A program made the translations under genes and the position numbers. Shown one piece after another: positions 1 to 64,000 of a stretch of DNA of 64,000 bases. The notes beneath the pieces are model-generated. The model ran no database searches, was not told the origin of the DNA, and saw nothing but the letters and a program-made list of their open reading frames with translations. The DNA lies in assembly GCA_963768625.1 (NCBI GenBank), contig CAVYIK010000003.1, positions 198,715 to 262,714 on the forward strand, in the 5' to 3' direction. Numbering within the stretch: position 1 is the first letter of the stretch; each line of letters begins with the position of its first letter. Source of the stretch: an uncultured bacterium (GTDB lineage Bacteria > Patescibacteriota > Minisyncoccia > UBA6257 > 2-01-FULL-56-20).

Positions 1-413
1 GAAACGCGCACCGGCTTGCCGTTCAAGAAGGCCCCTTTCCCCTTTTCTGCATAGAACATCCTGTTCAAGATGGGATCGTAAAGCACCCCGAGCATGCTCT
101 CTCCGTTATGGGTCAACGCGAGCGAAAACATGAAGGTGGGGTACCCGTGCGAAAACGGGACCGTGCCATCAATCGGATCGCACACCCAGACGTACTCACT
201 GTCTTTCATATTGCTTTCCTCTTCACCCAAAAGAGCGTGTTCGGGGAATTTTTTCTTTATCTCTTCGATCACCATTTTATTGATCGCCGTATCGGTTACG
301 GTGAGCGGCGTATCGTCCTCCTTCCAATCTTTCTTCATGCCTAAAGAAAAATTGGCGAGCATCACTTTGCCTGCCTTCGCCGCCAGGCCAAGGACAAAAT
401 CTTTATAGGGCAT
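1..413 (-). CDS. inositol monophosphatase (IMPase/SuhB) family protein; 3' end runs off the window
   Basis: My own translation from the ATG at 413-411 gives MPYKDFVLGLAAKAGKVM...SEYVWVCDPIDGTVPFSHGYPTF.... It contains the WxxDPIDGT metal-binding motif. It is absent from the ORF track because there is no stop inside the window. Confidence 0.75.
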   Translation of the reverse strand, partial: MPYKDFVLGLAAKAGKVMLANFSLGMKKDWKEDDTPLTVTDTAINKMVIEEIKKKFPEHALLGEEESNMKDSEYVWVCDPIDGTVPFSHGYPTFMFSLALTHNGESMLGVLYDPILNRMFYAEKGKGAFLNGKPVRV

Positions 414-490
414 AGGTAGATTATACCTCGCAAAAGAAAAAGGCGTGCGGGAGACGGTTGTCTCCTGCACGCCATGAAACGATACCGGGG

Positions 491-1204
491 TCACACCTCC
501 TTGGTCGACCCGCAGTTTGAACATTTGTAGATGTTCCCACTAAGGAGCCTCATGCGCATCCCACAACCACTGCAGCTCGGGCTCGCAAGAAACTCCCTTC
601 CCTTGCCAACGTCGGTGTTCACGGGGATGCCCTGGGCGCAAAGCTTGCACTCCGCCTCGTCCCAAGCATCGAGTTTGACGTTTGCGAGCGAGAAGAGGTC
701 TTGGACGCCGAGGTCTCGGGCCGTCACGCCTCCACGATTACAGAGCGCCGCAACGCCTACGATACTGCCGGAGGCGCGCCGGACCTCTGCGATCACCCTC
801 TTCACGGAACCACCCGTTGTGATGATGTCCTCAACGACGAGCACGAACTTCCCGGCGATGAGCTTGTCGTATCCCCGCTTGATGACGAATTCGCCGTCGA
901 AGTTCTGTACTTTGTCGGCATAAACGCCAAGCACTTCCCTTCCTGTGAGCTCGCTTAGGTGATAAGCGACCCCCTGGGAAAGAATGATGGCTCCGACAGC
1001 GGGAGCAACGACCGCCTCGATGCGGTAACGACAGAACTCCTCCGCAATAGCGCGGCAGAGTTCTGAGGTCTGCTTCGTATGCGGATAGATCGCGTCCTTG
1101 TTGACATACGCAGTGCCATGCTTGCCCGAAGTGTAGACGATGTGGCTGTCCGTGATCACCGCACCGGTCTTTCTAAGGATTTCCAGTACCTCCTGCTGCT
1201 TCAT
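491..1204 (-). CDS. pyrE: orotate phosphoribosyltransferase-like type I PRTase with a C-terminal CxxC...CxxC zinc-ribbon extension
   Basis: Carries the PRPP-binding motif VLVVEDIITTGGS. Its start overlaps the pyrF stop (ATGA at 1201-1204). The tail reads CSGCG...CSNCG. Confidence 0.7.
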   Translation of the reverse strand: MKQQEVLEILRKTGAVITDSHIVYTSGKHGTAYVNKDAIYPHTKQTSELCRAIAEEFCRYRIEAVVAPAVGAIILSQGVAYHLSELTGREVLGVYADKVQNFDGEFVIKRGYDKLIAGKFVLVVEDIITTGGSVKRVIAEVRRASGSIVGVAALCNRGGVTARDLGVQDLFSLANVKLDAWDEAECKLCAQGIPVNTDVGKGREFLASPSCSGCGMRMRLLSGNIYKCSNCGSTKEV

Positions 1205-2133
1205 GGCGTTTCCGCCTCCTTTCGGTATTGGTTGATGGTGTTGTGGTACCTTTCGGTTGACTTCCTCGCCGCTTCGGCGAAATCTTCCCCTTGCGAAGCG
1301 AAGATAATGCCGCGGGACAAGTTGATGAGCATCCCCTTCGCGCGACTGTCTACGCCGGCAACGACCGCCTTTTGGATGTCGCCGCCTTGGGCACCGACAC
1401 CGGGGATGAGGATGGGCATTTCGCCGACGAGCCGGCGGACCTCGCCGAGCTCCTCGGGGACTGTCGCCCCGACGACCAAAGCGCAGTTATTTTCCCTGTT
1501 CCATTCGCGGTAGACCTGGTAGGCGACGTGGAGAAAGAGAAAGGTGTGGTGTTTTCCCTGCGCGTCCGTGCGATATCGCACGTTCGCCTGGTTGAAAAAT
1601 TCAGCCTCTTCCACACCGATCTCCACTTCCCGGTCCTGAAACTCTCCCGCTCCCTCGTTCGAAGTGCGGCAGAGGACGATAATGCCCTTGTCTGTCTCTC
1701 CGAGGAACGGCATGAGCGCCTTTCCGCCGAGATAGGGATTTACGGTGATGGCATCGACGCCCAGGTATCCGAATGCGAACTCGACATACCCAGAGTTGGT
1801 GTTCCCGATATCCGCGAATTTCCCATCAAGGATGATGGGGACGTCGGGCGCAACGCGACCGATGTAACTCACGGTTGACCGCAGGGCGCGGATGCCCTCC
1901 TCGCAGTTCGCAATGTAGAACGCCAGATTCAGCTTGTACGCCGCGACAAGATCCGCGGTCGCGTCGACGATGGCAGTGTTGAATTTCACAATGATGCCGC
2001 CGACGTTTGCATGCCTGTCATTGTTCCAGACCACCTCCGGAATCTTTCTTACTTCGCTGTCCAGACCGATGCAAACAAACTTCTCTTTGGCCCACCGCGC
2101 TTCCAACATCTTAAGAAACACTCGTGCAGACAT
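1201..2133 (-). CDS. pyrF: orotidine-5'-phosphate decarboxylase (long, type 2)
   Basis: 310 aa with a FVCIGLD.. N-terminal motif, DGKFADIGNT and a C-terminal GVGAQGG. Lies within the pyr cluster. Confidence 0.8.
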   Translation of the reverse strand: MSARVFLKMLEARWAKEKFVCIGLDSEVRKIPEVVWNNDRHANVGGIIVKFNTAIVDATADLVAAYKLNLAFYIANCEEGIRALRSTVSYIGRVAPDVPIILDGKFADIGNTNSGYVEFAFGYLGVDAITVNPYLGGKALMPFLGETDKGIIVLCRTSNEGAGEFQDREVEIGVEEAEFFNQANVRYRTDAQGKHHTFLFLHVAYQVYREWNRENNCALVVGATVPEELGEVRRLVGEMPILIPGVGAQGGDIQKAVVAGVDSRAKGMLINLSRGIIFASQGEDFAEAARKSTERYHNTINQYRKEAETP

Positions 2134-2290
2134 ATGGTTTCCTTTCTCGAGACAGTAGTCTTTTCCTGATAAGCCCTACGGCTTGGCTGAGCACATACTA
2201 GCTATAAAAGCCCTGCTTTGTCAAAGAAAAAACGCTCAAAGAAAAAGGGGCCCGCCGAAACAGCGAACCCCTATCGTAACCGCGTATCGG

Positions 2291-3301
2291 TCACTCCACT
2301 TGCCAGCTGATCTCTTTGCCGGCCCAGAACGGGACGATCCCTCCGTACGCCGGAGGAACTTTCCACTTTTTCCGGACGAATGAGATGTTCTCACCGTTGC
2401 GCGGCAAGCCGTAGAAATCCGCCCCGAAATTGGAACAGAAGTCCTCCAGCCCGCTCAACGCCGCGTGCTGTTCAAAGAGTTCAACCAAAAGCGGCAGGGC
2501 GACGGGAGCCGTGAAGATCCCGGCACATCCCGACGCACACTCTTTCTTTGCTTTCAAATGCGGCGCGCTGTCCGTGCCGAGGAAGAATTGCTTGCGGCCG
2601 CTCATCGCCGCCGTGACGAGCGCAGCTCGGTCCTGCGGCCGCTTTGCTATCGGCTTGCAGAAATGATGCGGCTGCAGTTTGCCCCCGACCACGTCGTCCA
2701 ACGTGATCAGAAGATGGTGTACGGTGATGGTGGCCGCAACATTGTCCCCCATCTGATCGATGCAGTCGACTGCCCTTGCGGTCGTGATATGTTCCATCAC
2801 GATCTTCAGACACCGGAATGATTTCGCGATGTCCTTGAGCGTCGGAAAGAATTTCGATTCCCAATCCAGGCAAAGCCCGTTAGGATCCTGCATCTCGCCG
2901 TGAAACAGCGCGAGCATGCCGCATTCTTCCATCGCCGCAAGAGCCGGGTAGATCTTCCGGTAATCACTTACGCCATTCTCCGAGTTCGTGGTGAGGCCGC
3001 GGGGATATACCTTGCCCGCGACGACCCCGGCTTCCTTCGCCTTGGCGATGGTTTCCGGTTTTGTGCCCTCGACGATCTGGATGGTCATCAAGGGTTTGAA
3101 CCTGGAACCGTTTGCCGCCGCAAGGATCTCTTCCCGATACGTGAACGCGTCCCAGCCCGTCAGGACCGGCGGTTCCGTATTCGGCATGATGACCGCCCGC
3201 TTGAACTGCTTCACCGTGAACGGCAAGACCGTCCTCAGCACATCACCATTCCGCAAATGCAAATGACAATCGATCGGTTTCCGCATCTTGAACTGGTCCA
3301 T
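2291..3301 (-). CDS. pyrC: dihydroorotase (E. coli-like class II)
   Basis: 336 aa with a DCHLHLRNGD metal-ligand motif and FLGTDSAPH. Lies within the pyr cluster. Confidence 0.8.
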   Translation of the reverse strand: MDQFKMRKPIDCHLHLRNGDVLRTVLPFTVKQFKRAVIMPNTEPPVLTGWDAFTYREEILAAANGSRFKPLMTIQIVEGTKPETIAKAKEAGVVAGKVYPRGLTTNSENGVSDYRKIYPALAAMEECGMLALFHGEMQDPNGLCLDWESKFFPTLKDIAKSFRCLKIVMEHITTARAVDCIDQMGDNVAATITVHHLLITLDDVVGGKLQPHHFCKPIAKRPQDRAALVTAAMSGRKQFFLGTDSAPHLKAKKECASGCAGIFTAPVALPLLVELFEQHAALSGLEDFCSNFGADFYGLPRNGENISFVRKKWKVPPAYGGIVPFWAGKEISWQVE

Positions 3302-3408
3302 AAGTTGTCTCCTTGTAATGCTGCCCCGATTCTACACCATCCCCCAAAAAAGAAAAAGGAGCGTGGGGGGGGTGAGCCACGCTCCATAGAACAAATAGAG
3401 TAAAACGA

Positions 3409-4380
3409 TCAGACCGGGCCATTTAGCGTACGCCCGATCTCCCGGACCCGCCATGGGCGCAAGAACGCGATGGACCCCAAGGAAATGGAATCCGTGCGGT
3501 CATCAAGCCTGTCCATTACGCGGAGTGCGTCGTGGAGAGAGAGGATGCCTCCCCCGGCATTGATGGGTTTCATGAACCCGGCGTCGCGGATCTTCAAGAT
3601 GAACGCAAGCAGCAACGGCAAAAGCGGTTTTCCCGAGAGCCCGCCGCCGCCGAATCCGAACTGTTGAAGCGGCGATTCCCGGCCGAAAAGTTTATGCCAA
3701 TCGATCCTCGGCGCAAGCTGCCCGTACGGAATGGTGTTTGAAACGCACATTGCGTCACAACAGTGGTGGTTACCGATATCCCGCGCGATCTCCACGGGAA
3801 TGGTAACGTTGAACTTCGGCATGAGCGGGATCCCCAATCGCGAAGCGATGCGGAGCCCTTCGTCGATCTCATTGAGCAACTCGCTGAGATGCAGTCCGAC
3901 GTTAGGACACGAATAATTGATTTGCAATCCCACCGAGGCCTGGAACCGCGGAAGATGGATACTGAAAAGGTCAATGAAATCGAGAAGCTCACTGATCCGT
4001 TCCTCCGCAGTGTGAGCAACAGACATGAACGAGATGAAGAATGGCTTCGTCCGCGCCTGCCAACGGCCCGTTTCAAAAAGCGCTCGCGCACCGGGACCGC
4101 TCAAGCCAACCGAGTTCAAGGCGACGCCTTTCCAAAATTTCACATGGATGCATTTTGGAAAGCGCTCGCGCGGAGTGAAATCAGCCCGCAACGGCATGTT
4201 GCCGCCATCGGGTGGGCCCAAACGGGCTTTCAACGTGGTTGTTTTCGCAACGAAAGTGACATCCCGGAAATCAAGGCCGATGGGCTTCAGGTAAGGATGG
4301 AACCAATACCCCTCACCGAAAAAACCCTGGACCCCGCTCGCCGCGAGCACCCTTCCGAACTCTATTCCTTTCAATCTCAT
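3409..4380 (-). CDS. pyrD: dihydroorotate dehydrogenase family protein
   Basis: 323 aa with LNSVGLSGPG, NYSCPN, GGGGLSGKP and NAGGGI motifs typical of the DHODH TIM barrel. An SD-like GGGGGA lies upstream. Confidence 0.65.
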   Translation of the reverse strand: MRLKGIEFGRVLAASGVQGFFGEGYWFHPYLKPIGLDFRDVTFVAKTTTLKARLGPPDGGNMPLRADFTPRERFPKCIHVKFWKGVALNSVGLSGPGARALFETGRWQARTKPFFISFMSVAHTAEERISELLDFIDLFSIHLPRFQASVGLQINYSCPNVGLHLSELLNEIDEGLRIASRLGIPLMPKFNVTIPVEIARDIGNHHCCDAMCVSNTIPYGQLAPRIDWHKLFGRESPLQQFGFGGGGLSGKPLLPLLLAFILKIRDAGFMKPINAGGGILSLHDALRVMDRLDDRTDSISLGSIAFLRPWRVREIGRTLNGPV

Positions 4381-4474
4381 CGATCTGTCCCCCTAAAAGA
4401 AATTGTGTCGTGCTGACACCATATTCGCCGTTCGCTCCGCGAATGTCAACCGCTCATAAAGGTATAATAAAGCC

Positions 4475-6229
4475 ATGGAATTTTATCTGCCGTCCTTCGT
4501 TTTCGTCCTCACCGTCGCGGGGTTTGCCACGGGCTATGCCCCTCTCTTTATCCTCGCCATTGCCATCGGCCTTTTTGTCCTCGGGCGCAATACCGCGAAT
4601 AAAGCGCTGAGAGGACAGTATTCCCTGGACTACATCGCCGTCCTCGCAATGGTGGTCTCCCTCGTGACATATGAATTCGGGGCGGGGTCCGTCATCTCGC
4701 TCATGATCCTCGTGAGCGAAGCGCTTGAGGCCTATAGCTCGCGTGAAGCGGAAGCGGCGCTCAAAAGCTTCCTGGAAAAGATCCCGAAGACCTGCGAGGT
4801 GAAAACGAACGGTGCGGCCGGCAGGGCGGACGGATTCGAAAAGCGCGACATCCACGAAGTAAAAGAGGGCGACGTCATTTTCGTAAGGCCGGGCGAGATC
4901 ATACCGCTTGACGGCTACCTCATCTCGGAGAGCGCGCTCATGAATGAAGCCAATCTCACCGGGGAGCTGGAACCCCAGCCCTACGCCAAAAACCAGCTCG
5001 TAAAAAGCGGCCTCGTGAACCTTGAGGCCTCTGTGGAGCTTCGCATCGTCGGCGACTTCTCGCGTTCCACGTATCAGAAGATCGTCAATCTCGTGCAGGA
5101 GGCAAAAATGCATCCGGCAAGGACCGTGCGCCTCGCGGAACGCTATAACTACGGGTTCACTGCCATCACGCTTTTCATGGCGGCCGCCGCCTACGCCCTC
5201 TCGCACGAGGCAAGCCACCTCCTCGCCGTGCTCGTCATCGCCACACCCTGTCCCCTGCTCATCGCGGCGCCCGTGAGCTTCCTTGGCGGGCTCAACAAAG
5301 CGTCCAAAAAGAACATCATCGTAAAAAAACCGGCGGCGCTAGAGACCCTCTCCGAGATCACGGCCATTTTCTTTGATAAAACCGGGACGCTCACGCTCGG
5401 AGAGCCGCGCCTGCAGAGCATTGAAAACATCGCCAGCGGATTTTCGGAAAACGCACTTCTCGCCGCCGCGGCAGCCATAGAGCTCCACTCCCTTCATCCC
5501 CTCGCGAAGGCCGTCGTGCAGGCAAAAAACGAGCGCGGGCTCCCCCACTACGAGGCAAAGGACGTAAAAGAAAAGATCGGTGACGGCATTACGGGAACGG
5601 TCAATGGCAAAACGTTCCGGCTTGAGAAATCCAAGGATCCTGCAGCGCACGGCATCGCGATAGACATTCTTGCGGACGACAAGCTTGCCGGCCGGCTCAT
5701 CTTTGAAGACCAGATAAAAGGCGGCACGCCGACGCTCCTTAAACGGCTCAAGAAACGCTACGCCGTCGCGATCCTCACGGGCGATACGGAAAAGAACGCA
5801 AAGGAACTTTTTGGGCATTTGGGCGTCGTGATCCACGCGCACTGTCTCCCCGAAGACAAATTCGCCATCGTGAAGGCCGCGCAGGCCAAGGGCGGCAAGG
5901 TTATGATGGTCGGCGACGGCTTGAACGACGCGCCGGCGCTCGCGCTCGCGGACGTCGGGGTCGTATTTTCCGGCACGGAGAACAGTGCTTCCATTGAAGC
6001 GGCGGCGGTCGCCATCTTGAGCCGCGACATCGGACGCGTGGAGTCCATCCTCGGCATAGCGAAGGACTCAACCCGCATTGCCCGCGAGAGCATCCTCTGG
6101 GGCATCGGCCTTTCCGTCATCGGAATGGCCTTCGCCGCATTCGGATTCATCCCGCCCGTAACCGGCGCGATCCTGCAGGAAGGCATTGACGCCGCAGTGA
6201 TTCTGAACGCCCTGCGCGCCGCGCGGTAA
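4475..6229 (+). CDS. heavy-metal (P1B-type) P-type ATPase, short form without an N-terminal metal-binding domain
   Basis: 584 aa with DKTGTLT, a TPCP transmembrane motif and GDGLNDAPAL. TATAAT at 4463-4468 lies 6 nt before the ATG. Confidence 0.85.
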   Translation: MEFYLPSFVFVLTVAGFATGYAPLFILAIAIGLFVLGRNTANKALRGQYSLDYIAVLAMVVSLVTYEFGAGSVISLMILVSEALEAYSSREAEAALKSFLEKIPKTCEVKTNGAAGRADGFEKRDIHEVKEGDVIFVRPGEIIPLDGYLISESALMNEANLTGELEPQPYAKNQLVKSGLVNLEASVELRIVGDFSRSTYQKIVNLVQEAKMHPARTVRLAERYNYGFTAITLFMAAAAYALSHEASHLLAVLVIATPCPLLIAAPVSFLGGLNKASKKNIIVKKPAALETLSEITAIFFDKTGTLTLGEPRLQSIENIASGFSENALLAAAAAIELHSLHPLAKAVVQAKNERGLPHYEAKDVKEKIGDGITGTVNGKTFRLEKSKDPAAHGIAIDILADDKLAGRLIFEDQIKGGTPTLLKRLKKRYAVAILTGDTEKNAKELFGHLGVVIHAHCLPEDKFAIVKAAQAKGGKVMMVGDGLNDAPALALADVGVVFSGTENSASIEAAAVAILSRDIGRVESILGIAKDSTRIARESILWGIGLSVIGMAFAAFGFIPPVTGAILQEGIDAAVILNALRAAR

Positions 6230-6250
6230 AAAGCCGCGCAAAAACGCGCG

Positions 6251-6778
6251 CTAATTTTTCTGGATCGTATTCCCCAAAAGCCCGTAGTGCGCGCCGTCAA
6301 GCGAGATAATCCCGTTCGCCACCGTATGCGACGCAATGTTCATGCTCGCTCCGAGCGGAAAGTCCGCGACGTTGAACATGATGCCACCCTGGTTCAGCAT
6401 CGCCGCGAGATAATAGTTCGGGGCGCCGTCCGCTGAAGGCCGGTTTACGATGACCGCTGCGTCATCCATGCCGTCATGGTTTATGTCGCCGAACGACGTG
6501 TCCTCTTGGATAAGCTGAACCGTGGAGCCGAGCCGCGTCCAATGCCCCGCGCCGTCAATATAGGGCGCGCCCAGGAGGTCCTTTATGTTCGGCCAGATGC
6601 TGTCGTTCGCGGGTACCGAAAAGTTGATCGGGGCCGCCGCCTGCGTTACGAGCTGCACGGCATTGCTCCCGAAGTTCACCGCCTGTTCCGCAAACGCCGC
6701 CGAGGGCGCATGGCTCTGCGCGAAGGTAAGCACGGCCGCGGCCGCCTGCAGGAGCGCAAGCAAAGAAGTGATGTTCAT
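6251..6778 (-). CDS. secreted hypothetical protein (FG-GAP/VCBS-like DxDxDG segment)
   Basis: 175 aa with an N-terminal signal-like peptide (MNITSLLALLQAAAAVLTFAQS) and GDINHDGMDDAAV. TAGAAT lies 7 nt upstream of the ATG. Confidence 0.45.
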   Translation of the reverse strand: MNITSLLALLQAAAAVLTFAQSHAPSAAFAEQAVNFGSNAVQLVTQAAAPINFSVPANDSIWPNIKDLLGAPYIDGAGHWTRLGSTVQLIQEDTSFGDINHDGMDDAAVIVNRPSADGAPNYYLAAMLNQGGIMFNVADFPLGASMNIASHTVANGIISLDGAHYGLLGNTIQKN

Positions 6779-6803
6779 GGGTTATATTCTAGCACGAAAT
6801 GGG

Positions 6804-8306
6804 CTAAAGTTGCTGCAAAGGATCAACAGAGACCTGCTTCACGACGATCTCACTGTTATTTTTATCCGAATCCCACGTGGTAAAACCAATGCGCCCGCTG
6901 AAAGGAGGATTGATGGTGTTGCCCGTTCCAGCGGTAGATATGATATGTCCATTAAATGAACAGGTCCCTTGGCTATTTTGCACCTGGATAGCGGCTACGA
7001 TATTTGACCCGCCCCATTGATCCCAACCATTCACATCGCCCTGCACTATTGTATATTCATCGCCGTTAATATACTGCTCAAGGTTTATCTGTACGTCGCC
7101 CAAAGCCACTTCATCAAACTCGCACGCCACATAATTTTTATTATTGGTGTAACGCGCCACCAAGCCGAAAGTTTCTCCTTGCACCCAATCAAGCGTCGCC
7201 TGGAAAGTGTAATTCCCGAATGCTTGCGTCCCGCTCAAAAGTATGCCACCGCTTGTGCCAGCGCTGCTTGCGCCGATCGTCAAAGAATCTGTTGCCACCT
7301 CGAAATTGCCCGACCAGCCCTGCCATCCCTGGCTCTTATCGAAAGTGTCGAGAAAAAGCGGCAACGATTTTGTAGTGGTTGCTATGGCGTGTGCGGGAGC
7401 AGCTACGGGAATGGAGGGCTCGGATGCTTCCGCGGGGGCAAGCGGAACTGTGATTGCTGGCGTGGATCCTGTTTGTGCAGATACGGCAGGAGTGCCCACC
7501 GTACTTGTAGCAGATGCGACCACCGAGACCGAGAACGGCACAACAATCGTGTTTTCGGTGAGAGGGACAACGGAAACACTCTTCACCGCCAGCTGATCCT
7601 TTGCCTTTTCTCCCCATGCGATGAAACCGATGCCGCCGGACGTGGATTCGTCTCGTGCAACCGTCGCGCCGAGGACCTCCTTGCCATTCACAAGGCAACC
7701 AACGTCGTTGCCATATACGCTCATGCCCAAGTTAGTCGGCGAAACAACGCCTGCGGGCATCGCGCCGTTCGCGATAAAGACATCGTTATAGTCCACGCGC
7801 CGAATGATCCCAAGCGTATTTGAACCAAATGCGCAATATACAAAATTTTTAGTGTTGTTGGTGACGCGCGCCGCAATATCGAGCCATCCGCCCGTCAGCC
7901 ATTCTATATTTGCCTCTACGGTATAATCGGTCCAAGATGCAGCGTGGTCAAGAAATACGCTACCACCCACATTTGTCGTTGTTGCAGAAAGCAAGAATCC
8001 CCCATTCACTACGGAGAGCGCTCCCCAATGATGGAACCAGTATTGCGTGGTTGAAGCTTCCAGAGTGTATGGCAATATGAAAACCATAGGGGACGGCGCA
8101 GGTTCGGAAATCGTTGCATTGGATAAATTCGTGTTCGTCGCGACGCTTGGCTGGGCCACTCGGGTGATATCGGTGAGGAAAACACTCTGATTTTCACCAT
8201 AACCCTTTAAGTACATAACGCCCGCAGCAAAGGTCACCGTTATCATAACGAGGGCAGTGAAAAATATTCTTAAACCCCTTCTTTTTTTCTCGTCTACGGT
8301 AGACAT
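6804..8306 (-). CDS. membrane-anchored extracellular protein with two tandem lectin/glucanase-like beta-sandwich repeats
   Basis: 500 aa with an N-terminal TM helix. There is an internal duplication (..WTDYTVEANIEW..ARVTNNTKNFVYCAF.. and ..FGNYTFQATLDW..ARYTNNKNYVACEF..) with an S/T/A/P linker between the two copies. Confidence 0.5.
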   Translation of the reverse strand: MSTVDEKKRRGLRIFFTALVMITVTFAAGVMYLKGYGENQSVFLTDITRVAQPSVATNTNLSNATISEPAPSPMVFILPYTLEASTTQYWFHHWGALSVVNGGFLLSATTTNVGGSVFLDHAASWTDYTVEANIEWLTGGWLDIAARVTNNTKNFVYCAFGSNTLGIIRRVDYNDVFIANGAMPAGVVSPTNLGMSVYGNDVGCLVNGKEVLGATVARDESTSGGIGFIAWGEKAKDQLAVKSVSVVPLTENTIVVPFSVSVVASATSTVGTPAVSAQTGSTPAITVPLAPAEASEPSIPVAAPAHAIATTTKSLPLFLDTFDKSQGWQGWSGNFEVATDSLTIGASSAGTSGGILLSGTQAFGNYTFQATLDWVQGETFGLVARYTNNKNYVACEFDEVALGDVQINLEQYINGDEYTIVQGDVNGWDQWGGSNIVAAIQVQNSQGTCSFNGHIISTAGTGNTINPPFSGRIGFTTWDSDKNNSEIVVKQVSVDPLQQL

Positions 8307-8422
8307 CGAAATATTGGACAGATACCAAATAATGTGTTAAACAATATGTTCTAGATTAAATATTCATTAAATCAGTAGGAGTGCTTTAGTATACGATAAA
8401 ACCTAATATAAATCAAGGATGT

Positions 8423-8875
8423 ATGGCATGGAATCGTAAAATAGCGGTCCTCCCTGGCATAGTAGCCGTACTTCTTGCCGCCTCATTTATTGCCTACCAA
8501 AAGAGAGATGTCATCTATGGAGAACTAAACGCGCTTAAGCTCATCCCGATACCGGAGCGTTTCACGGAACTCTATTTTGAAAATTCTTCATCGCTCCCCC
8601 GAAAAACCGTAGCGGGTCAACCTATCTCCTTCTCCTTCACGATCCATAACGTGGAAGGCACAACGACAACGTACCCATATTCCGTATATTTTAAATATCC
8701 AAATGGCGCACAAATCAGCTTTGCAAATAGCAACGTGATACTCGCCGCGGATGCATCAACCTCTATTAAAGTTACGTATATATTCCCTACGTCTAATCTC
8801 GCGGGCATAGTGGTCGTAAATCTTACGCAATTAAACCAGCAAATCGACTTTCTTTTGTCGGGTACCAATCCATAA
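8423..8875 (+). CDS. TM-anchored DUF1616-like protein; first gene of the glycan island
   Basis: 150 aa with an N-terminal TM helix. The TELYFEN...ISFSFTIHNVEG..YPYSVYF pattern resembles the DUF1616 C-terminal domain found beside GT genes. This is a family call from memory. Confidence 0.4.
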   Translation: MAWNRKIAVLPGIVAVLLAASFIAYQKRDVIYGELNALKLIPIPERFTELYFENSSSLPRKTVAGQPISFSFTIHNVEGTTTTYPYSVYFKYPNGAQISFANSNVILAADASTSIKVTYIFPTSNLAGIVVVNLTQLNQQIDFLLSGTNP

Positions 8876-8877
8876 CT

Positions 8878-9642
8878 ATGAAAGCACGCAAGAAAATCGC
8901 TGCTCTTATCCCCTGCTACAACGAAGATGGGGGTATCGGCAATGTCATCAAAAGTTTTCCACTTAAGAAAATCCACGCGCAGGGATATGCGCTTGAGATT
9001 ATCGTTATCGATAACAATTCAACTGATCATACGGCACGGATAGCGCGGTCGCTCGGTGCAACGGTAATCCACGAATCAGAAAAGGGCAAAGGCAATGCGA
9101 TGCGCCGCGGATTTGATGCTGTCGCCAAAGACGCTGATTACGTCGTAATGCTCGACGGGGACGATACGTACCGTCCGGAAGAAATATTGCGCATGATTGA
9201 ACCGCTTGACTCCAACTTCGCCGAGGTCGTGATTGGTTCACGCCTCGGCGGACGGATCTTCGAGGGGTCAATGACCGGGTTCAATCGTCTTGGCAATTGG
9301 GTATATTCGCATTTGGTGCGTTATTTCTATCGCGTCAATGTAACGGATGTCCTCACTGGCTATTTCGCATGGAAACGGGAAGCCCTTGAGCGCCTCCGGC
9401 CGCATATCAAATCAGAGGGATTCGCCATTGAAATGGAAATGGTCACGAAGATGGCGCGGCTCGAGGAAGAGATCACGTGCGTGCCGATTAGCTATCATCC
9501 CCGCATTGGGCAGACGGGTCTTCACCCCATCTATGATGGCATCCGTGTTCTTTGGATGTTCACTTGCAACCTCTTCTGGCAACCGGAGAAACAAGCAATA
9601 CGTTCAAAGATTGTTAAAAAAGCGCATGGAGCGTCGCAATAA
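8878..9642 (+). CDS. family 2 glycosyltransferase (Dpm1/GtrB-like)
   Basis: 254 aa with IPCYNE, VIDNNSTD and MLDGDDTY (DxD) motifs. Confidence 0.85.
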   Translation: MKARKKIAALIPCYNEDGGIGNVIKSFPLKKIHAQGYALEIIVIDNNSTDHTARIARSLGATVIHESEKGKGNAMRRGFDAVAKDADYVVMLDGDDTYRPEEILRMIEPLDSNFAEVVIGSRLGGRIFEGSMTGFNRLGNWVYSHLVRYFYRVNVTDVLTGYFAWKREALERLRPHIKSEGFAIEMEMVTKMARLEEEITCVPISYHPRIGQTGLHPIYDGIRVLWMFTCNLFWQPEKQAIRSKIVKKAHGASQ

Positions 9643-11878
9643 AAATATCGTCATTGTTGCGCACCATTATCCCCCACATATCACGGGAGTAGGGATGGTT
9701 GCGCAAAATCATGCAAAGCGGCTCGCCGCGTTGGGGTATAACGTAACCGTTATCACAAGCGAAACAAGTCCGGAAGAAAAAAGTTATTCCGCGGACGGCG
9801 TCGACGTTGTCCGTATAAAAGCATGGAATATTTCTGAACAGTGGAGTGCACCGTTCCCTATTTTTTCCCCATCTCTTTTCCCCGCGCTCTGGAAAGCCGT
9901 GAGGCGCGCCGATGTCGTGCATATTCACGACGTCCTCTACATGAGCTCCTTTCTTGCGGCCATGTTCGCACGTTGGCAGAAAAAACCAATCGTGCTTACC
10001 CAGCACATTGCAATGATCGCACATCCAAGCAGATTCGTAGTTGTAACCGAAAAAATTGTTTATGCGACAACCGGAGCTATGATCCTTCGCTCTAGCAATT
10101 TAATTTTTACTTTTAACAGTCGCGTTGAACAATTTTTAATAAACCGGGGTGTGCCACGAGCTAAAATCACATCATTACCAAATGGCGTTGATACCGACTT
10201 ATTTCTTCCCGCCGACGAGAAGGAGAAACAAAGCATACGCCTGGAATACAAATTAGATCTTCACGAAAAAATAGTCTTGTTTGTTGGGAGATCCGTTCCG
10301 AAAAAAGGGCTCGATAAAGTTTTGGCCGCTCGTAGCAAAGAATATCAGATCGTTTGCGCCGGAGGAGAAATTCCAAAGGAAAATTATGATGACATAGTAT
10401 TTTTGGGGAAACTTGACCAAAAGACACTGGCACGCATATATCAAGCGGCCGATATTTTTTTACTACCTTCAGAAAGTGAAGGGTTCCCTCTATCAATCCA
10501 AGAAGCAATGGCATGCGGTCTACCCATTATCACCACGCTGGATGAAGGGTACAAAGATTATCAATTGGATAGAACATTAATTTATTTTATTGATCACCCG
10601 ACTGATGCGTCAGTTCGAAGCGCAATCCAAGCCATTATAAATGAGGACCAGCGCCTGGAAAATATGGGTGATTATTCCCGAAAATATGCGGTTAATAATT
10701 TCAGCTGGCCATTAGTTATTTCGCGCCTTGATAAAATTTACAATAGTTTACTGATCAAGAAAAAAATCGCAATTATATCAGATGCTGTTTATCCTTTTAA
10801 TAAAGGAGGGAAAGAAAAAAGAATTTACGACATAGCAACACGCTTGGCTACGCGAGGATATGACGTAACCATTTATTGCATGCAGTGGTGGAAGGGAGGA
10901 AGAACATTCGTGCAAGATGGTGTTACGCTCCACGCCATAAGTCCATACTATCCCCTTTACGCTGGTAATCGACGTTCGATTAAAGAAGCGATCTTCTTCG
11001 CGCTGAACTGTTTTAAGCTCATCAACAAGAAATTTGACATCATTGAGGTGGATCACATGCCGCACCTCGTTCTTTTTACGGTGAAATTTGTTTGTTTATT
11101 GAAACATAAACGAATGATTGCTGTGTGGCATGAGGTATGGGGAAAAGAATATTGGAAGCAATATCTTGGCGTCGCGGGTATTCCTGCTTACTGGATTGAA
11201 AGGGTCAGTGCAAAATTGCCCGATACGATCATCTCCGTTTCCAGTCATACGACACGCGATTTACGGAATGTTCTTAAAACGAAAAGGAGAATCGTAACAA
11301 TCCCAGACGGCCTCGACATTAAAGGTATCGCAAAGAACATTCCGGCGAAATCTGGCGCGGACATCATCTTTGCCGGCAGATTGCTTGCGCATAAAAACAT
11401 TGACGTGCTTCTCCGCGCCGTCGCCATTCTTACAAAGACACATCCAACCATATCCGCCCTTATCATAGGTGAGGGACCGGAAAGAAAAAGGCTTGAGTCG
11501 CTCGCAAGAGAGCTTAAACTGCAAGGTAATGTTTCATTCCTTGACTTTTTTGAAGACCACAATGATCTCTATCGCGTAATGCGCGCATCGCGAGTTTTTG
11601 TTTTGCCATCGACTCGCGAAGGGTTCGGCATGGTGGTCATTGAAGCTAATGCATGCGGCTTGCCGGTTGTTGCCATAGAAAACGAGCGAAATGCGGCCAA
11701 GGATCTCATCGCGAAAAATGAGAACGGTGTATTGTGCATATTAGATAAAAATAAATTAGCGGAGATGATAGAGAAAGTATTATCTATCAGAAAAAATTCT
11801 GATTTTTATTCAAAATATTCAGAGCGATATGACTGGACTCATATCATGCCAAAAATCGAAAATTTATATCTGACATGA
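9626..11878 (+). CDS. tandem GT4-GT4 fusion glycosyltransferase (about 750 aa)
   Basis: Start taken at the in-frame ATG 9626 (MERRNKNIVIVAHHYPPHITGVG). The second GT-B module begins at ..KKKIAIISDAVYPFNKGGKEKR. Both halves contain E(G/S)FG..(I/V)EA motifs. Confidence 0.8.
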   Translation: MERRNKNIVIVAHHYPPHITGVGMVAQNHAKRLAALGYNVTVITSETSPEEKSYSADGVDVVRIKAWNISEQWSAPFPIFSPSLFPALWKAVRRADVVHIHDVLYMSSFLAAMFARWQKKPIVLTQHIAMIAHPSRFVVVTEKIVYATTGAMILRSSNLIFTFNSRVEQFLINRGVPRAKITSLPNGVDTDLFLPADEKEKQSIRLEYKLDLHEKIVLFVGRSVPKKGLDKVLAARSKEYQIVCAGGEIPKENYDDIVFLGKLDQKTLARIYQAADIFLLPSESEGFPLSIQEAMACGLPIITTLDEGYKDYQLDRTLIYFIDHPTDASVRSAIQAIINEDQRLENMGDYSRKYAVNNFSWPLVISRLDKIYNSLLIKKKIAIISDAVYPFNKGGKEKRIYDIATRLATRGYDVTIYCMQWWKGGRTFVQDGVTLHAISPYYPLYAGNRRSIKEAIFFALNCFKLINKKFDIIEVDHMPHLVLFTVKFVCLLKHKRMIAVWHEVWGKEYWKQYLGVAGIPAYWIERVSAKLPDTIISVSSHTTRDLRNVLKTKRRIVTIPDGLDIKGIAKNIPAKSGADIIFAGRLLAHKNIDVLLRAVAILTKTHPTISALIIGEGPERKRLESLARELKLQGNVSFLDFFEDHNDLYRVMRASRVFVLPSTREGFGMVVIEANACGLPVVAIENERNAAKDLIAKNENGVLCILDKNKLAEMIEKVLSIRKNSDFYSKYSERYDWTHIMPKIENLYLT

Positions 11879-13023
11879 AAGAGAACTTCACTGTGGGCGA
11901 TAAAATAGTTATTGTCACCCCTTATTTTTATCCAAAAATCGGTGGAGTTGAAAATTACGTTTACAATATAGCACGGCGGTTGCATCAAGGTGGCAAATAT
12001 CACGTGAGTATTGTAACGAGCAACCACGAAACCAAGGGTTATCGAGAAGAAATTATCGATGGCATGACTGTATACCGACTTCCAGTTTGGTTTAAAATCT
12101 CGAATACACCCATCAATCTGCAATGGTATGGGTGGATGAGACGTTTTTTCACCGTCGAAAACCCAGACATCATTTGGATCCACTCGCCCGTGCCATTCAT
12201 GGCGGATATCGCCATGTTAGCAGCAAAAAAAACTCCGATTGTATTTACGTATCATTCCGGAAACATGCTCAAAGGTAAATGGCTACTTGATATTCCTATT
12301 CACTTTTACGAAAGCGTACTTCTTCGTGCGCTTTTTCGAAGAGCTGACACAATTGTATCGTATTATCCGAAATTTGCTCAGTGTGAACTTCGTCAATTCT
12401 CTCACAAGACCTATTTTATTCCACCGGGAGTAGACCGAGATCAATTTAAAGTGACTGCGTTACCACACAGAACAGAAATCGTAACCTTCGTGGGACGCAT
12501 AGAACATAATTCAGACTGGAAAGGCGTTGAACAACTTTTGCAAGCAATGGCATTGGTAATAAAGCAACGTCCACGAGCTCAGCTTGAACTCGTTGGCGGT
12601 GGAGATGCGATTGAACACTATCGCCTGCAAGCTGAAAAGTTAGGAATTGGTCAGTCTGTTTTTTTTATCGGACCAAAGACAGGCCAGGATTTGGCCGAGG
12701 CATATAAAAAAGCTTCTTTGGTGGTACTGCCATCGACATCCGACTCGGAATCATTTGGCATAGTCTTAATTGAGGCGATGGCTTCAGGAAGACCTGTAAT
12801 TGGTTCTGATATTGGAGGCATCCCCTCTGTCATCGATCATGAAAAAAATGGTTTGCTTGTTCCTCCTAAAAATCCTAAAGCGCTCGCCGAGGCGATAGAG
12901 CGAATTCTTGGAGATAGAGTCTTAGCGGTGCGCCTCGCTAATTTTGGAGAGGCAAAAGCCCAAAACTTTAGATGGGAAAACCAAACGAAAAAATATGTCA
13001 ATCTTTTCAAAACAATTATATGA
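11875..13023 (+). CDS. family 4 (GT-B) glycosyltransferase
   Basis: 382 aa with PSTSDSESFGIVLIEAMASGRPVIGSDIGG. ATGA overlap with the upstream gene. Confidence 0.85.
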   Translation: MKENFTVGDKIVIVTPYFYPKIGGVENYVYNIARRLHQGGKYHVSIVTSNHETKGYREEIIDGMTVYRLPVWFKISNTPINLQWYGWMRRFFTVENPDIIWIHSPVPFMADIAMLAAKKTPIVFTYHSGNMLKGKWLLDIPIHFYESVLLRALFRRADTIVSYYPKFAQCELRQFSHKTYFIPPGVDRDQFKVTALPHRTEIVTFVGRIEHNSDWKGVEQLLQAMALVIKQRPRAQLELVGGGDAIEHYRLQAEKLGIGQSVFFIGPKTGQDLAEAYKKASLVVLPSTSDSESFGIVLIEAMASGRPVIGSDIGGIPSVIDHEKNGLLVPPKNPKALAEAIERILGDRVLAVRLANFGEAKAQNFRWENQTKKYVNLFKTII

Positions 13024-13964
13024 AAATATCTTTGATTATAACAATAAAAAATGAGGAAGGGACAATTCTCCAGCTTCTTGATTCAATAAAGAGGCAAACA
13101 AAATTGCCAGATGAACTTATTATTGTCGATGCGAATTCCGATGATAAGACCGTAAAGATAATTAAAAAAGAAATGGCCAACTTTCCAATCCCAATTGACG
13201 TTTTAGTTCGAGAGAATGTTAATATCGCACAAGGAAGAAATGTCGCTATTACGCAAGCTCGCTACGATGTTATCGCGGTAACTGATGGTGGTTGCGTCCT
13301 CGACAAGGATTATCTAAAACACCTCGAAGAAGCTATGACAAAAGAGTCCGCAGAGGTCGTATTCGGAGCATCTCAAGCAGTCGGCAAATCGTTTGTCGGT
13401 AAATGTTTTGCTGAATTCTATAACGCTAAAGTGTCGGGCAAAAAACTTGCCGTGACCGAACTCTCTAGTCGATCGGTCATGTTTACAAAAAACGCTTGGC
13501 GAAGGGCCGGTGAATATCCCGAATGGCTAACTTTAGCCGGTGAAGATACTTTGTTTTTTGTAAATTTGCAAAAAAGTAGTAGCTGCGTCTTCTGTAAAAA
13601 TGCTTTTGTGTTTTGGATTCATAGCTATGAAAACTTAGAGAAAATATTTCGAGTACACTATAGAAATAGTATTGGGGATGGCGAGTCGGCGAGAGGAGCC
13701 GCCAAGTATACACTTCTAATATTCATATATGTTGTAGGCGTGTTGATATTCCTCACTTCAATTTTCTTAAGACAGTATTGGTTACTGTTATTGCTTATAG
13801 TTATTTCATTTTTATATTTGTCACGTAAGACACCGTCTATTTATAAACAACTTCACGACATGAGAGCTGTTTTTGTGGTGCCAGTATCTACTTTTTTCCG
13901 TGAAGCAGGATTAATAACAGGATATCTCAAGGGCGCCATAAGTAAACACGATGAGAAGAAATAA
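13020..13964 (+). CDS. family 2 glycosyltransferase with C-terminal TM helices
   Basis: Start at ATG 13020 (MKISLIITIKNEEG), an ATGA overlap with the upstream stop. Contains IIVDANSDD and a hydrophobic C-terminus. Confidence 0.8.
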   Translation: MKISLIITIKNEEGTILQLLDSIKRQTKLPDELIIVDANSDDKTVKIIKKEMANFPIPIDVLVRENVNIAQGRNVAITQARYDVIAVTDGGCVLDKDYLKHLEEAMTKESAEVVFGASQAVGKSFVGKCFAEFYNAKVSGKKLAVTELSSRSVMFTKNAWRRAGEYPEWLTLAGEDTLFFVNLQKSSSCVFCKNAFVFWIHSYENLEKIFRVHYRNSIGDGESARGAAKYTLLIFIYVVGVLIFLTSIFLRQYWLLLLLIVISFLYLSRKTPSIYKQLHDMRAVFVVPVSTFFREAGLITGYLKGAISKHDEKK

Positions 13965-13976
13965 ACTTTTAGAAAC

Positions 13977-15108
13977 ATGAATATTATTCTAATCCCTTAT
14001 CTGCCCTCAGCCGTAAGGGCGCGTCCTATGGCGAAATATTTCATTAAATCCGGAGATGGCGTGCATATGATTGTATGGGATATGCCGTATCCGATAACTT
14101 TCAAGAATATTTGGAGTAATATAGGGAATTCCTGGAAATATAAAACGTATGTCGAGGAAGGCGTTACGATACATAAAATTAGCGCCTACCCTTCTTTTCC
14201 CGCCGGTAAATAAAATTCTCTTTAAAAATCAGATCCGTAGCATATTCAAAAAATTTAATATTGACGTTATTATTTCCGAAACATATTTCAACGAAACTGA
14301 ACCACCGCTAGATTTACCGATTTTCTATGATATGTCCGACGATCATGACGCTTTCGCGGAAATTTATGGTTCAAAAATATATAAATTCGCCTGGGAAATC
14401 TTAGGGGTTAAGAAGACCATCAAAAATCAGATATGTAAAAGCATAGCCGTAATTGCCGTTTCTGATAATTTAGTTGAATACGCTAAGCAGTATAGATCAA
14501 ATGCAATATTTAAAATTACTAATGGAGTCGAAGATTGGGTCATTCATGAGGACTACGCAGAAGGTAAGAAGTACTCTTTGGTTTACGTAACAAATTTTGG
14601 AAAATGGTCAGAAGTGAAGCAGCTTCTATTCGTGGTTAACGAACTAAAAATTGAATATCCCGATATTCAATTAGCTTTAATTGGAGACGGTTCAGAGATC
14701 CCTGAGGCTAAAAGAACCACCAGAGAATTAGATTTAGAAAGGAATGTTAAATTCTTGGGAAAAATCAGCAACAGGAAGGAACTTTTTAAAGAAATAAATA
14801 AATATGAGGTTTGCTTGAATATTTCTGAAAAAAACAGCTTCAGGGACTCCGCAAGCCCGATGAAGGTTTTTGAATATTCTGCACTAGGCAAAAAAATTGT
14901 TTCTACCAATTTACAAGAAGTAGAAAAGCTTAATTTTCCAAATATATTTTTTTATGAAAAAGATGAGGGCAACAAAAATTTAACAAGCGCTATTAAGAAG
15001 GCTTTTAGAACAGAAATTGATGCCCATGAAACGAAGAATATGGTCGCACCTTATAATTGGGAAGTGATCATTCAAAAGATTAAAAAAATAATTTCCGAAC
15101 AGATATGA
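13977..15108 (+). pseudogene. GT4-like glycosyltransferase interrupted by one frameshift near 14170-14215
   Basis: The N-terminal 78-aa ORF (MNIILIPYLPS...GVTIHKIS) continues in the next frame (..LFPPVNKILFKNQ...), which carries the GT-B C-terminal half. Confidence 0.6.
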
Positions 15109-18100
15109 CCAAGCAAAAAATCCCCCTTATCAGCGTTGTTATATGCAGTTTCAACGGCGGTAAACATATTCAAAAGTGCCTAAAAAGCTTAGCGGAGCAG
15201 ACATACCCAAAAAAGCTCTACGAAGTGATTGTGGTCGACGACGGATCGACCGATAACACGGGTCAAATTGCGAAAGAACAAGGCGCAAATGTTATCCGAC
15301 ATGAAATTAATCTAGGCATTCCCGTCGCTCGCAATGCGGGCTTTGTTGCGGCGAAAGGAGAAATAATCGCCTACATTGACGACGACTGCGTTGCCGATTC
15401 CCAATGGTTGGAAAAGCTGATTCAACCGTTTAATGATTCAAGCATTATAGCTGCTGGTGGGAAAATTTTACCATTAAAAATTAATCGCTTCGCCGAGCGT
15501 TATATGGCCGCGGTTGGATATGGCAATCCCGCACCGCTCGAATTCGGGCAAAGCAAAAATCCTATTTGGCGATTTTGGATCTATCTCAAGAGCATGTTCC
15601 GGCCTATTGCTGATATTAAAGAACCGACTGAGGTGCAAGCGGTTTTCACGGCGAATGTAGCTTATCGCACATCAGCGTTAAAGGGAATTGGCGGTTTTGA
15701 TACGACGCTATTGTCAGATGAAGATATCGACGCTTCATCGCGGCTCCGAAAAGCCGGCGGTCGAATTATGTTCATCCCCGACGCAATCGTTAGGCATTGT
15801 CATCATGAACGCCTCAGCAAATTTATTAAGCAGACATACGTGCGCGGCGAGAATACGTTACGTTATTACTCCAAAGAAAAGAAAGTGCCCCCGCTGTTTC
15901 CGCTACCGTTTTTATATGTCGGACTAATCATCGCCTGCGGTATTATTCGGCCGGTTGCGGGAGTTGCTATTATTCTTTTTGGGCCATTTATTTTGTATAG
16001 CTGGTGGATCACGCGCGCGATCGGCACGAATAGTTTTGAATATTTAATGTATGGCTATATCCAAATAACGCTTGAAATAAGCGCTATTTTAGGATTAATC
16101 AGGGGATTTTTGAAAAGGAGATCCCCAGTGGAATTAGAGGAGGCTCCGGTTCAGCAAGAGCCATTAATATTCACGATTCGACACATTCTCACCACTACTT
16201 TTGCAGCAACGGTCGTTGTGAATCTCGCGGTTCTGTATCGCTACGCAGTGCCATTCGTTACTACACCCATAATCCTCCTTGGTATGTTATTTATCCCAGG
16301 ATTTCTGCTTGCATTGCTTTTTAAAATTAAGCTGCAGTCAAGGAGCGATTTTGCGACATATGCCTTTGGCCTCGGGCTCGCATTCTGGATTTTTGGCGGC
16401 CTTGCAGTTAACTGGATTTTTCCACTGATGGGAATCTCTGCACCCCTCCGCCTCGCCCCACTTCTTTTATTTTTCAATGATAGCATCGCAATCATGGCAG
16501 TATGGGTTTGGTTCAAGAATAGCACGACTCAATGGACCATTACGCGAACATCGTTCAACGTTGCCGAACGTTGGTTAACCTTTGTGGCGCCAATTCTACT
16601 CGTGATGAGCTTAGTTGGTTCGGAGATTTTAAATAACCTTGGCAGTGGAGCTATGACCTTCGCTATGATCGCTGGGATTGGAATTTATATATTCGCGCTC
16701 GCTATCATAAAAAAACCAGTTCGAGACGGCATATACGCTTGGAGCATGTGGTGTCTTGGCTCTGCCCTACTTTTGATGTATTCGATGAGAAGCTGGCATC
16801 TTTTGGGATGGGATATAAACGCGGAGTATCAGGTTTTTCAGCTTGCGCTTCAAAAAGGGCTGTGGAACATAGGCACGTCTGCCTCCGCTTACAATGCTTG
16901 CCTTAGTATTACTATCCTTCCCACCATACTTGCAAATTTTTTGCCGATTTCTCCGGAATATATTTTTAAACTTATCATGCAACTCCTTTTCGGTATGATG
17001 CCCGTGATGGTCTTTTTACTTTCCCGCCGCTTCATTTCTAAAGTTGGAGCGGCATTAGCCGGATTTATCTTCATGTCCCAACTTTGGTTTTATGAACAGA
17101 TGACCGCGCTCATCCGACAGGAAATTGCCTTCTTGTTTCTCGGTATCGCGCTTCTGGTAATTTTCGATGCCCTTCTATCACGGCGAAGGCAGGTAATATT
17201 ATTTTTGATAGCCTCTTGCGGGCTCATCCTGTCCCATTATTCTACGGCATATGTCTGGTTGGCGATGTTTTTTTTAACCCTAATCTTTTCCACTTTAGCC
17301 CGTTTTTTCATACCAACCCTCAAGGCCTCGCCCAAAAAGTTTACTTGGATACTATTCCTCATTTCGCTTATTTGTATTTTTTGTTGGGAAGCCGTAGTCA
17401 CGCAAAGTGGAAATAATTTCACTAAATTCGCTAAGAGTAGCATTGGTGACGTCGAACAGGCCTTTTCGCCCAATGTTATTGAGGATGGGATTTCGCAAAT
17501 TTTCTTTTCAGCTCCCAACACTAATACAGATGAGAACCTCAAACAAGAAATGGTCATAACTACGACGGCATTCCAAGCTGAGGGCGGTTTATATCCATCA
17601 TCAACCTATAGCAATTATAACCCGAAAGTAATCAACGGTGATCTGATTTGGCCATCGCTAGTGCCCAGTTCTGTTAGTAATTTTGTTTTATTGATTTCAA
17701 AAATCAGCAAGTTTCTCGTCATTGACGTATTCGCTTTGCTTGGAACTTTATTTTTAGCATGGAAGGCATGGAGGAGGCAAAAAACGATACATCATGAATA
17801 TATTGCCTTTTGCTTGGCATCTTTCCCGCTTATTTTTCTCATGATCTTTTTGCCAATCCTCTCAGTCAATTACAATCTCACGCGCCTGTTTATGCAAATA
17901 TTTATAGTTCTTTCAGCTATGGCTATAATGGGCGGGTTAACCTTTTTTAGTTTTTTGCCAAGGTGGCGTATTATTATTTTGGCCTTACTAACCGTAATTC
18001 TTTTCTTCTATTCTATTGGTTTTACCGCACGTTTTTTTGGCGGCCTTGCACACGTCACGCTCAATGAACCTAATGGCACTTTCGACAATTATTATGTCTA

Positions 18101-18407
18101 TGACGGTGAGGTTTATTCAGCACAGTGGCTCAAGGCGAACTACAATGGACAATCACTAGTTTACGCAGATGCACTTGCCACTCTCCGGCTTCGTTCCTAT
18201 GCCTTGATGAATACAGATTTTACCACCATTTTCCCCGCGATCATTACCAGGGACAGCTATGTATACATGAGTTACGATAATATTCATCGAGGAGCGGCAT
18301 ATGTCGAATACAATAACAATCTTATTAACTATAGCTACCCAATTCAATTTCTCGGAAATAACAAAAATTTGATCTATAACGACGGTGACTCTGAAATCTT
18401 TAAATGA
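15105..18407 (+). CDS. GT2 domain fused to a large polytopic membrane domain (1100 aa); possible polymerase or membrane GT
   Basis: The N-terminal roughly 330 aa are GT2 (VVICSFNG, VVDDGSTD, DDDC). This is followed by more than 15 predicted hydrophobic helices and a soluble C-terminal tail. ATGA overlaps occur at both ends. Confidence 0.8.
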   Translation: MTKQKIPLISVVICSFNGGKHIQKCLKSLAEQTYPKKLYEVIVVDDGSTDNTGQIAKEQGANVIRHEINLGIPVARNAGFVAAKGEIIAYIDDDCVADSQWLEKLIQPFNDSSIIAAGGKILPLKINRFAERYMAAVGYGNPAPLEFGQSKNPIWRFWIYLKSMFRPIADIKEPTEVQAVFTANVAYRTSALKGIGGFDTTLLSDEDIDASSRLRKAGGRIMFIPDAIVRHCHHERLSKFIKQTYVRGENTLRYYSKEKKVPPLFPLPFLYVGLIIACGIIRPVAGVAIILFGPFILYSWWITRAIGTNSFEYLMYGYIQITLEISAILGLIRGFLKRRSPVELEEAPVQQEPLIFTIRHILTTTFAATVVVNLAVLYRYAVPFVTTPIILLGMLFIPGFLLALLFKIKLQSRSDFATYAFGLGLAFWIFGGLAVNWIFPLMGISAPLRLAPLLLFFNDSIAIMAVWVWFKNSTTQWTITRTSFNVAERWLTFVAPILLVMSLVGSEILNNLGSGAMTFAMIAGIGIYIFALAIIKKPVRDGIYAWSMWCLGSALLLMYSMRSWHLLGWDINAEYQVFQLALQKGLWNIGTSASAYNACLSITILPTILANFLPISPEYIFKLIMQLLFGMMPVMVFLLSRRFISKVGAALAGFIFMSQLWFYEQMTALIRQEIAFLFLGIALLVIFDALLSRRRQVILFLIASCGLILSHYSTAYVWLAMFFLTLIFSTLARFFIPTLKASPKKFTWILFLISLICIFCWEAVVTQSGNNFTKFAKSSIGDVEQAFSPNVIEDGISQIFFSAPNTNTDENLKQEMVITTTAFQAEGGLYPSSTYSNYNPKVINGDLIWPSLVPSSVSNFVLLISKISKFLVIDVFALLGTLFLAWKAWRRQKTIHHEYIAFCLASFPLIFLMIFLPILSVNYNLTRLFMQIFIVLSAMAIMGGLTFFSFLPRWRIIILALLTVILFFYSIGFTARFFGGLAHVTLNEPNGTFDNYYVYDGEVYSAQWLKANYNGQSLVYADALATLRLRSYALMNTDFTTIFPAIITRDSYVYMSYDNIHRGAAYVEYNNNLINYSYPIQFLGNNKNLIYNDGDSEIFK

Positions 18408-19288
18408 AACCGACGATATCCATCATAATAATAGTAAAGAATGATCGGGGCATCGCTGATACACTCGCGGGTTTGGCGACTCAGAAAAGACCTGTTCCAA
18501 CCGAAATAATTGTGGTTGATGCTTCAGAACCATCATTGATGGCCGGTATTCGCAAACAATATCCAGATGTTCATTGGTATCAATTTGTGCCAATTATACC
18601 AAATAAGACTTCTATTCCAGAGCAACGCAATTTTGGCATTCGGCATGCCGAAGGTGAAATCATTGTTTTCATTGATGCGAACTGCGTACCATCGGAAAAT
18701 TGGCTTGTTGAACTTACAAAGCCTATCCTTGATGGTAGCGAGACCATGACCGCTGGATCGGTCCGTGCTTCCAACCCCAAAACACGAGTTAACCTCAATC
18801 CAGTTGATATGAAAAGTGACTATCTTTCATCAAGTCCGACAATTAATCTTGCTTTCAAAAAAAATCTTTTGGATAAAGTGGGTGAATTTGATGAATCATT
18901 TTTGTTTGGATCGGATGTTGATTTCACTTGGCGGTGCAGAGCGCTTGGTAATAAAATCCGTTTTGTTCGCCAGGCCACGGTAACACATGATTGGGGAGAT
19001 TTTAAAGACGAGATCAAGCGAAGTTTTAAATATGGTAGAGCTCGGGCAAAGCTTCTTATTAAGCATCCTGAACGACGCTACGAAGATCTACTCGGAGATA
19101 GTCTTGCTATACCTGTTTACACTTTGTATTTTATCGGCCTGCCATTGACTATGATTGTTTGGTGGTATCCTTTCACCATTTTAGTCCTTATGGCTAAAAA
19201 TATCGGTCAGCAACCGATTAAGACTGTCTTTCTCAACTCGGCGTACACACTCGGTTTTATTAAAGGAATACTCATGAGGACTCCCTAA
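18404..19288 (+). CDS. family 2 glycosyltransferase
   Basis: 294 aa with ISIIIIVKNDRG, VVDASEP and FIDANC motifs, plus a C-terminal TM segment. Confidence 0.8.
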   Translation: MKPTISIIIIVKNDRGIADTLAGLATQKRPVPTEIIVVDASEPSLMAGIRKQYPDVHWYQFVPIIPNKTSIPEQRNFGIRHAEGEIIVFIDANCVPSENWLVELTKPILDGSETMTAGSVRASNPKTRVNLNPVDMKSDYLSSSPTINLAFKKNLLDKVGEFDESFLFGSDVDFTWRCRALGNKIRFVRQATVTHDWGDFKDEIKRSFKYGRARAKLLIKHPERRYEDLLGDSLAIPVYTLYFIGLPLTMIVWWYPFTILVLMAKNIGQQPIKTVFLNSAYTLGFIKGILMRTP

Positions 19289-19298
19289 TATATGAATC

Positions 19299-20327
19299 AT
19301 GAAAATACTCGTTTTCCCAAAAGATAAAAATCCCTATCAAGAATTGCTTTATACAGAGATGCGAAAGCGAGGAGATGTCGTAAATTATTTATCCTACTCT
19401 ACTTCGAGTGCAACGATTAATTCTCTGACCTTGATTCCAAGAATAATTTTCTGTCGATTGCAAGGCTATACTATTTTTCATCTACACTGGATATATGCTT
19501 TTTCGCCGCGAGCCAGAGTTTGGCGGATGAAATTATTTAATAATTTGGCTTATCTGCATTATCTTTTTTGCTTAAAGATAGTTAAACTTTTGAATTATAA
19601 ATTGGTCTGGACGGCGCACAATGCTTTGCCGCACGAATCCCTTTTTTCCAATGATATTGTGGCCCGCCGAAAATTAATTGGGAGCGCCGACCTCGTTATC
19701 GCACATTCTGCCGCAACCATTGAAGAGCTGAAGAAAATCGGCGCAGAGCCGAAACGACTTATAATCATCCCCCATGGAAGTTATATCGGGATCTATCCAA
19801 ACACTATCACTCGCAATGCGGCACGAGAAAAACTTGGTCTCCAGCCAGACGTATTCGTTTATTTATACCTTGGTCAGGTTCGAGAATATAAGGGTGTTGA
19901 TAATTTATTAGATGCATACGAAAAAATGAGAACCGAAGAGAGCGCGCTCATCATCGCGGGTGAGGGTTCAAAAATAGGGCATGTCAATGATAATGAGCTC
20001 CAAATCTATTTCAATGCGGCGGATGTCGTTGTTCTTCCTTTTAAGAAAATAACAACGTCAGGTTCGGCACTGTTGGCATTTTCATTTGGTAAAGCGGTGA
20101 TCGTCCCTCGCCTGGGAGACCTCGCTAACTTACCTCATGAGATAGCATATAAATATTCCCCCGACGAAAGTGACGGCTTGGTCAATGCGATGAAGCAAGC
20201 AAAAAATAACGTTGAAATACTTCACAAAAAATCCAGGGCGGCCCTAGAATATGCAAAGCAGTTAAGCTGGCCTTCTATTGCAAAACAGACGCACGATGCT
20301 ATGCGGGAACTTTTCTCAGATCGATGA
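19299..20327 (+). CDS. GT-B (GT4-like) glycosyltransferase
   Basis: 342 aa. The C-terminal half has ..ADVVVLPFKKITTSGSALLAFSFGKAVIVP. Last plus-strand gene of the operon. Confidence 0.65.
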   Translation: MKILVFPKDKNPYQELLYTEMRKRGDVVNYLSYSTSSATINSLTLIPRIIFCRLQGYTIFHLHWIYAFSPRARVWRMKLFNNLAYLHYLFCLKIVKLLNYKLVWTAHNALPHESLFSNDIVARRKLIGSADLVIAHSAATIEELKKIGAEPKRLIIIPHGSYIGIYPNTITRNAAREKLGLQPDVFVYLYLGQVREYKGVDNLLDAYEKMRTEESALIIAGEGSKIGHVNDNELQIYFNAADVVVLPFKKITTSGSALLAFSFGKAVIVPRLGDLANLPHEIAYKYSPDESDGLVNAMKQAKNNVEILHKKSRAALEYAKQLSWPSIAKQTHDAMRELFSDR

Positions 20328-21573
20328 GAGTCCGCCAGTTGATAATAAAATAAGCGATGACGGTGATTACCTGCCCAATAAGCACCGACCACGCGACTGC
20401 CATGAGTCCATATGGAACCATGATGTACGCTAACACGACGATGCTCAAAGCATTGAGAGCGTTCATAAAAATATACAATCCTGCAAGCTTTTTAATATTA
20501 AGCAAAGTATCCCCAAAGTAATTCGCCGCACCTATTAAACTTGCAAGAGCAAGAATGCGTAATGGCCACGTACCCGCCGATGCATAATTTGCGCCAAAAA
20601 ACCGAAGAATAAACCCGCCGAGAAACCACGTTACGATGATAGCCGGAACTAACAGCAAAAATAAATTTTTCAGTCCGTCTTTAAGATATTTCACGAGCCT
20701 GGATTCGTCATGAGAGATCTCCGCAAATAAGGATTGAGCCGTAGAACTAGGAATGATATTGAGGAAAGCAACGATCATAGAAGGCATATAGAAGAATGCT
20801 GCTTCTTGAGAGCCAAGACGAGAAAGAACAATGAGTGTTAATATGCTGGACGGAAGTATGCCAAATAAACTTCCGATATAATTACTGGCGGCAAAACGCC
20901 GCGTTTCAACAATAATTGTTTTATCAAGTTTCCAAGTCGGACGATAATGAAATTCTTTGAAAAGCCAAAAAAATCCTAAACAGCACGCAATGACAGTGGC
21001 GACTGTTGTCGCGCTCAAAATTCCCATAAAACCGATACCGATTATCATAAAAACCAAAGAAAGTTTCAATATACTAAAAACTATATTTTCCCACAAAACA
21101 TAATGAGCAGCGCGATAAGCAATAAAAGCGCTTCCCACTACACTGTTTAGTGTAAGTATCGAGACGTATACAATAAAGATTACTGCCAAAAGAATGAAAT
21201 GCGGATATTGAACGCTCGGGCTATGTGTCAGAACTGCCCATACTAAGAACGCGACGCCCGCTATAATGCTTGCAACGCCACTCAATATGAACGCTGTAGA
21301 TAAATGTTCGTTTTTTCTTTCTGAAGTGGGCAGAAATCGAATAATTACATTATTGAACCCCAACAAACCGAAACCGGTCATCAAAGATGCCGCGGCGATA
21401 AGCGAGGTGGCAATCCCAACATCGCCGGGAATATAAAGTCGCGCGCAAACGATCCAAAAAAAGAATCCGAAAATTGCCTGAACTCCCGTACTCAACATCA
21501 AATAAACTGAATTTCGGAATAGGCTATCAGTTAAGAAATGTCGCCATAGACGGCGAAGGGAATTATTAATCAT
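20299..21573 (-). CDS. Wzx-like polysaccharide flippase (MOP superfamily)
   Basis: 424 aa and hydrophobic throughout, with about 12-14 helices. Sits in the glycan-cluster context and is convergent with the GT operon. Confidence 0.75.
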   Translation of the reverse strand: MINNSLRRLWRHFLTDSLFRNSVYLMLSTGVQAIFGFFFWIVCARLYIPGDVGIATSLIAAASLMTGFGLLGFNNVIIRFLPTSERKNEHLSTAFILSGVASIIAGVAFLVWAVLTHSPSVQYPHFILLAVIFIVYVSILTLNSVVGSAFIAYRAAHYVLWENIVFSILKLSLVFMIIGIGFMGILSATTVATVIACCLGFFWLFKEFHYRPTWKLDKTIIVETRRFAASNYIGSLFGILPSSILTLIVLSRLGSQEAAFFYMPSMIVAFLNIIPSSTAQSLFAEISHDESRLVKYLKDGLKNLFLLLVPAIIVTWFLGGFILRFFGANYASAGTWPLRILALASLIGAANYFGDTLLNIKKLAGLYIFMNALNALSIVVLAYIMVPYGLMAVAWSVLIGQVITVIAYFIINWRTLIDLRKVPA

Positions 21574-22214
21574 AGAGATATTTCACTGCCATTGCTACAT
21601 AGTTCAAAACCGCGCTTGCGAATTCCCTGGATAAGACTAGGCAATGCTTCAATGGTGTAATGTCCGTTTAGATGTAAGAGCACGCACGCGCCGGGATGAA
21701 GTTCACCTAAAACATTTTCTTGGATTTGCCTTGCATCAATCCCCTTCCAATCACCGCTATTAATGGTCCAGAATACGATGCGATAACCAAGTTTGTGGGC
21801 AATTTTCCGAATACGATCGTTGTAGGCCCCGTATGGTGGTCGTAGGAGTTTACTTGGCACGCCATTCCGAATTTCTTTTTCTATTTCAGTAGATGAAAGC
21901 TTGGTCAATTTGCGGTGCGAATAACTATGATTTCCAACCCAATGGCCATCTGCCTTAATCGTATTCACGAGTTCCGGATTTCCTTGTGCCCATTCGCCCA
22001 CAAGAAAGAAGGCTGCTTTTACCTTTTGGCCCCGCAATATATCAAGTATGTGATAGATATTCACGTTATCAGCATAATCATCGAAAGTCAGCAAAATACG
22101 GTTGGTATGGTTATATCCGTATGATTCTTCTTTGGTCGGCTTAATGCGCCACAGTACATATGGCCGCATAAGCCGATCTTTCGCCCTGCTTATTTTGTTT
22201 AATAAATATGACAT
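21570..22214 (-). CDS. polysaccharide deacetylase (CE4, NodB homology domain)
   Basis: 214 aa with LTFDDY, GNHSYSH and LLRPPYG motifs. Confidence 0.85.
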   Translation of the reverse strand: MSYLLNKISRAKDRLMRPYVLWRIKPTKEESYGYNHTNRILLTFDDYADNVNIYHILDILRGQKVKAAFFLVGEWAQGNPELVNTIKADGHWVGNHSYSHRKLTKLSSTEIEKEIRNGVPSKLLRPPYGAYNDRIRKIAHKLGYRIVFWTINSGDWKGIDARQIQENVLGELHPGACVLLHLNGHYTIEALPSLIQGIRKRGFELCSNGSEISL

Positions 22215-22276
22215 TCCTCTATGGGATATTTTGTGTTAGAATAGCATAATCATAACTGCTTTTCCAAGAAACGAAT

Positions 22277-23530
22277 ATGTTTAAGGTTTTTATGGTTGCC
22301 TTGGTCGTAGCGCTTGTGGCAATAAGCCTCGGCGCATTTTTGTGGTTCGAGAACACTGCGGTTGTTCAGCCGTCATTGCCCATCACTCAGCAAGCATCAA
22401 CGGGGACACCTCCTGCTCTTAGTTCTAGCGCCAGCACGGCTTCCTCAACCCCCGCCGTTTCCAGTTCACCGATTTCCGTTGTGACCACGACGCCATCTGC
22501 ACCGCCGATTAAAAGCAACTTTCAGTTTGGTATTTCGACTGGCGGAGGATTAGCGTATTTGAACCAAAACGACCTCATGGCCCGCTTGCAGGCAATAAAG
22601 AAATTGGGAGTGGGATGGGTACGCTTCGACGTCGATTGGAGTGTTATCCAAAAATCGAACTCGAGTAGTTATAACTGGGCGGGATATGATCGCATTGTTG
22701 CAAACCTTAACGCGCTCGGGCTAAAAGGACTCGGCATCATCGATTACACTCCCCAATGGGCACGCCCGGTAAATTGTCCCCAAAGCCTTAAATGTGCCCC
22801 CGCTGATCCCGCTCAATTCGCCACATTTGCGCAAACCGTCGTGAAACGCTATTCCTCAAAAGGAATGCACACATGGGAAATATGGAACGAGCCGAACATA
22901 ACTGACTTCTGGCAACCAACGCCTGATGTAACTCTCTACACTAATCTTCTCGAAGACACCTATACCGCGATTAAAAAACAGGATCCTTCAGCTTTTGTCC
23001 TTTCCGGAGGCCTTAGCAGGTCCGGCACAGGAAATAACGAAATTTCTCCCGTTGATTTCCTTACGCAACTCTATGCAGATGGCGCGGAGCCATATTTTGA
23101 TGCAGTCGCACTCCATCCATATTCATATCCAAATCCCCCTTCTTATGCCTGGCAGTGGAATCCGTGGTACCAGATCGCAAGTACGACGCCGAGCTTGCGG
23201 AGTGTGATGATCGCGAATGGCGATGCAAACAAGAAAATTTGGCTCACGGAATATGGCGCGCCAACCAATGGTCCGGGAATTCTCGCCACACCTGAAAGTT
23301 ACACCGTAAATCAAAATGCCGATCACGTGACGGAAGTTCTCCAAGCCCAAATGATGGCCGATGCGATTATCTCGGCGGAGAAAATGCCATGGATTGGGCC
23401 ACTTTTCTTCTATACCTATAAAGATTCTGGCACCTCAACCAGTACTATTGAAAATTTTTTCGGCTTTGTCCGCTTCGATGGCAGCGAGAAGCCAGCATAC
23501 ACGACAATCAAAAATCTGATTTCTGAATAA
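22277..23530 (+). CDS. membrane-anchored clan GH-A glycoside hydrolase (PslG/GH39- or GH5-like)
   Basis: 417 aa with an N-terminal TM helix and S/T/P linker, a HTWEIWNEPN catalytic-acid motif and a LTEYGAPT nucleophile region. Confidence 0.7.
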   Translation: MFKVFMVALVVALVAISLGAFLWFENTAVVQPSLPITQQASTGTPPALSSSASTASSTPAVSSSPISVVTTTPSAPPIKSNFQFGISTGGGLAYLNQNDLMARLQAIKKLGVGWVRFDVDWSVIQKSNSSSYNWAGYDRIVANLNALGLKGLGIIDYTPQWARPVNCPQSLKCAPADPAQFATFAQTVVKRYSSKGMHTWEIWNEPNITDFWQPTPDVTLYTNLLEDTYTAIKKQDPSAFVLSGGLSRSGTGNNEISPVDFLTQLYADGAEPYFDAVALHPYSYPNPPSYAWQWNPWYQIASTTPSLRSVMIANGDANKKIWLTEYGAPTNGPGILATPESYTVNQNADHVTEVLQAQMMADAIISAEKMPWIGPLFFYTYKDSGTSTSTIENFFGFVRFDGSEKPAYTTIKNLISE

Positions 23531-23588
23531 TCGCCGGCTGCTTGACTCCGCGCTGATTTTCGTTTAAAATACCTTAATTAATCTAAAC

Positions 23589-24383
23589 ATGGCTAAAACG
23601 CGCATTAAAATCGGCATCATCGGACTCGGCTACGTTGGCGGTGCCGTAAAGAACTGGTTCGAAAAGAACAAAAGCCGTTACGACCTTTTTCTTTATGATA
23701 AGTTCAAGAACATAGGGTCCGTTGAGGAAGTGAATCGTGCCGACATTATTTTTATTTCCGTCCCGACACCATTCATTAAGGGGAAAGGTTACGACGATTC
23801 CGCCGTGCGGGAATCCATCGTAAACGTAAAGGATGGCAAGATCGTTGTTTTAAAGTCCACCATCATGCCGCGGTCCACGGAGAAATTCCAGAGACATTAT
23901 CCTCGGAAAACTATTCTCTTTAATCCGGAATTCCTGCGCGCAAAAACGGCGGCGCAAGATTTCTTGAAACCCGACCGGCAGATCGTAGGATACGCAACGC
24001 CAAAAGGGAAACAAGCTGCTCAAAAAGTGCTTGGGATGCTCCCGCGCGCGCCATATGAGAAGATAATGAGATCTACCGAAGCCGAAATGGTGAAGTATTT
24101 CGGCAATGCGTTCTTGGCAAATCGTGTTATCTTCGCAAATCAAATTTACGATATCTGCAAAGCTGCGGGAATTGATTACGAAACCGTAAAAGAAGGAGCC
24201 GGACGCGATCCCCGGATCGGTTTGAGCCACTTTGACGTTTTTGACGATGGGTATCGTGGATACCGAGGGATGTGCTTGCCAAAGGACGTGAAGGCACTGG
24301 TCCAATTTGGAAAATCGGTGCATGTCGATATGGATATGCTGCAATCGCTTGAAAGGATAAATAAGAAGCTTGACCTGGAGTAA
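23589..24383 (+). CDS. short UDP-glucose/GDP-mannose dehydrogenase family protein lacking the C-terminal domain
   Basis: 264 aa with a GIIGLGYVGGAV Rossmann motif and a catalytic-Cys-like GMCLPKD. It stops before the usual UDP-binding domain. Confidence 0.6.
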   Translation: MAKTRIKIGIIGLGYVGGAVKNWFEKNKSRYDLFLYDKFKNIGSVEEVNRADIIFISVPTPFIKGKGYDDSAVRESIVNVKDGKIVVLKSTIMPRSTEKFQRHYPRKTILFNPEFLRAKTAAQDFLKPDRQIVGYATPKGKQAAQKVLGMLPRAPYEKIMRSTEAEMVKYFGNAFLANRVIFANQIYDICKAAGIDYETVKEGAGRDPRIGLSHFDVFDDGYRGYRGMCLPKDVKALVQFGKSVHVDMDMLQSLERINKKLDLE

Positions 24384-24423
24384 TTTAACGAGAATTTAAG
24401 GAGTTTGCTGTTATAATGGGGGT

Positions 24424-27390
24424 ATGTTTCATCGTGCCTCATCTTTTTTATTTTTGCTTATTGCTGCGAGTTTTGCTTTAAGCGCTTCGGCGCAGACCCA
24501 ATCAACTCCTCAAAATTTCTCCCGCAATCTTCGGTCTGGAGATTCCGGCGCTGACGTCTCTGCTCTCCAGTCATTCCTCATTGCGGATGGGTTCCTTTCG
24601 GTGCCAAGCCCTACCAGCTACTTTGGCGCGAAGACCACGGCGGCACTCGAAAAATGGCAGGCGACGAACGGACTCCCCGGCACCGGCTTCTTTGGCCCCT
24701 TGAGCCGCGCGGCCATTTCTTCATCCTCACCTATTTCTACGCCCCTCTCCGCCCCTACCACCGCTTCAGTTACCGCCCCGAGCTCCCCTTCGCCGACGCC
24801 GGTGACCCCTACTCCGTCCCCCTATGATCGCAATCTTAAGGTCGGCGACACCGGCGTAGACGTTTATTCCCTGCAATCCTTCCTTATCGCAAACGGCTTC
24901 CTCGGAATACCGGGTCCCACTGGCCGCTTCGGCGCCATGACCTCAGCCGCGCTCGCGGAATGGCAAACGATCGCCGGTCTTCCTGCTAGTGGATATTTTG
25001 GACCGTTGAGTAGGGCTGCGATAGAAACGCCGCAAGGGAAAAGCATCGCAACCGCTCCGGCACCAACGCCAACCCCAACGCCGACTCCTGCGCCCGTTGT
25101 TAGCAATATTGGTACCGGTGGCGGTGGCGGTGGTGCCGGTGGTGGTGGCGGAAATCCTTCTTCCCCAAGCACGCCCGCACCCAGTGCGCCTCCGCCTAGT
25201 ACGCCCGCGGCCCCACCCAGCGTGCCCAGCAATCCCTCCGACACGTCTCCTCCGAGTGTCCCCTCGGGTCTCACGGCAACCGCGGTCTCTGCCACCCAAA
25301 TCAATCTCTCCTGGACCGCCTCTACCGATAATGTAGGAGTTGTGGGTTATAAGGTCTTCCAGAACGGGATGCAGGTTACTACAACTACTGCCACTTCGTA
25401 CCAAAGCACGGGCCTCGCCCCTTCCACGCCGTATTCCTATGTTGTTTCTGCCTTTGATGCGGCAGGCAATGTTTCGGCTCAATCCCTGGTCGCAGGCGCG
25501 ACGACCCTGGCTTCCCCTGATGTCACGCCTCCCACGATCTCCCTCACGAACCCCGCGAATAATGCCACTGTTTCCTCCACGATAACGCTTGCCGCAGATG
25601 CCTCCGACAATGTCGGAGTAACCTCGGTCCAATTCACGCTTGATGGTGTAAACCTCGGCGCACCGGTCACTGCAAGCCTCTATCAGGCCTTCTGGAACAC
25701 GCTCTCCGCGTCTATCGGCACGCATACGCTTGGCGCCATCGCGAAGGACGCTGCCGGGAATACGGGAACTGCGGGGAACATCACGGTGACTGTTGTCCGC
25801 ACTCCGACCGACACGACGCCGCCGACGATCTTCATCACGAGCCCGGTCACAAGCAGCACGGTCTCGGCTCCGCTCACCGTCAATGTAACCGCCTCCGACA
25901 ACGTGGGAGTAGCGAGAGTTGAACTTTATGTGGACGGCAACCTGCGAAGCACGGCTACGGGAACGCCCTATGCGTTTCCGCTTGCGACGACGACGCTTAC
26001 GCTCGGCACGCATATTTTGACCGGCAAGGCATATGACGCCGCTGGAAATTTTGGCGCTACGTCGGCCGTCGTGATCACCGTGGTCCGTCCCTTTCCTACC
26101 GTTCCTCTGAATCTCGCGGTAACGGGAACTACCTCGTCAAGCATCTCGCTTTCGTGGTCTTCTTCCACCGAAGTGAACGGTGCGATCGCCGGATACAAGA
26201 TCTATCGCGGAGGCGTGCAAACAGGCACCTCAACCATAACTTCGTTCACGAACACCAATCTCACGGCCAGCACCACGTATAGCTACGCCGTCGCGGCATA
26301 TGACGCCGCAGGCGCCACTTCGGCGACCTCCACCACGGTCACGACGAGCACGCTTGCGATCCCGCCGGCAACCAGCAATTTTGCATTCGGCATAGCCGCC
26401 GGTAGCGGGTTGCCCTATTTAGGACAAAGCGATCTTCTGGCTCGCTTGCAAGCGATAAAGAATCTGGGGGTTGGATGGGTGCGCTTTGATGTAGACTGGA
26501 GCATTGTCCAGCAATCAGGATCCAGTAGCTATGATTGGTCAAGTTACGATCCTATCGTTGCTGATTTAAATACATTGGGATTAAAAGGACTTGGGATTAT
26601 AACCTACGCCCCGCAATGGGCACTTCCAGCTAATTGTCTTCAAAGTAATAAGTGCGCTCCCGCCGATCCTGCGCAATTCGCCGCATTTGCAGTAACCGCG
26701 GCAAGACGATATGCACCCCAGGGAATGCATACTTGGGAGATATGGAACGAGCCGAATCTAAAAGAATTTTGGCAACCAGCGCCGGATGTCAATGCCTATA
26801 CGAATCTTCTAAAAGGAGCTTATACCGCCATAAAAGGTCAGGACCCTTCAGCTATTATTCTTTCGGGCGGATTGAGCGGGGCCAGTACGCAGAACGGCGA
26901 TATTTCTCCGGTCGATTTTCTTACGCAGCTTTATGCGGACGGCGGCAAACCATATTTTGACGCCGTCGCGGACCATCCGTATTCCTATCCAGCGATGCCC
27001 TTGTCTTTCGAGACGTGGAACGCATGGTCGCAGATGGCAAGTACGACTCCCAACTTGCGCAACGTTATGATCGCGAATGGTGACACCGGGAAGCAGATCT
27101 GGCTAACCGAATACGGTGCGCCGACCGGCGGCCCAGGCGTGCTTGAAACGTCGGCTACGGATACTACCTTTGCCGGAAGCCCCGACCACGTGACGGAAGC
27201 GCTGCAAGCTCAGATGTTATCGCAGGCAGTAAATTACGTAAAAAATTCTTCATGGGCCGGACCCTTTTTCTGGTACTCTTATGAAGACGTAGGCACTTCA
27301 ACGTCGGATAGCGAAAACTTCTTTGGGATCATCCGTTACGACGGGAGCACAAAACCTTCGTACCAAGTATTCAAAAATCTGCTACAATAG
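24424..27390 (+). CDS. secreted multidomain wall-associated glycosidase: 2x PG_binding_1, P/T/G-rich linker, FN3 and Ig-like repeats, C-terminal GH-A domain
   Basis: 988 aa with a signal peptide and two repeats of the form ..GDSGADVSALQSFLIADGFL..WQATNGLPGTGFFGP... Contains FN3-like SWTASTDNVGVVGYKV. The C-terminus carries HTWEIWNEPN and LTEYGAPT and is paralogous to 22277-23530. Confidence 0.75.
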   Translation: MFHRASSFLFLLIAASFALSASAQTQSTPQNFSRNLRSGDSGADVSALQSFLIADGFLSVPSPTSYFGAKTTAALEKWQATNGLPGTGFFGPLSRAAISSSSPISTPLSAPTTASVTAPSSPSPTPVTPTPSPYDRNLKVGDTGVDVYSLQSFLIANGFLGIPGPTGRFGAMTSAALAEWQTIAGLPASGYFGPLSRAAIETPQGKSIATAPAPTPTPTPTPAPVVSNIGTGGGGGGAGGGGGNPSSPSTPAPSAPPPSTPAAPPSVPSNPSDTSPPSVPSGLTATAVSATQINLSWTASTDNVGVVGYKVFQNGMQVTTTTATSYQSTGLAPSTPYSYVVSAFDAAGNVSAQSLVAGATTLASPDVTPPTISLTNPANNATVSSTITLAADASDNVGVTSVQFTLDGVNLGAPVTASLYQAFWNTLSASIGTHTLGAIAKDAAGNTGTAGNITVTVVRTPTDTTPPTIFITSPVTSSTVSAPLTVNVTASDNVGVARVELYVDGNLRSTATGTPYAFPLATTTLTLGTHILTGKAYDAAGNFGATSAVVITVVRPFPTVPLNLAVTGTTSSSISLSWSSSTEVNGAIAGYKIYRGGVQTGTSTITSFTNTNLTASTTYSYAVAAYDAAGATSATSTTVTTSTLAIPPATSNFAFGIAAGSGLPYLGQSDLLARLQAIKNLGVGWVRFDVDWSIVQQSGSSSYDWSSYDPIVADLNTLGLKGLGIITYAPQWALPANCLQSNKCAPADPAQFAAFAVTAARRYAPQGMHTWEIWNEPNLKEFWQPAPDVNAYTNLLKGAYTAIKGQDPSAIILSGGLSGASTQNGDISPVDFLTQLYADGGKPYFDAVADHPYSYPAMPLSFETWNAWSQMASTTPNLRNVMIANGDTGKQIWLTEYGAPTGGPGVLETSATDTTFAGSPDHVTEALQAQMLSQAVNYVKNSSWAGPFFWYSYEDVGTSTSDSENFFGIIRYDGSTKPSYQVFKNLLQ

Positions 27391-27394
27391 TGTG

Positions 27395-27604
27395 ATGAAA
27401 ATGCTAAGGGCATTTTTCTTGACCCTCTCTGTCTTCGGCCTGCTTGGCTGGCTCTATATCGTCGTGAGCGCAACGTTTCACCCGTGGACGCTTCCCATGC
27501 CCCTCACACACCTGCTCCCCTATCCGCGCGAGGATACGTTCGGCGTCATCTGCTTTATCGTCTCAATGGTCTCTTTCTTTGTTTGGAACCTTATAAAAGA
27601 CTGA
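27395..27604 (+). CDS. small two-TM membrane protein
   Basis: Internal ATG at 27395 (MKMLRAFFLTLSVFGLLGWLYIV..). TACAAT lies 6 nt upstream. 69 aa. Confidence 0.4.
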   Translation: MKMLRAFFLTLSVFGLLGWLYIVVSATFHPWTLPMPLTHLLPYPREDTFGVICFIVSMVSFFVWNLIKD

Positions 27605-28079
27605 TCTTCCTTCTCCGCCGGTGCCAATATTCGTGGATGATGAGCGCCACCACCGCGATATCAAGCAGGGTGATGAACCAAAGAACGAGCGAGGGCGTGA
27701 GGGTCAATTGGTAGAACTGGTAGATGATGAAAAGCGTGAAAACGGCGGCGGAGGCCGGGTATGCCCAGAGCTTGTTGTACCAGAGCCCGGTCAGTAAAAA
27801 GATCTTTACGATGCCGTGGGAGAGGAAGACGAACGCCCAAACCGACTGCGGCGTCTGGGAAAAATCGTGCACTCCGCGGGCGACGTATCCCCAAATGAGG
27901 TCCCTCGGGCTTTCTGTGAGCTCGCCGCCGAAGAGGGCGAAGGCGATGCGATAGAGCGTGCTATAGCTGAAAAACGCAAAAAAGAGGCCGGCAACAAGTT
28001 CTCCTAAACTGATCAACGCTTTCACGATGATGCCCGCAAGGAAAAGCGAATGGTAGGTTTTTTCGGGGATGGGTCGCAT
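27591..28079 (-). CDS. DUF2127-like integral membrane protein
   Basis: 162 aa with 4 hydrophobic helices and a GELTESPRDLIW motif reminiscent of DUF2127. This is a family call from memory. Confidence 0.5.
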   Translation of the reverse strand: MRPIPEKTYHSLFLAGIIVKALISLGELVAGLFFAFFSYSTLYRIAFALFGGELTESPRDLIWGYVARGVHDFSQTPQSVWAFVFLSHGIVKIFLLTGLWYNKLWAYPASAAVFTLFIIYQFYQLTLTPSLVLWFITLLDIAVVALIIHEYWHRRRRKISLL

Positions 28080-28090
28080 GATATGGTATA

Positions 28091-28531
28091 TTGTCTACTA
28101 TCAATAGCATGAAAAGCAAGAGGGTCGGTTTCACCTGTGGGGCTTTTGATCTCGTGCATGCCGGGCATGTTTTGATGTTCAAGGAGGCGAAGCAGCACTG
28201 CGATTACCTTGTGATCGGCCTTGAAATAGACCCTTCCGTGGACCGCCCCGAAAAGCATAAGCCCGTCATGTCGCTTGAGGAACGGAAAACCATTCTTGAG
28301 GCCATCAAGTATATTGATGAGATCATTGTATACAACACCGAGGCAGGCCTTTACGAACTCCTGAAGAAATTGAAGCCCGACGTCCGGTTTCTTGGAGCGG
28401 ATTGGAAAGGGAAACCTTTCACCGGGCACGACCTACCGATCAAAGTCCATTTCAACTCCCGCGACCACTCCCATTCCAGCTCGGCGTTGCGCCGCCGCGT
28501 GCACGAAGCAGAACTGAAAAAGGCGAAGTGA
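28091..28531 (+). CDS. cytidylyl/adenylyltransferase (TagD / RfaE domain II-like nucleotidyltransferase)
   Basis: 146 aa with GAFDLVHAGHVLMF (HxGH motif) and a C-terminal SSSALRRRV (ISSTxxR-like). Confidence 0.8.
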   Translation: MSTINSMKSKRVGFTCGAFDLVHAGHVLMFKEAKQHCDYLVIGLEIDPSVDRPEKHKPVMSLEERKTILEAIKYIDEIIVYNTEAGLYELLKKLKPDVRFLGADWKGKPFTGHDLPIKVHFNSRDHSHSSSALRRRVHEAELKKAK

Positions 28532-28643
28532 ACCCTTTTCCCTCTCACGGCGTAGTACCTTGCCGCTTTTTTATCGCCATTAATAGAAAATGGCCCCGAT
28601 TTACCGGGACCATTTTCATCCACGAAACCGCCCGCCTCTGCTG

Positions 28644-29438
28644 CTAGAATCCGAAGAGGTGCTTGAAAAAACTGCCGATCGCGCCGAAGAAGTCGCCGAA
28701 GTGGGATTCTGAACGAGCCTTATTGCCGCTTCCCTGGTCAATGATGGACGAAGCGGCGACCGACGTGCCATTCACCGTGCCCTGTATGACCACATTGTCC
28801 CCCGCCGCTACACTGGAGAGCGTCGTGCTCGCTCCGTTCTCCACGATGTTGGCGCTTGAAGCGTCTATCGTGTAGGTTACGTTGCTCGCATTGGTCACGG
28901 TGAGCGTTGTGCCGCTTATCGCAGTGACACTCCCCGCGATGACCGGTTCACCGTTGCCCTGGATCGGCGGCGTGGAGGTCGCGGCGCGGCCGGAGCCGGG
29001 TCGCTTTCCCGCCGGCATCCCGCTCATCCCGCCTTTCAACCCGTCGCGGATCACGGTTGCCGCAATATTCGTCCCGCTTACCGTACCCTGCACCATCACC
29101 GTGTCGCCTACATTAATGCTCGCAACGGTTGACGTCGCGCCGTTATCAAAGACCTGCGCATTCGTCGCGTCCACCGCATAGACCGTTCCCGTCGTGCTCG
29201 TCGCGTTCGGCCTCGTCTTACTGGTCACAGTGAGCGTCGTGCCGTCCACCGCACTTACGGTCCCGAAGACGCCGGGTGCCATACCGCCCGCCATGCCGCC
29301 GCGCATCCCGTAATGGCCGCCCCCGCCCCAACCGCTCGGCGCGCTTGTCTGCGCCTGGGCGAACGCCGGAGCGAAGAACGCGAAGCTCAGCGCAAACCCT
29401 GCCGCAATCATCCACGGAATATATTCCCTTTTGTTCAT
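28644..29438 (-). CDS. secreted protein with a G/M-rich segment and two DUF5666-like beta repeats
   Basis: 264 aa with a signal peptide. Repeats are VSAVDGTTLTVTSK...GDTVMVQGTVSGTNIAA and VTAISGTTLTVTNA...GDNVVIQGTVNGTSVAA. TATAAA lies 6 nt before the ATG. Confidence 0.55.
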   Translation of the reverse strand: MNKREYIPWMIAAGFALSFAFFAPAFAQAQTSAPSGWGGGGHYGMRGGMAGGMAPGVFGTVSAVDGTTLTVTSKTRPNATSTTGTVYAVDATNAQVFDNGATSTVASINVGDTVMVQGTVSGTNIAATVIRDGLKGGMSGMPAGKRPGSGRAATSTPPIQGNGEPVIAGSVTAISGTTLTVTNASNVTYTIDASSANIVENGASTTLSSVAAGDNVVIQGTVNGTSVAASSIIDQGSGNKARSESHFGDFFGAIGSFFKHLFGF

Positions 29439-29685
29439 ATGTTTTTTATAAATTTATTTATTATTTCCGACGCGGCATGCCTGGCGTGCGTCGTAGTTTA
29501 TAGTACGTACCGGGGACGTAAAAGGTTGCACAGAAGGCGAAGTAAAGCTTCATGCCCCGTGGATCCGCCGGGATTTGCACCCGGTTCTTCATTTGTCGAA
29601 GATGATGTTCTACTTGATGAACTACGGACCCGCGATCCCGGGGCAATATCATCTTGCCTGGAACCCCATTAAAACTATCTAAAAT

Positions 29686-29713
29686 GCAAACAGCCACGAA
29701 AGTGGCTGTTTGC
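29686..29713 (-). terminator. perfect 12-bp hairpin with a GAAA tetraloop; probable terminator downstream of the VIT1 gene
   Basis: Sequence is gcaaacagccac-gaaa-gtggctgtttgc. On the minus strand it is followed by AUUUUAGAUAGUUUU. Confidence 0.45.
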
Positions 29714-29828
29714 ACGACAAATGAAGTTTTTAGTCCGCGGTTCACGCAGACCACCATCTTGCAATCATCTTAACGCCGGGAAAGCCTCGGGTCAACTATT
29801 ATTTAATAAATTTTTAATGTAGCGACGC

Positions 29829-37836: not shown

Positions 37837-37864
37837 AAAAAAACAGCCCAGTTTTCTGAGCTGT
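37837..37864 (-). terminator. intrinsic terminator of the methyltransferase gene
   Basis: Minus strand reads ACAGCUCAG-AAAA-CUGGGCUGU followed by U7, 5 nt after the stop. Confidence 0.75.
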
Positions 37865-37868
37865 TTCG

Positions 37869-38429
37869 TTACCACACGAACGGTATGAGCCGTTTGGTAC
37901 GCGCTTGATAGGCCGGATATTGCTCAGGGAAAAGATTGAGCATCGCCCGCTCCTCTTTGCCTACGCGACGCAGACAAAAGATGATGCTTATAATAAACAT
38001 CGCAACGGCCACCATGCTTCCCGTCAATGCGCTACCGAAAAGCGCGAGCATCGCACCCGCATAGATCGGATGGCGGACATATGCGTATGCGCCACTCGTT
38101 ACGAGCTTATGATCTTCCTTCGGATGTATCCCCCAGTCGCGCCCTAGGTCGTACCGTCCCCAGATCGCAAACGCGACGCCGATGACGGTTAGCAATGCGC
38201 CAACCCAACTGACCGCGAAGCCAGAATTGAAGAACGCACGTTCGAGGACAAACGCATCGCCCTGTAGATTTCGAGTGAGAGCAAAAATCAAAAGCCCCAA
38301 CAAAAAGAGTAGCAGAAGCGGAGGAAGGTTCTTTGAGCGGCTTGAAGCGTCTGGTTTGGCGGTAAATGCGCCTATCACCCATACCGCTATGAGGATCAAC
38401 CAACTTACGATTATGACGTAGCCGTACAT
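37869..38429 (-). CDS. isoprenylcysteine carboxyl / phospholipid methyltransferase (ICMT/PEMT) family membrane protein
   Basis: 186 aa with 4-5 helices and the motif GAYAYVRHPIYAGAMLALFG. Confidence 0.75.
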   Translation of the reverse strand: MYGYVIIVSWLILIAVWVIGAFTAKPDASSRSKNLPPLLLLFLLGLLIFALTRNLQGDAFVLERAFFNSGFAVSWVGALLTVIGVAFAIWGRYDLGRDWGIHPKEDHKLVTSGAYAYVRHPIYAGAMLALFGSALTGSMVAVAMFIISIIFCLRRVGKEERAMLNLFPEQYPAYQARTKRLIPFVW

Positions 38430-38522
38430 ATTTTTAGTATATAGATTAATTTTTAATGACCTTTGCCGAACTCATATCTTTATCAGCGTATACCCCACAT
38501 CGGTCGATAGCAAAGAGCCATA

Positions 38523-38543
38523 ATCGCCTCTTGCCCGCGCAAC
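38523..38543. repeat. 21-bp direct repeat, copy 1 (atcgcctcttgcccgcgcaac)
   Basis: Identical to 39001-39021. Lies just 3' of the VOC gene and is part of the hairpin ctcttg-N9-caagag. Confidence 0.8.
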
Positions 38544-38566
38544 AAGAGAGCAAAAGTCTGCAAAAA

Positions 38567-38986
38567 CTATTTTTTATCTCCCTTGAATATCCACGGGATG
38601 CCAAACCTATCGGTGAATTGTCCGTATGTTCCAAATGGCAAATCGTGAAGGTCTTGGAAATTGTCTTTATTTGCACCTTCCGAAAGTTTATCGAACACTT
38701 TCCTTAATTCGTCATAACCTTGGCCAACCAGAAATATACTCATGGTATTACCCTGTTTGGGCAAACGCATGGGTGCTGCCATCCAGTCCGTTGCCGAAAT
38801 TTCCACACCATCACTTTTTAAATTCGCGTTAATAAGCCTATTGTGCTTTTCTGGTGGGAACATATCTTTCATGGGCGTGTCGGCGAGCTTAGTCAGCGTA
38901 AGTTCTCCGCCTAGACACTTATGGTAAAAGGTCATTGCCTCAGCACAATTTCCATCAAATAACAAAAATGGGGTAACTTTGATCAT
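38567..38986 (-). CDS. VOC superfamily protein (PhnB/YjdN-like, glyoxalase fold)
   Basis: 139 aa reading MIKVTPFLLFDGNCAEAMTFYHKCLGGEL...FGTYGQFTDRFGIPWIF. Confidence 0.75.
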   Translation of the reverse strand: MIKVTPFLLFDGNCAEAMTFYHKCLGGELTLTKLADTPMKDMFPPEKHNRLINANLKSDGVEISATDWMAAPMRLPKQGNTMSIFLVGQGYDELRKVFDKLSEGANKDNFQDLHDLPFGTYGQFTDRFGIPWIFKGDKK

Positions 38987-39000
38987 AAGATTATTTTATC

Positions 39001-39021
39001 ATCGCCTCTTGCCCGCGCAAC
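39001..39021. repeat. 21-bp direct repeat, copy 2
   Basis: Identical to 38523-38543. Lies 15 nt 5' of the VOC start. It is followed by ctggggacgtag, which is also found next to the rpsI relic at 37693-37704. Confidence 0.8.
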
Positions 39022-39132
39022 GGGCGGCTGGGGACGTAGAAGCCCAAGAAAATATTGATGATATATTCATTTATTGCGTTGATCTTTTTTTTATTTAATC
39101 GACTTTGAGGATAAGAAAAACAACTAGGCTCA

Positions 39133-39297
39133 TTACTGCTTCAAGAACCTGAAGTAGAACGCTACGAATATAAGGACTATTCCTATATTCGATGCCAGCC
39201 GTTCCCAGAACAGGTTTCTGAAGAACAGGATATCCACGGTGACTATGATGGCTACCATCGGTACGATGAAGATTGCTGCAACGTATGAGGAATTCAT
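39133..39297 (-). CDS. possible small membrane protein (54 aa)
   Basis: My own translation gives MNSSYVAAIFIVPMVAIIVTVDILFFRNLFWERLASNIGIVLIFVAFYFRFLKQ. It is below the ORF-track cutoff. Confidence 0.3.
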   Translation of the reverse strand: MNSSYVAAIFIVPMVAIIVTVDILFFRNLFWERLASNIGIVLIFVAFYFRFLKQ

Positions 39298-39331
39298 AAT
39301 AAGGGTTGATTCGTTTCTTGATAATTATATG

Positions 39332-39589
39332 TCACGTCGTGGCATTCGTCCCGCCGTCTTCGTTCCGCGCAGTCGCCGATCTGATTCTGCTGATAAGCTC
39401 TTCGGTTGAAGTATCGGGATCATGCTCTACGTTCAGATCCTCGGCGATGGATTCCAGTTTTGCAAGCGCCTCGGGACTGCCATCGGTTGCGAGGGATTGA
39501 AGATACGTGAAATCAGGCTGGCCGTGCTCGTTAAGCCAGTCTTCTTTTTCTTCAATTTCTCCTTGGTTGTAGCTGCCATTTTCGGTCAT
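39332..39589 (-). CDS. small acidic hypothetical protein
   Basis: 85-aa ORF whose start overlaps the upstream stop (ATGA at 39586-39589). Confidence 0.4.
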   Translation of the reverse strand: MTENGSYNQGEIEEKEDWLNEHGQPDFTYLQSLATDGSPEALAKLESIAEDLNVEHDPDTSTEELISRIRSATARNEDGGTNATT

Positions 39590-39855
39590 GAGCTGAACAT
39601 GGTAACCCCTCCCTTATTCGACTGGGCGAAATCTCGCGGAACGTCGAATTTCCTCTGCTGCCCATCGCTGCACTTGATCTCGAAGCTATACATATCCGTT
39701 TCAAAATGCAGCGGCATCGCGGAAATGATCTCGATCGTCCTGTCTCCATCCGAACTCGTGAATCGATCTGCATATTCGGCCGTCACAAAGAACGCGAGGC
39801 TGCTTTGCCTGATGAAGATGTCTCCGCCCGGGAGCGTCGCTACGGTGTATTCCAT
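39586..39855 (-). CDS. small hypothetical protein
   Basis: 89-aa ORF, translationally coupled to 39332-39589. Confidence 0.4.
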   Translation of the reverse strand: MEYTVATLPGGDIFIRQSSLAFFVTAEYADRFTSSDGDRTIEIISAMPLHFETDMYSFEIKCSDGQQRKFDVPRDFAQSNKGGVTMFSS

Positions 39856-39863
39856 AGTCTTGA

Positions 39864-40121
39864 CTATGATTTCTTACTGAACAGCTCCGACCACTTCAGC
39901 TTGGCTACCGCGAAAAGATATATGATTTCAAGAATGCCAAGGGTATTCACGACAAGCAGTATCACAAACCACCATGGCTGCCCCCGCCGCCCGGAATGCC
40001 ACAGTGCGAGACCTTTCCAGAAGACGCTCCAGAGTATGAGCAGAACCAAGATAGGGCCGAATGCGTGAATCCACGTCGGTGCTCCGTAGCTCATGCCGTA
40101 ATTTGAATAAAAGGTATTCAT
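39864..40121 (-). CDS. DUF5652-like small membrane protein
   Basis: 85 aa with two helices and ..WKGLALWHSGRRGQPWWFVILLVVNTLGILEIIYL... This is a family call from memory. Confidence 0.5.
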   Translation of the reverse strand: MNTFYSNYGMSYGAPTWIHAFGPILVLLILWSVFWKGLALWHSGRRGQPWWFVILLVVNTLGILEIIYLFAVAKLKWSELFSKKS

Positions 40122-40313
40122 GTCGTCTTGTTTTCGTCGAGCTTCGCGGCGGCCTCAGGAGTGGAAACGGTCTTGCTCATCGTGAGCATGCTCGTAATGC
40201 CCAATGTCCGTTATAACGAATAAATCGCAAAACACGATGTCGGTGCAGGTGCATCGCGGATTGACCAAGCTCAGAGCGTTGTCGCTTGCTGAGGCCAAAT
40301 AAGCTAGATCATA

Positions 40314-40475
40314 TCATGAGCGCAACTGGTTGCTCTGCCAGCCCCTTACCCTTTCGTGCCCTGTGGCGACATATCCCGCCCAGTTCGAAGAAACACCAAC
40401 GCTCGCGGCTGCTGCCGTCTGAAAGCTTAAAAATAATGGAAAAATAAGGACTGCAAGAACGAGTTTCCTCTTCAT
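40314..40475 (-). pseudogene. N-terminal remnant of a secreted G1 (peptidase A4)-like protein
   Basis: My own translation gives MKRKLVLAVLIFPLFLSFQTAAAASVGVSSNWAGYVATG.. (signal peptide plus SNWAGY motif). It terminates after 53 aa and no continuation was found in any frame. Confidence 0.3.
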
Positions 40476-40521
40476 ACCTATATAATACGCTAGAAAGAAC
40501 CATAATGGTTCGTTAGAGATT

Positions 40522-41298
40522 TTATATCACGACCTTCGGATACATCCACGCGCTGATCATTGAGATGCCGAGCGCGACGACCGCGAGAATGAGGATATCG
40601 AGCCCAACACCAGCGGTCGTGCCAGTGAGCATGAGCGAGCGGAGCCCGTCCACCATATAGCTCAGCGGATTCACCTCCGCCACCACCTGCAGCCACGTGG
40701 GCATAATCGCGATCGGGTAGATCGCGTTCGAGGCGAAGAAGAGCGGCAGTGTGATGACCTGCCCAATGCCCATAAACCGCTCGCGCGTCTTTACAATGGA
40801 AGCAATGATCATCGAGATACCGGTAAATACCGCCGCGCCGAGCAGGACGATGACGATCACACCGAGAAAGGTCACGATTGAAAGATGCAACGATACGCCG
40901 AGGATAAGGGCGAAGATAAAGACGATGATCGCCTGGCAAAGGCCGCGGAGACCTGCTGAGAGCATTTTGCCCCACACGAGCGCAAGGCGTGGCGTCGGCG
41001 TCACGAGCAACTTCTGCAGAATGCCCGTATCGCGATCCATAATGATATAGAGACCGTAGAAGATGGCCACGAAAACGACCGATTGCGTAAGGATACCCGG
41101 GGTAATGAATTGCAGATACGTGAACCCGCCCGTCGGAATCGCCCGCACCTTGCTGAGCGCTTCGCCGAAAATGCCGAGCCATAAAATCGGTTGTACTGCA
41201 CGCGAGATGAGCTCGGTCGGATCGTGCATAAGCTTCCGCGCCTCCATTTCCGTCAGCACCCAGGATTTTGTGATAGTTTCGTAAAGATAATGGAACAT
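40522..41298 (-). CDS. ABC-2 type transporter permease
   Basis: Six hydrophobic helices. Start taken at MFHYLYETI (41298), just after the ATPase stop. An alternative upstream ATG exists at 41346. Confidence 0.75.
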   Translation of the reverse strand: MFHYLYETITKSWVLTEMEARKLMHDPTELISRAVQPILWLGIFGEALSKVRAIPTGGFTYLQFITPGILTQSVVFVAIFYGLYIIMDRDTGILQKLLVTPTPRLALVWGKMLSAGLRGLCQAIIVFIFALILGVSLHLSIVTFLGVIVIVLLGAAVFTGISMIIASIVKTRERFMGIGQVITLPLFFASNAIYPIAIMPTWLQVVAEVNPLSYMVDGLRSLMLTGTTAGVGLDILILAVVALGISMISAWMYPKVVI

Positions 41299-41302
41299 GT
41301 TT

Positions 41303-42118
41303 TTATCCAAGTCGTTTTTCGGTTTGACGCATACGGCGGATATCACGGAAATTGCCTACATCGCTCATCTTATTCCCCGAGAAGAAGATGAATGCGTCTT
41401 CGAGGGTGGCATTCGGTTTGCCGGTCTTCTCTTTTAATTCCGGCACCGTGCCGATAATAGCAATTTTTCCCTGATTCATGATGGCGACGCGATCGCTCAC
41501 GCCATCGGCCTCTTCCATATTGTGCGTGGAAAAGAATATCGTCGTGCCCATTTTCTTACGCAGGTCAGCAAGATGACCCCATACGCTTTGCTGGGCGATC
41601 GGGTCAAGACCCGTTGTCGGCTCATCCAAGAACAGCACCTTCGGGCGATGCAACATCGCCTGCCCGATCTCCATCTTGCGGATCATGCCGCCGGAAAAAG
41701 TGCGAACAAGCGATTTTGCATGAGCTTCAAGATTCAGAAATGCGAGCGTCTCCGCGATGCGTGGGGCTCGCTCTGCGCGCGGAATGTCGTAGAGTCGGGC
41801 AAAAAGCATCAGATTCTCATACGCCGTCAGCGTTCCGTCCACTGAGATCGACTGCGGTACATAGCCAATCACATTCCGCACTTCTGCGGCGTGATGCACA
41901 ATATCATACCCGTCGATCGTCGCATCCCCGCTCGTGGACTTGAGCAATGTAATGAGCATCTTTATGAGTGTGCTCTTCCCCGCCCCATTCGGGCCAAGGC
42001 ATGCAAAAATCTCTCCAGTATCAACGCTAAAAGAAATATCATCTACCGCTGCGAAATCCTTAAATTTCTTTACAAGCTTATTTACTTCGATTATTTTTGA
42101 TGATCCAGTGGATTCCAT
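41303..42118 (-). CDS. ABC transporter ATP-binding protein (DrrA-like)
   Basis: 271 aa with GPNGAGKST (Walker A), FSGGMIRKMEIG (signature) and LFLDEPTTGLD (Walker B). Confidence 0.85.
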   Translation of the reverse strand: MESTGSSKIIEVNKLVKKFKDFAAVDDISFSVDTGEIFACLGPNGAGKSTLIKMLITLLKSTSGDATIDGYDIVHHAAEVRNVIGYVPQSISVDGTLTAYENLMLFARLYDIPRAERAPRIAETLAFLNLEAHAKSLVRTFSGGMIRKMEIGQAMLHRPKVLFLDEPTTGLDPIAQQSVWGHLADLRKKMGTTIFFSTHNMEEADGVSDRVAIMNQGKIAIIGTVPELKEKTGKPNATLEDAFIFFSGNKMSDVGNFRDIRRMRQTEKRLG

Positions 42119-42126
42119 ATATTTGG

Positions 42127-42699
42127 TTACAGGCCGCCAATGATCTCTTCCGTTTTTCTTACGAGCCCGATACGCGGGAATGTTTTGGCGACCGTGAATG
42201 CGTGCTCTTCTGCCGACATCGCTGCCATGGCGTCCTCGGCAAAGATCTGATGATATCCGTATTCATATGCAAAGCGTGCGGTGCTTTCGACGCCGATATT
42301 GGTTGAAATGCCGCAGAGTACCATCGTGGTAATGCCGCGACGGCGAAACTCCAAATCGAGTTCTGTGCCGTAGAACGCGCCCCACTGATGCTTGGTGATC
42401 ACAAAATCTCCGGGCTTCGGTCCCATCTCCGGAACGAGCTCGGCCCAGTCCGGCGCGGGAGTTTGCGACCATGGTGCGGCGTCGGTGATAGGATGCAGCG
42501 CATCCTTCCCATCCGGCGATGGCGTAACGCGCACCAAGAATACCGGCATGCCATTTGCACGGAATGCGTCCGCGAGCGCCGCAGCGTTCTTTATCACCGT
42601 TGCCGAATTGTATGGAGCAACCTGCCGTCCCGCGATTCCTTTCTGGAGATCGATGACGACCAATGCGGTTTTTGATTTGTCGATGGAGGGTGTATTCAT
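42127..42699 (-). CDS. isochorismatase / cysteine hydrolase family protein
   Basis: 190 aa with TALVVIDLQKG and ..VLCGISTNIGVESTAR (catalytic Cys region). Confidence 0.8.
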   Translation of the reverse strand: MNTPSIDKSKTALVVIDLQKGIAGRQVAPYNSATVIKNAAALADAFRANGMPVFLVRVTPSPDGKDALHPITDAAPWSQTPAPDWAELVPEMGPKPGDFVITKHQWGAFYGTELDLEFRRRGITTMVLCGISTNIGVESTARFAYEYGYHQIFAEDAMAAMSAEEHAFTVAKTFPRIGLVRKTEEIIGGL

Positions 42700-42842
42700 T
42701 CCTGCTATTATATCATTTTTTTACCCCTATCCCAAAAAGCCATTTGCGGATGATAGTCCCTACCCTAATAGGTCTTTCTAAAATCACTAGATGTCCCGAG
42801 ATAAAGATGAAGAAAAAAAATAAGTGACCGTAAATCCCCTCG

Positions 42843-43001
42843 TCATAGGATATCCGCAAGCTCAACTGCATCATCTTCGTCCAACCCCTCTTCGATAAGC
42901 TCCTGAACTTTTTCCGCCGTGTCCTCATCGATGTCGTGATTTTCCATGAGTTGGGCGATATCCTCGTCTGGCTTGTCCTCATTCTCGGGCTGATCTTCCA
43001 T
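42843..43001 (-). CDS. possible small acidic protein (52 aa)
   Basis: My own translation gives MEDQPENEDKPDEDIAQLMENHDIDEDTAEKVQELIEEGLDEDDAVELADIL. It is below the ORF-track cutoff. Confidence 0.3.
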   Translation of the reverse strand: MEDQPENEDKPDEDIAQLMENHDIDEDTAEKVQELIEEGLDEDDAVELADIL

Positions 43002-43004
43002 GCC

Positions 43005-43819
43005 TTAATTTATAAGCTTGATTTGATCGGATGAAAGCTCGTAGATTTTATATATCTCCGCATCAATCTGATCCTCGACTACGGCTATCTGATTTTTTAT
43101 TTCAGCATACTCCTCCCGCTCGAGTATGGCATTCAACCGGTGAAGTTCGACATTCAGCTTCATGGCTTCATCGACGAGTGCGATGATTTCTTGCTCCACT
43201 TTTTTATCCGCGGTCGTTTTAACTGGAAAATTCATCAGCGGCTCTTTATCTATTTGCAGGTTATCGCCCTGAACCTTCCCGCGATTTTTGAACCAGAAGT
43301 ATGCGACTTTGGAATTCAATAGCGCGGTCAGATATTTGGGATTGATGTTTTTCGGCTTGATTGCATAAAACGATTGGGAGACGTAGCAGGGGAAATCGAC
43401 ATATGAAAATGCTGGCCTCGCCGTCTTACGTAGTGACAAGACGACTCCGCCATCGAAAAACTTCTGATCGCGAGCGCGGTGTAGGCCGTAGGGAGCGAAA
43501 TCGGAGGTCATTACCGGCCCGAATTTATCGAAGTGCGACTTGATTGCCGGATACGAATCGATCTTTTTTGTGTTGGCTGAATCCATATAAAGAATCCACT
43601 TCTTGTTTTTCCTGTCGGCATAAAACCTGCTGATTTCAGTGGATTCGTAATAGGGCCGTGCAACCTGCCTCTCCCGAATTTCTCCACGCTCTTCTTTAAC
43701 TCCTCAGCCTGCTTCTCGCTCATCTTGCGAGGGTTCTCCGCGTTCGGAACAAGGTCGTTTACCTTCCGTTGTTCGGTGTGCCAGGATAATTTGTTTGTTT
43801 TTTCTTTTGTTGCATTCAT
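43005..43819 (-). pseudogene. remnant of a restriction-modification gene: ParB-like N-terminus joined out of frame to a TaqI_C/Eco57I-like specificity domain, methylase core missing
   Basis: The N-terminus (MNATKEKTNKLSWHTEQRKVNDLVPNAENPRKMSEKQAEELKKSVEKFG) is ParB-nuclease-like. The C-terminal ORF (..YPAIKSHFDKF..FSYVDFPCYVSQSFYAIKPK.INPKYLTALLNSKVAYFWFKN..) matches type IIG/BREX-methylase C-termini. The two parts are in different frames. Confidence 0.5.
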
Positions 43820-44101
43820 GATAAAAAATCGACATCTGTGATGATGCCGATTCGATACCAGAGTGCGACGCTTCTCCAAACGACGCATTCCGGTAGCGAA
43901 CAGGGATCGCCACGGGAATATGTATTTGGAGAAGTGTAAGCTCGTTCGAACTTATTACCCTAATTATATTTTATTTTTCGAATAAAATCAAGAGGTATTT
44001 TCAGTAAATGTGTCAATCAATAAAGAAAAACTGACCCTGTGTTGTTCACTATGAGGCAGAGCGGTGAATTTACTTTATTGAATTTTTCTTTTTTGCTCGC
44101 T

Positions 44102-44136
44102 AAAAAAAGAATGACCCGTTTTGTTGGCCATTCTTT
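44102..44136 (-). terminator. intrinsic terminator of the ribosomal-protein operon
   Basis: Minus strand reads AAGAAUGGCC-loop-GGGUCAUUCUU followed by U5-7, about 40 nt after the rpsI stop. Confidence 0.7.
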
Positions 44137-44176
44137 TAATCGATAAATCGTTTCTGACGCTGTGCGTGCGAAATTT

Positions 44177-44755
44177 TTACCTTTTCGCCCACTGGGGAGC
44201 CCTGCGCGCTTTCTTGAGGCCGTACTTCTTGCGTTCCACCATGCGGGAGTCGCGGGTCATGTAGCCCATGGCGCGGAGGCGCGGCTTCCAGGCGGCGTCC
44301 ACGAGGACGATCGCGCGGGAAAGGCCGTGGCGGATGGCTTCGGCTTGGGCATTGATGCCGCCGCCCGAGACGTGCACCGATCACATCAAAGTTCTTCAAC
44401 TGGAGCTCGTGAAGGGGCGCCAGGGCGGCCGCGACGAGGCGCGGGAGCGTGAAATAGCTCTTGGGATCTTTTCCGTTCACCGTGGATTTTCCTGACCCCG
44501 CCATAATGCGCACGCGCGCGACGGCGGTCTTCCGGCGGCCGGTGGCTTCGGTATAGCGAGCGGCTTTGGCCGCAGGATGGGCGGCGGCTGCGTGAGGCGC
44601 TGCCGCGTGCGGCTGTTGCGGAATGGCTCGGAGCCGCATGGGGAGCATGAGAAACGGCGGGCGACACGTGGACGGCCTCTGAGGCCGCACGCGGGGCGCG
44701 TGGTGGCCCTTGCGGCGTGCTTTACTGGTTCTTTGGGGGTTGGGGTTATGGCCAT
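44177..44755 (-). pseudogene. rpsI: 30S ribosomal protein S9 with an A/P/H-rich N-terminal extension; frame broken at least 3 times as assembled
   Basis: Fragments are MAITPTPKEPVKHAARA.. / ..YTEATGRRKTAVARVRIMAGSGKSTVNGKD..LKNFDVI / [21 protein letters not shown]...[12 protein letters not shown]. One break is an extra base near 44377. Confidence 0.8.
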
Positions 44756-44759
44756 GGCG

Positions 44760-45109
44760 TTATTCGGCATCCACAAAAATCAAATTTTTGAGCCGCTTCT
44801 GGTTCAAGAAATTCTTGGGGAGCATCTTGCGGACGGCCTGGCGCAGAACCGACTTCGGATCCTTCGCGAATTTCTGATTGAAGGTCAGCTCCTTGAGGTG
44901 TCCTACGTAGCCCGTGTGGTGGTAATAGATCTTTTCCGTTCGCGTTTGTTGCCGGTCACGGCGATGTCCTTGTAATTCTTTACGTACACTTTGTCATCGC
45001 TCACGCGGTTCTGCGCGTACGTTGCACTCTTTTTCCCTTGGAGGATGATTGCGATGTCGGAGGCCACGCGCCCCAATATTTTGTTTTTTGCGTCAATGTG
45101 ATGGTCCAT
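44760..45109 (-). pseudogene. rplM: 50S ribosomal protein L13; one frameshift near 44930
   Basis: The N-terminus reads MDHHIDAKNKILGRVASDIAIILQGKKSATY... The C-terminus in another frame reads ..YYHHTGYVGHLKELTFNQ..PKNFLNQKRLKNLIFVDAE*. Confidence 0.8.
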
Positions 45110-45117
45110 GAAAATAA

Positions 45118-45471
45118 TTAGACAAATTCTATGCGCGCAAGGCGGGTGCCGTCCCGTTTGCGGCTCTTCGCAAGCTTCGTGATGCGGAGATAGCCGCCGT
45201 TCCGTTCCGCGTAGCGCGGACCAAGCTCGTGGAAGAGTTTCTCCATGATCTTCTCGTTGTGTACGCGGCTCAAGATAATGCGGCGGGCGGCAAGCGTCTG
45301 TTTTTTAGCAAACGTAACAAGACGCTCCACCTGCGGGCGGATCGCCTTCGCGCGGGTCTCGGTCGTCTCTATCTTCCCCGCGCGGATCAGGTCGTTCGAC
45401 AAATTCCGCATAAAAGAAATGCGGTCGCCGCGCAACCTGCCGAATTTTTTGCCTTTTTTGCCGTGTCGCAT
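45118..45471 (-). CDS. rplQ: 50S ribosomal protein L17 (intact)
   Basis: 117 aa reading MRHGKKGKKFGRLRGDRISFMRNLSNDLIRAGKIETTETRAKAIRP... Confidence 0.9.
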   Translation of the reverse strand: MRHGKKGKKFGRLRGDRISFMRNLSNDLIRAGKIETTETRAKAIRPQVERLVTFAKKQTLAARRIILSRVHNEKIMEKLFHELGPRYAERNGGYLRITKLAKSRKRDGTRLARIEFV

Positions 45472-45498
45472 GGTTTGTGTCTTTGTTCGCGCCCGGAG

Positions 45499-46285
45499 CT
45501 ATTCCGCCGCTTTCTTGGTCTTTGTGGCCCTCTTCTCCTTCGGAGCGTGTGCCGGTTTCTCCGCCTTCGGTGCTTCAAATTCCTTCACTTCAACGGCGCC
45601 CACCTTCTCAAAGTGGTCCTTCAAAATATTCGCAGCTTTGTGAAGTGCCGAGCGAGGGGCTGATCGTCCCGTCGGTCGCGATCTCAATGCGCAGGCGGTT
45701 GTAGTCCGTCCGGTCGCCTACGCGCATATCCTCCACGGTGTAGTTCACGCGCTGGACGGGCGTGAAGATCGCGTCAATCGCGATCGTGCCGATCGCAAGG
45801 CGCCCTTCCGATTTCCTGCGCCTCCACCGGCACATAGCCCAATCCGCGCTCCACCTTCACTTCTATATCAAGCTCGGCGTCTTTCGCCGTGAGGGTCGCA
45901 AGAACCTCTTCGGGATTCATGAGCTCCACGTTCGTATTGAGCTCAATGTCCCCTGCCGTGACCACGTGTTCGCCTTTCATCTTGAGCGCGAGCACCTGCG
46001 GCTCGTCCACGTGCAGGCGGAAACGGAGCTTCTTGAAGTTGAGGCAAGCTCCACGATGTCCTCTTTGAGGCCCGGCAGCGTGGAGAACTCGTGCGGAACG
46101 TTCTTTATCTTAATCTCCGTCGACTGCGGCGCCCGGAAGCGAAGACAAAAGCGCCCGGCGGATGGCGTTCCCGATGGTCAGCCCGTATCCGCGCGAAAAG
46201 CCCTTCCACCTCAAAGACGCCGTTCTTCGCGTCCTCGGAGACTGTTTTGATTGAGACTGGTTGAGCTTAAGTATGCGTATTCCAT
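45499..46285 (-). pseudogene. rpoA: RNA polymerase alpha subunit (NTD plus a short Lys-rich tail, no recognisable alpha-CTD); at least 5 frameshifts
   Basis: Pieces across frames are ..IKTVSEDAKNGVFEVEG / GYGLTIGNAIRRALLSSLPGAA / ..PQVLALKMKGEHVVTAGDIELNTNVELMNPEEV.. / ..AIDAIFTPVQRVNYTVEDMRVGDRTDYNRLRIEIATDGTISP / ..ALHKAANILKDHFEKV..KKAAE*. Confidence 0.8.
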
Positions 46286-46290
46286 TGTTT

Positions 46291-46913
46291 TTATTTAGAG
46301 AATGATTCGATCAAACGATTTATTTCGAAGGGGGACATCGCGGCGCCGTCGGCGGCGAGAGCACCGTGCCTTCCATTTTCTCCGGATGGAGCGAGAGCCA
46401 TGCGGGCGGATCGTATTTCTTGAAGGAGCTCGTGCCGTTTCGTAAGCGCCCCTTTCTTTTCGGAGCCGATCGCGAACGCCGATCGACGTCGCCTTTCCGG
46501 ATCATGATATCCCGGCGAGTGCACCTTCTTCTTATTGACCACGATATGGCCATGGAGATGAGCTGCCGCGCCGCGCCGCGCGTGGGGGCGAACCCCAGCC
46601 GGTAGACCGCGTTGTCCAGGCGGCGTTCCAAGAATTCTAGCATCTTCGCGCCCGAAGCGCCTTTCGCGGCGACCGCCATGTCGAAAAGCCGTTTCATCTC
46701 TCGCTCGTCAACGCCGTAGCTCAATTTGAACTTCCGTTTTTCGCGGATCTGGAGGCCGAACTCCGAAAGCGTCCGCGGGCGCGAACGCGGGCCGTGTACG
46801 CCCGGGCGGTACGGTTTCCGCATCATCGCCGATTTCGGCGAAATCGCGCGGTCGCCCTTCAAGCCAAGTCGCTCGCCCAATGCCCGTTCTTTTTTTTCTT
46901 TAGGTCCCATCAT
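46291..46913 (-). pseudogene. rpsD: 30S ribosomal protein S4; at least 4 frameshifts
   Basis: MMGPKEKKERALGERLGLKGDRA...FLERRLDNAVYRLGFAPTRGAARQLIS, then HGHIVVNKKKVHSPGY, IRKGDV, PPAWLSLHPEKMEGTV and ..FEINRLIESFSK* alternate between two frames. Confidence 0.8.
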
Positions 46914-46937
46914 GGAAATAGTTGGTGGTGGTAATTG

Positions 46938-47438
46938 TTATACGCGGCGGGTCTTTGGCGGGCGCGGACCGTTGTGCGCGAACCGGCGTGGCATCTTTGA
47001 TGGAAAGAATATTGAAGCCGTGGTTGATGAGCGAGCGGATCGCCGAGTCGCGGCCGGAGCCGATCCCCTTCACGATCACTGCAGAATCCTGCGGGCCGGT
47101 GGTTTGGATCTTCTCCGCGATCGCCGCGATCACTTTTGAGGAGGCGAAGGGCGTCGCTTTCTTCGGGCCGGAAAAACCGAGCGAACCAGCCGATGCCCAC
47201 GCAAGCACGTTGCCCGTAAGGTCAGTCACCGTGATCGTCGTGTTGTTATAGGAAGCGTTTACGTATACCTTCCCCTCGGCCACTTTTTTGGAAGGGCGCT
47301 TCGGGGCGTGCGCTGCGGCCGTGGCTGGCAGCCGGCAGCGGCAGGCTGGCGGGCTTGCCCGATGCCTTGGGTGCGGCTTTTGCCACGCCTTCTCCTCGGC
47401 CGCGGTGTCCCCTAATGTAGTTACTTTTTCTTTCCCAT
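46938..47438 (-). pseudogene. rpsK: 30S ribosomal protein S11 with an N-terminal extension; at least 2 frameshifts
   Basis: MGKKK.. / ..KVYVNASYNNTTITVTDLTGNVLAWASAGSLGFSGPKKATPFA...SIKDATPV. Removing one G near 46988 restores PHNGPRPPKTRRV*. Confidence 0.8.
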
Positions 47439-47455
47439 GGTGTTTGTTACTTGGG

Positions 47456-47842
47456 TTATTTCAGTTCAACTTTTCTCTTACCGCTGCCGGCCGTCTTTCT
47501 TACGTTCCCGCGGACCGTGCGGGAGTTCGTGCGCGTGCGCTGGCCGCGGACGGGCAGGCGCCGCAGATGCCGCATGCCGCGGTAGGTCTGCAGTTCCTTC
47601 AATCGGCCGATGTTCGCCTTGATACGCTGGCGCAGTTCGCCTTCCACCGGAAAATTCTTCTCAATGAAGTTCTGGATGCGCAAGCGCTTCGTCCGCCGTG
47701 AGGTCCTTCGCGCGCTTATTCGGGATCCACCTTTGCCGCCGCAAGCGTCTTCGTACTTAAAGACCGCCCCACGCCATAGAGGTACGTGAGCGAAGATTTC
47801 TATCCTTTTGTTGTCGGGGAGATTGACCCCTAAAATACGCAT
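47456..47842 (-). pseudogene. rpsM: 30S ribosomal protein S13; two compensating frameshifts (about 47690-47800)
   Basis: MRILGVNLPDNKRIEI.. and ..FPVEGELRQRIKANIGRLKELQTYRGMRHLRRLPVRGQRTRTNSRT.. are S13-like. The roughly 35 aa between them read out of frame. Confidence 0.8.
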
Positions 47843-47850
47843 GATGATTT

Positions 47851-47965
47851 TTTATCCTTGCCGTTGTTTATGTTTTGGATTTTTGCACAAAATATAAATT
47901 CTGCCATGCCGTTTGACGACCTGGCATTTTGCGCACATCTTTTTTACTGAACTTCTTACTTTCAT
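47851..47965 (-). pseudogene. rpmJ: 50S ribosomal protein L36; 1-nt insertion in an A-run
   Basis: [28 protein letters not shown], then the frame is lost. Reading the six-A run (plus-strand T-run 47879-47884) as five restores NPKHKQRQG*. Confidence 0.8.
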
Positions 47966-47982
47966 AGATTTTCCGCTGCGCG

Positions 47983-48189
47983 CTAGAGCCGCCGCACGAT
48001 CCGTCCCCGCGTGCCGTCCGGAGAAAGCTCAAGGAGCACCCGGTCACCCGGCAGAACGCGAATGTTGTGCATCTTCATTTTGCCGGCGAGGTGCGAAAGC
48101 AAGGGGCCTCCCGTCCGCTCAATTGGACCCGGAAGAGAAGGCCCGGCAAGGCCTCAAGGACCCGTCCTTCCTATCGTGCCTTCCATCAT
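47983..48189 (-). pseudogene. infA: translation initiation factor IF-1; 2 frameshifts
   Basis: Fragments are MMEGTI / [19 protein letters not shown] / ..[36 protein letters not shown]. Confidence 0.75.
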
Positions 48190-48236
48190 TAGCAAAAAAA
48201 AACCGAGCTAAAGCTCATAGTCGAAGCAACGGAACG

Positions 48237-48265
48237 ATTATAGCTGATAATGCATATTCTGTCAA
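48237..48265 (-). promoter_or_regulatory. consensus sigma70 promoter of the infA-rpsI operon
   Basis: Minus strand reads TTGACA-N17-TATAAT (both hexamers perfect), about 45 nt upstream of infA. Confidence 0.7.
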
Positions 48266-48270
48266 ATGCC

Positions 48271-50010
48271 CTAGTTCGCAGAAACCGAGATCTTACCTGT
48301 GTTCGAGGGGATGCTCCAAAGCCACATCGGCCATGCGGAGATCTTGCCGTCGGCGAGACCGGGGATGGCGGCGATGGCGCTCCGGGCGTCGTTCAGGCTT
48401 TTCCCGGCGATGCTCGCCTTGAAGGTATCTGCGTCGAATTTCGGCTCAAGCGTCCCCGTGCCCGAGAGCGAGAAGCTGACAGTCCCCTTCGTGAAATCTG
48501 CTTTGACATTACTGTAATTTAACGCAAGGTTGCTGAAAGTGGAGCTCGCCGACTTGCATTCACTTCCTGTGACTGCGCGAGCGAGAGCAGATAGGCCTTG
48601 AATGCCGATTCGTCGAATCCGATCGCCTGGAGGAGGCCTCCCCGAAGACACTGAAGTTGCCGTTCGCGTCGGTGGACGTGTTCACCGTGAGCTTCGTGAC
48701 CTGGACGCTCGTCGCGCCGTCCAGGATTTTGAAATTATTCGGATAGCTCGACGTAAGGTCGCTCCGCGAGATCGACTTAAGCGCGGAGGTCATCGCATTC
48801 TTTGCGCTCGTGATGTCGGCTCGCGGTCGGCACCGCTTTGTTCCCCACAAAACCGCCGCTCGTCCCGCTCTTCAGCTCGCCGTAGAACGCGGCGTATTTC
48901 GGAGAGCCCTGGAATCCCGGGATGGTAAGCTTGGCCACCGGGCCCTACGTTATAGGACGTCCCCGGCTGGTCCGCCATGACCGTCGTATCAACCGAGGAC
49001 GGCACGATCTGGCCGTTCGTGATCGTGCGCCCCCGGCACCGTGACCGCACTTACAAGGCGGAACAGTTTCCCGTCAGGCGTCACGAACCGCGTGGTCGCG
49101 ACAAGGTCCTGCTTCGCCGAGCTGTAGGCGTTATAGATGGTGAGCGTCCCCTGCGCTTTTATGGAAACGTTCGCGTTTCCCGACGCCGGGAATAGCTGGG
49201 TGGTGTTCTTCTGCGTTGAAAAGATCTGCGCCGGGATAACATTCGTCGTCGGCATTGATCGCTGAAACCGATTTGTCGGCGACGAAATTATCCTGATAGG
49301 TCCATGGTGTTTTTTGGAAATTGATCGCGATCGTCACGTGGCCGAATCCCCATGTCATAACGCCGAGGACAACAAGGATGAGCACGACGATGCCCACAAT
49401 CCACCCGATGAGCTTGCGCGGCATGCGGCGTGACGTCTCTTCCTCTTCTTCCTCTCGCCCTGTCCCCGCCATGATCTCCGGGATGCTCCGCCTCTTGAAA
49501 AACCGCTCCCCTTCTTCTTCAAAAGCGTGTGTTTCCATTGCCGCCGTTTCCTTCCCGGCGCCCTCCTTCCTCTTCCGGCGTTCTCTTCTTTGGGTTCTTC
49601 TGTTTCTTCCGATCTCCTCCGGTTCCTCGCGCACGGTGAGCTTCACCGGCTCTGCGGTCGCTTTCTTCTTGCCGCGGCGCGCTGGCTTTTTCTCCGCCTC
49701 GCGTTCCTCGCTGCCAACGGGAACGATATCCGTGAGGCCGCCCGCAGCGCGCACGCCGCCCCAGAGCGGATGACTGCCTTCAAGACCGCTCTGCTTCGCA
49801 AAAGCGAGGATCGTATCATCCACGGATTCAATGGCCAAGGACTTTCCAGCTGCTTCTGCCTCGCGCTTTAATAGATTGAAAGTTCTTCGCTGAACGCGCA
49901 AGGACGGAACCCTTCGGAATAACGAGCGTTATTTCGTTCTCGGCTTCTTCTGTTACCTTGTCAACGACATCCGCGATCCCCTCGTCCTTCTCGATGGTTA
50001 TTTTTGTCAT
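48271..50010 (-). pseudogene. TM-anchored conserved hypothetical protein (possibly baseplate-J-like C-terminal region); at least 5 frameshifts
   Basis: MTKITIEKDEGIADVVDKVTEEAENEITLVIPKGS.. continues through five or more ORF fragments (49131-49901, 48989-49255, 48790-49050, 48560-48850, 48271-48651). There is a charged E/K/R region followed by a TM helix. Confidence 0.5.
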
Positions 50011-50090
50011 GTTCCTGCGATTATAGAAAGTATAGCATATTACAGGCGCGCCGGACGGCAGTTTGGACGGCGGTTTTGCTTCGTGAAATC

Positions 50091-51248
50091 TTATCCCGCG
50101 AGCCAGTGGAGCCGGCGGCGCAATTTTTGGTTGATCTCCGAATTGCTCTTGTCGAAATAGGCCTCAATAAAGTAAAGCAGCGGACGGAAAACGTCATTTT
50201 TTTCCTCGCCAAACCCGCCGAGGTTCGCCGTAAAGCCGAACTCGGCGAGCATCTCCTGCGCGGGGTGCTCCTCAAGCACCGCAGCCCCGTGTTTGTGCGG
50301 CAAAGCGAACGGCAACGCGTGCGGCAAGTCAACGTAGACAATCCCCTTCACCTTGGCCTTTTCTAATTCTCCGAAGAACGCTGCAAGCGCCGGTTCCACC
50401 GTTTTCTTGAACGCCCGCTCCGCCGCAGCCGACATCTTCCCGTGATGGTAAAGGCAATAGAGTTGCTGTGCCGTATGCTTGCCGACCGCAAGCGCCTTCG
50501 CGATCTCCTCCGCGAACGACGAGAATCGCCAGCCGAGCCGCTCGCGATAGAGCACTGCATGTTCGCCCTTCGGCTTCTCAAGCACGTAGAGGGAAGCTCC
50601 TTCGTCATTGGCCATGATCAGATTGAGCGGCAGCTTGCGGATGCGCGAGAGCGCGGAAAGATGCGCCTGCGGGGCCTCGGCAAAAAAGAAATCTTCCGGT
50701 GCGTTGAAAAACGGCTTTAGGTCCTCGAAGATCGCCCGCGTCGTGAACACAAGTTCAAGGAGCAGCGAGATCTTTTTCCCTCCCATGCCTACCGGCGAGT
50801 GCGCGAGCGCTTTGCCGTCCACGGCGAAATGCTTTGCTTTCGCGCCGACGAGGATAGCATCCAAGTCGCTCACGTGCAACCGCTTCGCTGCCTCGCTCCG
50901 GCAGCCATTGAAGATCTTCGCCATCTCCTGCGCGATCAAGTTTTCAAGCTCCGCGAGTGCGATCTTATTCTTCGCGTTCGCGTGCTCCCGCGAGATCGTG
51001 ATCGGCACGGGGATGGTGGTCGCGAGTGACGAATCCGCCGCCGCGATCACGCGCCGGCGCGAACGGAAAAGCGGTTTCCCTTCCCAGCGCCGCTCCGCTA
51101 TCTTGCGTCCCGGGGATTGCAAAAACTTCGCGAGGTTCGCACCCTTCGTTAATTTTTCAAAAACGATATTGCGGTCTTCGTCAACGTTCAAAAAAAGCCC
51201 GTTCGTGCCTTTCGGCGTGATCTCCAGTATCAAAAACTTTTCCTTCAC
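50091..51248 (-). CDS. hypothetical protein (385 aa, intact)
   Basis: Long ORF with coding-like composition. No family was confidently recognised, though an actin-fold FtsA/PilM-like protein is possible. Confidence 0.5.
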   Translation of the reverse strand: MKEKFLILEITPKGTNGLFLNVDEDRNIVFEKLTKGANLAKFLQSPGRKIAERRWEGKPLFRSRRRVIAAADSSLATTIPVPITISREHANAKNKIALAELENLIAQEMAKIFNGCRSEAAKRLHVSDLDAILVGAKAKHFAVDGKALAHSPVGMGGKKISLLLELVFTTRAIFEDLKPFFNAPEDFFFAEAPQAHLSALSRIRKLPLNLIMANDEGASLYVLEKPKGEHAVLYRERLGWRFSSFAEEIAKALAVGKHTAQQLYCLYHHGKMSAAAERAFKKTVEPALAAFFGELEKAKVKGIVYVDLPHALPFALPHKHGAAVLEEHPAQEMLAEFGFTANLGGFGEEKNDVFRPLLYFIEAYFDKSNSEINQKLRRRLHWLAG

Positions 51249-51293
51249 GCTTTCATTTTAGCACACCCGCGCGGGCCGCAGCACGCGCGGTTT

Positions 51294-53036
51294 TTATTCA
51301 ACTATCCCGCGTATGCGGCGGACGCCCGCGCCTACCGCCTCTTCCTTTGCGATCTTGAAATGCCCGATCTCCCCCGTGTGCGTCACGTGCGGTCCGCCGC
51401 AGAATTCCTTGCTCCATGCGGAAGCAAGGTCACGACCGACGTAATATACTTTTACCTTTTCCGGATATTTCTCCTTGAAAAAGTGCAGCGCCCCGATCTT
51501 TTCCGCTTCGGCTTTCGGCATTTCTTTATATTGCACCGGCAGATCCTCTTTTATCTTTTGATTCACGATCTCCTCCGTTTTTTTGATCTCCTCCGGTGTC
51601 ATCTTGCGCGTGAACGAAAAATCGAAGCGCGTCCGCTCGGGCGTAATGTCCGAGCCCATTTGGTGGACCTCCGGGCCCAAGACCTCACGGAGCGCCTGCT
51701 GCAGAAGATGCGTCGCCGTGTGCAAGCGCAGCGCTTTCTTCATCTCCTCCTCATTCCCGGCCTTCAGTTCGCCCGTGTTCAAGATAAGTCCGTGCCCGCC
51801 GAACTTCTTTTCGGCGCCCGCCCGGGAGACCTCCTGATGTTTCTTGAATTCCTCGTCAAACGCCTCGCGCGTCAGCGCCTTTGCGCGGTCGCCGCCGAGC
51901 TCTTTCATGATCTCATACGGCAGACCGTAGCTTTCATAGATCTTGAAAGCGTTTATCGCATCAATTGTCGGGATGCGTTCCAACTCACGGAGCCCGTTCT
52001 TCAATGTCTTTTGGAATTTCGCATTTTCTGTTTCAAATTCGTCCAGGATGACCGTGAGCTTGAGTTCGGGATAATAAGCGCCATAGAGCTCAACCGTCTT
52101 TTTTAAAATTTCGGTTATGAATTTTTTGCCGGAGAGATATTCGTGCACGATGATACGGCGCGTGAGACGGCGCAAAATATACCCCGTTCCTTTGTTTGAT
52201 GGCCGCACGCCGTCGGCAAGGAGGAATGAGATACCGCGCGCGTGGTCCGCCGCAATGCGCGCGCTTCTCGCCGAAACTCCGGCCGGCACCACGGCAATAA
52301 GCGGTGCGAAAAGGTCCGTTTCAAAAAGATTATTTTTCTTCTGCGCCACCGTCGCAAGCCGTTCCAATCCCATCCCGGTGTCCACCCCCTTCGTCGCAAG
52401 CGGCTTAAGCGACGCTTTGCCCGCAAGCAGATCCTCGCGCGAACCATCAGAGAAATATTCGTTAAAAACGATGTTCCAGTTCTCTACTTCCTTTCCATTC
52501 GCCGCCTTGCAATAGATCTCGGTCGTCGGTCCGCACGGGCCGGAAGTTCCCGTCGGCCCCCAAAAGACATCCTCCATCCCCTCTTCCCGCACGTCCTTCA
52601 CGCCGAGCGAGCCCCAGATCTTTTTTGATTCCTCGTCTTTCGGGACAACGTCGGACCCCTTAAATACGCTTACGTGCGAGATCGCGAGCCCCAGTTCTTT
52701 CGTAATAAATTCGTGGGCCCAGTTGATCGCTTCTTTCTTCCAATATCCGCCAAAACTGAAATTGCCGAGCATCTCAAAAAAAGTGTCGTGCGTCTCGTCG
52801 CCCACCTCGTCAATGTCGGAGGTGCGGAACGATTTTTGAATGGACACGGTGTTCTTGCTCCCAAAATCCTTCATCGGGTCCAGGTCGCCCGTGTAATACC
52901 GCTTGAATTGCTGCATGCCGGCCGTCGTGAGGAGTACCGAAGGGTCATCGGGTATCAAAGACGACGAAGGCACGACGGCGTGCCCGCGTTCCTTAAAAAA
53001 CTCCAGAAACTTTTTTCGTATCTCTGCGGACCCCAT
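51294..53036 (-). CDS. alaS: alanine--tRNA ligase, short form ending after the editing domain
   Basis: Start at the internal Met 53036 (MGSAEIRKKFLEFFKERGHAVVPSSSLIPDDPSVLLTTAGMQQFK). Editing motifs HTATHLL and CGGPHV are present. About 580 aa, with no C-Ala/DHHA1 region. Confidence 0.85.
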   Translation of the reverse strand: MGSAEIRKKFLEFFKERGHAVVPSSSLIPDDPSVLLTTAGMQQFKRYYTGDLDPMKDFGSKNTVSIQKSFRTSDIDEVGDETHDTFFEMLGNFSFGGYWKKEAINWAHEFITKELGLAISHVSVFKGSDVVPKDEESKKIWGSLGVKDVREEGMEDVFWGPTGTSGPCGPTTEIYCKAANGKEVENWNIVFNEYFSDGSREDLLAGKASLKPLATKGVDTGMGLERLATVAQKKNNLFETDLFAPLIAVVPAGVSARSARIAADHARGISFLLADGVRPSNKGTGYILRRLTRRIIVHEYLSGKKFITEILKKTVELYGAYYPELKLTVILDEFETENAKFQKTLKNGLRELERIPTIDAINAFKIYESYGLPYEIMKELGGDRAKALTREAFDEEFKKHQEVSRAGAEKKFGGHGLILNTGELKAGNEEEMKKALRLHTATHLLQQALREVLGPEVHQMGSDITPERTRFDFSFTRKMTPEEIKKTEEIVNQKIKEDLPVQYKEMPKAEAEKIGALHFFKEKYPEKVKVYYVGRDLASAWSKEFCGGPHVTHTGEIGHFKIAKEEAVGAGVRRIRGIVE

Positions 53037-53080
53037 CCCCTCAAACGTAAAATAAAACGCGGTTAATTGCAATCTCGCAT

Positions 53081-53108
53081 TTGACGTTTCTCTTTTGCGT
53101 GATAGAAT
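53081..53108 (+). promoter_or_regulatory. promoter TTGACG-N16-TAGAAT for the small zf-HC2 gene
   Basis: Followed by the SD AAGGAGG 5 nt before ATG 53139. Confidence 0.5.
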
Positions 53109-53138
53109 ATCCCAAGCGTCATCCCCAAGGAGGGGCCC

Positions 53139-53384
53139 ATGTGCATGAGCCTTGCAAGCCAGTTCACGAACTCTAAGAAAGGAGAGGAGAAGGAAGGGAC
53201 CTGCTCGAAAAACCCGAGGGTATTTTCTCTCCTCCCGGAGTATGTGGCCGGAACTCTGTCGCTCGCAGATGCGGACGAGGTCCGGGCGCACTACAACCAA
53301 TGTGGTACGTGCAAGGACTACTATCTCGATCTCTCCCTCGAGAAGGCCTTTCTTGAAGGCACCCTGAAAGAGATACCGAACTAA
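53139..53384 (+). CDS. small soluble anti-sigma-like zinc-finger (zf-HC2) protein
   Basis: 81 aa with ..LLPEYVAGTLSLADADEVRAHYNQCGTCKDYY.. (H-x3-C-x2-C). Has a good SD and promoter and is convergent with rpoD. Confidence 0.55.
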   Translation: MCMSLASQFTNSKKGEEKEGTCSKNPRVFSLLPEYVAGTLSLADADEVRAHYNQCGTCKDYYLDLSLEKAFLEGTLKEIPN

Positions 53385-53444
53385 ACTTGAAGCTGGCCAC
53401 CAGAAAACGGCGTTCCCCCCGGGAACGCCACTTTTTATATTTGA

Positions 53445-54680
53445 TTACGTGAGACTTTCGAACCCTTCAAGCGCCGGGGATTTTCCGTGCTCGCGGATCT
53501 TCTCAAGCGCTTTTGCTTCGATCTGCCGGATGCGCTCGCGCGTGACGCCGAACGCCTTCCCTACCTCTTCAAGCGTATGGCTGATGCCGTCCTCCAAGCC
53601 GAACCGCATCTTCAAAATCTGCTGTTCGCGGTCGGTGAGGTCTATCATGATCTCGCGGATGAGGTCGCGGAGCATTGCGCGCGCGGTGAGTTGGGACGGC
53701 GTCGCGTTCCGTTCGTCGGGGATAAAATCGGAAAGTGTGGAGTCCTCCTCGTCGCCGATCGGCGTCTCAATGGAAAGCACTTCCTGCGAGATCTTCTGGA
53801 TATGCCGCACCTTTTCCACGTCTATTCCCATTTCCGCAGCGATCTCTTCCGCCAAGGGGTCGCGGCCAAGCTCCTGAATAAGCTGCCTGCGCACTTGTGT
53901 GTACTTAGAAATAGTTTCCACCATGTGGACCGGAATGCGGACGGTGCGCGACTGGTCGGCAAGCGCCCGGGTGATCGCCTGGCGTATCCACCATGTGGCG
54001 TACGTGGAGAATTTGAAGCCGCGCCGGTAGTCGAATTTTTCCACCGCGCGCGAGAGGCCAATATTCCCCTCCTGGATGAGATCCAGGATAGAAAGATGCG
54101 GCGTGCGGTTCACGTAGCGCTTCGCGATGGAAACGACGAGCCGCAGGTTCGCCTTCATCAGCCGCTGGCGCGCTTCCTCGTCGCCTTTTTCCGCGCGTTT
54201 CGCGAGCTCGCGCTCTTCGTCTTTTGAAAGAAGTGGCGTCTTCCCGATCTCCTTCAGGTACATCTGCACTGCGTCCGGCACGTCGCCCTCAAACGCCATT
54301 GACTCGTCAAAATTCTTTTCTTCCTCGTCCTTGGAAAAATCGATGAGTGCGCTCGTCTCGATCACTTTGATCCCCGCTTTTTCCAGACGGTCATAGATCT
54401 CATCAAGCAATCCAACATTGTCCTCGATCTTCGGGAAGTAATAGAGGATCTCGTTGTCCGTTACGAATCCGCGCGGGCGGCCGCGGTCAATAAGCTCGTT
54501 GATCTCCGAGGCGTTCGCCTTGATCGCTTTCTCCAGCTTCGAGAGCGGTTTCTTGTTCCCTTTTATAGCCTTCTTGCCCTTCGCGGTTTTCTTGCCTTTC
54601 TTCGCCGGGCTGCGCTTCGCCTTCTTTACGGGACGCCTCTTCCCCGCTGGCTTTTTGGCCTTTTTTCTCGATTTCTTCAT
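53445..54680 (-). CDS. rpoD: primary sigma factor (sigma70 family) with a Lys-rich N-terminus
   Basis: 411 aa with regions 1.2-4: ..[11 protein letters not shown].., [67 protein letters not shown]. Confidence 0.9.
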
Positions 54681-54712
54681 GAAGAGTAGGTTAAATAATA
54701 CCTCATTATCAC

Positions 54713-64000: not shown

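Follow-up and report, generated by a model that had tools for sequence, protein, structure and literature searches.

An AT-rich surface-glycan locus with a fused GT2-DUF2206 glycosyltransferase, and its relation to a cluster type recurring mostly in Patescibacteria

In Lactococcus, PSP repeat units are assembled on a C55-monophosphate carrier. Synthesis is initiated by WpsA, a GT2 lacking a TM segment, together with the small membrane protein WpsB; strain-variable glycosyltransferases then elongate the unit, after which it is flipped by a Wzx-type flippase and transferred by a GT-C enzyme (PMC10821137). Further precedents are GacI/J/K/L of S. pyogenes (bioRxiv 10.1101/180810) and the Haloferax pathway comprising AglJ, AglG/I/E, a flippase and AglB (PMC3871713). 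The 64-kb stretch of DNA analysed here (the window) contains a locus with the same core parts as Streptococcus GacIJKL, and its parts list can also be likened to Lactococcus WpsA/B/G/J and to the Haloferax AglJ pathway. However, the small protein of the window is homologous to neither GacJ nor WpsB, no DUF2304 match was found for it, and the GT2 of the window scores below the AglJ equivalog cut-off.

Gene content and organisation

Gene families were assigned by Pfam search, with further glycosyltransferase assignment by NCBIfam/TIGRFAM. Every gene listed in the original prediction was found, supporting a surface-glycan biosynthesis locus of deviant composition. The genes and their neighbours are as follows:

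6804..8306, minus strand: membrane-anchored surface protein, 500 aa; no Pfam match; TM at residues 14-32
8423..8875, plus strand: small DUF1616-like protein, first operon gene; PF07760 at family level
8878..9642, plus strand: AglJ/dolichyl-phosphate-mannose-synthase-like GT2, no TM; TIGR04182, similarity to 5mlz
9626..11878, plus strand: GT4-GT4 double glycosyltransferase, about 750 aa; Glyco_transf_4 twice, Glycos_transf_1 twice
11875..13023, plus strand: GT4 (Pfam); ATGA overlap at 11875
13020..13964, plus strand: GT2 (Pfam) with C-terminal TM 232-250; GC 0.376
13977..15108, plus strand: GT4 with one frameshift near 14197; frames 13977-14211 and 14149-15108
15105..18407, plus strand: GT2 + DUF2206 fusion, 1100 aa (Pfam); DUF2206 83.6 bits vs 35.6 cut-off
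18404..19288, plus strand: GT2 with C-terminal TM, MftF/EpsD-like (Pfam, NCBIfam, TM)
19299..20327, plus strand: GT4-like glycosyltransferase (Pfam), last plus-strand operon gene
20299..21573, minus strand: Wzx-type Polysacc_synt flippase; PF01943 and PF13440; at least 9 hydrophobic segments
21570..22214, minus strand: CE4 polysaccharide deacetylase; PF01522, E = 3.6e-31
22277..23530, plus strand: GH5/GH39-like glycosidase (Pfam), secreted or anchored, with S/T/P-rich linker
23589..24383, plus strand: short UDP-glucose/GDP-mannose dehydrogenase (UGDH)-like protein, 264 aa; PF03721 and PF00984 only
24424..27390, plus strand: secreted protein, 988 aa; Pfam: two peptidoglycan-binding domains, Ig, fn3, C-terminal glycosidase

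The plus-strand genes are tightly packed, with gaps of at most 12 nt, one 17-nt overlap and all four of the predicted ATGA overlaps (11875, 13020, 15105 and 18404), which bears out a translationally coupled operon for these genes. The flippase and deacetylase genes are convergent with the operon, as had been claimed, and the 3' ends of the Wzx gene and the operon share 29 nt. The long ORF of the GT4-GT4 fusion, open from 9347, overlaps the preceding GT2 gene, and the likely start is the ATG at 9626. Its second half is 60% identical to a single GT4 in the related locus L001, and double GT4s are also found in the related loci L083, L088 and L129. In addition, the GT2 at 18404-19288 is 62% identical to an L001 homologue in the matching position, and the GT4-like product of 19299-20327 is 64% identical to the beginning of its L001 homologue. 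The top NCBIfam matches of the GT4s include GlcNAc-phosphatidylglycerol synthase, monoglucosyl-DAG synthase, IagA/BgsA, MshA and BshA. As no signal peptide, TM or hydrophobic segment was detected in the CE4 protein, it is probably cytoplasmic.

The frameshift attributed to one GT4 is present in the letters near 14197, within a TTTTCCC run of the gene with the lowest GC of the island (0.34). Together the two frames match uninterrupted homologues in L103, L148, L108 and L128 over their whole length (43-54% identity), and restoring the frame would yield a protein of about 378 aa. Numerous frameshifts interrupt the r-protein/rpoA operon at 44-48 kb, showing that the assembly carries indel errors; the lone GT4 frameshift may likewise be an assembly error.

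On the left, the divergent gene for the 500-aa protein encodes one N-terminal TM, two repeated domains of about 200 aa and an A/P/S/T-rich linker; its L001 homologue lies in the matching position, is 34-43% identical and also has an internal repeat. On the right, the GH5/GH39-like glycosidase matches the C-terminal domain of the 988-aa protein (residues 647-987) at 67% identity and is thus a paralogue of that domain. The gene described as short UGDH-like indeed encodes only 264 aa and lacks the C-terminal domain. A truncation was rejected, since a 75% identical orthologue of 268 aa in L088 and a 263-aa form in L146 reveal a conserved short form. The 988-aa gene has backbone-like GC (0.564), is syntenic with L088 and marks the right border; homologues of its product adjoin the cluster in L088, L150, L133 and L161. 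An ABC-2 transporter pair is located 18 kb from the cluster.

A recurrent cluster type and its putative pathway

Across 79 metagenome loci, mostly from Patescibacteria, the recurrent order was small150 (the DUF1616-like protein), AglJ-like GT2, GT4b, variable glycosyltransferases, DUF2206, further glycosyltransferases and Wzx on the minus strand; ORF calls in these loci are crude (longest ORFs assigned by BLAST) and the NJ trees are without support values. The conserved core has four parts, namely the DUF1616-like single-TM protein, the TM-less AglJ/DPM-synthase-like GT2, the Wzx-type flippase and the GT-C-fold DUF2206 protein, with a conserved GT4 and a variable GT4/GT2 set in between, often joined by a CE4 deacetylase; among the 88 unassigned ORFs of related clusters, 15 encode CE4, more than any other extra family. 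Upstream of DUF2206, the AglJ-like GT2 was present in 20/24 loci and small150 in 19/24, and Wzx was found downstream in 24/36 loci, on the minus strand in 22 of the 36. Among the 18 well-flanked loci, 17 carried small150, 16 Wzx and 13 the AglJ-like GT2. Moreover, GH homologues adjoin the cluster in about 12 related loci. The DUF2206 family comprises 5518 representatives at the 50% identity level, and the DUF2206 and ATPase homologues are labelled by their sources as Patescibacteria, Paceibacterota, Parcubacteria or Saccharimonadia.

The small protein encoded at 8423-8875 has one TM and an extracytoplasmic beta-sandwich. Its assignment as DUF1616-like is upheld at the family level: PF07760 is below threshold for this protein alone (E = 0.013) and matches 27/29 family members (best E = 4.7e-10), and the family motif TELYF...F.FTIHN.E...Y.Y is kept. 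The adjacent GT2 (8878-9642), in which no TM segment was found, matches TIGR04182 (AglJ) with 195 bits and E = 1.3e-57, short of the equivalog cut-off of 325 bits. Among PDB sequences it is closest to the P. furiosus DPM synthase (5mlz), with an unnamed glycosyltransferase and ArnC next in rank, and the likeness to the AglJ/DPM-synthase/ArnC group, whose enzymes use polyprenyl monophosphate, spans about 200 residues. On these similarities the protein is a candidate polyprenyl-phosphate hexosyltransferase that would either initiate the glycan or synthesise the donor.

The 1100-aa fusion consists of a membrane GT2 (residues 1-339), a flexible linker and a DUF2206 domain (about 347-1100). The AF2 model has a pLDDT of 93.2 over the full length and 94.4 in the DUF2206 domain, with linker residues 340-346 below 50. 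All eight of the best Foldseek PDB matches of the DUF2206 domain are GT-C proteins (AftA, PglB and STT3; probability 1.00), with moderate TM-scores of 0.36-0.48, and the model thus assigns a GT-C fold to the domain. The top structural match is AftA, which transfers single sugars from a polyprenyl-phosphate donor. An invariant motif, R562..G-W-D570-I-x-x-E574, with R562, D570 and E574 themselves invariant, is located in the loop following the seventh helix. The fused GT2 is structurally nearest to the archaeal membrane mannosyltransferase PcManGT (6yv7; Foldseek) and in sequence to MftF, EpsD and AglG. Since a membrane GT2 ends no more than 300 nt upstream of DUF2206 in 13/57 loci, the fusion unites genes that are neighbours elsewhere.

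Among all sizeable ORFs of the 64-kb window, none belonged to a phosphoglycosyltransferase (PGT), Wzy, Wzz, ligase or LCP family, which agrees with the predicted lack of Wzy/Wzz, ligase and initiating phosphotransferase; PGT, Wzy, Wzz and LCP were also not among the recurrent families of the 88 further ORFs inside related clusters. A PGT, Wzy or LCP gene may lie elsewhere in the genome, of which 64 kb was covered. It had been proposed that the fusion replaces the missing functions. This holds in part: with its modelled GT-C fold, the C-terminal part could plausibly take over the missing extracytoplasmic step, whereas the separate AglJ-like GT2 is the better candidate for replacing the initiating enzyme, and the fused GT2 was rejected in that role.

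By analogy, the parts list fits the lipid-monophosphate "four-component" systems that also carry elongating glycosyltransferases, and we tentatively favour an en-bloc mechanism of this kind, to which we give somewhat less than an even chance. The AglJ-like GT2 would place a hexose or HexNAc on polyprenyl monophosphate at the cytoplasmic face. The GT4s and membrane-tethered GT2s, including the fused GT2 half, would lengthen the lipid-monophosphate-linked oligosaccharide, with cytoplasmic de-N-acetylation of one residue by the CE4 enzyme. The product would then be flipped by Wzx and handed by the DUF2206 GT-C domain, possibly also polymerising it, to an acceptor outside the membrane. Possible acceptors are wall polymers, lipids and the S/T/P-rich linkers found in secreted proteins. 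The flanking glycosidases may finally remodel or trim the product. Such a route needs no PGT, Wzy or Wzz, which would explain their absence.

Two other pathways were weighed. The AglJ-like GT2 could make only a polyprenyl-phosphate monosaccharide that Wzx flips and DUF2206 adds, perhaps repeatedly, as single sugars to a polymer or glycolipid outside, as with GacI/J/K/L, GtrABC, CsbB/GtcA/YfhO and Ppm1/AftA/PimE, while an acceptor such as a glycolipid-anchored lipoglycan is synthesised independently by the GT4/GT2 enzymes and exported by another route. The core equals GacIJKL, the best structural match AftA is a polyprenyl-phosphate-arabinose-dependent GT-C that fits single-sugar transfer equally well, lipid- and small-molecule-glycosylating enzymes are among the top GT4 matches, and an ABC-2 pair is encoded 18 kb from the cluster. 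We nevertheless consider this rather unlikely: six to eight cytoplasmic glycosyltransferases share one coupled operon, accompanied by only one flippase and one GT-C, the cluster contains neither an ABC exporter nor a synthase, here or in related loci, and the separate route would need to be encoded elsewhere every time. Lactococcus, moreover, shows that the core can carry elongated oligosaccharides (PMC10821137). A classical Wzx/Wzy-type EPS or wall polysaccharide, with the PGT encoded elsewhere, DUF2206 as polymerase/ligase (Wzy/WaaL analogue) and the AglJ-like GT2 as an ordinary glycan-extending enzyme, would match the usual O-antigen/capsule anatomy of Wzx, glycosyltransferase array and low-GC variable centre; a PslG-like glycosidase adjoins the cluster, and some systems encode the initiating enzyme outside it (GacO, TagO). 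It is nonetheless very unlikely, given that no PGT occurs in the 64 kb or recurs in 79 related loci, that the first GT2 is so specifically AglJ/DPM-synthase/ArnC-like, and that Pfam Wzy_C and O-ag_pol_Wzy had no match while the DUF2206 fold resembles AftA/STT3-type GT-C.

Composition and origin of the low-GC block

The predicted AT-rich island is real. GC was 0.419 (0.42 when rounded) at 8310-22300, compared with 0.560 at 1-8309 and 0.550 at 24401-64000 (500-nt windows, island vs outside, Mann-Whitney p = 3.6e-14), a deficit of 12-14 points, and the A/T-rich third codon positions were evident from a GC3 of 0.34-0.46 in island genes vs 0.65-0.78 in backbone genes, a deficit of about 30 points. 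The taper to 24.4 kb was likewise confirmed, with GC 0.480 at 22301-24400 and intermediate values in the border genes (6804-8306, 0.51, GC3 0.54; 22277-23530, 0.49; 23589-24383, 0.47); the minimum is the centre, at 13020-15108 (0.34-0.38). Composition-normalised tetranucleotide correlation with the backbone was 0.70-0.81 in the island and mostly 0.84-0.94 elsewhere, with a single DUF11-repeat chunk outside dropping to 0.78.

The clusters of 32 related loci average 4.5 GC points below their own flanks (mean difference -0.045; cluster vs flank GC, r = 0.95; Wilcoxon p = 2e-6), and the deficit is thus partly generic; that of the window lies in the extreme tail of these loci (z about -2.1 to -2.4). 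The centre at 13020-15108 has no counterpart in L001. Identity to L001 is 58% in the fused GT2 half and 38% in the DUF2206 half, which reaches 46% with a stand-alone protein of a 0.38-GC organism. Because the gene content of the centre differs from that of L001 and its closest matches come from low-GC organisms, a central cassette may plausibly have been exchanged. The low GC has two layers, a generic AT bias and, probably, recombination that replaced the central cassette with one from lower-GC relatives, and a resident locus with cassette exchange is somewhat favoured.

The horizontal acquisition first proposed is borne out only in part. Recent arrival of the whole 14-16-kb block from a low-GC donor would account for the size of the deficits and their position in the tail, for GC1/GC2/GC3 values resembling a genome of about 42% GC, with few signs of amelioration, and for the nearest homologues of DUF2206 and the frameshifted GT4 in organisms of 0.35-0.38 GC. 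In L087, moreover, the ATPase gene is directly followed by a DUF2127 gene, whereas in the window the pair brackets 6.2-27.6 kb; the two DUF2127 proteins are only 36% identical, making orthology doubtful, and in three contigs chosen by the adjacent ATPase on the left (74-78% identical) no part of the neighbourhood is conserved. No integrase, transposase, other mobility gene, flanking direct or att repeat or tRNA was found at the island edges, the GC borders are graded rather than sharp, and in 28/32 loci of this type the cluster has a higher AT content than the flanks. Partial synteny with two related contigs also speaks against acquisition: L001 has the gene order of the window, including the divergent 500-aa neighbour, and is likewise AT-rich beside a GC-rich msrA, and the right flank, consisting of GH, 988-aa-like protein, short UGDH and small ORF, recurs in L088, a GC-rich contig from Paceibacterota. 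Together with the 67% paralogy between the island GH and a backbone gene, this renders whole-island acquisition quite unlikely. A chimera of an AT-rich contig from another organism and a GC-rich contig, formed during assembly or binning, could be suspected from the frameshifted r-protein/rpoA region, but is highly improbable, as composition shifts gradually across genes at both borders, the independent L001 assembly shows a GC-rich to AT-rich junction too, the GH, UGDH and 988-aa genes, also adjacent in L088, tie the island to backbone-type genes, and a single 588-kb contig is on record with both fusion protein and ATPase in identical form.

Overall, a resident surface-glycan locus of an ultra-small Patescibacteria/CPR (Paceibacteria-like) bacterium, combined with the proposed lipid-monophosphate pathway and cassette exchange, is the best explanation, with a probability of about one half. 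With considerably greater confidence, the locus belongs to a recurrent, widespread and hitherto unstudied cluster type, at the core of which stands a membrane glycosyltransferase family that is itself uncharacterised.

Composition, genes and operon of the AT-rich block

The predicted shift to AT-rich sequence at about 8.3–24.4 kb was borne out by sliding-window GC and tetranucleotide analyses. The GC content was 0.419 in 8310–22300 and 0.480 in 22301–24400, compared with 0.560 in the left flank and 0.550 in the right flank (500-nt windows inside versus outside the island, Mann-Whitney p = 3.6e-14), and GC3 was 0.34–0.46 in island genes versus 0.65–0.78 in backbone genes. Moreover, the composition-normalised tetranucleotide correlation with the backbone was 0.70–0.81 inside the island versus 0.84–0.94 in most other 4-kb chunks. 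The dip is graded, with border genes of intermediate GC (6804–8306, 0.51; 22277–23530, 0.49; 23589–24383, 0.47) and the lowest values at the island centre (13020–15108, 0.34–0.38).

Elsewhere in the window, GC was also reduced at 37–40 kb and in a second small patch at 43–44 kb (0.446) with a TaqI_C/Methylase_S (restriction-modification specificity) fragment at 43005–43586 on the minus strand. The 1276-aa product of 57467–61297 (minus strand) combines four DUF11 repeats with a PA14 segment and is probably a large surface adhesin; the tetranucleotide usage of its gene is also off the backbone (correlation 0.78). An ABC-2 permease and ABC ATPase pair (40522–42118, minus strand), 18 kb from the island, could be a glycopolymer exporter of the Wzm/Wzt or TagGH type.

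Pfam agreed almost item by item with the gene list of the original prediction. The genes of the locus and its neighbours are as follows:

6804–8306 (minus): 500-aa protein, left neighbour
8423–8875 (plus): small DUF1616-like protein, first gene of the operon
8878–9642 (plus): GT2
true start probably ATG 9626 (plus): double GT4
11875–13023 (plus): GT4
13020–13964 (plus): GT2
next (plus): GT4 split over two frames
15105–18407 (plus): 1100-aa fusion of GT2 (residues 1–339) and DUF2206 (about 347–1100)
18404–19288 (plus): GT2
next (plus): GT4-like gene
20299–21573 (convergent): Wzx-type flippase (PF01943 and PF13440)
convergent: CE4 deacetylase
22277–23530: GH5/GH39-like glycosidase (family-level scores only)
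23589–24383 (plus): 264-aa UGDH-like protein without the C-terminal domain (PF03721, partial, and PF00984)
24424–27390 (plus): 988-aa protein

All four predicted ATGA overlaps were present, and the remaining plus-strand junctions have either a gap of at most 12 nt or an overlap of 17 nt; thus, 8423–20327 forms a single compact operon. A promoter scan gave the shuffle expectation (37 vs. 36.5), and terminator-like sites, which were left unplaced, were somewhat over expectation.

The ribosomal-protein/rpoA/infA/rpmJ operon at 44000–48700 on the minus strand (S9, L17, RpoA, S4, S13, L36, and IF1) is split over several frames, with pieces of RpoA spread over four or more frames from 45502 to 46310, and the other long genes of the window are intact. 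Because the broken genes are essential, local assembly indel errors are the most likely cause. In the split GT4, one indel near 14197, within a TTTTCCC run, causes the frameshift, and the two halves of the gene align over their full lengths with homologues that are intact elsewhere. Since the assembly clearly has indel errors, the apparent GT4 pseudogene should not be taken at face value. By Pfam, the 264-aa UGDH-like protein lacks the C-terminal UDP-binding domain of the three-domain (NAD-binding, central, and UDP-binding) form. A truncated pseudogene at a deletion border was considered and rejected because the short length is conserved, the same form being found in two related contigs (L088 and L146).

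A recurrent cluster type and the origin of its low GC

A scan of metagenome contigs with the DUF2206 alignment recovered 79 loci, in which gene order was assigned by BLAST. The recurring order is DUF1616-like small protein, AglJ-like GT2, a conserved GT4 (GT4b), variable GT4/GT2 genes, DUF2206, further GTs, and Wzx on the opposite strand. Upstream of DUF2206, the AglJ-like gene was found in 20 and the small protein in 19 of the 24 loci with enough sequence; downstream, Wzx was found in 24 of 36. The small protein, predicted to have one TM segment and a beta-sandwich, belongs to a family in which 27 of 29 members match DUF1616. In 13 of 57 loci, the end of a membrane GT2 gene lies a short distance upstream of DUF2206, so the fusion in the window joins frequent neighbours. 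The 88 additional ORFs within related clusters were mainly CE4 deacetylases (15), pyruvyl transferases (10), methyltransferases (7), GT4s, and sugar epimerases.

The related contig L001 has the genes of the locus in the same order. Its divergent 500-aa gene is followed by those for the small protein (62% identity), the first GT2 (69%), a GT4 that corresponds to the latter half of the double GT4 (60%), a GT4 unlike that of the window, the fusion (43% overall; GT2 half 58%, DUF2206 half 38%), a GT2 (62%), and the GT4-like protein (64%). The same gene set is present in an Acidimicrobiaceae MAG (L002), indicating that the cluster type is not confined to CPR. The sources of close homologues of DUF2206 and of the neighbouring P-type ATPase name the Patescibacteria group, Paceibacterota, Parcubacteria, Kaiserbacteria, and Saccharimonadia, and proteins identical to the fusion and the ATPase are recorded on one 588-kb NCBI/ENA contig.

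Two further arrangements were observed. The GC-rich Paceibacterota contig L088 carries tandem DUF2206 genes (787 and 738 aa) in one cluster at 7623–12199, and such double GT-C genes may split polymerase and transferase roles. Two independent assemblies, L082 and L083 (JGI and ENA), are 99.995% identical across an entire DUF2206-type cluster (2568–22304) and unrelated upstream of position 2568. The difference reflects either a chimeric assembly or, at the edge of the cluster, transfer or rearrangement.

The original prediction took the composition shift together with the O-antigen/EPS-like gene set as a sign of horizontal acquisition, a claim that found no support for the island as a whole. There is no flanking repeat pair, the Pfam scans revealed no mobility domains, no tRNA lies at either border (the nearest is at 29.6 kb), and the borders are graded. 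In addition, the island glycosidase (22277–23530, GC 0.49) is a 67%-identical paralogue of residues 647–987 of the 988-aa wall-binding protein (GC 0.56), and locus and flank are shared with L001 and L088. In L001, the locus is likewise AT-rich and lies beside a GC-rich msrA (GC3 0.73); downstream of the cluster in L088 (439 kb) come the genes for the GH, for a 988-aa-like protein, and for the short UGDH (75% identity), together with a conserved small ORF. The small ORF codes for about 73 aa and is located right after the 988-aa gene (window 27380–27598, plus strand; L088 16012–16230); the two copies share 70% identity.

In the 32 related loci that had usable flanks, the GC of the cluster tracked that of the flanks (r = 0.95) and averaged 4.5 GC points below it, being lower in 28 of the 32 (Wilcoxon p = 2e-6). 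Moderate AT bias is thus a general trait of loci of this type, and recent horizontal transfer should not be concluded from composition alone. The deficit in the window was −0.12 by the same definition, or −0.135 with the predicted coordinates (z about −2.1 to −2.4), and only one of the 32 loci was as extreme; GC-rich relatives such as L088 dip to about 0.49–0.53 only. The lowest-GC genes, 13020–15108, are exactly those absent from L001. The DUF2206 half of the fusion was 46% identical to a stand-alone protein of a 0.38-GC organism versus 38% to L001, and the GT2 half was closest to L001. Neighbour-joining trees of the AglJ-like GT2 and GT4b, which carry no support values, placed the window with L001 and low- or mid-GC loci; as they are unsupported and disagree on L088, they were used as weak evidence of mosaicism only. 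Synteny anchored on the ATPase was uninformative on the island, since the neighbourhoods in three relatives (74–78% identity) were all different. In the related contig L087, the ATPase adjoins a DUF2127 gene, an adjacency that is no more than suggestive, since the identity of the DUF2127 genes is only 36%. The most economical reading of these comparisons is a resident locus with conserved edges, the centre of which would have been replaced by recombination with lower-GC lineages, an arrangement familiar from O-antigen and capsule loci.

The tRNA nearest to the island is a tRNA-Ser (anticodon CGA; 29559–29631, minus strand; Rfam score 48 bits) of only 73 nt and class-I shape. Its variable loop is 4 nt long, and its anticodon stem is closed by a C.A mismatch; a long variable arm is the norm in bacterial tRNA-Ser.

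DUF2206, the fusion protein and the first GT2

PF09971 (DUF2206) matched residues 859–1099 of the fusion with 83.6 bits (gathering threshold 35.6 bits). A profile of 114 homologues recovered 5518 family representatives at 50% identity (E ≤ 1e-3), among which a stand-alone protein of 750–790 aa is the abundant form. The AlphaFold (AF2) model of the domain, built with the 114 homologues, had a pLDDT of 94.4, and the best eight Foldseek matches in the PDB were all GT-C enzymes (AftA, PglB, and human and yeast STT3), each with probability 1.00, E values of 2e-4 to 1e-2, and moderate TM-scores of 0.36–0.48, AftA being the best; ALG9 and Pmt4 followed with lower probability. A PDB sequence search with the DUF2206 profile returned no relative. 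After the seventh predicted helix, an 'RSWHxxGWDIxxE' loop contains R562, D570, and E574, which are invariant in the 114 sequences; helix count and the positive-inside rule, taken by themselves, would place this D570/E574 loop outside the membrane. The fusion had no match to STT3 (PF02516) at E ≤ 0.01 and contains neither a WWDxG motif nor any WWD or WWE in its 1100 aa. The predicted structure therefore identifies DUF2206 as a GT-C-fold glycosyltransferase in a family of its own, distinct from AglB and PglB. DUF1616 and DUF2206 are Pfam families first defined on archaeal proteins. We found no relevant literature on DUF2206, on CPR oligosaccharyltransferases, or on Patescibacteria GT-C enzymes, and the literature found on DUF1616 does no more than list a Haloferax glycoprotein.

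Fusion of a GT2 to DUF2206 is rare. A word-based search yielded four full-length fusions, and about eight of the best 150 of the 5518 representatives have a long N-terminal extension; a profile search of genome contigs, in which the fusion alignment keyed on generic GT2 motifs, gave L002 as the only full-length relative among the matches listed. The full-length model (pLDDT 93.2) has a disordered linker at residues 340–346 between the two halves. The nearest structure to the GT2 half is PcManGT, a crenarchaeal membrane GT2 with three TM helices, and its nearest sequences are MftF, EpsD, and AglG. Because of these best matches and the weak AglJ/DPM-synthase scores (31.8 bits), a GtrB–GtrC Rosetta-stone arrangement, with the fused GT2 as a polyprenyl-phosphate sugar synthase feeding its own GT-C, was rejected as the primary reading. 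In a 706-aa protein (P0006), a CE4 deacetylase is fused to a GT2 that matches the entire GT2-plus-TM module of the fusion (residues 3–342), an architecture that suggests a functional link between CE4 and this type of GT2.

The first GT2 of the operon (8878–9642) is a 254-aa protein with no TM segment. Its NCBIfam matches were AglJ, dolichyl-phosphate hexose transferase, and PpgS; TIGR04182 (AglJ) covered residues 7–227 with 195.4 bits (E = 1.3e-57), far above the other families and under the 325-bit equivalog cut-off, making the protein AglJ-like and not an AglJ equivalog. The best PDB match was the Pyrococcus DPM synthase 5mlz (residues 5–206, E = 9e-12); next came an unnamed glycosyltransferase (9omh) and then ArnC. 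The similarity to GT2 enzymes of the DPM-synthase/ArnC/GtrB type spans the entire catalytic domain. Polyprenyl monophosphate is the lipid that DPM synthase and ArnC glycosylate.

A proposed lipid-monophosphate route and its alternatives

The conserved core comprises a DPM-synthase-like GT2 that lacks TM segments, a small membrane protein encoded next to it, a Wzx-type flippase, and a GT-C. It corresponds to the parts list of the four-component glycosylation systems of Gram-positive bacteria, and the GT2, flippase, and GT-C co-occur in related loci as well. We propose that the AglJ-like GT2 initiates on polyprenyl monophosphate, that the six to eight cytoplasmic GTs elongate the lipid-monophosphate-linked chain, that Wzx flips the product, and that the DUF2206 GT-C would carry out the terminal transfer outside the membrane. 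The analysis shows the folds and family similarities, the recurring gene order, and the absences, whereas each catalytic step, the lipid, the sugars, and the acceptor are inferred. An elongated chain is the best fit to an operon that has six to eight cytoplasmic GTs, a single flippase and a single GT-C, a cytoplasmic CE4, and no other exporter, and we assign this en-bloc route a tentative probability of roughly 0.4–0.45.

Related schemes operate in characterised systems. In S. pyogenes, the small protein GacJ stimulates GacI, which forms GlcNAc-P-undecaprenol, and the GT-C GacL transfers GlcNAc outside (bioRxiv 10.1101/180810). In Lactococcus, WpsA/WpsB form GlcNAc-P-C55, strain-variable cytoplasmic GTs elongate it, and a Wzx-type flippase and a GT-C transferase follow (PMC10821137); Haloferax AglJ, AglG/I/E, flippase, and AglB act likewise (PMC3871713). 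The window resembles the Lactococcus cwps/wps pellicle locus (WpsA/WpsB, WpsC–F, WpsG, and WpsJ; PMC10821137) in a TM-less GT2 beside a small membrane protein at the start, strain-variable cytoplasmic GTs, a Wzx-type flippase, a GT-C-fold transferase, gene content that varies between relatives, and putative assembly on polyprenyl monophosphate, which would account for a module with no phosphoglycosyltransferase (PGT). Unlike that locus, it belongs to a CPR bacterium, its GT-C is of the DUF2206 family, for which the PDB holds no relative by sequence, and this GT-C is fused to one of the GT2s; no WpsH/WpsI-type polymerisation pair or rhamnan genes were recognised in the window. Furthermore, no GacJ/WpsB-type (DUF2304-like) activator was found: the small protein and its 28 homologues match DUF1616, with one TM segment and a beta-sandwich, and the analogy to GacJ/WpsB would be one of position and size only. 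With the Haloferax volcanii Agl pathway (AglJ, AglG/I/E, AglB, AglD/AglR/AglS, and AglM; PMC3871713), the window shares a first GT2 most similar to AglJ, a fused GT2 with AglG among its best sequence matches and an archaeal best fold match (PcManGT), a Wzx-like flippase, a GT-C final transferase, a UDP-sugar dehydrogenase-like gene, and no PGT. However, its GT-C is not STT3/AglB (no PF02516 and no WWDxG), its host is bacterial, and Agl is protein N-glycosylation, whereas the locus in the window is known from its genes.

A pure single-sugar decoration system would also combine a DPM-synthase-type GT2, a flippase, and a GT-C, as in GacI/J/K/L, GtrA/B/C, CsbB/GtcA/YfhO, ArnC/ArnT, and Ppm1 with AftA/PimE, and AftA is the best structural match of DUF2206. 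In those systems, however, single sugars are added, whereas the window co-transcribes six to eight further cytoplasmic GTs and has no GtrA-type small flippase; we regard single-sugar decoration as unlikely. The classical Wzx/Wzy pathway, with its initiating enzyme encoded elsewhere, would agree with the Wzx flippase and tight GT operon, and the locus resembles enterobacterial rfb and pneumococcal cps loci in its GC below that of the genome, conserved edges, and variable centre. However, as the original prediction had noted for PGT, Wzy, and Wzz, the Pfam scans found no PGT (PF00953 and PF02397), Wzy, chain-length regulator (Wzz/CpsCD), or LCP ligase in the scanned ORFs of the 64-kb window, and PGT, Wzy, Wzz, and LCP were not recurrent among the 88 extra ORFs of related clusters. 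A Wzx/Wzy pathway is thus improbable here.

The secreted glycosidase beside the biosynthetic genes recalls the PslG-type glycosidases of exopolysaccharide operons and is also found in about 12 related loci; unlike these, it is known from Pfam family-level scores only and has a second copy fused to peptidoglycan-binding, Ig, and fn3 domains. The secreted flanking proteins (6804–8306, 22277–23530, and 24424–27390) all have S/T/P/A-rich linkers, and we speculate that they might be acceptors or glycan-processing enzymes.

CPR/Patescibacteria are mostly uncultured epibionts, the surface chemistry of which is, to our knowledge, essentially unknown, and their cell surface must mediate host attachment and phage recognition. 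New here are the assignment of the locus to a large unstudied cluster type and the model-based identification of DUF2206 as a GT-C family with the invariant motif R..GWD..E. An anonymous AT-rich block thereby becomes a defined cluster type with testable roles for an AglJ-like polyprenyl-phosphate GT2, Wzx, variable GTs, and a GT-C, for which the lipid-monophosphate pathways that have recently been established in Gram-positive bacteria and archaea may be the closest working model. If the mechanism holds, DUF2206 and DUF1616-like proteins gain a function, and the rare GT2–GT-C fusion offers a handle on the coupling of cytoplasmic and extracytoplasmic steps. As a long shot, DUF2206 might be an undescribed GT-C family of large size, with about 5500 clusters at the 50% identity level, that provides the terminal transferase of the main surface-glycan route of Patescibacteria/CPR, and also of some Actinomycetota, by an archaeal-style lipid-monophosphate pathway without PGT, Wzy, ABC exporter, or synthase. 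Taken furthest, this reading would make DUF2206 an O-oligosaccharyltransferase acting on the S/T/P-rich linkers of the secreted proteins encoded beside the cluster, and episymbiotic CPR cells would, if this is true, wear a strain-variable glycoprotein coat.

Follow-up and report, generated by a model that had tools for sequence, protein, structure and literature searches.

Gene Order and Frame Integrity of the Operon

The window analysed here spans 64 kb of a contig 588 kb long, which belongs to a metagenome-assembled genome of the Paceibacterota/Minisyncoccia. The minus strand carries, at positions 44177–50010, an operon with the gene order hyp (about 577 aa)-infA-rpmJ-rpsM-rpsK-rpsD-rpoA-rplQ-rplM-rpsI, which is syntenic with the intact operons of related Paceibacterota/Minisyncoccia genomes. 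The indels were called by frameshift-aware protein-to-DNA alignment and DNA alignments, with the same ten genes of five relatives put through the identical procedure as a control. A Logan k-mer assembly of the public run ERR11594402, which need not be the run behind the deposited contig, served as an independent comparison.

About 37 indels were identified between 44382 and 49897 (zone A). Of these, about 34 break the reading frames of eight genes, at a density of roughly one per 160 bp, and three are intergenic. The five relatives gave 0–2 frameshift calls each. The swarm of frameshifts in essential genes reported in a preliminary description is thus real in the deposited sequence, with the count raised from at least about 25 breaks (one per 200–250 bp). 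The rpmJ gene (L36; 47852–47965) does not belong among the broken genes. It had been said to be restored by reading a six-A run as five; however, the open reading frame reads through unrepaired, and the product is 92% identical to L36 of the close relative L004. The start of the affected stretch, given as 44136, was also revised, the true rpsI stop being at 44177.

The gene of the conserved hypothetical membrane protein (about 577 aa; 48271–50010), of which the relatives carry intact homologues of 547–612 aa, contains seven frameshifts, at about 49882, 49241–49258, 49025, 48946, 48821, 48633 and 48564–48568. Two are present in infA (IF-1; 47983–48195; start codon uncertain), a +1 near 48172 and a −1 near 48103, and three single-base insertions in rpsM (S13; 47456–47842), at 47795, 47725 and 47684. 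Using the intact 168-aa S11 of Logan contig L051 as the reference, five indels were placed in rpsK (S11; 46938–47439): −1 at 47430 (A6 to A5), 47387, 47347 and 47331, and +1 at 46982. The rpsD gene (S4; 46291–46913) has a −1 at 46556 and +1 insertions at 46506, 46485, 46471, 46421, 46340 and 46334; these seven indels were scored as six events, as the protein-to-DNA alignment merges two close +1 insertions. The rpoA gene encodes a short form of about 260 aa (45499–46285) and contains six indels, +1 at 46260, 46193, 46123, 45819 and 45655 and −1 at 46044; the corrected RpoA and P0039, an intact RpoA from run ERR11594402, share 94% identity. A single +2 insertion lies in rplM (L13; 44760–45109) at 44936–44937, and three single-base insertions lie in rpsI (S9; 44177–44746) at 44704, 44610 and 44382. 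The extra bases previously placed near 46988 in S11 and near 44377 in S9 were thus located to within a few bases. As described previously, rplQ (L17; 45118–45471) is intact, as are alaS and the 380-aa gene at 50091–51233; rplQ differs from the read-derived haplotype by 14 SNPs.

Nature of the Damage

After frame correction, no in-frame stops were found in about 1,900 codons. The corrected proteins of the broken genes were 81–87% identical to their L004 counterparts, the same level as that of the intact L17 (85%). Substitutions private to the window were present in 63 of 1,610 columns of the broken genes versus 22 of 1,094 columns of the intact genes; the private substitutions of L004 in the same comparison numbered 47 and 24. 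The excess in the broken genes is small, and is in part owed to frameshift junctions. The damage in zone A is therefore confined to indels, with little or no extra amino-acid divergence.

The insertions exceeded the deletions by about 3:1 and most of the indels lay outside homopolymers, consistent with the earlier observation that they are not restricted to such runs. Seven of 20 were homopolymer-ambiguous, which is not above random placement, and the sequence contexts of the sites were heterogeneous.

In Buchnera and Blochmannia, transcriptional slippage rescues frameshifted genes, which needs a long poly(A) or poly(T) at the shift site. The window resembles these systems in having essential genes with frameshifts in the DNA, but differs from them in that an A-run is present at only one of about 37 sites (47430). 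Expression through programmed ribosomal frameshifting, transcriptional slippage or RNA editing was considered only since the corrected frames are perfectly conserved, and nothing specific speaks for it. No slippery heptamer and no long homopolymer is common to the roughly 34 sites, neither the relatives nor the ERR11594402 haplotype have any of the shifts, and the intergenic DNA also carries shifts. We regard the probability of such recoding as negligible.

Comparison with an Independent Assembly

Logan contigs L056, L059 and L050, and most of L055, matched about 20.7 kb of the flanks with 0 mismatches and 0 gaps. Below zone A, L059 (37013–41167) and L050 (41152–42921) were both 100% identical to the window across 37013–42921. 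Further down, L056 was 100% identical over 11,170 nt (21548–32717) with no gaps. Above zone A, L055 matched all 3,647 nt of 49898–53544 (minus strand), a stretch that covers alaS, the 380-aa gene and the initial 113 nt of the gene for the hypothetical protein.

Within zone A, the deposited contig and the read-derived assembly part ways: besides the indels, the contig carries 2–4% of mostly synonymous SNPs. The upper edge of the zone is set by L055, relative to which the SNPs begin at 49897 and the extra bases at 49882; the last indel at the lower end is at 44382. The Logan contigs either end or diverge at whichever zone edges they reach. Over the 3.7 kb that could be compared inside zone A, there were 119 mismatches and 32 indel columns; the Logan haplotype is 96–98.5% identical to the window here, with synonymous-biased SNPs.

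From 49897 onwards, L055 has three synonymous SNPs, and the additional C at 49882 is missing from it. The N-terminal 128 aa of the hypothetical protein are encoded intact in L055 and are identical to the corrected translation. Position 49882 is the only indel site on a contig that is continuous with a 100% identical flank.

L051 carries intact rpsK, rpsD, rpoA, rplQ and rplM. The rpsI gene of this contig has a 1-nt deletion of its own, and the Logan assembly is thus not error-free. There were 116 mismatches between L051 and the window, with a transition to transversion ratio of 75:41; 112 were in genes, and 76 of these (68%) were at codon position 3. Judged from the sequences, the differences are natural divergence and not random error, and two or more natural haplotypes appear to coexist at zone A. 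As L051 represents a different haplotype (96% identity), its intact genes are not strict proof that the reads of the window haplotype are without indels. The exact proteins from the zones, including the intact L17 and that of a Fur-like gene beside zone B (below), were found in NCBI/ENA only, and the exact L17 of the window was not found in Logan. Most of the flank proteins were found in Logan too; however, two long ones (411 and 595 aa) were missing there, and absence from Logan alone is thus weak evidence.

A Second Cluster of Frameshifts

The frameshifts had been described as confined to about 5.9 kb. A second, smaller cluster of four (33.59–34.43 kb; zone B, 33592–34428) was identified in a YibE/F gene and a PAP2-like gene, using the JGI contig L063 (96.7% identical) and proteins P0306 and P0161 as references. 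The YibE/F gene (plus strand, about 33.0–34.17 kb) has three frameshifts, at 33596 (−1), 33750 (+1) and 34022 (+1), and the PAP2-like gene (minus strand, 34172–34820) has one, at 34428 (+1). Once the frames were merged, YibE/F gave a full-length match to PF07907 (2–241 of 241, 226 bits), compared with a split match of 126 bits for the raw open reading frame. The pattern matches that of zone A, with the window broken and the 96.7% identical contig, which comes from another metagenome, intact. Logan contig L056 terminates at 32717, the edge of zone B. DNA methyltransferase fragments are present close by in the window. No further frameshift clusters were seen in the remainder of the window by frame-tracking Markov models and the reading of open reading frames.

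We considered whether the broken genes could be real pseudogenes. They might belong to an operon decaying in a minority strain, or to a degenerate second copy that was mis-joined at this position; a decaying second copy was the alternative raised in the preliminary description. Two observations would be compatible with decay: the sequence and its intact counterpart are different natural haplotypes separated by SNPs with a synonymous bias, and no identical intact RpoA or hypothetical protein was matched in a protein database of 5.8 billion sequences. Mutations in bacteria are mostly substitutions, and bacterial indels are deletion-biased. In Mycobacterium leprae and in recent endosymbionts, mass pseudogenisation has left many neighbouring genes interrupted by frameshifts; such real decay brings stops, an excess of non-synonymous change and a deletion bias, and spares the essential translation genes. 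Zone A shares the frameshifted neighbours with these genomes but none of the hallmarks of decay were seen there: stops are lacking and amino-acid change is not clearly elevated in spite of about 34 indels, the genes are substituted in the manner of functional ones, and most of the indels are insertions. By synteny this is the one orthologous locus, and the passage at 49897 from the identical to the SNP-bearing homologue is smooth, with no structural junction. Decay would further mean the simultaneous loss of eight essential genes, and the same damage is found in an unrelated gene pair 10 kb away. Real pseudogenes are therefore highly improbable.

A Tandem-Allele Signature at the Insertion Sites

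Of 16 coding +1 insertions, 13 adjoined a third codon position and added a base that would be synonymous with the one supported by the reads (null expectation 46%, p = 0.0045; the sample is modest). The remaining three matched amino-acid variants of L004. Significance was not reached in a previous version of the test, which used a distant reference and was noisier (p = 0.09). As far as the sequence can tell, the pattern is in keeping with a consensus into which two strains were collapsed; this signature is our own reading, and no description of such a signature was found. Around the indels at 44704, 44610 and 44382 the two haplotypes hardly differ otherwise, and not every error is traceable to a visible SNP.

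Zone A could instead be a plain low-coverage or unpolished long-read consensus, in which a few noisy reads of a minor strain left random errors that escaped polishing, without any mixing of alleles; these three sites would suit this. Consensus quality declines below about 40-fold coverage (PMC9262707), Logan never recovers the zone haplotype of the window, consistent with low abundance, and a few classic homopolymer errors are present (A6 to A5 at 47430, CCC to CC at 46556). However, neither the preponderance of insertions nor the low share of homopolymer-ambiguous indels is expected of such errors, there was no sign of accompanying substitution errors, and the association with synonymous third-position sites is not predicted by random read error. 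This explanation is unlikely.

Systematic Nanopore base-calling errors at methylated motifs (GATC, Dam-like) were also considered. Of 23 single-base insertions, five to six generate a GATC or lie next to one, compared with about 3% expected (post hoc p about 3 × 10−4), one 14-mer, GAACGGAAAAGATC, is present at two indel sites (44937 and 44474), and the methyltransferase fragments adjoin. However, GATC was chosen as the motif only after inspection of the data, its density is equal in the flanks (6.4 per kb) and the zone (7.2 per kb), the flank stretches covered by Logan contain GATC sites without a single error, and the majority of GATC sites within the zone are clean. The motif arises as a by-product when GAY and GTS/ATC codon alleles are written in tandem. 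We consider methylation a very unlikely source of the indels.

Origin and Significance of the Frameshifts

From the sequence comparisons, the frameshifts are very probably errors of the deposited consensus at strain-heterogeneous segments, and not features of any living genome. The preliminary description had favoured local consensus error, such as collapsed strain variation, and this is upheld by the indel-only damage, the identical flanks and differing zone, the absence of the 49882 insertion from L055 and the tandem alleles. The sampled population would comprise at least two haplotypes, identical across most of the region and differing by about 2–4%, mostly at synonymous sites, in two segments (44.4–49.9 kb and about 33–35 kb). 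The assembler may have collapsed or poorly resolved the haplotypes in both segments. Consensus generation or polishing would then often have written both SNP alleles in succession, giving a +1 insertion, and less often neither allele, giving a −1 deletion, leaving a ribosomal-protein operon readable only by hopping between frames. The contig is probably the product of noisy long reads, Nanopore with Flye and Medaka, which we infer, as we do the exact step that introduced the errors.

Indels in Nanopore consensus sequences are known to yield frameshifted gene calls (PMC9262707). The present case resembles the long-read assembly errors detected by the IDEEL test in that indels split the genes into pseudogene-like fragments, and in being indel-only and repaired by independent data (PMC9262707). 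While Nanopore errors classically affect the whole genome and centre on homopolymers, those found here occupy two short segments, consist largely of insertions outside homopolymers and lie beside about 20 kb of perfect flanks. There is also a likeness to polishing errors of the metaFlye type under strain heterogeneity: the myloasm preprint reports a Qscore below 25 for this type of assembly with co-occurring strains, strains about 95–97% identical giving roughly Q22–25, and about 37 indels per 5.5 kb in zone A correspond to about Q22, the assembler here being presumed.

It is scarcely credible that the frameshifted haplotype is physically real, carried by a minority lineage or by a degenerate second copy in which an unknown insertion-prone, wobble-targeting process produced about 34 single-base indels. 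If it were, these would sit in the only ribosomal-protein/rpoA operon, and the lineage would be freshly dead or rescued by recoding.

The result is no biological discovery, but an artefact worth flagging for re-polishing. Two short stretches of a public, nearly complete candidate-phyla-radiation genome are destined for annotation as pseudogenes or fragments, and among the affected genes are eight universal markers on which phylogeny and completeness estimates draw. Such errors can be local, beside long perfect flanks, and genome-wide quality scores would miss them. The findings suggest that a +1 insertion at a wobble position, where the two neighbouring bases are synonymous alternatives, may serve as a flag for collapsed-strain segments.

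Frameshifts in the ribosomal-protein operon

The - strand of the window between 44.2 and 53 kb carries alaS, a gene for a 380-aa protein, a gene for a conserved hypothetical protein of ~577 aa, infA, rpmJ, rpsM, rpsK, rpsD, rpoA, rplQ, rplM and rpsI. With the intact L17 as query, species-representative genomes yielded syntenic relatives in Paceibacterota/Minisyncoccia (Patescibacteria), with 85–87% identity in L17 and 70–80% in DNA. In the window, an ORF listing and three-frame translation placed the ribosomal genes across all three frames; in the related locus L004, each operon gene is one intact ORF.

The L004 proteins were aligned to the window with a frameshift-aware protein-to-DNA dynamic-programming aligner written for this analysis, and indel placement was refined using DNA alignments and a closer reference. 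Frame-breaking indels were found in the hypothetical gene (seven), infA (two), rpsM (three), rpsK (five), rpsD (seven, in six events), rpoA (six), rplM (one) and rpsI (three), with none in rpmJ or rplQ. The total was ~34 genic and 3 intergenic indels, or approximately one per 150–160 bp over 44382–49897. The identical procedure applied to the same ten genes of five relatives gave 0–2 calls, and the swarm is thus far above the method noise. The broken genes of the preliminary description are real in the record, with two corrections: rpmJ, which it had included, is a perfectly intact 37-codon ORF, and the swarm is not confined to ~5.9 kb, as a second cluster is present at 33592–34428.

Upstream of infA, two conserved genes occupy the place where secY-adk-map is usual, both in the window (48271–51233) and in related loci (L001–L004, L018). 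They lie directly downstream of alaS and have no significant Pfam match. One product is 380 aa in length; the other, of ~550–610 aa, combines a low-complexity, charged linker with a single hydrophobic stretch that probably spans the membrane. Synteny with the relatives is lost directly past rpsI, where the region 42700–44130 is lower in G+C and contains gene remnants, including a 193-aa ORF (43005–43586) representing the C-terminal TaqI_C specificity fragment of a ~952-aa adenine-specific DNA methyltransferase.

A second cluster and the remainder of the window

Longest-open-frame profiling was too blunt at the G+C content of the window. Viterbi frame tracking under a three-periodic Markov model picked up the frame hopping in the operon and also flagged 33.0–34.8 kb. 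There, a YibE/F gene runs through four frame segments with three shifts, and the adjoining PAP2-like gene contains one. The merged YibE/F protein gave a single full-length match to PF07907 (2–241 of 241, 226 bits), compared with 126 bits in two pieces for the raw ORF. Relative to L063 (a contig of a different metagenome, 96.7% identical, with the 215-aa PAP2-like gene intact and YibE/F in part), the window has a −1 at 33596 and a +1 at 33750, 34022 and 34428. The cluster is +1-biased, as is the operon.

The remainder of the window, including its low-G+C island, appears free of frameshifts; apparent frame switches at 39.3–40.1 kb were attributable to three separate small genes. The island (8400–24400; 35–47% G+C, versus 53–60% around it) is rich in glycosyltransferases (GT2, GT4), with one polysaccharide flippase-like and one GH5 cellulase-like protein; it probably represents a variable surface-polysaccharide cluster. 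The right-hand junction of the island is borne out by L056, which is 100% identical over 21548–32717 and belongs to Logan, an independent k-mer assembly of public sequencing runs. A ~2.5-kb segment within 37670–40360, encoding a 186-aa ICMT/PEMT-like methyltransferase and several small ORFs, recurs at 99.7–100% identity in contigs of other runs and assemblies (L057, L058, L060–L062). In L057 and L058 its neighbours differ, suggestive of a block that is mobile or recombines.

Nature of the damage

Frame correction of the operon genes yielded ~1,900 codons with no in-frame stops, and the corrected proteins are 81–87% identical to those of L004, compared with 85% for the intact L17. Private substitutions (those in a single genome where the column is invariant in the others, with six genomes compared) were present in the window at 63 of 1,610 columns in the broken genes and 22 of 1,094 in the intact genes; the corresponding broken and intact gene sets gave 47 versus 24 in L004 and 127 versus 71 in L001. 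The substitution excess in the broken genes is small at most, and part of it sits at frameshift junctions. Insertions outnumbered deletions ~3:1, and only ~1/3 of the indels were homopolymer-ambiguous, which is not above random placement.

Real bacterial decay brings many substitutions and a bias to deletion. The window shows the opposite pattern, with an insertion bias, no stops and no clear substitution load, and unrelated genes 10 kb away carry the same kind of damage. The locus is also single and syntenic, with a smooth boundary at 49897. Real pseudogenes or a decaying second operon copy, the latter raised in the preliminary description, are therefore very improbable. Recoding is so improbable as to be negligible, as the sites have no common slippery motif, shifts also occur in intergenic DNA, and the shifts are absent from all relatives.

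Independent assembly of run ERR11594402

Exact look-ups traced the proteins of the window to one NCBI/ENA contig of 588,419 bp. Most flank proteins were also present in Logan; the broken fragments, the intact L17 and the Fur-like gene beside the second cluster were not. The exact L17 protein is on record from NCBI/ENA only (cluster members), and the first exact look-up for encoding contigs was empty. Scans with L17 of genome and metagenome contig collections identified no source copy and no relative above 90% amino-acid identity. Protein searches turned up no intact match at 99–100% identity to the corrected RpoA, the hypothetical protein or YibE/F (best 94%, 84% and 83%, respectively), and an intact version of exactly the window's haplotype was thus not recovered.

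Logan contigs from run ERR11594402 matched the flanks at 100% identity: L056 (11,170 nt), ending at 32717 just before the second cluster, L059 (37013–41167), L050 (41152–42921) and L055 (53544–49898; 3,647 nt). No Logan contig was recovered for 42922–44227. Past 49898, three synonymous SNPs (49897, 49728, 49683) separate L055 from the window. L055 also lacks the additional C that causes the first of the zone's frameshifts, at 49882; the first 128 residues of its hypothetical protein are intact and the same as in the corrected translation.

A further contig of this run, L051, was reached through the best RpoA match and spans 47662–44228 at 96% identity, with rpsK, rpsD, rpoA, rplQ and rplM intact. 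L051 and the window differ by 116 mismatches, with transitions and transversions at 75:41; of the 112 within genes, 68% fall at codon position 3. This is the pattern left by natural divergence with purifying selection, not by sequencing error. As L051 is the other haplotype, a strict test, by a contig that runs on from an identical flank, covers 49882 alone. Overall, there were no differences in ~20.7 kb of flank, versus 119 mismatches and 32 indel columns in 3.7 kb of the zone.

The 14-mer GAACGGAAAAGATC is common to two indel sites. The window carries two additional G at 44937, where its frame is broken. Its frame is kept at 44474, and there it is L051 that is short of one G (position 3179), which breaks the L051 rpsI. 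The Logan assembly is thus not error-free, and the shared 14-mer hints at a context-specific calling problem.

A tandem-allele signature at the insertion sites

With the read-supported haplotype as the reference for base-level placement, 13 of 16 genic single-base insertions adjoin a third codon position and add a base that is a synonymous alternative to the reference base (AAT/AAC to AACT, TAT/TAC to TATC, GTG/GTC to GTCG, CGC/CGG to CGCG, GCC/GCA to GCCA, GTA/GTG to GTGA). Random insertions in the same genes gave 46% (p = 0.0045). The test was significant only with this same-run haplotype as reference; the first test, with the distant L004, was underpowered (13/20 versus 47.5%, p = 0.09). 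The other three insertions correspond to L004 amino-acid variants (Lys, Ala, Val). In rplM, the +2 event is compatible with tandem retention of two neighbouring bases that differ (CAA versus a putative CGG allele, giving CGGAA), and at least three of six deletions (47331, 46556, 46044) have a SNP within two bases.

The simplest reading is a consensus drawn from a mixture of two haplotypes, which at polymorphic sites would often have emitted both alleles and sometimes neither. The three rpsI indels sit where the haplotypes hardly differ, so some errors may be plain low-coverage errors. A link to GATC or palindromes is improbable and at best a minor rival: five to six of the 23 single-base insertions at 44136–50010 create or abut GATC (e.g., C|GATC, [G]ATC), a post hoc association, but the clean flanks have GATC just as often (6.4–7.2 per kb overall), its sites in Logan-covered flank stretches show no error, and the link may largely arise as a side effect of GAY and GTC/ATC allele pairs.

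With exact flanks, a differing zone, tandem alleles and indel-only damage, the cause suggested in the preliminary description, local consensus error such as collapsed strain variation, was supported. On the sequence comparisons, the frameshifts very probably arose as an artefact of assembly or polishing in segments where strains differ. The operon zone is at ~Q22, and its frameshifts are in keeping with the general association of indels in Nanopore consensus sequence with gene calls that are frameshifted (PMC9262707). A pipeline of Flye plus Medaka on Nanopore data only, like that of the Microflora Danica (MFD) long-read study (PMC12313526), is the probable origin of the contig, given that the closest complete relatives are MFD bins, that related ENA assemblies have Flye-style contig names, and that L051 has its one indel. 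ERR11594402 was not found in the literature or in the supplements of that paper. The finding is biologically ordinary, and its worth is only as a quality flag.
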